Source: a virus
Taxonomy: Duplodnaviria; Caudoviricetes
IMG/VR virus record: IMGVR_UViG_3300033475_000112
Span: 1 to 32,415 of that record
Length of the DNA stretch: 32,415 nt
Direction: 5' to 3' (one strand)
The translations under genes were made by a program, and so were the position numbers. Positions 1 to 32,415 of this stretch are shown piece after piece; positions within the stretch are counted from its first letter, which is position 1; each line of letters opens with the position of its first letter. The notes beneath the pieces are model-generated. The model was not told the origin of the DNA and made no database searches. It saw nothing but the letters and a program-made list of their open reading frames with translations.

Positions 1-343
1 GAAGTTCTACCGGGGCCTGGCCAAAAAACCGGCAGACCGCGTAATTCCAGATGTACATGATGGTCATCGAAAAACAGAAGAACGCGCGCATCCACATCAT
101 GTAATGGTCGTTCGATACGTTCTGCGCCGCCGCCGCGATGACCTTGTTCTGCTGGTCGATCGCCGCTTCCTGCAGCTGCGTCTGCACATCAAGTATGTGC
201 ATCTGTGCAGCCTGCTTTGCCTGCGGATCCGGGATGAACTTGTCAATCAGATCCTTGCCGAGATTGATCGCGCTCGAGATCGCGCTGGTTGGATTTACTG
301 CTGCGCCGAGGGCCTGGCCCAGGGCTGATCCTGCGCTAGCCAT
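1..343 (-). CDS. 3-TM holin (GTA_holin_3TM-like), 3' end outside window
   Basis: Not in the ORF track; translated by hand from the ATG at 343, directly after the lysozyme TAA: MASAGSALGQ...LGKDLIDKFIPDPQAKQAAQ...WMRAFFCFSMTIMYIWNYAV. The 'IDKxIPDP' motif, coiled segment and hydrophobic segment fit this holin family. Confidence 0.8.
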   Translation of the reverse strand, partial: MASAGSALGQALGAAVNPTSAISSAINLGKDLIDKFIPDPQAKQAAQMHILDVQTQLQEAAIDQQNKVIAAAAQNVSNDHYMMWMRAFFCFSMTIMYIWNYAVCRFFGQAPVEL

Positions 344-787
344 TTATGCTGCCTCCTCTTGATTGAACAGGTTGAATTCCGCCTCGCGCCTCTTTTTGAG
401 CGCTTCCACTTCCACATGCCCGGCATGATCCCACTGGAGGAGCTGATGGGCTGCGGCGTCATAGTTTCCCGCATTCAGATCGGAGAGCAATGTTGAGCTT
501 GCCAGGCGTCCGGATCCCAGGTTGAACACAAAATCCACCAGGGCATCGAACTGGCCTTGCGTAAGCTCCACTTTCACCAGCCGCCGCACGCTGTCCTCTG
601 CGATCGCCACATCCTTGGCCAGGATCTTGGCTCCGATCGCGAGTGAGATTCCATTTGGAAATGTTTCGCCTGGCAGCAGGCGGTGGCCGTAGCCGATAGT
701 TTTCTTGCCGGCGATATCGGTATACACCGCGCCGCGGAAACCTTCCGACTGCTGCAGAAGTTTCAATCCGATTGAGCTGAGATTCAT
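344..787 (-). CDS. Endolysin, GH24 phage lysozyme
   Basis: SEGFRGAVYTDIAGKKTIGYGH carries the E-x8-D-x5-T triad; also QFDALVDFVFNLG and LKKRREAE. No N-terminal SAR segment. Confidence 0.95.
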   Translation of the reverse strand: MNLSSIGLKLLQQSEGFRGAVYTDIAGKKTIGYGHRLLPGETFPNGISLAIGAKILAKDVAIAEDSVRRLVKVELTQGQFDALVDFVFNLGSGRLASSTLLSDLNAGNYDAAAHQLLQWDHAGHVEVEALKKRREAEFNLFNQEEAA

Positions 788-1245
788 ATGTGCACCCTTA
801 AGAGTTGAATGATTCCGATGATGAATCCGCCGGCGACGGCGATAACGGTGATGGTTTGAGCAATCTCACGAATCAAGCCAAACGCACCGCCGCGGCGTTC
901 GGCGAAGTTGGATAGCCGCTTGATCTCTTCGCTCTGTTTGTTGTTCTGCTCGATGACCTGGTTCCATAACTCCTCTTCGCGTTTGCGATCCTGCCCCCGG
1001 CGCAGTTCGATATCGCGCATCTCTTGGTACAGCCTCTGCACTGCCCCGCGCAGCCCGGTATCGATGCCGCTCTTCATGTCGCCGTAGACGGCCGTCGTGA
1101 CGTCGGTCATCCGTTCGGCGATAACCTTGATGGCGGCCAGGTCTGCAGCATGCGCCTGGATGAGCGCGGCCAGCTGGTGAGAGCGATCGCGCATCTCCTT
1201 TTCGATCTCTTTCAATTCCTCCTGGCTTGTCTCATGCTCTGCCAT
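784..1245 (-). CDS. Coiled-coil protein with C-terminal transmembrane helix (lysis-cassette membrane protein)
   Basis: Charged helical body with hydrophobic C-terminus (ITVIAVAGGFIIGIIQLL); GGAG SD; ATGA overlap with the lysozyme gene. Confidence 0.7.
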   Translation of the reverse strand: MAEHETSQEELKEIEKEMRDRSHQLAALIQAHAADLAAIKVIAERMTDVTTAVYGDMKSGIDTGLRGAVQRLYQEMRDIELRRGQDRKREEELWNQVIEQNNKQSEEIKRLSNFAERRGGAFGLIREIAQTITVIAVAGGFIIGIIQLLRVHI

Positions 1246-1268
1246 TCTTCACTCCGTGAAGGAATGTC

Positions 1269-2213
1269 TCAGTTGTGTAAAGAGAAAAAAACGGGTCCGC
1301 AGGTATCGCTCCAAGTGTCTGCGACGTAGGTAATCGAAGCATTCAGAGCTCCGCCCGATGTGACATTGTTGGTGGCCGCTCCTGCAGTACATTGAGGCAG
1401 GAAGCGCCGCGTGGCTCCCGCCAGAACGGCCGTGCCTGCGTTTCCGGTAAGCCCCACGTTGTAGCGGGAACCGGCCTGCACGGTGCATGGAGCCGTCCAG
1501 GATGCCGTAATGTCGTTTCCTGCTGCCGGCGCAAAGGTAGTTCCGACTGTCGGGTTCACATGACACACGAGCGTTCCGCTCGCATCGTAGATGCCCAGGC
1601 TGTAGAGGGCTGCGCTATTGTCCGCTGTCGCTACACGATAGGTGATTTTGTTTGCCGTCACCGTGACGGGAAACCAGATCGACCACAGCCTGGTCTGGTT
1701 GGCCACCACCTGCGATGTTGGCGAACCCAGCTCATTTGTCCATTCGGTTGCCGAGGGAACCTTGGCCGCCACAAAGGCATCCGTGGCCACTTTGGTGCTC
1801 GCATCGGTGCTCGGCTGCGTGGTCGCAGTTATCCCATCGGGCAGCGCCGAAGTGCCGCTTACCGCTGTGCCGGCGGCTGCATAATACGCAAGCTGGTTGA
1901 GGGCGCCTGAGTTCACGGTGCCGGATCCGCCTGCGCTGCCAAAGCAATTCAACGGGCACGGCAGCCAGGTGCCATCGTTGCCGGTGCCATCGCTTGAGTA
2001 GTAGATGCCGGCATGCTGCACGCGCCCCACCGCTGCGCCCACGCCTCCAGATCCCGCCATGGGCAGCCAGGTGCCATCGCCGCCGCTGCCGTCGCTTGAA
2101 TAGAACGCGCCCACCTTTGCGGGCCGATAGCCTGCAGCTCCTACCGCGATGGTGAGTGCCGCCGCGATCGCCAGCACAAGCCATGCATTTCTCAATCTTT
2201 GCTGCTTCATCAT
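1269..2213 (-). CDS. Tail fibre-like protein with N-terminal signal peptide
   Basis: AAGGAG SD. N-terminus MMKQQRLRNAWLVLAIAAALTIAVGAA. Gly/Ser/Thr-rich, with the fibre-type motif ATTQPSTDASTKVATDAFV and a beta-rich C-terminal domain. Confidence 0.65.
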   Translation of the reverse strand: MMKQQRLRNAWLVLAIAAALTIAVGAAGYRPAKVGAFYSSDGSGGDGTWLPMAGSGGVGAAVGRVQHAGIYYSSDGTGNDGTWLPCPLNCFGSAGGSGTVNSGALNQLAYYAAAGTAVSGTSALPDGITATTQPSTDASTKVATDAFVAAKVPSATEWTNELGSPTSQVVANQTRLWSIWFPVTVTANKITYRVATADNSAALYSLGIYDASGTLVCHVNPTVGTTFAPAAGNDITASWTAPCTVQAGSRYNVGLTGNAGTAVLAGATRRFLPQCTAGAATNNVTSGGALNASITYVADTWSDTCGPVFFSLHN

Positions 2214-2222
2214 TTGCTCCTT

Positions 2223-5078
2223 TTACTGGATAACTCTTACGTTGTAAGTACTCGCTGTGGGTGTTCCTGCGATGGCGGCGCACACCGTCACATTCACAGT
2301 TCCGGTCGATGGCACCCAGGCCCTCCAGTAGAAAGCATCACCTGGGTAAGTGTTCGGCGTTGCCATCACTGCCATGCCCACGCTGGCGCCGGTGAAACTC
2401 GAAGAGACTAAAGAGCACGCGCCGGCGGCGAGCGCTGATCCTCCAACTGATGGGCTTATACCAGCGATGGTTGTCGCTACCGGCGTTCCTCCAACTTTTG
2501 TCCCGATCGGCATGTTTGGCGCAATGTCGATGTAGGCCCAGGCGACCCACATATCGTGGCCGCTTATAACCGAGCCGTTTCCTATGCCAATGTCGCCCGT
2601 CCTGCCGGTGAAATCGAACGGGATTGTGTAGGTCTGAAGAGACGCCGAGCACGTGACGGTTTGAGAGAAAGCCACCACAGATTGAATTTCGATTTGGGGA
2701 ACAGCGCTTGTGATCCCGCCTGGACAGAGAAGAGAGATGTACAGCGTTCCCTTCGCTGCCGGAAAGTTCGTCCCGATCGTGAAGAAACCCTTGTGGCTTG
2801 GATTTGTCGGATATGCCTGCTGGAAATTCTGGTAAACCCCATTCGACTTTAAAAGTATCTCTCCCCCGCTGGGCGAGTTGGCGTCATCTTGATAGAGGCT
2901 GCTCCACGCCTGACTGCCGGGAACGCCGAGAATGAAGTCGTGCGGCCAAAGGAAAAGATCTTCGTGCCGGTAAGGCACGGCCGGATAACCATCTGCGGCA
3001 AAATCCGGCTCCTGGCCGCCAAGGACGTTTGGAATTCCTTTCTGCGGCGTGAGCGTCGTGTAAGCAGGGTAAGGAATGCCGCTGGGATAACTGAAACCAT
3101 TGTTGTATCCGAGCAGCGTGTTGCCCAGGCCCTTGTTGTTCACGGGGCTGTTCGCCGAAAGCCCGTCAAATACATTGCCGATCCCGAAAAGATTGATCTG
3201 TCCGCCGCCAGGAAAACAGTAGCAGGTTGAGAAGCGGATATCGAGCCACGCCTGGTTGTTCGTGTCTGCCGATATGCTCATTTCTCCGCTGATCGTGTAG
3301 CTGCCCGAATCGGCCCGCACGCCAAAACGAGAGTCGTTGACCATGGACCAGCTTTCGAGCTCTTGGATGTTGATGATCCAGCCAGGCCCATCTGAAAAGT
3401 TATTCGGGGCATACATGAACTGTGGCCCGGCCAGCGTGGTGTATTCCACATGATCCATCTCGCTCTCGCCGCCGTTGTAAGTAATCCATGGAAAGCGCGT
3501 GATGAAAAACTTCAGATGGTCCCAATGCTGAAAGTCTCCGCCGGTGGTGTAAAAATTATTAATTTCCGATCCGCCCTGAAAGACTCCGAAACTCTGCCCG
3601 TAAAAGCTGATGTGATCTGCGTGCAGGCCGTACTGGTTCCAGGCGCCCTGGTTGAACATCGAGCAGGTTGTGCCGGTAGAAGTCGATCCCCCTGTAGAGC
3701 TGAAATTGATGTTCTTCATCACCGGGTACTGGCTGCCAGCCGTCTGGCTTGGATTAGGCCAATCCGTCGTCTTGGGGTCGTTATTGTCGAATGCGATCGC
3801 GCAGTTGCCGATGTTGGTCGCGACCGGGAGATCAAGAAGCGAGAGATAAGAATGCGCGCTTGCTACCGTGGTCACGGCCGGCGCAGCCAGGGTCACGATC
3901 TTCCAGGTACTGGCGCCGCCGTTTGATGTTCCCCAGCAGGGATCCACGGATGCAACGGTGGTGGCAAGATTGCCCATCACCGTCACCGTCGCGCCGCTTG
4001 AGTGTGTTGCCGCTGTGGTGCCGGACTGCCCGCGCATGACCGTGATGGTCGAGATTCCGTTGGTCTGTGTTCCCACGTACATCAGGATTTCGGAATCAAC
4101 TTTCAGATACCCAAAGATGGTTGGCCATGAGCTCGACGTTGCGCCGGTCAGCGCGATGCTGGTTTGTGTCGTGGTGGTGATCGCTGCAGCCAGGGCAGTT
4201 GTCGTCACCGTGGCGCCGGCGCCGCCGATCAGAATATTCTGCCCTACGTCGTTGCAGCCGATCGATGCCGTTCCGCCCGCGGTAATCACCGCGCTTCCGC
4301 TTGTCATCGAGCCGCCATCAAACCAGCGCCCGGGCCAGCGGTGCAGCAGATTGGGAACGGTGGTTGTCGTGGGAGTCACCGACCTGTCCAGCAGAAAAGA
4401 AATGTCCTGTATCAGCCAGGACTGGTTGAAGGTGAAAGATCCGTTTATCGATGGGTCGGGCACATGCAAAATGTCATATCCCGGCTTTCCCCTGATCGTG
4501 ACTCCATACGAAACCGTCGCCGTCCCGCTGCCGGAAGGCTGCCCCACAAAAGGAACGCCGGTGTACTCGATGGTGCTGGTCAGATAGCAGCCGCCTGGCG
4601 GCTTGGGAAAGTAGACCACTGCCGGCGCAGAATTCCCCGTCTTATAACTTTGCGCTACTGTCATCGCCGCGACGATCGCGTTGTGGTCATCGGTTATGCA
4701 ATCGCCCTTCGCGCCGTAAGTCAGAACGTTGATTTGCGTGTTCGCATTCAGGATGATGCTGCCCCTGGTATCAGTTGCGCCGACTCCGCAGAAAGCACCC
4801 GAGCAATTTCCCTGCAGCTGGCCCGAGCTGCCGGCTGGGTTCGCGGCCGTCCCGCCGGCTGAGACACATTGATTGGTGGCGATGTTGTAAATCGGTGTCG
4901 TTCCGCCGCAGCCTGTCGGCCATCCAATGCCCGTGTGGGGGTTGATGGGATGGCTTGGCTGCGCGTGTCCGAATAGGACGGCAAAAAAGAAGAGAAGCAG
5001 GAAAAGCATCACTTGCGCAAGCAGCCGTTCGCGCGGGCCAAAAACCTTGGCACTGTCCTTAAACAACACAAAGCGCAT
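2223..5078 (-). CDS. Tailspike/depolymerase-like beta-helix protein (start uncertain: 5078, 5012 or 5009)
   Basis: Pectate_lyase_3-type motif INVLTYGAKGDCITDDHNAIVAAM...VYFP, and a Gly/Asn/Thr-rich beta-helix-like body. The track start at 5198 overlaps the upstream gene by 140 nt, so a later start is more likely. Confidence 0.75.
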   Translation of the reverse strand: MRFVLFKDSAKVFGPRERLLAQVMLFLLLFFFAVLFGHAQPSHPINPHTGIGWPTGCGGTTPIYNIATNQCVSAGGTAANPAGSSGQLQGNCSGAFCGVGATDTRGSIILNANTQINVLTYGAKGDCITDDHNAIVAAMTVAQSYKTGNSAPAVVYFPKPPGGCYLTSTIEYTGVPFVGQPSGSGTATVSYGVTIRGKPGYDILHVPDPSINGSFTFNQSWLIQDISFLLDRSVTPTTTTVPNLLHRWPGRWFDGGSMTSGSAVITAGGTASIGCNDVGQNILIGGAGATVTTTALAAAITTTTQTSIALTGATSSSWPTIFGYLKVDSEILMYVGTQTNGISTITVMRGQSGTTAATHSSGATVTVMGNLATTVASVDPCWGTSNGGASTWKIVTLAAPAVTTVASAHSYLSLLDLPVATNIGNCAIAFDNNDPKTTDWPNPSQTAGSQYPVMKNINFSSTGGSTSTGTTCSMFNQGAWNQYGLHADHISFYGQSFGVFQGGSEINNFYTTGGDFQHWDHLKFFITRFPWITYNGGESEMDHVEYTTLAGPQFMYAPNNFSDGPGWIINIQELESWSMVNDSRFGVRADSGSYTISGEMSISADTNNQAWLDIRFSTCYCFPGGGQINLFGIGNVFDGLSANSPVNNKGLGNTLLGYNNGFSYPSGIPYPAYTTLTPQKGIPNVLGGQEPDFAADGYPAVPYRHEDLFLWPHDFILGVPGSQAWSSLYQDDANSPSGGEILLKSNGVYQNFQQAYPTNPSHKGFFTIGTNFPAAKGTLYISLLCPGGITSAVPQIEIQSVVAFSQTVTCSASLQTYTIPFDFTGRTGDIGIGNGSVISGHDMWVAWAYIDIAPNMPIGTKVGGTPVATTIAGISPSVGGSALAAGACSLVSSSFTGASVGMAVMATPNTYPGDAFYWRAWVPSTGTVNVTVCAAIAGTPTASTYNVRVIQ

Positions 5079-5643
5079 TAATTTTGTCCGGTGTCCCATC
5101 GGGTCCAATCTCCGTTGCAAAGTTGAGGGTGATTGCCGTTCCCACCGAACTCCAGTCGGCTGGGTCGAGAATCGTGCCGTTGTAAAGTACTGCGACAATC
5201 AATCTGGCGCCAGGGGCCACATAGTTCACCCCCGGCACAGCGCCCGTGCAGGCAATCACTTTCAGGAACTGCAGCGGGAATCCGTAAGGTGCGACAATCT
5301 GCGCCGCCTCGCTCAGATCGATTATGCCGGCGCCGTCGAAGCGATAGTTGCCCGCCTGAATCACGTTCTTCTCGGCGTCAAGTACTGCAACCTCGTAGAA
5401 GGTGACATCTGGACCTGGAGTAATCACGTCATTGCCATACAGGTCAATTGAGAGCGGCGTGGATCCGACTTGGGGCCCTACGAGTTTGGGAATGGTCGCA
5501 TCCGCAAGGATGCATGTTCCCGGTACCGCCGGAACGATCGGTCCGGATCCGCAAAGAGTGATGCGCAGATAGCCGCCCATCTCCGCACCCGCGAGAATGG
5601 ATTCGAGATTGGCGGTGAGCGTGATTTGCGGAGTCAGTGCCAT
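5059..5643 (-). CDS. Putative tail fibre attachment/structural protein
   Basis: GAGG SD; beta-rich; LYGNDVITP..TFYEV and YNGTILDPADWSSVGTAITL resemble fibre N-terminal anchor modules; lies directly upstream of the tailspike. Confidence 0.55.
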   Translation of the reverse strand: MALTPQITLTANLESILAGAEMGGYLRITLCGSGPIVPAVPGTCILADATIPKLVGPQVGSTPLSIDLYGNDVITPGPDVTFYEVAVLDAEKNVIQAGNYRFDGAGIIDLSEAAQIVAPYGFPLQFLKVIACTGAVPGVNYVAPGARLIVAVLYNGTILDPADWSSVGTAITLNFATEIGPDGTPDKINALCVV

Positions 5644-5650
5644 TTGCGCC

Positions 5651-6055
5651 TCACTTGAAAAACCAGACTGGACCTACATGCGCTGTCCGTGGATGGTCAT
5701 CCGGATTGCCGAGTATTTCTTTCTTGAACCATGGTTCGACCGAAAAAGCCGGATCGATGTAGAACAATGCCCCCCCGGTCAGATCCTCAGAAATCTCCGA
5801 AGTGTAGAGCTCATCCAGGCGGTTCAGAAACACCCGCACATTGCCCGTGCGTATATTCGGTATATCCGGCGGGTATATCGTTCCCCGCTTCGCCGGCGCC
5901 GTCTGGGCAACCTCGAGCCAGTCACCCCATCCCTGGAAAACACGGTTGCGCAGAGTCTGGGCTACGGCCAGCATGTTGTTTACGCCGCCATACCGGCTTC
6001 CCTCTTCGATCGCAAATTCTGCGATCTTCGCCCGTGTGAAGGTGTCGAGATTCAT
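5651..6055 (-). CDS. Cell-wall hydrolase, SleB/Hydrolase_2-like
   Basis: E...MLAVAQTLRNRV, DLTGGALFY.DP, W, and VGPVWFFK match the Hydrolase_2 pattern (AVA.V..NRV / D.T.GA.YY / IG.H.F). Confidence 0.75.
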   Translation of the reverse strand: MNLDTFTRAKIAEFAIEEGSRYGGVNNMLAVAQTLRNRVFQGWGDWLEVAQTAPAKRGTIYPPDIPNIRTGNVRVFLNRLDELYTSEISEDLTGGALFYIDPAFSVEPWFKKEILGNPDDHPRTAHVGPVWFFK

Positions 6056-6375
6056 TACTCGTCCGTTTCTATCCAGCGGTTCAGTTTGCGCGTCATGGAG
6101 ATCTGCATATCCAGACCCACTTTGCCGTGAGCAGTGTTGAATATTCTGCGATCGCCGTGCTTGTCCCGATAGAGGAAAGCCCCGACATAGCCCACCAGTC
6201 GCCGGCCGCCCGTCTGCTTTTGAAAATCTCTGACCAACTTGGTCAACTGGCGCGTGGCATCGTCATATTCCTCGCTGCAGTCGATCGCTGTCAGGCCGCT
6301 CTTCTTGGCGCGAAGCTGCTTGTCTCTCATTTCGAGATCCGGCCAGTTCTTCGCGCCTGGCACAGTTTTGTTCAT
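6055..6375 (-). CDS. Hypothetical protein (106 aa, MNKTVPGAKNW...)
   Basis: C-terminal part of the 195-aa track ORF. ATG at 6375 with GGAGG SD and ATGA overlap with the upstream stop; TAATG coupling to the downstream gene. Confidence 0.65.
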   Translation of the reverse strand: MNKTVPGAKNWPDLEMRDKQLRAKKSGLTAIDCSEEYDDATRQLTKLVRDFQKQTGGRRLVGYVGAFLYRDKHGDRRIFNTAHGKVGLDMQISMTRKLNRWIETDE

Positions 6376-7253
6376 ATCGGCCTCCCCACCTTGATCTGGC
6401 GATAGACCTTCAGCTGCTGGCGGTACCAGCTGCCGGCTTCCCCGATCGGCCGGCCGAAAGCTTTGTCCACTTCTTCTTCCGTGAGGATCTCGGCCACAAT
6501 CAGCACGAGCATGGCCGTGCGCCATCCGCGGTACTTCTCCTTGGTGGCCACGCCATATTCGTCGAAGCGCATGATGCTCCACTCGGGGCCAGGATCCTGG
6601 AGGCTCGTGAGCGTGCGGCGAACCTTGCGGCCTTCGCGGCAAGCCATGTAGTTCTCAAAAAGCAGATCCTTCTGCCGCTGTGTGCTCACGTGGGCCAGCT
6701 CCTCGAGATAACCGGCCTCATCCATCGCCACCGGCGAAACCCAGGCATTGACTCCCACCAGGCCGTGACGTGTCCAATCGTTCAGCCAGATCCGCGCATC
6801 GCGGTGTTCTTCTTCCCGCGCGTCGACGCCGGCCGCGCGAAGCTTGCGGAGTACTTCGCTGGCATAGAGCACATTCACCATGCGCTCTTTTTCGTGCTCC
6901 TCTGCCCAGCGTTCCTGACCTGGCAGGTGCTGCCGTTTGGCTTTCTCGCGATTCGATTCGTAAAGCTCAAGGTTTTCATCGACCCATGCGGATGGATCGT
7001 TCTCGACCCTGCGCAGCATGGAGATGGCGGGGTCATAGTGGCCGGGCGTATCGAACTCCCGATCAAAATCGAGGTTCTTCATTTTCTTGCGATCGAGCGT
7101 TCTTTGCCGCACGGCCGCCCAGTCGAATTGATCCCAGTCGCGATCGCGAATTTCCCGTCCGCCCTTCAGCTCCGCCGCCGCTCGTGCCAGGCCTGGGTCA
7201 TACTTCAGCGTTGGCGCGCTCTGGTGTTGGATCGGGATGATGATATGCGGCAT
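6372..7253 (-). CDS. Hypothetical phage protein (about 293 aa)
   Basis: Long ORF in operon orientation; GAGGA SD before the ATG at 7253 (MPHIIIP). No recognised motif. Confidence 0.75.
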   Translation of the reverse strand: MPHIIIPIQHQSAPTLKYDPGLARAAAELKGGREIRDRDWDQFDWAAVRQRTLDRKKMKNLDFDREFDTPGHYDPAISMLRRVENDPSAWVDENLELYESNREKAKRQHLPGQERWAEEHEKERMVNVLYASEVLRKLRAAGVDAREEEHRDARIWLNDWTRHGLVGVNAWVSPVAMDEAGYLEELAHVSTQRQKDLLFENYMACREGRKVRRTLTSLQDPGPEWSIMRFDEYGVATKEKYRGWRTAMLVLIVAEILTEEEVDKAFGRPIGEAGSWYRQQLKVYRQIKVGRPI

Positions 7254-7314
7254 ATATTCCTCTAATAGCTGGCGTATATCTTCCAGCATTTCGTGGGGCG
7301 TTTTACCTTCCCAG

Positions 7315-7357
7315 AAAAAGGGGTACGGAGGGGTAGGCTCGATGGCCGCCCCTCCGT
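7315..7357 (-). terminator. Possible intrinsic terminator
   Basis: 9-bp perfect inverted repeat (7325-7333/7349-7357) plus a 3-bp inner stem, just after the stop at 7364. On the minus strand it is followed by ACCCCTTTTT, so the U-run is offset from the stem. Confidence 0.5.
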
Positions 7358-7363
7358 CCTGGT

Positions 7364-8095
7364 TTACTTGGCCGGTTCCAGGTTCGGATCGATCTCCGTC
7401 ACCACCGGTCCGGTTCCCGTGCTCGCCGCTCCCGCGATGGCCTGGTTGGGCGATAGCGGAGCTGCTGCTGGCGCTGAGGTCGTGGCCTGGCCTTCCGGGT
7501 CCGCGGCGGCCGGCTCTTCGGTGGTTGCCGAATCGGTGGCCTTGACTGTTTCGCCAGGCGCTGGCTGCACATCAAAAGCGATCTTGATGCTAGTCAGCAC
7601 GGGCGCCGGAGGAGGCGGTGGAGGAGGATTGGTGATGTTTACTTCAACTTCCTCGGTATCGCTCAGCTCCTTGCCTTCGGCGGTTTTGAGCGAAACCTCG
7701 ACATTGGCGATGCCATCCGCCAGGGCCGTAATTGTTGCCGTTTCGCCGTCCGGATCTTCAACGAGTGATGCGACTTTTTCGTCGTCAATGATGAACGTAG
7801 CCGGCGGCATGACGAAATCTGCCGGCATGGGGTTGCCGTTCTGGTCAAATCCAAGGACGGAAGCGATGGCTACCTGTCCCGCTACGGTGAGAATTACTGT
7901 TCCTGTTACTGGCGCCATGGCGCACTCTCCTTGTTGGGTTTTGAAAACAACTTTGATTCGTGTCAGCCGCGGTCTATGTCCGCGCTCGCGTTCTCGCAAT
8001 TCCTCGAGCAGCTCTGCGGCCTCTCGCTCTTCTTGCTCGATGCGCTTCCTTCGCGCAGCAAACCAATCGAGGATCCTGCGTTCCCAGCCCTCCAT
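7364..8095 (-). CDS. Ig-like (Big_2-type) domain protein, putative virion decoration; second in-frame start at 7918
   Basis: ATG at 8095 overlaps the upstream TGA (TGATG) and has a GAGGAG SD; the ATG at 7918 has an AAGGAG SD. VASLV...ATITALADGIANVEV resembles Big_2. Poly-Pro linker and acidic low-complexity tail. Confidence 0.65.
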   Translation of the reverse strand: MEGWERRILDWFAARRKRIEQEEREAAELLEELRERERGHRPRLTRIKVVFKTQQGECAMAPVTGTVILTVAGQVAIASVLGFDQNGNPMPADFVMPPATFIIDDEKVASLVEDPDGETATITALADGIANVEVSLKTAEGKELSDTEEVEVNITNPPPPPPPAPVLTSIKIAFDVQPAPGETVKATDSATTEEPAAADPEGQATTSAPAAAPLSPNQAIAGAASTGTGPVVTEIDPNLEPAK

Positions 8096-10428
8096 CACTG
8101 CTGCTCCTCCTCGCCCGTCTGTTCTTCGGCCGGCTGCTGCTGCTCCTGAAGGGGCGTAGCGATCGCGCGCGCAATCAGCGGGGCATAGTGCTGTGGACTG
8201 AGATTGTTTCGCGCTGCAAAGTCGAGCAGCTTGCCCACGTTGGGGTTGGTTGCAGCTTGTCGCATCACGTAACGCATGCCATCGGCGAGAGCTGCGCCGG
8301 TCACTGCGCCCGTCCACGCATCCGCTCCGACGGTGTGAGCGATCGCGGCGCCGGCCATGGCGCCCATGCCGCCGCGGCCGATGTGCCTCCCCATCTCGAG
8401 CATGGTTTCTTTGGCCACACTCGAAGCCGCGCGTGCTGTCGAAGCATTTGAGAGCAGCATCGTGATGCGCTTCAAATTCGTGACGCCTTCCGATCCAATG
8501 AGCCGCTCTGCATCGGCGCGGTTCGTGCCTTTGCTTAGCCAGGCCTCGAGCGCCTTGGTGCGTCCGGTCATGATCCGCGGCAGGCCTCGCTCGCTTTCCT
8601 CGGACGTGATGCCGTTCATCATCCGCTCTGTCACGTTGTGCAGGTTGGCGAGCGTCATCGAATCGCGCCATGCCGATCGAGCTGCCCGATAGTCCGTTGG
8701 CGAAATGGCGCTGGCATGGCGGGTCATGAGATTGTCGATTGCCTCATTGGCTTCGCTCAACCTGGTCTCGGCCGCTTCGACGGCTTCCATGCTCGAGGCC
8801 GATCGAATGACCTTTTGCGCAGCTTTGACCTGGCCATTGAATTTTGAGAAATCGCCGCCGCTTACGCGATCGAGGGTTTCGTAAATCGGCTTCGCCGCGG
8901 CCTGCACCTGTGCTGCAGCATCGCCGAATGTATGGACCTGGCCCACGGCCGCATTGACGTCCGCCGGCGCGAAGCGCTGCACATAAGGACTCGCATGGTA
9001 GAGTCCCAGCTGCTCCTGCAGGGCCTTGAATTGGTCATCGATCAGGCTCTGTTGTTTCGTTGGCAGGCTGTCATAAGTCGGACTCTGGCGCAGATCGTCA
9101 AGCTGCTGCAGCCAGGCCTCGGCCTCGCGCGGATCCGTCGTCTGGAGATTCCCGCCGCCGCCTACGATCTCACCACGTGCCTCCGGAGTGCGCTGGGTAC
9201 GGATATCGGCGCCGGTGCCGCCTTCAGCACCTGGGATGGGGTGGCCATTCACAAACTCGGCCGTGCGTGTGGGTGCGCTCTCGGCCGTGAATCGTGGATC
9301 CTTGAAAGCCGCGCGCGGTTCCTGGGCTGCAGAGTGCGCAATCTCGCCGGTAGGCGTTTCCGTCGTTCCTGGTCCCTCGAGTGTGAAGGTGAAAGGTTCC
9401 GCGCCTTCGCCGGCGCCGAGCCTGGGCACGCCTTCTGCTGCAGGCTCTACAGCGCGGTTGCCGTAAAGGTTGACCCATGTCAGTGCGTTCCCTGCTCCCT
9501 GGCGCGCCGTGTTGCCCAGAACGGCCTGGGCGCCGGTTTGCTGAGCAGCTGCGATCTTCGGAGCGCCGGCTGCATTGGTGCCTGTCGGCTCGCCGGCTTC
9601 GTTCACTTGTTCGGCCAGGGCGGGGATCTCCTCGCCGGCGACGTTGAGGACTTTGGGGGCGCGCTTCAGGAGTGCCCTTCCTGCAGCTCCTACGGCCTCT
9701 GTAGCGCCGCGCGTGGCTCCGCCGAATACGGCCGCCTCGGCAGCCTGGCCGGGATCCATGGTGTGGCCATACGTTTGCGCGCCCATCAGGGTGGCGTCTT
9801 TTGCGACTTTCAATCCGATGGCCATCAGTCCCGCAATTTTTGAATTGCCTTTGATGACCTGAGCCACCTGCTGGGCCTGTTTCAGATGCTCGGCGGTGTC
9901 GACGGCGCCGACGGCCGGGCCCACCATTTTCAAAAGTCCGTCAGTACCCATGTACTCGAGCACCTGTTCACCGATGGCGCCCACGTTTTGCCAGAATCCC
10001 TCCGGTGGCCCTCCCGATCGCAACCAGTTCGCGGCATCATGCAGATGCTTGTCGACGGTTGCAGCCAGGGCGGTCTTGTTGGGCTCTCCTTCGCCGGTTG
10101 GGTTTCCGATCGTCGGCGGAGTGCTGGGCGTCGAAATCATGTCGAGCACATTTCCCACCAGGTGGGCGGCCGAATTGATGACACCGGATCCGGTTCCACT
10201 GAGCGGCTGCAGCCAGGATGGATCCTGCGAGGAGTCGGTGATGCGCTGCATGCCAGTCGGCGCGGGGGCGGATCCTGGATTCGCACCCCCGGCCGGCTGT
10301 GAGGCGGCGGGGGATGAGCCCGCGGCCAGCTTCGCACCTGGTGGCAACGGAGGCAGACCGCCACCCACCGGTGCGAGTTTCGCTCCTGGAGGCAAAGGGG
10401 GAAGATTTAGGGCTGCGCGGGTACCCAT
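8095..10428 (-). CDS. Large internal virion (DNA ejection) protein, putative
   Basis: 777 aa, Ala/Gly-rich and helical, with a duplicated N-terminal LPPLPPGAKLA. Third of three genes after the nozzle and GNAT genes, as in podovirus ejection modules. Confidence 0.65.
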   Translation of the reverse strand: MGTRAALNLPPLPPGAKLAPVGGGLPPLPPGAKLAAGSSPAASQPAGGANPGSAPAPTGMQRITDSSQDPSWLQPLSGTGSGVINSAAHLVGNVLDMISTPSTPPTIGNPTGEGEPNKTALAATVDKHLHDAANWLRSGGPPEGFWQNVGAIGEQVLEYMGTDGLLKMVGPAVGAVDTAEHLKQAQQVAQVIKGNSKIAGLMAIGLKVAKDATLMGAQTYGHTMDPGQAAEAAVFGGATRGATEAVGAAGRALLKRAPKVLNVAGEEIPALAEQVNEAGEPTGTNAAGAPKIAAAQQTGAQAVLGNTARQGAGNALTWVNLYGNRAVEPAAEGVPRLGAGEGAEPFTFTLEGPGTTETPTGEIAHSAAQEPRAAFKDPRFTAESAPTRTAEFVNGHPIPGAEGGTGADIRTQRTPEARGEIVGGGGNLQTTDPREAEAWLQQLDDLRQSPTYDSLPTKQQSLIDDQFKALQEQLGLYHASPYVQRFAPADVNAAVGQVHTFGDAAAQVQAAAKPIYETLDRVSGGDFSKFNGQVKAAQKVIRSASSMEAVEAAETRLSEANEAIDNLMTRHASAISPTDYRAARSAWRDSMTLANLHNVTERMMNGITSEESERGLPRIMTGRTKALEAWLSKGTNRADAERLIGSEGVTNLKRITMLLSNASTARAASSVAKETMLEMGRHIGRGGMGAMAGAAIAHTVGADAWTGAVTGAALADGMRYVMRQAATNPNVGKLLDFAARNNLSPQHYAPLIARAIATPLQEQQQPAEEQTGEEEQQ

Positions 10429-12263
10429 TGTCCACCTCTCACCACAAGGGTTGTTTTGCCATCAGCTGCGATCGCAGTCGGTTCCCCGGGCGTGATCTTC
10501 ACCGGCGCGGGTCCGCCTGCAGGCGTCAAGGGTTTCGCCGGCGAGTACTCCTCGCCATAGCGCTGCTGGATGTAGCGGTTATTGCGCGCCATGGCTGAAC
10601 GTGCGCCATTCAGGATTTCGCGCGTGGTTTGAACCGCGCCGCGCAGATCTTTGATGGTGGGGTTTGATCCAAACTGGCGTTGCGCCGTCTTCAGTTTGAG
10701 ATCCGATTCGCCACTGCCGAGCAGCGGGTTACCGATCAGAGTGCCGAGCGCGGTTTGTGTGTCGCTCAGGGCCTGGTCGAAGTTCTTTGCAGCCTCGAGG
10801 CCCAGCGTTCTTTTCGCCCATAACTTCACTTCGTTGATCGGTGCGTTATCGCCCAGGCCTGCGCGCTTGGCCAGGTCTGTCACGAGATCAAGCTGCGAGG
10901 GCACACCGGGCGCTCCCAGCATGCGATCGATGCCGATCAAAAACGCCTGCGTCTTCGGCGCTTCGGCGAAGTGTGATTCCTGGCGAATGATTTCGGGCGA
11001 GTAGGGCAAGCCGAAATGCGCTCGCGAGTAAGCATCAGCAGCAGCGGCATAGTGCGCCGCGCTGGGCTGGCCTTTAGTCGTGCGCAGAGGAATGTCCTTG
11101 CCCGCGAGATAGCGGCCAGATGCCAACCCTTCGGAAATGTCATCGGCTTCGCTTGTGCCTCCACCGCCGGTTCCTGCCGCTGCAGCATTGGCATCGGCTT
11201 CGCGCGCCTGAGCATAGCTCAGTGTGTTTTCCGCCTTGGTGCGGCTGGCTTCGCGTCTCTGATCTTCTGCCTTGTGGAACTCATCGAGCGCATCTTTCGA
11301 TTGCCCCATCAGCAATTTCGAAGCCTGGTCATTCGAGATCGATCCCGATGGAATGGTGAACGTCTCTTCATTCAGCTTTCCGTCTTTGATCGATTTCACC
11401 GTGATGGGAATGTCTTTGGTGATTTTCGAGCTGAGCCAGTCCGGAGTCACCAGTGCAGCGTGAATGCCGTCAACCTTGCCGTTGCCATCCACATGGGGAA
11501 TCGCAATCAATTGCCCGTTGGCCTGGTGATCATGGAGCTGCGGCATGTCCTTGAACGTTTTGATCACGGATGGAAAATCAGGAAACACTCCCATGTCCTG
11601 CGATCCCTCGCCGCCTTCGGCAATCATCTTGGTGAAGTTGGTTTCGCGTTCCGAATCGGCCACCGTGGCTTCAACCTGTGCGCGTCCAAGCCGGAAGGCG
11701 GATTCGGCGATCTGGTGAGAAAGAAGAGCATTTTGCGCGTTCGAAGTTGCAGCCTTTTGCTGCATTTCGAAGTCTTCGTTGGCCTGCTGGCGCTGCCGCT
11801 GCACATTCTGCTCGCCCTGCTGTGTGCCGGCCTGGATGCCCAGGCCGATCTTTCGCGACGTGGATCCTGGTCCGGTACCACCGCCGGCTGCTGCAGCTCC
11901 ATAGCCGGCCAGGGCGCCTGAGATGATGCGCTTCCACTGCTGGCCTGGTCCGCTCTTCACCGCGGTGGCCACCATCTTGCCGGTTGCCGGATCGCGCGCC
12001 AGCGTCACGTCCGAGGATCCGCCCAGAGCATTCAGGATCCCGTGGTAGACCTTCGATCCCCAACTGTCGGCCTTTTGCTGCTCAAGGGGAATCTGCGCAG
12101 CCTGTTCACCCGGCGCAGCGCGCTGCACGTCCGGCTGCGCCGGCGTCGAGGTTGCGGGCGCAGTCGCCTGCGGTGACGCGGGCGTGGGCTGAGCAGCTTC
12201 CGGCGGGGGTTGCGCTGGGTTCTGCTGCTGCGGTGTGTCATCGACTTCAGTAGCTGTATTCAT
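10407..12263 (-). CDS. Internal virion (DNA ejection) protein, putative
   Basis: GGGAG SD before the ATG at 12263; Pro/Gln-rich N-terminus, Gly/Ala hydrophobic segment, Gln-rich coiled coil; synteny. Confidence 0.65.
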   Translation of the reverse strand: MNTATEVDDTPQQQNPAQPPPEAAQPTPASPQATAPATSTPAQPDVQRAAPGEQAAQIPLEQQKADSWGSKVYHGILNALGGSSDVTLARDPATGKMVATAVKSGPGQQWKRIISGALAGYGAAAAGGGTGPGSTSRKIGLGIQAGTQQGEQNVQRQRQQANEDFEMQQKAATSNAQNALLSHQIAESAFRLGRAQVEATVADSERETNFTKMIAEGGEGSQDMGVFPDFPSVIKTFKDMPQLHDHQANGQLIAIPHVDGNGKVDGIHAALVTPDWLSSKITKDIPITVKSIKDGKLNEETFTIPSGSISNDQASKLLMGQSKDALDEFHKAEDQRREASRTKAENTLSYAQAREADANAAAAGTGGGGTSEADDISEGLASGRYLAGKDIPLRTTKGQPSAAHYAAAADAYSRAHFGLPYSPEIIRQESHFAEAPKTQAFLIGIDRMLGAPGVPSQLDLVTDLAKRAGLGDNAPINEVKLWAKRTLGLEAAKNFDQALSDTQTALGTLIGNPLLGSGESDLKLKTAQRQFGSNPTIKDLRGAVQTTREILNGARSAMARNNRYIQQRYGEEYSPAKPLTPAGGPAPVKITPGEPTAIAADGKTTLVVRGGQWVPAQP

Positions 12264-12280
12264 ATCCACTCCCAATTCGC

Positions 12281-12922
12281 TTAGCCGCCTGGCGTTTTAA
12301 ATCCGCCCATTGCCCATCCACCTGTTGCTTGCCCTACCGCTCCGCCCAGCGCGCCGAGCACATTGCCCCACACGGCTTCCTGCTCCTGGGTGATGGCATT
12401 GGCTTCGCTGTTGGCTGTTCCCGCCGCGTTGTTCGCGGATCCGGAAAAGCTATTCGGATTCCAGCCCGCGGCCAGATCCTCCTCGCCGGCGACGGCGGCC
12501 TGGTACTCGTTGTAGCCCTGCTGATATCCGGCCTCGGTGATACCCAGCTGCTCCGCGCTCTCGGTTGCGGCGCCGGTCGCGGCCAGCTCCTCGGCTTCCT
12601 GGTTTTGCGGTCCGCCGGTCAGGTTCACGTTACTGGTGCCGCCGCCCTGGGTCGCCTGGTTCTCCTGGAGGGCTTTTTTTGCTTTGGCATACTCATTCGC
12701 CGTTCCCTCCGTGGCCTGGGTGCGCAGTGTCTGATCCTCTTCGGCGTTGAACCCGTACTGGTTCGGACCCTTTTTCAAAATCGGATCAAACTGGGCATTC
12801 AGCTTGCTCTGGATGGCGCTGAAATTCGAATAGGCAGTGTTGTAGGCATCGATTTGCGTCTTGTAGAACTGAGCCTCTTCACTCTGCAAATCAAGCTGGG
12901 TCTGGGATGGTCCGCCACACAT
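12281..12922 (-). CDS. Small internal virion/pilot protein, putative
   Basis: MCGG N-terminus, Gln/Ala/Asn-rich, Gly-rich hydrophobic C-terminus (LGALGGAVGQATGG), typical of the first podovirus ejection protein. Confidence 0.65.
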   Translation of the reverse strand: MCGGPSQTQLDLQSEEAQFYKTQIDAYNTAYSNFSAIQSKLNAQFDPILKKGPNQYGFNAEEDQTLRTQATEGTANEYAKAKKALQENQATQGGGTSNVNLTGGPQNQEAEELAATGAATESAEQLGITEAGYQQGYNEYQAAVAGEEDLAAGWNPNSFSGSANNAAGTANSEANAITQEQEAVWGNVLGALGGAVGQATGGWAMGGFKTPGG

Positions 12923-13416
12923 CAGGCTGCCTCCTTCGGTTTATTTTGGCCAGGGCGCGCGATGAGGCGCACCATTTCATTCGGGCTCTCCACAAAACCG
13001 AGCCGTTTTTCGGCCATCTCTGCCAGCTCGCGATCCTCAGTTTCAAAGATCCATTCTTCGGCGCCGGCTTTAGCCAGGGCGACTTCGAGATAGGCCATGC
13101 CTTTGAGCAGCGCCAGCGAAGCGCGATGCCGGCTCTTGCGGCTCTGCGCCGGCGCAAACTGGATATTCACGCGCGAAGCCCGGCTCAGACGGATAAAGAA
13201 CACCACGCCGGTTTTGTCCTCGAGGGCGCAGCAGGTGGGGCGCGGATCCTCCGCGGTTTCGCCCCTCTCATCGGTGGCCAGGCCCATGAAAAATTCCGGA
13301 TCAAGCAGGCCGCGATGACGCTTGTCGGCCTCAATCCAGGCCTCGAGTGCAGGCCGGTCCTCGCCTGTGACCGCGCGCAGTGTATATCCGTCGAATTCAG
13401 CTAGTATTTCCCGCAT
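12922..13416 (-). CDS. GNAT-fold-like protein
   Basis: LRAVTGEDR N-terminus and AEKRLGF C-terminus. Sits before the internal virion genes, like the GNAT-fold genes of many podoviruses. Confidence 0.55.
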   Translation of the reverse strand: MREILAEFDGYTLRAVTGEDRPALEAWIEADKRHRGLLDPEFFMGLATDERGETAEDPRPTCCALEDKTGVVFFIRLSRASRVNIQFAPAQSRKSRHRASLALLKGMAYLEVALAKAGAEEWIFETEDRELAEMAEKRLGFVESPNEMVRLIARPGQNKPKEAA

Positions 13417-13427
13417 ATATCTCTCGG

Positions 13428-13649
13428 CTATAGTTTGGCGATCGGAAGGTAACGCCGGAACGGCACTTGGCTGCCCCGGTAGAACTGGCGCGCGTAGACA
13501 TCTGCCCCGCTCGCCTGGGTGGGAAGGCTCGCAATCATCAGCACGCCCACGCCTTCGGTGCCGCGCTCGATCGGCGGAGTGGGGTGTGCAATCGGCATCG
13601 GATGCGTCGGTGCGGGTGGCTGCACGGGTTTACCGCGTGGGTTGACCAT
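13428..13649 (-). CDS. Small Pro-rich hypothetical protein
   Basis: GAGGA SD; TAATG coupling with the nozzle stop; fills the gap in the operon. Confidence 0.6.
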   Translation of the reverse strand: MVNPRGKPVQPPAPTHPMPIAHPTPPIERGTEGVGVLMIASLPTQASGADVYARQFYRGSQVPFRRYLPIAKL

Positions 13650-16600
13650 TACTTCCTCGCTTTCTCGGGCAGGCGTCCGTAGGTGGTGTGGGTAAGAAGT
13701 TCGTTGGGATAGGGCTCGGCCTTCCAGCTGATCTCCGTCTGCAGGTGCCGGCAGATCACTGGCTGCGCATCCTGCATCGCCCAGAAACGTCGCGTCGTGA
13801 CGGTCTTCGAGGCGGGCAGGTTCGGAGGATCGTTTGAAACGTTGACGAGGTTTGAAAATGTTCCGCTGATCTCGTCATAGAGCAAGCCGAGCGAGAGGGG
13901 GGAACTGCCCGCGATCGCGATTTCTTCGGTAACGACAAATTGCACGCCTACGGTTGTGCCAGGCTGCGCCACAACCATGCTGCCGATGATCGCGGTGGCC
14001 TCGTAAGAGACGCCGTTGTCGGTGCTCACGGTCGAGTCGCGCATCAGGATGGGACCTGGCGCCGCCGGTCCCAGGAGTAGGCGTTTCTGGCCAGGCTGAA
14101 CTTCAATCGAAGCGATCGCTTTGACGCCGTTCGTAATCAGCGCGCGCGGACTCCATACGTTGCCGCTCTCTGGCGCCGCCACCGCGGCCATGCGGAACCA
14201 GCCGAGCGAACCATCTGCAACGTATAGCGCCATGTCCGCGCTTGAGCCCTGATGCCACGCCATGTAAGTGGCGTCCGTGGTGTAGAGCTCGTTAAAGAGA
14301 TCGCCGATCGGAAATCCTACTTCGACCTCGCCGGCGCCGGGATCCATCGAGACCACCTGCCCGGAAGTCAGCATGCCATAAGCTGTCGATCCGTTGACCG
14401 CGAAAGCATCCTGGTTGGCCAGGCCTACGCCCTGCTGGAAGTTGATGACATAGAAAGGCGAGCTACTGGTGCCCTGGCCCAGCACCACCCACACATCGGA
14501 ATTGGTGTACACAATCAGGCCGATCGACGTCGGCCAGCACGTCACGCCCAGCGAGGGGAAGGTGAATTCGTTGCCTGGCGGGAAAGCTTCGTTGCCGCTG
14601 CCGGTGATGGTGTCCGGACCGCCGGACCACTTCAGCTTGTTTCTGACAAAGCCCCATATGCGCGTGAGGTAGTAGCACTGTGGCGTGAATCCAGCCGGCG
14701 GGGGATCATTCGAATCTGAGATCGGCGCGGTGATGAATTCATTCAGCGCGCTATCGGGCTTGGTGTCGGTATAGATCCACGAAAGCGCCAGGCCGCCAGC
14801 TCCGATCGCGGGATTCGCAAATTCATCTTCATAGAGAAGCGTGCTTCCGCCCTGCAGCGTGCGCCACAAAACAATCGTGTCGATCTGGTCATCACCAGGC
14901 AGGCCTGGACCCTGAATTACAGCCTGGTTCGATTGCGATACGGTCAACTTGAGCGAAAGAGGGCTGGCTGTGGAGATGTGCCCGGTAATTGAATTCTTGC
15001 CGCTATAGGCCCATTGCCATGCGCCCGTGTTCGCCGGCGTGTAGGGACCGGCATTTAACCACTCCTCAGCCCCGTCGGTAGTGAATTCGCCGGCCTCGGT
15101 TTTCCAGGCCGGCGCAGCTCCTCCGGTTTTCGCGACATTCAAAGGATTCTGAAGGTTGCCATTCGCGTCCTCGATCGTAGTGGCGGTGCTGACACTCTGC
15201 GCAGCTCCCGGCCATGCCGGCGCGGTGCCGATGTTTGTCCAGACCACCGTGCCGTCATTGACCGTGGTGGCGTTGCCATTGCTCCAATCTGGTGCGTTCG
15301 CCCCGCTGACTCCGGCCGTCGTGCACTCAAAAGCCCGCGTCACCGTCACCGAAGTTTGGGTCTGCACATAGTAAGGCGGATAGGGAATCGGTTGCGCGGT
15401 GGTGATGTAGTACGTGAAATTGACCACCACCACAGCACCCACAGCAAAAGCCGTTGTGGCGTTCCATGTGGGCGGTCCGAGGCAGGTCCATGCCGCGGTA
15501 TTGTCGGCCGTGACGCCACCTACCACCACGCTCCACGCCGGTGCCGCGCCGCCCGTCACGCCGCCCGTGGTCAGCTTCTGTACATTGCCATTCGAATCGA
15601 TAATGACAAAGGCGCCAGGCGCATACCAGGTGTTCGCTGCCCAGGCCGGATAAATGCTTGGAGCAGCAACCTGGGTAACCGTAGGCGCGATGAGCGGGGT
15701 ATCAATGCCCCATTTCTGGACGGCGGATCCTTTATCGATCCACTGCAGGCCTCCGTCCTGTGTTGCCAGGCTCAGCACGGCATTCCATACCGGTTGAGCT
15801 GCTCCGCTGATGCCGGTGCCCGTGGTAGCCGTCCCTGTTTCCGGACTGAATGCGGTGATGGGCGGCAGGCCTCCGCCGAAGACGATAAAGAATGCCTGCA
15901 GACTCGAGATCGGCTGAACGGTGTAGGGAGTCGTAACGTTTAGCCCCGGTATGGTCGTGAGCCCAGCCAAGGTGAGGGAGATATTGTTCTGGATATCGAG
16001 CGGCGTCGTCGAATCAAAAAACAACGTTACTTTGCGTCCCAGGCCTCCATTGACTGACTCGATCTGGATGTTGACGATGTTTGCCGTCTGCCCGCCGATC
16101 GCCTGCTGAAGGTTGCCATTCGAATCGACAATAAAATCGCCCTGCTTGTATTGAGTGAGCGCAGTCCATCCAAGAGCACTCAACACCCATTTTTCGCGAT
16201 CGATGCTATCCGCGAAATAGCAGATGTTTCCCACGCTCTGAAAACTCGTGCGGCCGGCCAGGGGACTCTTAGGCCAGAGCACCAGGTTGTTCGCCGGCCC
16301 GCTCACATCGCGCACGGTAGCCGCGCCGTTTGCAGGTCCTGTAAAAATCTGGCCGGTATCGGCCGTTTGCGGGTAGAGGGCAGCCCCGAATTGGAAGCAC
16401 AGCTGGTTTGGCGCTAGAGCCAGGCCGAATAACGAGCCAAATACTGGCGCGAGCGTCTGCCCGTTCAGAGCGGGATAGTTGGTCAATCCCGTAAAGCTCA
16501 CCGGGTTCCAGGGCGGTGCGTTTTCGGCAAGTGTGACGACGGTGACAAAAAAGAAAGGCCCGACGTGGCCCATCTGCCGCGACAGCACCGTGACGCCGGT

Positions 16601-16954
16601 GATCCCTACCTGCGCCGCATCGACGCTGGCCAGGACGTGAATCTGCTCGCTCGATCCGGAGAACGCGCGGAATTCGTAGAAACGATTGATGGGCGGGAAA
16701 AGCCCGTTGTTATACACCGAATTGCCCGGCCGGCGCGCCAAAGTGAGGCGCGTGGTGATTTCGGTGTTCTGGCCTCCAATCAGCCGCTCAAACCGGATCG
16801 CCGCATAAAACTTCTGATAGAGATAGGGCACAGCACCCGCGCCGAGCGGATTGCCCTGCGTCCACATGCCGGTAAAAAATTCATTGGTGTGCAGGGCCGC
16901 GGCGGCGATCGGCGCAACCTGGGCACCAGCGGCAATCAGCGGAGAGTCCGGCAT
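13649..16954 (-). CDS. Tail nozzle / tail tubular protein B-like, with inserted repeat modules
   Basis: 1101 aa, beta-rich with propeller-like C-terminal half; follows the adaptor genes; four Trp-anchored repeats in the middle. Confidence 0.7.
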   Translation of the reverse strand: MPDSPLIAAGAQVAPIAAAALHTNEFFTGMWTQGNPLGAGAVPYLYQKFYAAIRFERLIGGQNTEITTRLTLARRPGNSVYNNGLFPPINRFYEFRAFSGSSEQIHVLASVDAAQVGITGVTVLSRQMGHVGPFFFVTVVTLAENAPPWNPVSFTGLTNYPALNGQTLAPVFGSLFGLALAPNQLCFQFGAALYPQTADTGQIFTGPANGAATVRDVSGPANNLVLWPKSPLAGRTSFQSVGNICYFADSIDREKWVLSALGWTALTQYKQGDFIVDSNGNLQQAIGGQTANIVNIQIESVNGGLGRKVTLFFDSTTPLDIQNNISLTLAGLTTIPGLNVTTPYTVQPISSLQAFFIVFGGGLPPITAFSPETGTATTGTGISGAAQPVWNAVLSLATQDGGLQWIDKGSAVQKWGIDTPLIAPTVTQVAAPSIYPAWAANTWYAPGAFVIIDSNGNVQKLTTGGVTGGAAPAWSVVVGGVTADNTAAWTCLGPPTWNATTAFAVGAVVVVNFTYYITTAQPIPYPPYYVQTQTSVTVTRAFECTTAGVSGANAPDWSNGNATTVNDGTVVWTNIGTAPAWPGAAQSVSTATTIEDANGNLQNPLNVAKTGGAAPAWKTEAGEFTTDGAEEWLNAGPYTPANTGAWQWAYSGKNSITGHISTASPLSLKLTVSQSNQAVIQGPGLPGDDQIDTIVLWRTLQGGSTLLYEDEFANPAIGAGGLALSWIYTDTKPDSALNEFITAPISDSNDPPPAGFTPQCYYLTRIWGFVRNKLKWSGGPDTITGSGNEAFPPGNEFTFPSLGVTCWPTSIGLIVYTNSDVWVVLGQGTSSSPFYVINFQQGVGLANQDAFAVNGSTAYGMLTSGQVVSMDPGAGEVEVGFPIGDLFNELYTTDATYMAWHQGSSADMALYVADGSLGWFRMAAVAAPESGNVWSPRALITNGVKAIASIEVQPGQKRLLLGPAAPGPILMRDSTVSTDNGVSYEATAIIGSMVVAQPGTTVGVQFVVTEEIAIAGSSPLSLGLLYDEISGTFSNLVNVSNDPPNLPASKTVTTRRFWAMQDAQPVICRHLQTEISWKAEPYPNELLTHTTYGRLPEKARK

Positions 16955-17658
16955 TAAGTCTCCCTCGCCTTGTAGCGTTCAGTTGTCGAGAGCTGGGTAC
17001 CCTGCAGCTGCGCCATCACTCGCGTCCAGTTGGCGAGGAAGATGTTGCGCTCGAGATCCGTGATGCCGCCCTGCGCTCCGAGCAGGGAAGCGATGAATTT
17101 CGCGTTGTACTCGTTAAAGCGCGCATCGGCGCCAATCAGGCTCATCAGCGCCAGGTGACCCCACTGGCAGAGATAGTTCTTTTCATCTGGTACCGGCGCC
17201 CAGGTGAAAGCCAGCGAAGCCAGGATGGGAGCCTTTTTCTGATAGGGAAGGGTGACGTTGTAATTCTGATCCGGTGCCGGCGTCAGTCGAAATGTGATGT
17301 TACCCAGACCGTCATCAAGAAACGGCGAACAGAAGCTGGGCCTGGCATTCGATGCGTCGATATGCAGAAGGTTTTTGACGGCGATTTCGAAAGGCTTGCC
17401 GGTGGCCACCGCCTGCACTGTGCCGCCTTCGAGGAAATTGAAATCGGTGAGACCTCCTACTACGTGATCCTGGGTTGCCGAAGCGAAGTTCACCAGGCCG
17501 CGATTCCATGGCCATGCAAAGGGCGGTCCGAGGATCGTCTGCAGCACAAGATTTGCCGCGCCAAGCGCCGGTTCCATTCCGTTGATCAACACGGGCTGCT
17601 GTTCGAGAAAGGCCTTTTCCCAATTGATCGTGTTTTGAATGGTGATTGTGCTGGGCAC
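16954..17658 (-). CDS. Head-tail adaptor protein (paralog 2)
   Basis: GTG start with AAGGA SD; FAWPWNR and FRLTPAPDQNY.V...YQK motifs; position between capsid and nozzle. Confidence 0.7.
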   Translation of the reverse strand: MPSTITIQNTINWEKAFLEQQPVLINGMEPALGAANLVLQTILGPPFAWPWNRGLVNFASATQDHVVGGLTDFNFLEGGTVQAVATGKPFEIAVKNLLHIDASNARPSFCSPFLDDGLGNITFRLTPAPDQNYNVTLPYQKKAPILASLAFTWAPVPDEKNYLCQWGHLALMSLIGADARFNEYNAKFIASLLGAQGGITDLERNIFLANWTRVMAQLQGTQLSTTERYKARET

Positions 17659-17661
17659 GGT

Positions 17662-17841
17662 TTATTTCCTTCTCTTTGTCTTCCATCTGCTGGCAGAACT
17701 TTTCTTCGCGCTGTGCTTCACTTTGTATGCCACGCCGGCGACAACCGCCGTTTTCAAATTCGGCGCCGGGATTCCGTGCATGTGCCGGTATGCGTTCCAT
17801 TTCGCATAAGCCTTCTTCGACTTGAAATGTTCCGTTGGCAT
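17662..17841 (-). CDS. Small highly basic protein (59 aa)
   Basis: Not in the track; hand-translated MPTEHFKSKKAYAKWNAYRHMHGIPAPNLKTAVVAGVAYKVKHSAKKSSASRWKTKRRK*. GGGAG SD; fills the gap between the two adaptor genes. Confidence 0.7.
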   Translation of the reverse strand: MPTEHFKSKKAYAKWNAYRHMHGIPAPNLKTAVVAGVAYKVKHSAKKSSASRWKTKRRK

Positions 17842-17843
17842 GC

Positions 17844-18851
17844 TTATCTCCCTGGCCAGACGTTGTAGAGGTAGGGATTGGCGGGGCCGATATCAATGCC
17901 GCCCTGCGGAGCAACCGCGCTGCGATCGGGAATGAAGCCGCAATTGTCCGGCTCGCGATCGCCTTGCTTCATCGCCTGCTCCATGGCCAGCAGCCAGGAT
18001 TCATGCAGGCCGCGCGGGCCGTCGTACTGCGCGCGCATCTGCGGATTCGGACTCATCTTGTAGCAGCCTGCAATGAAGCCGGTGCGGAACCAATTGGCGT
18101 AATCGTCCGGAATCGGATTGATGAGCTGCGAGGGCACAGTGAAAGCCGGCGGGGCCTGCATCTGCGCCACCACGTTTACCTGGTAAACGACGCCTTGTTG
18201 CGGCGGCAGGGGCTTCAGTCGGAAGCCCTGGGAGTTCGGGCCGGCAACCGTCCAAACGCAGCTGCCATCGTTCACATTCGTTCCTTCGGGCGAATTCGCT
18301 GGCAGTGCGGGCGCCGCGAGCCCGGTCGTTCCGTAGGTCGTGAGCACCAGGATGTTGTTATTCACGTCGAGGATATTGATCGCTGGATTGGTGGGCGTGA
18401 TGACGGCGCCGAGCGGCTGCGTGTACTTCTGATTGGGGCCTGGCCAGACGCCTTGCACCAGCTGGTTATTCGGGTACCAGGCAATTTTCGAGGGCGGGTT
18501 GCCCGAGATCGACGTTACTTCGAGATCCCGGACAACTTCAATCGGATAGGTGGGCTTGGGGAGGGCAGTATTGTTGATGTCGATCCAATAGGCGTTTTCG
18601 AGCCATCCGATCGGGCTTGTCTGCGCCAGCTGCGCATAGTCCTGCTCCCAGCTCGAGGTATAGAACGGGCGCACCTTCATCCGATTCCATTTCCAATTGA
18701 AGCGCTGGGCAATCATGTCCAGCATCACATCGGTGGCGATGCCGAGCGCGGTGGTCATCGAATAGCCGCCTGTGGGGAGCACGGGTCCGAGCTCGCCCAT
18801 GGAGCTGACATAGTCGATGACCGATTGAACGCTGACTGTGGAGCTGCCCAT
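17844..18851 (-). CDS. Head-tail adaptor protein (paralog 1) with inserted module
   Basis: AAGGA SD; FNWKWNR and FRLKPLP...YQV...Q...P motifs shared with 16954-17658; synteny. Confidence 0.7.
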   Translation of the reverse strand: MGSSTVSVQSVIDYVSSMGELGPVLPTGGYSMTTALGIATDVMLDMIAQRFNWKWNRMKVRPFYTSSWEQDYAQLAQTSPIGWLENAYWIDINNTALPKPTYPIEVVRDLEVTSISGNPPSKIAWYPNNQLVQGVWPGPNQKYTQPLGAVITPTNPAINILDVNNNILVLTTYGTTGLAAPALPANSPEGTNVNDGSCVWTVAGPNSQGFRLKPLPPQQGVVYQVNVVAQMQAPPAFTVPSQLINPIPDDYANWFRTGFIAGCYKMSPNPQMRAQYDGPRGLHESWLLAMEQAMKQGDREPDNCGFIPDRSAVAPQGGIDIGPANPYLYNVWPGR

Positions 18852-18895
18852 CGTATCCTTCTTCCCGCTATAAGTAGGGGCTAACTAGCACCTAC

Positions 18896-19360
18896 TTATG
18901 CCGCCGGGATGACCTCGAAGATCTTCGATCCGGAGGGCGAATTGTCCGTCGGATATTCGAGCCACTTCTGCCATTCGGCCCACATCGCGTTATAGAGTTC
19001 GCGATTGGTTTTTCTCAGCTCAGGCCTGGGCTTCCACACTTCCTTGCCGCAACGGGTGCAGCTGATGCACATATCGCCGTTCGGGTAAGTGTTCTGATTG
19101 ATCGAGTAGTTGGCGTCCGAACCTTTGGCGAAATTGTTGTTACGGCCGCCCTTGCGGTGCTTGCAGATGGACTGCCGGCGTAGGCGTTCGCTCTCGCTCT
19201 TTTTGAAGTCCAGCGCCTGGCGCTCGCGATCGCGGGTGAGACGTTCTTTCTTCTCCTGCCGTTCACCCATCTCCTCGCGCATACGATCGATCTGCATGCG
19301 CTTGTATTCGAGCTCGATCGCCTCGAGCTCACTCAATTCAACTGTCTTCTTCGGTGCCAT
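18896..19360 (-). CDS. Hypothetical coiled-coil/Zn-binding protein
   Basis: AGGAG SD before the ATG at 19360 (MAPKK); charged helix followed by CKH...CxxCxxC. Confidence 0.7.
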   Translation of the reverse strand: MAPKKTVELSELEAIELEYKRMQIDRMREEMGERQEKKERLTRDRERQALDFKKSESERLRRQSICKHRKGGRNNNFAKGSDANYSINQNTYPNGDMCISCTRCGKEVWKPRPELRKTNRELYNAMWAEWQKWLEYPTDNSPSGSKIFEVIPAA

Positions 19361-19390
19361 TGCCAGGTCTCCTGCATGGTTATGCATGGA

Positions 19391-19419
19391 GGGGCCGTTT
19401 TTATGCAGCAAGCGGCCCC
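19391..19419 (-). promoter_or_regulatory. Stem-loop downstream of capsid gene
   Basis: GGGGCCG (19391-19397) pairs with CGGCCCC (19413-19419), 15-nt loop, no U-tract. May stabilise or process the mRNA. Confidence 0.35.
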
Positions 19420-19437
19420 CTGGATGCGGGTGAGGGT

Positions 19438-20610
19438 TTAGCTGATGAGTGTGGGAGCGTCGATGTAGCGCACACGCCCGACCGTGTCCGGAACCACTCC
19501 AACCGCGAAGTTGAAGTTGTAGGCCGTCGATCCGCCGATCATCATGGCCGGGTCGGAAACGCTGGCATCGTCGTAGCGCTTGGTGATGACCTTCAGATTC
19601 CGCCAGTCACCATCGCCCAGCTCAGTCATTTCCTTGGCGCCCATCGAAATGGTGATCACGCCATCCTTGCCGTAGATGTAGGTACGGAAAGCGGTCACGC
19701 CGGCATGGCCCAGGTAATTCAGGGTCTGGGTCACAATCGTGGTTTCGTAGAAACGCACGCCTGCCCATTCCAGGGCTTCTACATACTCACCCTCGCCGCC
19801 TGGCAGCTCCTTCAAGAGATCCACGCCCTCCATGTGCCGCTTCAGGACATCGGTGAAGGAATTGTTGGCCGCGTCGTTCAACGCATCGCCCCAGCAGAAT
19901 GGGGTGATCAGGCCGCAGAACTTTCCTTCTTCCATCGGCTTCACATTGCGCCCGCGCAGCGAGGCCACGGCCGAAGTGATGTTGTTTTTGTTGAAGGGCA
20001 CGTTGAAAGCGTTCTGCACGCTCACGCTGGCGTCGATCACATTCAACCCATCCGTGGTGTTCTTGATGAGATAGGCCACGGTCTGCGCGCACTGGTAGGC
20101 CAGCTCCTTGCCGCCGTTTTCAAGAGCGGGGTCGATGGCCAATTGCATGCTAAAGCGCGAATAGTTGAGGTAATCGGCGTAATTGCCGATGACAATCTTG
20201 TCCGTGAGGATGTTGATCGTCTCGCCGCTGGTGACGGTGCCTTCGGCGGCCTGGGCCAGATCCGGACCGAAGCTCACATATTCGAACAGGTTGAGCGTGT
20301 TGCCGGAATTCTCAGGCAGAGGCCTGCGCTCCACGCATCGATAGTGAGGCGTTTCGGCCTTCAGGTTTTCCACGAAATTCTTGTCGTAGTAATTGACCTG
20401 GGTCTGGGTGAGATTCGAGGTTTGGTTCGAGGCTGGCGAGTAGCCGGCGCCGAGCTGCGTCTGCTGGGCCAGGGCGCTGCCTTGTTCGTGGATCAAGAAG
20501 GCGATGGCTGATCCCCACATCGCCAACACATAGAGCACCGGCCGCAGAACCTTCTCTACGATCCAGTTTCTCCGCTGAAGGAATGTCTCATCCTTGCGAA
20601 TCGAAATCAT
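19438..20610 (-). CDS. Major capsid protein (N4-gp56-like, HK97 fold) with hydrophobic N-terminal leader
   Basis: LPENSGNTLNLFEY, EGTV.SG, YADYLNYS, WAGVRFYETT and TYIYGKDG motifs; size; position after the scaffold; GGGAG SD. Confidence 0.85.
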   Translation of the reverse strand: MISIRKDETFLQRRNWIVEKVLRPVLYVLAMWGSAIAFLIHEQGSALAQQTQLGAGYSPASNQTSNLTQTQVNYYDKNFVENLKAETPHYRCVERRPLPENSGNTLNLFEYVSFGPDLAQAAEGTVTSGETINILTDKIVIGNYADYLNYSRFSMQLAIDPALENGGKELAYQCAQTVAYLIKNTTDGLNVIDASVSVQNAFNVPFNKNNITSAVASLRGRNVKPMEEGKFCGLITPFCWGDALNDAANNSFTDVLKRHMEGVDLLKELPGGEGEYVEALEWAGVRFYETTIVTQTLNYLGHAGVTAFRTYIYGKDGVITISMGAKEMTELGDGDWRNLKVITKRYDDASVSDPAMMIGGSTAYNFNFAVGVVPDTVGRVRYIDAPTLIS

Positions 20611-20653
20611 GATGCCGCTCCCGACTTCGCGGGGCGGTCAGTCTTGCCTGGAT

Positions 20654-21541
20654 TTAGCTAGCCCGTCTTTTCGGTTTATTGTCTTGCTGAGCGTAAAACT
20701 CTGAACACCGCACAAACTCCGGGTCGGTGGTCATCAACCGTTTCATCGTAGGCGCGCTCATCTTGGCAATCTGCTCCCGCGAATATTTCATGCGATTGGT
20801 AGGCTTCGCCGGCGGCTGTCCGCTGAATTGACTGGGACGGACGCTGGTCGAAATCCGGGTGGGAGTCTTCGGTGGCGCGGGCGCGGGAGCATTCCGCTCG
20901 GGCTGCGGTTCCGGAGGCTGCGTTTCGGTTTCATCCTCTTCTTCGGGCTTTGGTTGCAGCAATTGGGCTGCGGTCAGCTCTTCAAAGGCCTGCTTGTAGT
21001 GAGCGAGATTGGTGGGATTCATGCCCTGGGTACGCATGTACCGGACCAGAGTGTTTTTGTTGTGCTCGGAGGGAAACCATTCTGGCGTCTCCTCCGCGAA
21101 CTGGGTGGCTGCTGCGATCGCCGCGCGGCTGATGCGTTCCTCGCGGTCCGCCGGCGCGTTTTCGGTCGCCTGGCGTAAATTCTCCATCGGTCCAACCTGG
21201 GACTCGATGATTCTGGTAACGGCCCTGTCGACGGTGGCCGGATCATTCAGCTCGGCCACCGCTGTCATGCGATCGGCCGCGGTCAGAGGCTTGGGGGCGC
21301 CAGGCCTGGGAGCAGGGGGGGTGTTGCCAGGCCCGGCGCCGTTGCCTCCGTTGTTACGCCTGAGTTCGGCGATGCGCCGGTTGGCGTTCGCCTGAGAATC
21401 GGCCAGGGCTTCGGCAATCTGATCCTTGGTGCCACGGAATACGGAAATGGGTACGCCGTCCGTCGGATCGTCCGAGGTGACGGTGAGCTTCCATTGCGGT
21501 ACGCCGTTTTTCGGCGCCAACTCTTCCCATTGCTTCGGCAT
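20654..21541 (-). CDS. Capsid scaffolding protein, putative
   Basis: Directly upstream of the capsid gene; helical with Pro/acidic linkers and a short C-terminal helical motif (YSREQIAKMS...DPEF); GAGGA SD. Confidence 0.65.
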   Translation of the reverse strand: MPKQWEELAPKNGVPQWKLTVTSDDPTDGVPISVFRGTKDQIAEALADSQANANRRIAELRRNNGGNGAGPGNTPPAPRPGAPKPLTAADRMTAVAELNDPATVDRAVTRIIESQVGPMENLRQATENAPADREERISRAAIAAATQFAEETPEWFPSEHNKNTLVRYMRTQGMNPTNLAHYKQAFEELTAAQLLQPKPEEEDETETQPPEPQPERNAPAPAPPKTPTRISTSVRPSQFSGQPPAKPTNRMKYSREQIAKMSAPTMKRLMTTDPEFVRCSEFYAQQDNKPKRRAS

Positions 21542-21544
21542 GGC

Positions 21545-21901
21545 CTATTCCTCTGGCAATGATCCTATTCCCTGAATCACGTCATCCAAACTAGCTTCCT
21601 GTGGAAGCTGCTCATCATCACCAGTCCTGGTGCTGTAAGCATTAAACACTTGTTTTTGTACGTACGTGAAGAATAACCAAGCTGCCTTGGCCATGCAATG
21701 GCCTCCGAGCACGGCTTCGGGGTCGCCGGCCGAGGTATTGAAATGTGCCGTTTCGAGCTCGATGCAGGCCCGCTCCATCACATCCAGAAGCGCTTGATAA
21801 CGCTCATCCTGGTAGAGCTGAGCGATCATGCCCTGGGCTTCCGGTGAGACTACAACTTCCGTAACTTTGAGCGTGCGCGTGGTGCGGATCTTCAGTTCCA
21901 C
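21545..21901 (-). CDS. Small helical head-module protein (118 aa)
   Basis: C-terminal part of the 201-aa track ORF; GTG at 21901 with GAGG SD. Podoviruses often have a small gene between portal and scaffold. Confidence 0.6.
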   Translation of the reverse strand: MELKIRTTRTLKVTEVVVSPEAQGMIAQLYQDERYQALLDVMERACIELETAHFNTSAGDPEAVLGGHCMAKAAWLFFTYVQKQVFNAYSTRTGDDEQLPQEASLDDVIQGIGSLPEE

Positions 21902-22188
21902 GTATGCCTCATCCGCGCCCGCTGGCGGTTGATGTAGTCGATGCCCTTTTTCGCGCGCATCAGCATGATGAAGTTGTTTGGCTCTTTCTGAAGGAAATCG
22001 GAAAGGGTTTCGCGCGATGCTCTCTCTAAGGCGAGCGCGGGCGTGAATTGCAGGATGGTTCCGCAATTCAGGCAGACCGTCAGGTCGCCGGGATCCGGAC
22101 CGCCAGCGTTCCCTGTCACCTTGGTGGCGGCGTCCAGCTCGTGACGGCATTGCGGACAGGATGTGAGGTTATGCCGGTACGTTTCCAT
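21892..22188 (-). CDS. Zn-ribbon protein
   Basis: CPQC...CLNC pair; overlaps both neighbours by a few codons. Confidence 0.65.
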   Translation of the reverse strand: METYRHNLTSCPQCRHELDAATKVTGNAGGPDPGDLTVCLNCGTILQFTPALALERASRETLSDFLQKEPNNFIMLMRAKKGIDYINRQRARMRHTWN

Positions 22189-22408
22189 GCTCGTCTTCTT
22201 TCGGTACCCAGTACGGCGTGTAGTTGGGATTGCCTTCGTTGATTTTGTTCATCAAACGGAGGCAGGTATAGGAAAGCCTGGTCATTTTCTCTTTGGTCGC
22301 TGTGCCCATGGCCATGCCCAGCAGAAACAGCAGGCTCTCGTATTCGGCTTGCGTGAGGGTGACACTGAGGCTGACTGTCTGGTTTTCGTAATCGATCGTG
22401 ACGCCCAT
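22169..22408 (-). CDS. Hypothetical protein (79 aa)
   Basis: ATG at 22408 overlaps the upstream TGA (TGATG); contains the hydrophobic helix LLFLLGMAMG. Confidence 0.55.
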   Translation of the reverse strand: MGVTIDYENQTVSLSVTLTQAEYESLLFLLGMAMGTATKEKMTRLSYTCLRLMNKINEGNPNYTPYWVPKEDEHGNVPA

Positions 22409-22656
22409 CAGGCAATACCCCGCATCTTCACTGGCCCGCGTTCCTTGGCCAGGCATTCGGGATTACTGCAAACCGTTTGCTCCGCGTTGGCCCAGCTGCA
22501 GGTTTCATCTCCAAGGAAGCCTAGGCCGGTGCAGGCGTTGAATTCCGAGCATCCGCAATGTTTGCAAATGCCGCGGTAGCCAGGTTTGCGTTTCGCCAGC
22601 TCGAGCGCGGCTGAGCGATCAAGCGGAATCGTCCGCTGCGGTGGTTTTTTGCTCAT
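22408..22656 (-). CDS. Cys-rich small protein
   Basis: CKHCGC..NAC...CSW...CSNPEC; GGAG SD before the ATG at 22656 (alternative start 22680). Confidence 0.65.
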   Translation of the reverse strand: MSKKPPQRTIPLDRSAALELAKRKPGYRGICKHCGCSEFNACTGLGFLGDETCSWANAEQTVCSNPECLAKERGPVKMRGIA

Positions 22657-22855
22657 GGTCAACTCCAGGAATGGTTTCATGTGGCCGGCCGATAATCTGA
22701 TCCATCAGAATGCGCGGCCGATATTCTTTGAGCACTTCAGGGCATCTGGGATTCACACACTGCCAGGTCATCTCCCCTTCGGGATTCTCCATCAGATGGC
22801 CGCAACGGCCGCATGTGATCGAATCGATGACAACCCGGTGACCGGCTCCGCTCAT
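22619..22855 (-). CDS. Zn-ribbon small protein
   Basis: CGRCG...CVNPRC; GGAGG SD overlapping the end of the portal gene. Confidence 0.6.
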   Translation of the reverse strand: MSGAGHRVVIDSITCGRCGHLMENPEGEMTWQCVNPRCPEVLKEYRPRILMDQIIGRPHETIPGVDHEQKTTAADDSA

Positions 22856-22858
22856 ACT

Positions 22859-25003
22859 TCAACCTCCCTCCGGCGCGAATACACTTTGCTCGATCGCAGT
22901 CCGGTCCCATTTGCGTTCATCCCAGAGCGCGGCTTCGTCTGAAGCTTTGCCCAGCATTTCCTTGGCCAGGTCCGCTTCCTTCGATTGATCGATCTCCGCG
23001 GCCTTGGCGTTGTGGCGCGCCCCGATCGCGGCGAGCTGGCCCTGCACACGCTGCACGCCTGGATTGTTCTGCTGGTACTTCTGTGACTCTTGCGGGGTCA
23101 TCGGCCGGATGAGTTCGCGCGCATCCTTCCATTCGCTGACTTCCATGAACATCTCGAGGAGCAGCTTGACGTCGACCATGTAGCCCATGGCGTTGAGCTG
23201 CTGCACCAGTGGCGCATTCTCGAAAATCTGCACCATGAGCGGAAGCGCCTGGGCCATGGCTTTCTTGGCTGCCAGCTTCGCGCCGGCCAGGCAATCGAAC
23301 ATATCCTCGGACTCATAGAAGTTCTGCGCGTCGAGTTCAAACGCATCGCCCAGCTCGCGGCCCAGGATCTCGCGAATCTTGGCCGGCGTCATACGATCCT
23401 TCACCAGGAAATCGATGAGCTCGATAAGGGGCAGAAGTATCCCTTTGACAAAGTGGCCTACAGGTCCCTGGATCTTGCCCGCGTTCGCTGCGATGATGCC
23501 GCCGGCGCCGGTCGCGGTCCTCGCCGCCGAGCTACCGCCCTTGCCAGGCAGGCTGCCCTGGGTGAATGCTTCATCCGCGCCCGTGGTCGATTGCGCATTC
23601 TGCGCCGCGGCCTGCAGGACGGTGAAGACTTCGGGCGGCGTTTTCGGCATTTCGATAATGCCGAATGCATCGCGCACGCTCTGGCCGGCCTTGGTATCCA
23701 CGTCGACGATGCCGCCCAGCCTCATGCGGATTTGCTGGGTGGGCGCGTTGGCGCCGCGATCGCGCGCGTACATCGGATTGATAGCGAAGCTCAAAAGGTC
23801 TAAAACGGCGTCCACTAAACCTTTTTCGATGCGCTGGTCGCTTCCGGCCAGGCGGCCCACGCCTATGCCGTACCCCGCCTTGGGAATGTTCCAGAAATTT
23901 GCGGAGAAGTAAGGAATGCAGGGCAGGTTGTGTTCCTGGCTGCGAATCAGCAGGCCGGTGATTCCGTCCGTGGTGAGAATCGTGTGGATGTAGCTGCGAT
24001 CATGCCGCTCGGCCATCATGATGGGTGCTTCGAGAGGATCGGCTGAGCTGACTTCCTCTTCGTTCTGCGCGTGGTGGATGGCGTAGTTCTGGCCGCCCAG
24101 GTTCTGCATCACCTGGCTGGGATTCGCGGCGTTCTGATCGCGGTGGGCGAAGAAAAAGGCCTTCAGCTCCTCTTCGCTCGGTATGTCATAGCCGCCGATC
24201 TGTTTGCCGTCCTCATCGAATTCCTTTTCCTCGCGCAGGTCATCGAGATCCTTGAAAGTCGGATAGCTGATGTGGATGACATACTTGGCTGACTTGTGCA
24301 GCGCGTTCGGTTTCTTCCAGGTTGGATCCACGAGCACGGATCCGAGATCGCAGCGCTCGAAGAAAATGCCTTCCTTCGTGACTTCAGTGTCGGTCACCAC
24401 GCGCTCATCGGATTCTTTGGTGTGAATGGTGAGCTTGCCGCCGAAGGGAAGTGTTTGCGTGATGGGCGCCTGCTTGGGGCTGCGCACCTTTTTCACTTTC
24501 GTTTCGCGTGTCCAGCCGGCTTTGACGATGACGGTGCCAAAGTTCGTCATGTCCTCAAGCGCCAGCTCTGCCTCGGCCTCGAAATCCGCATCGTCAAGCA
24601 GTGTCCCGTAGAGCGTAGTTTTCGCGCGCGCGGTGGTTTGGGAAGTCGCAGGCCTCGGCCTCAGCAGGAAAGGCGGATTCTCGTAAAAGATGCCGCTCTT
24701 CATCGCCGGTACCAGCGAGTTCACATGCTTGGCGACGGTGAAGCGGGAGATATTGGCGCGGGCAACCGTGGATCCTTCGAAGGACTGGTTGGTGCGCGGC
24801 GACTGGTAAAGTACATCGGCTTCGCGCCAGTGTAGGTTCCACTGCTTTTGATCGAGGTAGGTTTTCGCGCGCTGCAGGTCCTGGATCACCAGCGCCACGG
24901 CCGCATCATCGGTGTACTTCGGATCCAAGCCAGGGCCTTGCAGCTCGACATCGGATCGCTCGATGATCGCCTGCCCATTCACTGCTCCCGCCAATGTCGC
25001 CAT
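22859..25003 (-). CDS. Portal protein
   Basis: 714 aa between terL and scaffold; YGIGVG, ARTATGA and Gln-rich C-terminal barrel typical of podovirus portals; GGGAG SD. Confidence 0.88.
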   Translation of the reverse strand: MATLAGAVNGQAIIERSDVELQGPGLDPKYTDDAAVALVIQDLQRAKTYLDQKQWNLHWREADVLYQSPRTNQSFEGSTVARANISRFTVAKHVNSLVPAMKSGIFYENPPFLLRPRPATSQTTARAKTTLYGTLLDDADFEAEAELALEDMTNFGTVIVKAGWTRETKVKKVRSPKQAPITQTLPFGGKLTIHTKESDERVVTDTEVTKEGIFFERCDLGSVLVDPTWKKPNALHKSAKYVIHISYPTFKDLDDLREEKEFDEDGKQIGGYDIPSEEELKAFFFAHRDQNAANPSQVMQNLGGQNYAIHHAQNEEEVSSADPLEAPIMMAERHDRSYIHTILTTDGITGLLIRSQEHNLPCIPYFSANFWNIPKAGYGIGVGRLAGSDQRIEKGLVDAVLDLLSFAINPMYARDRGANAPTQQIRMRLGGIVDVDTKAGQSVRDAFGIIEMPKTPPEVFTVLQAAAQNAQSTTGADEAFTQGSLPGKGGSSAARTATGAGGIIAANAGKIQGPVGHFVKGILLPLIELIDFLVKDRMTPAKIREILGRELGDAFELDAQNFYESEDMFDCLAGAKLAAKKAMAQALPLMVQIFENAPLVQQLNAMGYMVDVKLLLEMFMEVSEWKDARELIRPMTPQESQKYQQNNPGVQRVQGQLAAIGARHNAKAAEIDQSKEADLAKEMLGKASDEAALWDERKWDRTAIEQSVFAPEGG

Positions 25004-25017
25004 GCGCCTAGCTCCCT

Positions 25018-25374
25018 TCAGTAGCCTGCATCATCGCGTGAATAACTACGTGAACTCAAGGCACGTGCTTCTCCTGGAGTTCCATCGATGCCCGGTAGCA
25101 GCTCTTTGACCATCTGCTCAGAGATTGGAGTGATGCTGTAGATTGCTGCCAGCCCAAAATATCTTGTGAAGCCTTCGCGGATGACTTTGCCTGACGAGGT
25201 TAAGTCCGGAACATCTACGCGAAACAACACGCCGCTGCCAAAGGCCTGTTGAGATAGAAAGCCGACTATTCTCTGGTGACCGAATAACTCAACAAGCGCC
25301 CAGGATTTGAGGTCAGTAGTCGGCGATTCTTCACTTTGCGGCAAGAGAACAAGCTGGTTGGCTTCTTTGATCAT
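25018..25374 (-). CDS. Conserved phage hypothetical protein
   Basis: WALVELFGH...RVDVP...AIYSITP pattern recalled from small phage proteins of unknown function; GAGG SD and ATGA overlap. Confidence 0.7.
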   Translation of the reverse strand: MIKEANQLVLLPQSEESPTTDLKSWALVELFGHQRIVGFLSQQAFGSGVLFRVDVPDLTSSGKVIREGFTRYFGLAAIYSITPISEQMVKELLPGIDGTPGEARALSSRSYSRDDAGY

Positions 25375-25727
25375 TGTTTCGCTGCCTCAATCTCTGCGCA
25401 GTGTCCGCAATCAGCGTCAGACAAATTGCTGATTTGTGTTTCACATAGAAGGCCAGCTGGATCGTACACAACAGGATTTGTGGTTTCAGATAGCACATGG
25501 CCACAGCCATAGTGCGTCACGGTTGTCGTCCCAGGCCTTTTCTTCATCGGCTCCGGAATCACAGCGATGCCAGTCATATCGATGGGGCCGCGTCCGTGCT
25601 CCTTCGAATCGCCTACTTCGAAGGCGTGCGAGTAGCCTGCAGCGAATAGTTTCGCGCGGATCTCCCTGTAGGCCGGCTCGCAGACCTCGAGTTTCACATA
25701 GGTGTGCGTAGTTCGCAGGCCCATCAC
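25371..25727 (-). CDS. Hypothetical phage protein with C-terminal Cys cluster
   Basis: THTY..LEV...AY.EIR.KL..AGY.HAF...IDM.GIA N-terminal part; CGH...C...CGHC C-terminal part; overlaps both neighbours by 4 nt. Confidence 0.65.
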   Translation of the reverse strand: MMGLRTTHTYVKLEVCEPAYREIRAKLFAAGYSHAFEVGDSKEHGRGPIDMTGIAVIPEPMKKRPGTTTVTHYGCGHVLSETTNPVVYDPAGLLCETQISNLSDADCGHCAEIEAAKQ

Positions 25728-25945
25728 ACCTTCCCATTCAATGCGACTGCGGCATTGGCCGTCATCACAGCCTCGCGCACCAGGCGAATCGCGGCCTGCT
25801 GATCGGCGCAGGTTGGTGTGTTTTCGAGAATCGAGAAAGCAAGATCTGCGCCCGCGTTCCGGATGGCCACGTATTGCGCCTTTTGTGCTTCAGTCGGCGC
25901 GTGATATGTGAAAATGTCATTCAGGTTTTCTTTGGTAACTGGCAT
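25724..25945 (-). CDS. Acb2/Tad1-like helical hairpin protein (putative nucleotide-signal sponge)
   Basis: FTYHAP...Y..IR...LA..I...P...AI..VREAVMTANAAVA matches my recollection of the Acb2/Tad1 hairpin-domain pattern; GGAGG SD. Confidence 0.65.
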   Translation of the reverse strand: MPVTKENLNDIFTYHAPTEAQKAQYVAIRNAGADLAFSILENTPTCADQQAAIRLVREAVMTANAAVALNGKV

Positions 25946-26433
25946 TATTCAAACCTCCGGAGGATCACCTTTGCCAAACTCAGGGCCTGTTCTTTCGTCA
26001 ATTGCACACATCCCTCCGGATACTGCGTAACTTCGAACTGCTTGATTTCCCCGGCCGGTGTGAGAATAACTTTTGAGGAAGAAACACTGATTGGCTCGTC
26101 GGCGCGCTCCGGCTGCCCAAGTAATGTGTATCCATCCTCGAAAGCTTTCGCCGGCGAAAAAGAAGTGTAGTGGTCTTCGTAAATGACCAGGTATCCACCA
26201 GGCTCGGGCTTGAACCGTTGTACCCATGCATCTGACATATAAACAAGCCAGTGCAGGTCCTCCCACTGAAGATGAACCCGGTTTGATCTCATTTCTGCCG
26301 GATCGCTGACACATGCGGGCCGGTGTGTGATTTCGACAATCTTGGCTGCGCCAACGACCTTATGGCATTTCCACGCCGGTAGTTCGGGTAGCTCGCCATT
26401 TATCGCGTCTATGAGGCGTTCTTCACTATTCAT
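25945..26433 (-). CDS. Conserved phage protein (CHKVV.A.KI...GGY.V.YED.Y.SFSP...FE.GY family)
   Basis: Motif visible in the translation; ATGA overlap with the terL stop. Confidence 0.7.
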   Translation of the reverse strand: MNSEERLIDAINGELPELPAWKCHKVVGAAKIVEITHRPACVSDPAEMRSNRVHLQWEDLHWLVYMSDAWVQRFKPEPGGYLVIYEDHYTSFSPAKAFEDGYTLLGQPERADEPISVSSSKVILTPAGEIKQFEVTQYPEGCVQLTKEQALSLAKVILRRFE

Positions 26434-28088
26434 CCGCTCAACCCCGGCATGGCATCGCTCAATTCATCGTGCTTCGGCGGCTGCCACTCTTCTTCCACAA
26501 CTTCAATGACCGGCTCCCGTTCGGCATATTGACCGCGGCCGTAAACCCGGTTATAGGCGTCCTGGTCCAGCTGCGCCTGCCAGGCATCATCATCGGTCAT
26601 TTCGAAGCCATCGGCGGCGATCGATGCCGGCAGGCAGGCCGCCACGCGACTCACAACCGATGCAATCTCTTGGTCCTCGACCATCCCGAAATGATAGAGC
26701 TGCCGAAAAACCTCCTGGGCGTTCTGGATCCCGTCAGAGAAAAGCAGTCGGCCGGCAATCAGGTGAGGTTCCGCGCTCTTGATGGCTAGGGCGCGCGCGG
26801 TCGAATCCTGCAGATACTCCATCCACTGGATCTCGATGCGCCAGGCATCCTCGAGAGCCTGGTTGCGGATGTGCTGCTCCATCGATCGCGCACCAGGTGT
26901 TTCCTCGATCTGGATCCGGTGTGTCTCCCATTTGCGGGCCAGGCTGATCACGCACCGCGAAAGGGCGGTGGGGGTGAATGTGTCGCGCACCACTTCCATG
27001 ATGGTCATGCGGCCGGCCTTCTCGGCGCCCACGGCCGCGGCGGCATATTTGCACTCGGCATACTCGAAGCGCCATGCGATATGGATCTTGCCGTTGTCCG
27101 GCGTATCGTCGTCGCAGATTTTTGCAGCCTCGAGGCGTTCCATGGGGAAGGTGGGTTTGAAATTGCCTTCGGCGATGTTCATGTATTGCGTCCAGAACGA
27201 GTTTTCATCCAGGTTCTTCTCACTTCTCAGGAAGTTCCAGGACAATTGTTCCGGAAATTGCAAAATCACATCATTTTCGGTCAATTGATCGTCTTCGAGC
27301 TTCAGAGCATGCGGCTTGCGGATGTAGGCAGGCCTCCAGAGCAGGACCCAGCTGTCATCCATCTTCTGAATCATGTCGCCATAGAGGTCCATTGGCCCAT
27401 AGCGCGTACCTGTGAGGTCGAGGAAGCCATGCTCGCCCATCATCTTCAGGTTGATGTAGAAGTTGGTGCGCACTTTGCGCAGGCCGAAAGGCGTCTGCGA
27501 GTTGCGGTTGTCCTGCACATCCTCCGATTTGAGAATGTCCGGATGCCAGCCGCTGAGTGATTGCTCAATAGACACGCCTTTGACGGTGGGGTCGCGGCGG
27601 TATTTGGTCCTCGCCGGCGTGGTGAACTCGCCCGCCTTGGGCATTTTCAGCAGCACGTGTTCTGGAAAGAGCTGGTGGAGGATCTTCTGTGGTGTTCCTT
27701 CGGGGCAATAGAAGTGGCTGGCGACTTCGGCCACGAATGCATCGGCCAGGGGCGAGTCCGGCGAGTTTGAAGCCGTCATCACCATCACCGCGATCTCCGG
27801 GAAACAGAGGATCCACTGCACGGTGTCCGCGATGTTGAAGCTGGTTTTGTAGGTTTTGCGCGGAAGGAGAATCATCCGCTTGTGCTTGCGATGTTGATCC
27901 TCGATCGGCTTCGATGGATCTTTCTTGATGAAGACGTCGGCAACTTCGCGGTGCCAGCGATCACTCACCTTGTCATAGCCGAGCACATATTTGGTGAGCC
28001 AGAACAGATCTGTTTGCGCGCGGTGGCGAAGCTCATCGCGATAAGCGGAATCCTCGCCGATGCGTGCAACGTCTATCGCGTTTGTCAT
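26430..28088 (-). CDS. terL: Terminase large subunit
   Basis: Walker A variant LLPRKTYKTS, Walker B region GWHPDILKSEDVQD, coupling motif TGTRY...DLY, QYMN linker; upstream of the portal. Confidence 0.88.
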   Translation of the reverse strand: MTNAIDVARIGEDSAYRDELRHRAQTDLFWLTKYVLGYDKVSDRWHREVADVFIKKDPSKPIEDQHRKHKRMILLPRKTYKTSFNIADTVQWILCFPEIAVMVMTASNSPDSPLADAFVAEVASHFYCPEGTPQKILHQLFPEHVLLKMPKAGEFTTPARTKYRRDPTVKGVSIEQSLSGWHPDILKSEDVQDNRNSQTPFGLRKVRTNFYINLKMMGEHGFLDLTGTRYGPMDLYGDMIQKMDDSWVLLWRPAYIRKPHALKLEDDQLTENDVILQFPEQLSWNFLRSEKNLDENSFWTQYMNIAEGNFKPTFPMERLEAAKICDDDTPDNGKIHIAWRFEYAECKYAAAAVGAEKAGRMTIMEVVRDTFTPTALSRCVISLARKWETHRIQIEETPGARSMEQHIRNQALEDAWRIEIQWMEYLQDSTARALAIKSAEPHLIAGRLLFSDGIQNAQEVFRQLYHFGMVEDQEIASVVSRVAACLPASIAADGFEMTDDDAWQAQLDQDAYNRVYGRGQYAEREPVIEVVEEEWQPPKHDELSDAMPGLSG

Positions 28089-28420
28089 TGCGGCCCTGGA
28101 AGCGCGTCGATTATTTTTTGGTCGATCGATGGCTTCACTTCGAGATCGACGACGCGGCCGTAGTCTTCCCAGGATGGCCAGTCCGCATATTGACCGATGA
28201 CAACGTCCTTGAAGTCGATAACGATTTGGCCACAGTGCGGCGGCATCTCTCGCATCGGGTCATTCGTGAAATAGACGGCCGTTGGCGACTTATAAATCAA
28301 GTCAGCTGGGCGCCAGAGGCTGACCCATGGCGTGAGCAGCTCGCGGATCGGCGCCGGTACAGCTGAGCCGGCCGCCAATCCTGCAAGCATTCCTAAAAAG
28401 CCGCGTCGCGTGGTTCCCAT
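28085..28420 (-). CDS. Small protein with twin-arginine (Tat-like) N-terminus
   Basis: MGTTRRGFLGMLAGLAAGSAVPA; starts directly after the upstream TAG; ATGA overlap with terL. Confidence 0.65.
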   Translation of the reverse strand: MGTTRRGFLGMLAGLAAGSAVPAPIRELLTPWVSLWRPADLIYKSPTAVYFTNDPMREMPPHCGQIVIDFKDVVIGQYADWPSWEDYGRVVDLEVKPSIDQKIIDALPGPQ

Positions 28421-28744
28421 CTACATCATCCCCGCTGCGCCGCCGCCCTGTTCTGGTGGCGCCGGAGCTGCCTCTTGTGATTCCATCTCGCCGGCTGCCG
28501 GCTGATCGCCCATATGCTCTTGCATGTGCTCCTGGGCTGCCTCCACATCGGGGAGCACGTGTTCCTCCATGTGGTGCGGCGCGTGATCGCTGCCAGGTGT
28601 TCCGGTGTGGCGGTGGACGTGTGCGATGACTCCTCCGTTGCCGGCGCGCTCGTAGTGCACGCCATGCGTATGCAGTTTTGGCCCCTCGCGTTTGCCTTCT
28701 TTCTTGCCGCCCAGGGCCTTTTTGATCTCGTGTTCCTTCGCCAT
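28421..28744 (-). CDS. His-rich small protein
   Basis: GAGGAG SD; basic N-terminus, many His residues, acidic tail. Confidence 0.7.
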   Translation of the reverse strand: MAKEHEIKKALGGKKEGKREGPKLHTHGVHYERAGNGGVIAHVHRHTGTPGSDHAPHHMEEHVLPDVEAAQEHMQEHMGDQPAAGEMESQEAAPAPPEQGGGAAGMM

Positions 28745-28757
28745 GTCGCTCCTCTGT

Positions 28758-28850
28758 TCATTGGTGGAGATTCATCCAGATGCCAACAAGCAGACCGGCG
28801 AGGGCAACGGCATATGCGATTGCGTTGTCTCGCCGGTCCCATCGGGTCAT
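28758..28850 (-). CDS. Putative 30-aa single-pass membrane peptide
   Basis: Hand-translated MTRWDRRDNAIAYAVALAGLLVGIWMNLHQ*; fills the gap between 28856 and 28744; weak SD. Confidence 0.45.
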   Translation of the reverse strand: MTRWDRRDNAIAYAVALAGLLVGIWMNLHQ

Positions 28851-28855
28851 TGTCT

Positions 28856-29440
28856 TTAGAATCCGATCTCGAAGTTCTCGAGGTTGCCGATGTTGAGATC
28901 CGCGGTGCCAAAGGTGAGGCCCACGGCAAAGTAGAACGCGGGATCGGTGGGCTGCACAGGAGTGACGCCGGCCGCGCCCTGGTTCTGCACAACGTTGCTG
29001 CCGTTGATGCCGGCCAGCTTGTTGGCCAGCGCTGCGCTCGCATCGTAGAGGTTGTTCACCAGCTGGTTGAATACCCCATGCAGGATCCCGCTCTGCGAAT
29101 CGAACTGGAGGATGGCTTCAATCCACCAGGGAGCATACGTGGTGGCCGCGATCGCGCGCGCCGTGCCCGATCCGAGCAACGTCCAGTTGGCCGCGGTAAA
29201 GGGAACCGCGGGAACCACCAGGGCTGCATAGAGCGAGGCTTTCAGCGTATAGGCGCCGGCGACGTAGGCGTTGCCTTCGGCCCGCACTCTGAATTGCTTT
29301 CTTTCAATGGCCAGCTTGCCAGGCGCGGCCAGTGCGGTGGGGAGGGCTGCGTTGGCGAGCTGCGCAAAAATCTGCGAGTTGCCGGTGTTGGCGATGACGG
29401 GGGCGGAGGGTGGGGTGCGACGAATCGCAATGCTGCTCAT
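28856..29440 (-). CDS. Beta-rich hypothetical protein, possible virion protein
   Basis: AGGAG SD; Ala/Gly/Asn-rich with beta-strand patterning; first gene after a ~96-bp intergenic gap. Confidence 0.7.
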   Translation of the reverse strand: MSSIAIRRTPPSAPVIANTGNSQIFAQLANAALPTALAAPGKLAIERKQFRVRAEGNAYVAGAYTLKASLYAALVVPAVPFTAANWTLLGSGTARAIAATTYAPWWIEAILQFDSQSGILHGVFNQLVNNLYDASAALANKLAGINGSNVVQNQGAAGVTPVQPTDPAFYFAVGLTFGTADLNIGNLENFEIGF

Positions 29441-29536
29441 TGTCGATGTTCTCCTGTAAAGGAACTCGGGCTCATTCCAGGTGTGGCCTTCCCGTCAGAT
29501 TGCTCCATGCAGGCAGCATTCCGCAAGTATCGAAAA

Positions 29537-29866
29537 TCAAACCGAGATCGATCCCAGGTGCGCTTCAAGCGGTGATGCGCCGCCGGAATGGCTAGCCTCA
29601 GCCGGCTTTTTCTTCGGCCCGCGTTTATTGCCTGTCTTCCATCCTCGCTTCACTCCCAGTGTTTTGCGCCAAGCAGTGAAGAGCTTGCGTTCTTCCGGAG
29701 TACTCGGCCGGTTGCAGTTTCTGCATCTGGTCATGTCGCGAAGCTGGCGACGTGCATTTTTGAGATCCTTCGCGTGAGCCTCGCTGCAGGTGACCGCTTT
29801 GCGCGTCACGCGCTCAGGTGAGATTGGATCGCCACAGATTACACAATGAAAAACAATATCCTTCAT
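29537..29866 (-). CDS. Zn-finger basic protein (possible late regulator)
   Basis: AAGGAG SD before the ATG at 29866; CVICG...TCS..H and CRNC motifs; Lys/Arg-rich C-terminus; follows rusA. Confidence 0.65.
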   Translation of the reverse strand: MKDIVFHCVICGDPISPERVTRKAVTCSEAHAKDLKNARRQLRDMTRCRNCNRPSTPEERKLFTAWRKTLGVKRGWKTGNKRGPKKKPAEASHSGGASPLEAHLGSISV

Positions 29867-29874
29867 CTGCTCCT

Positions 29875-30405
29875 TTAACCTTCCTCGACAATTTCGACCC
29901 TGATATGCACACATTCAGGGCTTCCATAAATTTTGTGGTGCTCGTCATCGACAACCTGGCAATCATCGACATAGAGCACGCCTGTCAGTGCATCCATCGT
30001 GGCGCGCGTTAATTTGTCCAGGTCTGGTTTGCAGACTGGCCGCGATCGCGATGCTGGCGCATATTTAGGCCGCTTGAGCACAAAGGTCACAGCCACACGC
30101 ACGGGCACATCATGGCCTGCGAAAATCTCGTGAACACCTGCAGCTGCTCGAGCATTGAGGGCCGCATATCCGACGGCGCGGCGATAGGGATGGGTGCGCG
30201 GATTGTCGCTTTTGAAGACGGTGCGCGGTGATCCATCTGCAGCCAGGATGGAAATGCCGCGCATGCTGCCCTGAGAAGCCGGCGCACAATCGACGATGAA
30301 TTGAATAGCCGTTGGTCGCGTCAATCGATCGACCGCTGCCTGAGCATTCTGCCCACGCTCCACGAAGTCTGTCCATGCCTGGCGTTGCAGCTTATCCCGG
30401 CCCAT
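29875..30405 (-). CDS. rusA: RusA-family Holliday junction resolvase
   Basis: PASQGS, F.L.RP and KPDLDKLTRATMDALTGVLYVDDCQVV catalytic motif; GAGG SD before the ATG at 30405. Confidence 0.92.
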   Translation of the reverse strand: MGRDKLQRQAWTDFVERGQNAQAAVDRLTRPTAIQFIVDCAPASQGSMRGISILAADGSPRTVFKSDNPRTHPYRRAVGYAALNARAAAGVHEIFAGHDVPVRVAVTFVLKRPKYAPASRSRPVCKPDLDKLTRATMDALTGVLYVDDCQVVDDEHHKIYGSPECVHIRVEIVEEG

Positions 30406-30425
30406 TTCGAACCTCTTTTGCAGTA

Positions 30426-30456
30426 TTGACAAGATATACCACTGCTATACCATTGC
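30426..30456 (+). promoter_or_regulatory. Sigma70-like promoter overlapped by an 11-bp tandem repeat
   Basis: TTGACA (30426-30431), 16-bp spacer, TACCAT (30448-30453); TATACCACTGC-TATACCATTGC at 30435-30456, in the divergent intergenic gap. Confidence 0.65.
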
Positions 30457-30460
30457 GTGC

Positions 30461-30700
30461 ATGCCAAAAAATAACGCTCGCCTGAAACCTCACCCTTTGA
30501 TCGCGGAGGGTATTTCGACCCGCGTCTACTTCCGAGACCATGAGCAGATTGCGCTGGTGCGCCGAGCTGCAAAACACCGTGGCCTGGGTTTCAACCTTTT
30601 CATCCAGCTCGTGCTCCAAGCATCCGCCGAGAAGGTACTGGCCGGGCCACCGGAAGTTCTCGGAGTCGACATCAAATTTCCCCCACAACCAAGCGAGTAG
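30461..30700 (+). CDS. Ribbon-helix-helix type transcriptional regulator
   Basis: Alternating beta-strand STRVYFR, helix EQIALVRRAA, RG turn, helix FNLFIQLVLQAS; first gene of the divergent unit. Confidence 0.65.
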   Translation: MPKNNARLKPHPLIAEGISTRVYFRDHEQIALVRRAAKHRGLGFNLFIQLVLQASAEKVLAGPPEVLGVDIKFPPQPSE

Positions 30701-30804
30701 CTAGCTGCTCCGAGCATTCTCCTGGACGCTTTGCGGTCATGTTTCGGACCGATTTGCGCTCATGCTCCAAGCATTCCGTTAGCACTAGCCAAGGATCAAA
30801 TTCG

Positions 30805-31872
30805 ATGACTTCCACGTTCAATCCCAAAGTTGACATCTTCATGCCCATCATTGTGGGCCGCTACCTTCAAGAAACAGCCGATCTAGATGCCTCTGAATCA
30901 GGGGCTTATCTGCATCTGCGTATGCATTTATGGATCAACGGGCCGCTTCCAAACGACCAGGCGAAGCTGGCTCGGATCGCCAAGATGCCGGTCGATGCTT
31001 GGAGCATTGCGGTTGCAAGTGTTATGCATCGCTTCTTTTTGGGTCGCGACGGCATGTACCATCACGCGGATCTTGAGGCTGAAAAAACGCGCTGGATGGA
31101 TAAACGGCAGAAAGCACACGATAAAGCCGTAAAAGCGGCGCGCGCGCGGTGGGGCAAACATAAGGCGAAACTAGGCGAAGATGCGGCGAAAAAAGACGAT
31201 GCTCCAAGCATTGCTCATGAAATGCCCTATACCTCTACGGATAAAGTACAAAAGCAAAAGCAACCTCACCCACCCCGCTCCACTGCGCGGAGCGGGCACG
31301 ATTCCCGGCCTCGGCCTCGAGCACTTGGCACGAACCCCAAGGCGCTCAAAAAAAATCCCCGATCGCTCGGCACGAACCCCAGGGCGCTTGGCACGAATCC
31401 GCGAGCTGCCGGCCGCGGCGAACCAAAGCGAAAAAATGGCGAAAACGCCGTAAACGCCCCTAGGATGGCCTTGAATGGGCACGGTGATGGGATACATCCA
31501 AAAAATTCTGGCGTGAGCGTGGCAACGGCAAAGAATAAAGTTGCTCCCGGTGCAAATGGTGGTATCCAACCCCCAAAATCGGATTCGAGGGGAGCGGCGT
31601 TCCAGCGGGAGGTTTTTGCCTACTGGAAGGCTCTTAACCCGGAGCATCCAAACTGCCCCTGGGGCGAGGCTGAAAAACGGGCTCTCGATGCCTTCCTTAT
31701 AAGGCTGCCGGATGTGTCATTGCCGGCGTTCAAAAAGCTACTCCAAAATCGCGCGGCTTCCGGCGTTCCTCCCGGCGTTGCACCAGGCAAATGGCTGCGC
31801 AGCTTGATGGACTACTCAGCTGGTCCGCTCGATCGCTTCCACAAGCCGCTTCCTGGGCCTCGCATCATGTAG
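30805..31872 (+). CDS. Replication initiator, DUF1376/YdaU-like
   Basis: FMPIIVGRYLQETADL...ESGAYLHL...W..GPLP.D...LARIA and KAARARW are the DUF1376 pattern; disordered linker and helical C-terminal domain; AAGGA SD before the ATG at 30805. Confidence 0.85.
   Translation: MTSTFNPKVDIFMPIIVGRYLQETADLDASESGAYLHLRMHLWINGPLPNDQAKLARIAKMPVDAWSIAVASVMHRFFLGRDGMYHHADLEAEKTRWMDKRQKAHDKAVKAARARWGKHKAKLGEDAAKKDDAPSIAHEMPYTSTDKVQKQKQPHPPRSTARSGHDSRPRPRALGTNPKALKKNPRSLGTNPRALGTNPRAAGRGEPKRKNGENAVNAPRMALNGHGDGIHPKNSGVSVATAKNKVAPGANGGIQPPKSDSRGAAFQREVFAYWKALNPEHPNCPWGEAEKRALDAFLIRLPDVSLPAFKKLLQNRAASGVPPGVAPGKWLRSLMDYSAGPLDRFHKPLPGPRIM
31321..31404 (+). repeat. Four tandem 21-bp units encoding (A/S)LGTNP(R/K)
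   Basis: Units at 31321, 31342, 31363 and 31384 translate ALGTNPK, ALKKNPR, SLGTNPR, ALGTNPR. Confidence 0.9.
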
Positions 31873-32146
31873 TGAGCATCAGCGAGTAACAACAAACAGC
31901 AGCGAGCATTCGTTCGCCTGGCGTCGGCGCGTTTGTGCCCGATGCTCCAAGCATCGCGTTAGCAGGCGGCGAAGTATCGGGCGTCCTGCGATCGCGGCGC
32001 ATCTGAGCCCAAAAATGCCCGATGCTCCAAGCATTGCGTTAGCAGATGCCATGTATTCGGATCCGCAAGCCGAATGGGCGTCGCCGGCGTTTGGTTGGTT
32101 ATGCTCCAAGCATGTGCATGCAGCACAGAGAAGGAGCGGCGGAAAA

Positions 32147-32415
32147 ATGAAGGATGCATTGGGCAATGAGTTGAAGGTGGGAGACCTGGTGATGTTGAGT
32201 CTTGATCGGCCTCAGGTGTTTGGCAGAGTGACAGACGTACAGGAAGGCGGCCTGATAACCGGCATGCAGAAGGGCAATGCGCAGCTGCGGCCCTCGAGGG
32301 TGACGATCCTGGCCAACCATACGATCGAAGCTGATCCACGTGTGCCAGTGGGATCGGTGGTATCGCTGCGCGATCCGGATGCTGCGAGTAAGCCGGAAGC
32401 AGCGGAGCCCGCGCC
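32147..32415 (+). CDS. Small SH3/KOW-like protein, 3' end outside window
   Basis: Not in the track; hand-translated MKDALGNELKVGDLVMLSLDRPQVFGRVTDVQEGG..., open to the window end; AAGGAG upstream. Confidence 0.65.
   Translation, partial: MKDALGNELKVGDLVMLSLDRPQVFGRVTDVQEGGLITGMQKGNAQLRPSRVTILANHTIEADPRVPVGSVVSLRDPDAASKPEAAEPA

Follow-up and report, generated by a model that had tools for sequence, protein, structure and literature searches.

Tailed-phage particles are, to our knowledge, held to be finished in the reducing cytoplasm, and the podophage tailspikes that we know of are made there without signals. The 32,415-nt stretch of DNA analysed here (the window) raises the question of whether late proteins of a tailed phage can leave the cytoplasm, and whether they do so together: an earlier note had flagged export-type N-termini on the tailspike, a fibre-like protein, the major capsid protein (MCP) and a twin-arginine protein, and had treated them as one system. 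The window's sequence is also contained in a 43.1-kb record, and its minus strand encodes the late operon of a short-tailed soil phage, in the order terminase, portal, scaffold-like protein, MCP, 1101-aa tail protein, adaptor, spike, fibre, holin-like protein and endolysin. All six MCP matches in the genome collection lie within Acidobacteriota MAGs, two of them on contigs of 159 and 227 kb, so the likely host belongs to the Acidobacteriota. A ParA-like gene, recognized by inspection on the phage record, suggests temperate life. The genes that frame the operon are as follows.

26430..28088, minus strand: terminase large subunit (phrog_38; signal-like in 0 of 30 homologues)
22859..25003, minus strand: portal (SU10_portal; signal-like in 0 of 32 homologues)
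20654..21541, minus strand: scaffold-like protein, assigned by position, without a family match; unsignalled
784..1245, minus strand: putative holin-like protein (C-terminal hydrophobic segment; position before the endolysin)
344..787, minus strand: endolysin (PF00959), without an N-terminal hydrophobic segment

Without such a segment, the endolysin would depend on the holin. No protease gene was found among the window ORFs by PHROGs or Pfam, which bears out the earlier statement that no prohead protease gene is evident.

All four flagged N-termini are present in the sequence, on the minus strand, and they are the most hydrophobic among its 37 ORFs (13-residue Kyte-Doolittle maxima of 3.25 for the spike, 2.85 for the fibre, 2.22 for the capsid protein and 1.75 for the twin-arginine ORF, the last being marginal vs 1.72 and 1.65 in the next ORFs). 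Sec/SPase I signals combine a basic n-region, an uncharged h-region and small residues at -3/-1, and signals were called with our own heuristic for these features. As a control, the heuristic was run on 361 homologues of 13 core proteins and flagged 4, each of them false by eye; on its targets it called a signal in 23 of 31 spikes and 10 of 14 fibre homologues. The N-termini of the window's own spike and fibre have the Sec/SPase I form by the same heuristic.

2223..5078, minus strand: tailspike, 951 aa, beta-helix depolymerase fold (PF12708), 16 Cys in 8 predicted pairs
4962..5078, minus strand: predicted signal peptide (Sec type) of the spike, 39 aa, ending ...VLFGHA|QPSH (heuristic; Gln at +1)
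5059..5643, minus strand: unsignalled spike adaptor, 194 aa, predicted docking partner; its stop overlaps the spike start
1269..2213, minus strand: fibre-like protein, 314 aa, 6 Cys, with a tail-fibre repeat also present in unsignalled fibre-like ORFs from other phages
2133..2213, minus strand: predicted signal peptide (Sec type) of the fibre, about 27 aa, cleavage position uncertain (from homologues)

The spike starts at ATG 5078, overlapping the adaptor stop as in many relatives and in agreement with the 951-aa database call. Related spikes were surveyed in 47 loci by reading the next long gene after the unsignalled adaptor; such a gene was missing from 7, and 9 were duplicates or had no adaptor match, leaving 31 distinct spikes, 23 with a signal, 7 without and 1 (L166) that was set aside, its signal region appearing frameshifted. 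The signals are divergent in sequence, with Gln at +1 in 21 of the 23 signal-bearing orthologues. The model of the mature spike (pLDDT 83) is a beta-helix, and its best fold matches are the phage depolymerases 6tku (E 6.5e-11, with low TM-scores of 0.23/0.35) and 9qrm, followed by secreted GH110 glycosidases; by sequence, the mature spike has no match in the PDB. It is like podophage tailspikes (the Klebsiella depolymerases 6tku and 9qrm, LKA1 gp49 (4ru4) and CBA120 TSP4 (5w6h)) in its beta-helix, N-terminal docking module and late-operon position, and unlike them in having a cleavable-type signal and eight predicted disulfides.

Closely spaced cysteines had been noticed earlier in both proteins. 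The mature spike has 16 Cys in 912 residues and the mature fibre 6 in 287, and median mature Cys content is 2.0% (0.9-3.2) in signal-bearing spikes vs 0.49% (0.25-1.1%, n = 7) in unsignalled ones. Of 20 complete signal-bearing spikes, 19 have an even number of Cys, but so do 5 of 7 unsignalled spikes. A second set of spike homologues carries a signal in 50 of 75, with even Cys in 43 of those 50 and in 16 of the 25 that lack a signal call, many of which look like truncated start calls. Among 105 Cys-Cys correlations in a 55-sequence alignment, the top 7 are all sequential pairs (92-97, 127-164, 275-381, 426-472, 619-621, 785-810 and 888-933; r 0.65-1.0, the next being 0.24), and the eighth pair, 57-71, is invariant in 15 of 15. 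Counts and covariation together indicate that spike cysteines are gained and lost in pairs. Within the family with the Q[IL]N...YVG...TIQ.A N-module, a Cys pair occurs in 4 of 5 signal-bearing members and in none of the 7 unsignalled ones. Disulfides by themselves are no proof of export, as they are present in crAss001 tail hubs (PMC10172136), but here the predicted bonds track the signal. Less favourably, of 5 incomplete host-like MAGs searched for a VKOR oxidase, only 2 yielded the gene.

The fibre, which may start at 2210 instead of 2213 (SD spacing; database call P0121), follows the same pattern. A signal is present in 10 of 14 homologues, the window's own included, and all 10 have even Cys counts; one unsignalled relative begins at the mature end, MTSKYKPLKAG. 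Signal-bearing homologues match tail-fibre families, Gp53-like_C above cut-off and Collar and K1-lyase_C below it. A fibre-locus search, tried as a comparison set, returned mostly unrelated phages with only a common short repeat and without signals, and was kept as context only.

Attachment to the virion is addressed by the adaptor, which is signal-like in 0 of 23 homologues. Its N-domain is shared across loci and its C-domain is of two types: type A (19 loci) is followed in every case by a spike module of the NP.T.I.W type, and type B (12 loci) by the Q[IL]N type, 5 of these spikes having a signal and 7 not, so that C-domain and spike N-module agree in 31 of 31 loci. Since type B precedes both kinds of spike, one adaptor type accompanies cytoplasmic-looking and signal-bearing spikes alike. 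We note that linkage of adjacent genes alone could yield such covariation. Related phages are also not independent, and p-values therefore overstate.

These observations bear on whether spike and fibre are virion parts at all. They might instead be exported and never join the particle, serving as secreted depolymerases or adhesins that remodel the host capsule or, at lysis, clear it, a reading favoured by the likeness of the spike fold to secreted GH110 glycosidases, by the temperate life that the ParA-like gene suggests, and by the fact that export keeps both proteins apart from the assembly site. However, the window has no spike/fibre-like genes besides these two, the spike is translationally overlapped with the adaptor, its N-module tracks the adaptor C-domain in every locus and also sits on unsignalled spikes, and signal-bearing homologues match tail-fibre Pfam families. 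We regard a purely secreted role as quite unlikely.

Export itself is likely given the Sec-type signals and paired cysteines, and we consider it probable, judging from sequence, that spike and fibre fold with disulfides in the periplasm and dock at lysis. Both would cross to the host periplasm via their Sec-type signals and become oxidised there; lysis would then mix the compartments, and spike and fibre would dock through the unsignalled adaptor onto particles built in the cytoplasm, the attachment and its timing being the more conjectural steps. Late docking has a precedent in P22, whose tailspikes are added outside the cell to heads that are already complete. The earlier proposal that receptor-binding proteins mature in the periplasm with disulfide bonds and are attached late is thus supported by signals, paired cysteines and module covariation. 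Sec-signal or SAR endolysins such as fOg44 Lys44 are described (PMC6116005) as late proteins that leave the cytoplasm by host Sec and are kept outside it until lysis; the spikes would be like Lys44 in their Sec signal and proposed storage, and unlike this lysis enzyme in that here the spikes are signalled and the endolysin is not. Attachment at lysis of spikes that had been exported and oxidised would bring the host's Sec and disulfide machinery into virion assembly, would leave new phage unarmed up to the moment of cell burst, and would provide disulfide-stabilised depolymerases. Natural controls exist within the family in the form of one adaptor type with signalled and unsignalled spikes, and of near-identical capsids with and without a leader.

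19438..20610, minus strand: MCP, 390 aa, HK97 fold (phrog_1357; fold matches to podophage capsids)
20449..20610, minus strand: capsid leader, 54 aa, with a basic/amphipathic helix, a 17-residue uncharged stretch, A-L-A and the junction QLG|AGYSP

The HK97 fold of the MCP is indicated by phrog_1357 and by fold matches to podophage capsids, with a mean model pLDDT of only 58.8; its score for the N4-gp56 family (TIGR04387) lies below the cut-off (47.1 bits vs 60). The leader is obligatory, because GGGAG precedes ATG 20610 and no ATG, GTG or TTG occurs between 20496 and 20373, the latter inside the conserved body; no hidden start codon was found at the junction in the 15 loci inspected. The comparison covered 86 capsid loci, 2 of them truncated; of the 84 scorable loci, 61 encode a leader (in one case at a contig edge), while in 23 an in-frame stop 4-24 codons upstream shows that the leader is truly lacking. 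Of the leaderless genes, the closest retain a GGGAGC site directly before M-[AP]-G-[YF]-S-P, and the first residues of leaderless sister capsids coincide with the junction (M-AGYSP). A tree of 113 capsid bodies, built by a quick method (78 with a leader and 35 without; class I thinned, truncated calls excluded) needs 12 leader changes, at least 6 of them forced, with leaderless rows nested in leader-bearing clades. Because repeated leader loss ends exactly at the junction, this position probably marks the mature capsid N-terminus.

The 117 distinct leaders compared fall into five classes, and the feature common to them is the junction, with a bulky residue at -2, a small one at -1 (G/N/C/A/S), a small one at +1 and an invariant Gly at +2. 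At position -3, 65 of 72 class I leaders have R/Q and 19 of 19 class IV leaders A/V; the small -3 residue of Sec/SPase I signals is therefore absent from most class I leaders at the junction where leaderless proteins start, and present in class IV. Individual positions of class I leaders are strongly conserved (F 68, W 65, P 69, Y 66 and S 67 of 69), and their dN/dS of 0.32, vs 0.04-0.13 in the capsid body, indicates purifying selection; constraint is weaker in class II (0.74, from 3 sequences) and class IV (0.48). The value for the ungapped class IV capsid body (0.43) is unreliable. Structure modelling gives the leader a single helix (residues 8-49) and, after it, a linker of low confidence. 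The ESM Atlas holds no look-alike of it, which is no evidence of novelty.

What this leader does is less settled. As a membrane tether it would be a propeptide, keeping newly made capsid protein at the inner membrane until a host protease removes the leader at bulky-small|small-Gly, leaving the same N-terminus as in leaderless relatives. Such tethering of the precursor is plausible from these patterns, and a cleaved tether, for which we would put the chance a little short of even, has an analogy in the membrane-tethering pro-sequences of sporulation sigma factors. Assembly at the membrane is also known elsewhere: T4 prohead and filamentous phage assembly begins at the inner membrane (PMC3185693), and the proposed tether resembles both in this respect, although T4 is anchored by a connector chaperone rather than a capsid leader and filamentous coat proteins are not HK97-fold. 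The nearest described case for the leader itself is that of Staphylococcus phage 80alpha, in which host protease Prp cuts capsid and scaffold leaders of 13-14 residues at an F|A site and a pre-cleaved capsid mutant is viable (PMC5744158). The likeness extends to a leader on an HK97-fold capsid, to cleavage (here only proposed) without a phage protease and to dispensability, as the leaderless relatives imply; the leaders here differ from those of 80alpha in being 45-89 residues long and hydrophobic, with a bulky-small|small-Gly junction, and in having no counterpart on the scaffold-like protein. A Prp-type leader does not fit, as the L27-like F|A site is lacking (-1 being G/N/C/A/S) and the scaffold-like protein has no leader.

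A helical assembly aid or retained domain is a less likely role for the capsid leader, though still a serious candidate. In its widest form this reading involves no trafficking at all, with a delta-domain-like or retained capsid leader and with spike signals that are cytoplasmic folding or timing elements. It gains from the position-by-position conservation of class I leaders, unlike ordinary signals, from the single 42-residue helix of the model, and from the helical delta domains of HK97 and T5 (PMC3185693). Against it, the spike and fibre signals conserve form only, end in small-x-small|Gln and accompany paired cysteines, and a separate scaffold-like gene occurs with or without the capsid leader. 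The wide form is very improbable.

Export of the capsid is the remaining named role. RR-x-W, a twin-arginine-like motif, occurs in 34 of 72 class I leaders (counted with a TatFind-like pattern), in none of the 41 leaders of classes II-IV and in 1 of 4 in class V, and class I has an A-L-A box 7-9 residues ahead of the junction (-9 to -7). The motif and the upstream A-L-A would fit a Tat-type signal, and TatC is encoded in 4 of 5 host-like MAGs. Capsid disulfides that track the leader were considered and rejected (mean Cys 2.35 vs 2.46, even in 33 of 78). Portal, scaffold-like protein and terminase are all unsignalled, which makes capsid export unlikely. Among the phage sets examined, 21 leader-bearing and 11 leaderless (several of the latter short), neither a gene family nor a protease gene tracks the leader, and leaderless sisters at 80-84% identity share all core genes. 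The suggestion that the capsid protein is exported or matured by signal peptidase is thus doubtful, given R/Q at -3 in most class I leaders, the lack of a Cys trend and the unsignalled core proteins; we rate an export signal as distinctly unlikely, and a role other than tether, assembly aid or retained domain, or export signal as improbable.

The same evidence bears on how far the leaders belong together. A single membrane or export pathway for capsid, spike, fibre and twin-arginine protein, with the capsid matured by signal peptidase or Tat, would account for the co-occurrence of all four leaders here, and it can draw on the class I leader, which has a 17-residue uncharged stretch, A-L-A and, in 34 of 72, the RR-x-W-V-V motif, and on TatC in 4 of 5 MAGs. 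Among 26 phages scored, 17 combine a capsid leader with a spike signal, 6 have just the leader, 2 have just the signal and 1 has neither; this last phage was scored at its first spike, and its second appears signal-bearing. However, 8 of the 26 have just one trait, the RR motif is absent from class II-IV leaders (0 of 41), capsid Cys is independent of the leader, portal, scaffold and terminase are unsignalled, and core genes are common to the leaderless sisters at 80-84% identity. One shared pathway is improbable, and the leaders are three independent traits, not one export system; the twin-arginine ORF, found in 3 loci, also falls outside the unity that had been claimed. The strongest result is the signal, disulfide and adaptor pattern of the spikes, with the capsid leader second, independent and less settled; together, spike and capsid would represent a variant of tailed-phage assembly. 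Searches of the open-access literature returned no account of tailspikes exported by Sec, of a hydrophobic leader on an HK97 capsid or of capsid mosaics with a Tat leader, and exported virion spikes do not figure in the available portions of PMC3556154, PMC10792529 and PMC10194101.

28085..28420, minus strand: twin-arginine-leader mini-protein, 111 aa, of a capsid-fragment-mosaic family (TIGR01409 above cut-off)

The twin-arginine character ascribed to the protein that starts at 28420 is confirmed by TIGR01409 (19.8 bits vs a cut-off of 16.7), for which its four relatives have no score. Of the 8 matches from an exhaustive search, 4 are plausible relatives, and the ORF occurs in only 3 distinct loci of the set, at different positions. 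The relatives are permuted mosaics of MCP segments, matching the MCP at E 8e-14 (L021), 1.8e-6 (L005), 1.9e-6 (P0213) and 4.9e-5 (P0211), with two further mosaic relatives at 0.008 and 0.011; in the reverse direction, a profile of the mini-proteins recovers fragments of the MCP (E 4e-4 and 1.4e-3). It is these relatives that carry the mosaic claim, because the window's own copy matches the capsid weakly (hhalign probability 6.8%; 1 of 500 shuffles scored as high), its VIGQYADW resembling VIGNYADY of the MCP. It is like TIGR01409 proteins in its twin-arginine leader and unlike them in its passenger, a short capsid-segment mosaic of no known family. The ORF is a patchy accessory gene that would be either a capsid mimic or a shuffling by-product, and we lean towards an accessory mimic of capsid fragments that is not a virion part; that it acts as a decoy is a guess. 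The most inclusive picture is of a large Acidobacteriota podophage family in which heads would be built on the cytoplasmic side from membrane-tethered, host-cleaved precursors, spikes would be disulfide-locked in the periplasm and joined at lysis, and Tat-leader mosaics would bait capsid sensors; taken whole, it is speculative and rather unlikely. An Acb2/Tad1-type sponge gene lies near the twin-arginine ORF.

Spike signal peptides accompany more than one N-terminal module. Among spike homologues (P0155, P0162, P0185, P0190 and P0143), several different N-terminal modules are carried on the same spike body, and a signal peptide precedes each. One related phage encodes tandem spikes (L184:6143-9470), one unsignalled and one apparently signalled, with an identical module family. 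In the class IV phages L177-L181 and L190, the capsid protein has a leader, yet the spike is Cys-poor and lacks a signal, and two ORFs occupy the place of the single adaptor region.

Three further window genes were noted:
25724-25945 (-), Acb2/Tad1 hairpin anti-defence sponge, Pfam match above cut-off
7364-8098 (-), accessory gene, 244 aa, likely start 8098 rather than 8671
28856-29440 (-), conserved unsignalled gene, 194 aa, upstream of packaging genes

The sponge gene sits in an accessory block flanked by the terminase on one side and the portal on the other. The 244-aa product is charged in its N-terminal part, contains a hydrophobic segment and has a tail rich in proline, and a homologue occupies the same position in the related genome G001. 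The 194-aa gene is kept upstream of the packaging genes in 21/32 phage sets; its product, which had no family match, is possibly a virion protein.

Further twin-arginine-like small ORFs occur in two relatives, and neither matched the capsid protein:
L105, near 20322 (-), twin-arginine-like small ORF
L163, 15285 (+), twin-arginine-like small ORF

Judging from gene names assigned by inspection, the phage of L074 (the 43.1-kb record containing the window's sequence) and its relatives are possibly temperate phage-plasmids. Beyond the window, L074 encodes what we take to be ArdC-like (765-1646, +) and ParA-like (2657-3322, +) proteins, and the related genomes G001-G003 carry a presumed replication-initiator-like ORF.

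Follow-up and report, generated by a model that had tools for sequence, protein, structure and literature searches.

A translated, optional leader of membrane-type chemistry precedes the HK97-fold major capsid protein in a group of tailed phages

The stretch of viral DNA analysed here (hereafter the window) is 32,415 nucleotides long. It carries a head gene block in the podovirus-type order: large terminase, portal, a small conserved gene, a gene in the scaffold position, coat, and then adaptor and tail genes. The major capsid protein gene is a 390-codon frame (19438-20610, minus strand) with M1 at 20610. The following parts of the block are referred to below.

26430..28088, minus strand: large terminase (PHROG 38, E 7e-27)
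22859..25003, minus strand: portal protein (PF23899, PHROG 1216)
21545..22150, minus strand: conserved small gene between portal and scaffold, conserved over about its last 115 residues; no family
20654..21541, minus strand: probable scaffolding protein, assigned from its location and its composition; no family match
19438..20448, minus strand: mature major capsid protein, HK97 fold, N4-gp56-like (PHROG 1357, TIGR04387, Foldseek)

Several other genes were noted around the block and in the 10 genomes compared. Directly after the coat gene, a coiled-coil protein with CxH and CxxC motifs (18896-19360, minus strand) was found in 9 of the 10 genomes and had no convincing family. Upstream of the terminase lies an Ala/Thr-rich protein of about 190 residues (28856-29440, minus strand; 10 of 10 genomes, no family, no leader), which is possibly, as a guess, a cement or decoration protein, and beside the terminase lies a His-rich protein of 107 residues (28421-28744, minus strand; 5 of 10 genomes). 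The front of the cement-like frame is swapped for a strongly hydrophobic stretch in L099 (7752-8345, genome G006) and in L018; this stretch, which we take to resemble a transporter permease, suggests chimeric assembly or recombination. A clamp-loader-like AAA+ gene (PHROG 168; L087, 20-682, genome G001) was located at one physical end of six records (G001, G002, G003, G008, G009 and G010), and an SbcC/SMC-like ATPase (PHROG 1499) occurred in 7 of the 10 genomes. A gene of about 230-290 residues without a family (L087, 17005-17883, genome G001) was present in 9 of the 10, where it sits between ejection-type genes and a cell-wall-hydrolase-like gene.

The coat protein matched PHROG 1357 from residue 60 (E 1.4e-11) and TIGR04387 from residue 64 (47.1 bits, E 1.9e-12). 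It is N4-gp56-like, but its score lies below the curated TIGR04387 cut-off of 60 bits, which a relative without the leader described below (P0120) passes with 61.9 bits. The AlphaFold model (mean pLDDT 76) was matched by Foldseek to the capsids of Pan3, GP4, A4 and N4 with E values of 1e-12 to 3e-11, and the Foldseek probability was 1.00 for Pan3, GP4, A4, Moo19 and N4. The protein therefore has the HK97 fold. Since the alignment of the N4 coat begins at its own residue 13, at profile position 57 (E 0.18), N4 is without such an extension. In three outgroup loci (L186, L187 and L345), the coat matches span 1,261 and 1,581 nt, more than the protein needs, and an insertion within the coat gene is possible there.

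A preliminary description of this locus had read the first 48 residues of the coat protein as a membrane-type leader. The translation and the codon positions bear out the basic residues that it listed (R5, K6, R13, R14, K20 and R23), the uncharged core V25-I40 (codons 20538-20491) and A46-L47-A48 at 20475-20467, followed by Q49. The acidic residues D7, E8 and E19, missing from its list, are also present. The GGGAG at 20622-20618 does precede the ATG at 20610, and the internal Met31 has no ribosome-binding motif, as had been said. The features of the leader are the following.

20618..20622, minus strand: GGGAG ribosome-binding motif, 7 nt 5' of the leader ATG
20449..20610, minus strand: 54-residue leader M1-G54 of the major capsid protein, from homolog comparison and selection
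20542..20583, minus strand: basic amphipathic helix, residues 10-23 (F10, R13, R14, W16), from hydrophobic moment and conservation
20491..20541, minus strand: P24 kink and 16-residue apolar core V25-I40 with G33-S34, from conservation
20467..20475, minus strand: A46-L47-A48, signal-peptidase-like candidate site of a rival model, from the preliminary description and type A conservation
20446..20454, minus strand: junction L53-G54/A55, predicted mature N-terminus and likely cut site, from leaderless starts and the junction motif

Homologs gave 122 distinct leaders of at least 40 residues, which were sorted into five types (A, 73; B, 15; C, 8; D, 19; E, 7); one earlier tally filed two type B leaders as type A, hence the denominators of 75 for A and 13 for B. 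A ribosome-binding motif was scored at the leader ATG in 42 of 45 distinct leader loci, the other three having weaker purine runs, and GGGAGC was invariant in all 19 aligned type A loci. An in-frame ATG, GTG or TTG with such a motif was found in none of the 45 loci within -8 to +3 codons around the junction. A downstream start of translation, for which the preliminary description had allowed, is thus refuted, no locus of the 45 having a motif-bearing alternative.

The leader is under purifying selection. Its dN/dS was 0.32 in type A (19 loci) and 0.39 in type D (14 loci), as compared with 0.06 and 0.16 for the mature part; these values, calculated pairwise from the last 46 leader codons and the first 130 mature codons, are near saturation and therefore rough. 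Synonymous identity was 0.47 in type A against an expected 0.47, and 0.67 against 0.49 in type D, among closer relatives. The consensus RNA structure over the leader was weak (-2.9 kcal/mol), with no covariation support. Separately, the spacer between scaffold and coat (20611-20653, minus strand, in the window) often has a C-rich run in type A loci. This run could pair with the ribosome-binding motif as a possible translational hairpin, which was absent from the repeat finder output for the window and from the consensus fold.

Alignment with homologs showed that the leader recurs, and moved its boundary. The sequence of leaderless homologs sets in at the counterpart of A55, and the natural boundary is therefore G54/A55 and not A48/Q49; the leader is real, but it ends at G54 (20449), six residues past the 20467 given previously. 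Among the 120 of 240 homologs listed, most bear the leader, and 16 anchored homologs begin one or two residues before G-Y-S-P; among these 16, P0078 probably reflects a wrongly called start. Leaderless relatives start with Met-[APS]-G-[YF]-S-P, and the DNA of true leaderless genes shows an upstream stop, then the same ribosome-binding motif directly 5' of this Met. Upstream DNA is shared between the leader-bearing loci L043 and L109 and their leaderless counterparts L044 and L110. L109 and L110 have the intergenic DNA and the scaffold tail in common, and in L044 and L110 the ATG is fused straight to the A55 codon.

The residues before the junction follow a motif. Position -2 is hydrophobic in 121 of the 122 distinct leaders (Leu or Phe in 98; background 0.20), and position -1 is Gly, Asn, Ala, Cys or Ser in 117 and Met in none. 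Left out of this first set were L065 (contig edge), L070 (internal start pick) and L086 (Met at the junction), which scored 11-22 residues, and also five database proteins with internal starts. A held-out set of 86 loci, 8 of which were skipped as fragments and 78 scored, contained 26 new leaders with Leu or Phe at -2 in 25 and Gly, Cys, Asn or Ala at -1 in all 26, together with 20 distinct leaderless starts. None of the 78 loci had 3-37 extra residues; the presence of the leader was all-or-nothing. The junction motif is common to unlike leaders, though leaderless proteins manage without it. Further leader types were seen in L115, L116, L199, L200 and L329 (36-49% coat identity), some of them resembling classical signal peptides and all ending in Leu or Phe plus a small residue or Asn.

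The leaders are 44-86 residues long, and their sequences differ widely between types. The hydrophobic moment was 1.42 for residues 10-23 versus 0.85 for the core. In type A, F10 is conserved in 70 of 72 leaders, W16 in 68 of 73 and R14 in 62 of 73, with a basic residue at position 13 in 57 and at position 14 in 67 of the 73. P24 is present in all 73, Y27 in 70, G33 in 66 and S34 in 69, and residues 25-40 contain one charged residue in 1,168 cells. Lys or Arg follows at position 41 in 56 of 73, where the window itself has His; the median net charge is +3. Near-invariant are W16, P24, Y27, G33, S34 and E43, and the invariance of W16, Y27, S34 and E43 suggests protein contacts besides lipid. A helical stripe of small residues was considered and is unsupported, the periodicity peak being at 160 degrees and not 100.

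The 19-residue Kyte-Doolittle maximum reached at least 1.6 in 112 of the 122 leaders, as compared with 1.10 in the mature protein. Type D is less hydrophobic (14 of 19 reach 1.6), and 18 of its 19 leaders have a Glu within the core; of the held-out leaders, which are mostly type D, 18 of 26 reach this value. A segment that is apolar on all faces in 73 type A variants would be expected of a helix buried in lipid, but not of a soluble scaffold helix. AlphaFold modelled the leader as a single straight helix (residues 8-49; block pLDDT 78-90 for residues 11-50). A type C leader was modelled as a hairpin, but the model is poor (mean pLDDT 49). Residues 53-68 are predicted to be disordered, and the N-arm (49-76) is uncharged. 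Prediction of a complex of the leader with the mature coat gave a score of 0.00, which carries no weight either way.

To place leader presence on a phylogeny, a quick tree was built from 160 mature sequences (125 with leader and 35 without), leaving out duplicates, fragments below 280 residues, L065, L070, L086 and the five internal-start database proteins; a second profile search had added only 5 proteins. Leader presence takes 12 changes on this tree, at least 6 of them forced by starred branches, and 7 when only DNA-verified leaderless rows are counted. On a 68-row subset, a single clade was rejected for the 25 ingroup leaderless rows (p-AU 5e-50) and for the 10 leaderless rows inside type A (p-AU 2e-67), these groups having been defined by leader state after the trees had been seen. 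The longest contigs of the sister group are 90-99 kb; none of 80 loci from this group, out of 253 matched, showed an in-frame Met at least 35 codons upstream, and the cultured member of the group, the phage Tunturi_3, is leaderless as well. A single gain followed by several exact losses is apparently the simplest reading; the change counts give no direction, and several independent gains could also have occurred.

The leader-bearing phages have genomes of about 40 kb. Their hosts are probably Acidobacteria, judging from genome bins and from the phage Tunturi_3: 5 of 5 genome matches were Acidobacteriota bins, possibly mis-binned, and the closest cultured relative is the major head protein of Tunturi_3 (PP885686; 42% identity over the mature part), described as a podovirus of the Acidobacteriota host Tunturiibacter in PMC11924767. 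Tunturi_3 is unlike the leader phages in having a 97.6-kb genome and a leaderless coat, with a stop 3 codons upstream of its Met-G-Y-T-P start. A close pair with the same first gene, G002 (leader) and G003 (leaderless), has 38,706 and 39,113 bases, which we took as complete, though a classifier calls both linear and about 40% complete.

The other head genes were compared between the two classes. The N-terminus was hydrophobic in none of the homologs of the portal (0/79), of the small upstream gene (0/65) and of the gene downstream of the coat (0/74). One of 81 scaffold homologs passed the N-terminal hydrophobicity mark, a Val/Pro-rich outgroup sequence, as did one homolog of the cement-like gene, which is explained otherwise; 43 of 60 leader-bearing coats passed the same mark. 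The scaffold-position gene was present in 24 of 24 loci and the small portal-scaffold gene in 10 of 10 genomes, with leader or without. No gene was shared by all 5 leader genomes while missing from the 5 leaderless ones, two of the latter being partial and the gene caller crude, and no gene cluster in the head block tracked the leader among the 24 loci. A leader-linked phage gene (protease or holin substitute) was accordingly dropped as a candidate, none being seen in the 5 versus 5 genomes. In both classes, genes for small proteins predicted to be membrane proteins lie close to those of the tail.

A leader profile, built from types A and D plus one E, found 7 matches in 1.84 billion proteins: six were these capsids or fragments of them and one was a weak, unrelated repeat protein. 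A protein atlas search with residues 1-70 gave no usable match. In the literature searched, which covered few subscription journals, no description of a membrane-type leader on a tailed-phage coat was found. The leader is real, conserved and optional and apparently undescribed, and would appear to be a removable coat leader with membrane-type chemistry.

We infer membrane insertion and cleavage of the leader, and regard a leader that engages the membrane and is cut by the host as probable when the anchor and the aborted-export readings set out below are taken together. As a single explanation we tentatively prefer a dispensable inner-membrane anchor, with the coat domain cytoplasmic and the junction cut by a host protease before shell closure. 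The gene encodes the coat in precursor form only, and the apolar leader of 54 residues would insert into the inner membrane of the host from the cytoplasm. The leader may form a monotopic or re-entrant anchor, composed of an interfacial amphipathic helix and a Pro-kinked apolar helix flanked by basic residues at 12-14 and at 41, and the coat domain would therefore stay cytoplasmic. A cytoplasm-facing host protease reading [LF]-[GNACS] would cut at or next to G54/A55, and the product would be the coat protein as leaderless relatives translate it. The benefit would be modulatory, subunits being concentrated or held back at the membrane, and the leader would thus be dispensable.

In this scheme cutting would come before shell closure. 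If the N-arm lies inside the shell, as in procapsids of phage 80alpha (PMC5744158), a membrane protease must act before closure, and the tethered species would therefore be subunits or early intermediates. The membrane-tethered procapsid of the preliminary description would fit this geometry poorly: a finished procapsid tethered through its coat is unlikely, and subunits before assembly are more plausible.

The anchor agrees with the single start, the selected leader, the all-round apolar core, the exact boundary, the repeated clean loss, the separate scaffold and the leaderless portal and scaffold. The default reading of such a segment by Sec as N-in, C-out, the lower hydrophobicity of type D, the suggested protein contacts of the near-invariant residues, the position of P24 at the start of the apolar core and not in its middle as in PglC, the lack of Ser-Pro, the core Glu of type D, the straight AlphaFold helix and the A-x-A enrichment in types A and E count against it. 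As to the enzyme, no protease family (Pfam, PHROGs) was found among the core genes scanned, several of which have no family and might include a phage protease that has diverged beyond the reach of these two collections. The host protease Prp (PF04327) was found in 0 of 81 genomes of Acidobacteriota, the phylum of G005 and the presumed host (control, 3 of 14). Prp was rejected as the cutting enzyme on this result, and also on the leader being neither short and L27-like nor present on the scaffold. A Tat signal was rejected on conservation: RR at 13-14 occurs in only 44 of 73 type A leaders, and the first 30 residues contain RR in none of 15 type B, 2 of 8 type C, 1 of 19 type D and 2 of 7 type E leaders. 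With no recognised protease, no Prp, an uneven A-x-A and an unconserved Tat motif, a cytoplasm-facing anchor cut at the junction is preferred.

The leader could instead be an inefficient Sec signal, a reading that we consider unlikely but that is the main rival of the anchor. Signal peptidase I, which acts on the periplasmic face and at sites following the (-3,-1) rule, would cut A-x-A as the unfolded N-arm (49-76) threads the channel; the coat would then slip back to the cytoplasm, its short stub being kept or trimmed at the junction. Sec reads a basic n-region and 16 apolar residues by default as N-in, C-out, and type A leaders have both the basic n-region and the uncharged h-region in an n/h/c layout, with small residues at -1 and -3 of the A-x-A position in 65 of 75. 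Strict A-x-A in the last 14 residues is enriched in type A (53 of 73 versus 30.3 in shuffles) and type E (6 of 7 versus 1.9), where it lies at -9 from the mature start; in type D a valid site lies exactly at the junction (19 of 19), and the predicted disorder of residues 53-68 would suit threading. However, loose sites are no commoner than in shuffles in any type (type A, 73 versus 70.6), and the A-x-A excess is not independent evidence because the sequences are related. The distance of the site from the mature start also varies from type to type, and the only feature that all types have in common is located at G54/A55. At the A-x-x-Q position of type B, residue -1 is small in no more than 7 of 15, type D has its core Glu, and the type A junction has Arg or Gln at -3 in 66 of 75. 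A second cut would be needed to account for the junction motif. Cleavage on the periplasmic face is also hard to reconcile with a capsid in which neither portal nor scaffold has a leader, and near-complete aborted export is not known to us from any bacterium. For hepatitis B precore, PMC2114996 reports that 70-80% of the signal-cleaved capsid precursor returns to the cytoplasm. What stands of the earlier reading is a translated, membrane-type and probably removable leader; its signal peptidase site stays a candidate.

A soluble propeptide is rather improbable. The helix would pack on other leaders, the coat body or a chaperone and be cut in the cytoplasm with no lipid involved, delaying assembly or hiding the coat from host sensors. 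The near-invariant residues from W16 to E43 and the polar residue in the type D core would suit such packing, and propeptides are common on coat proteins (PMC3185693), but the 16 type A core residues offer no solvent-facing charged stripe, and the leader replaces no scaffold, a scaffold being present in both classes.

We likewise find it improbable that the leader stays uncut on the mature N-arm, bundled inside the virion or displayed outside. The scanned genes yielded no recognisable protease, 80alpha can do with its leader uncleaved (PMC5744158), and virions of DEV, an N4-like phage, retain residues 1-46 as an N-terminal arm (PMC11445570). Nevertheless, partial deletions were never seen in the scored loci, and the junction motif persists across leaders that vary twofold in length and sequence. 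Apolar helices in their hundreds on each virion would also require a partner, whereas no gene in the genomes compared accompanies the leader.

True export of the coat by Sec or Tat, or a shell built round a lipid vesicle held by the leaders, is very unlikely, because a trait lost by one deletion cannot set the assembly compartment. R13-R14-x-W-I of the window does resemble a twin-arginine motif, and a basic residue follows the core in most type A leaders, but RR is unconserved (5 of 49 in types B-E), portal and scaffold are leaderless, and loss of the leader needs no other gene change. An inner membrane of 4-5 nm would cut the volume to 0.54-0.62 (assumed radius 27 nm), and the genomes of the pair G002 and G003, if complete, are nonetheless of 38,706 and 39,113 bases. 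Lastly, although a few database entries begin within the leader (P0004, P0064, P0071, P0072 and P0078), an annotation artefact or RNA element with translation beginning near A55 is scarcely credible and was rejected on the start scan (0 of 45 loci; Met at -1 in 0 of 122 leaders), the leader dN/dS of 0.3-0.4, the expected synonymous identity of type A and the consensus fold of only -2.9 kcal/mol.

The preferred cytoplasm-facing anchor has partial parallels among known systems. In 80alpha, host Prp cuts the capsid and scaffold leaders, and the leader is dispensable for viability (PMC5744158). The present system is like 80alpha in that an HK97-fold coat is extended at its N-terminus, the scaffold is a separate protein, a large hydrophobic residue lies close to the boundary, a host protease is proposed and the leader is dispensable. 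In 80alpha, however, 13-14 residues shared with the scaffold and L27 are removed, whereas here 44-86 apolar residues stand on the coat only. The HK97 delta domain and the T4 cleavage likewise involve a helical N-terminal pro-region removed before or during maturation, as would be the case here, but by a phage protease (PMC3185693, PMC6893505); here no protease is recognised among the genes scanned, and the leader is optional. The delta domain is essential and replaces the scaffold, whereas here the scaffold is separate (24 of 24 loci) and the leader has been lost repeatedly.

Membrane-bound prohead assembly is described for T4 only, via the portal, in a 2011 review (PMC3185693); there a membrane protein binding the portal is the anchor, whereas here every coat subunit would carry a candidate anchor. 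Filamentous phage procoat (PMC3185693) and hepatitis B precore (PMC2114996) are capsid proteins from which a host peptidase removes a hydrophobic leader at the N-terminus, as proposed here; precore can be dispensed with, and part of it goes back to the cytoplasm. Neither, however, is HK97-fold or terminase-filled; f1 coat remains a membrane protein, and precore comes from only a fraction of transcripts, whereas no leaderless start exists here. In PglC, a basic dyad and a proline enforce a re-entrant topology (PMC6133551). The leader partly resembles PglC, its N-terminal apolar stretch following a basic pair in most type A leaders and being accompanied by a conserved proline; PglC offers a physical model of how both ends could be cytoplasmic. 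PglC has Ser-Pro in mid-helix and keeps its anchor, whereas here Pro precedes the core and follows Gln or Arg; no homology is claimed.

Coat annotations in this group need care because gene callers clip the leader in some records. It is possible, if somewhat doubtful, that a widespread tailed-phage group makes a membrane-anchored HK97-fold coat precursor freed by an undescribed [LF]-[GNACS] host protease. If so, head assembly would be membrane-staged, and hundreds of apolar peptides would be left in the inner membrane for the coat of each virion. Tailed-phage coats are usually treated as soluble, and a membrane-type coat leader would add a second membrane route. It would also point to an undescribed processing activity in Acidobacteria, a phylum that is abundant in soil but from which few phages have been cultured. 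Sister phages with and without the leader, having the same head genes, provide a natural control for leader function.
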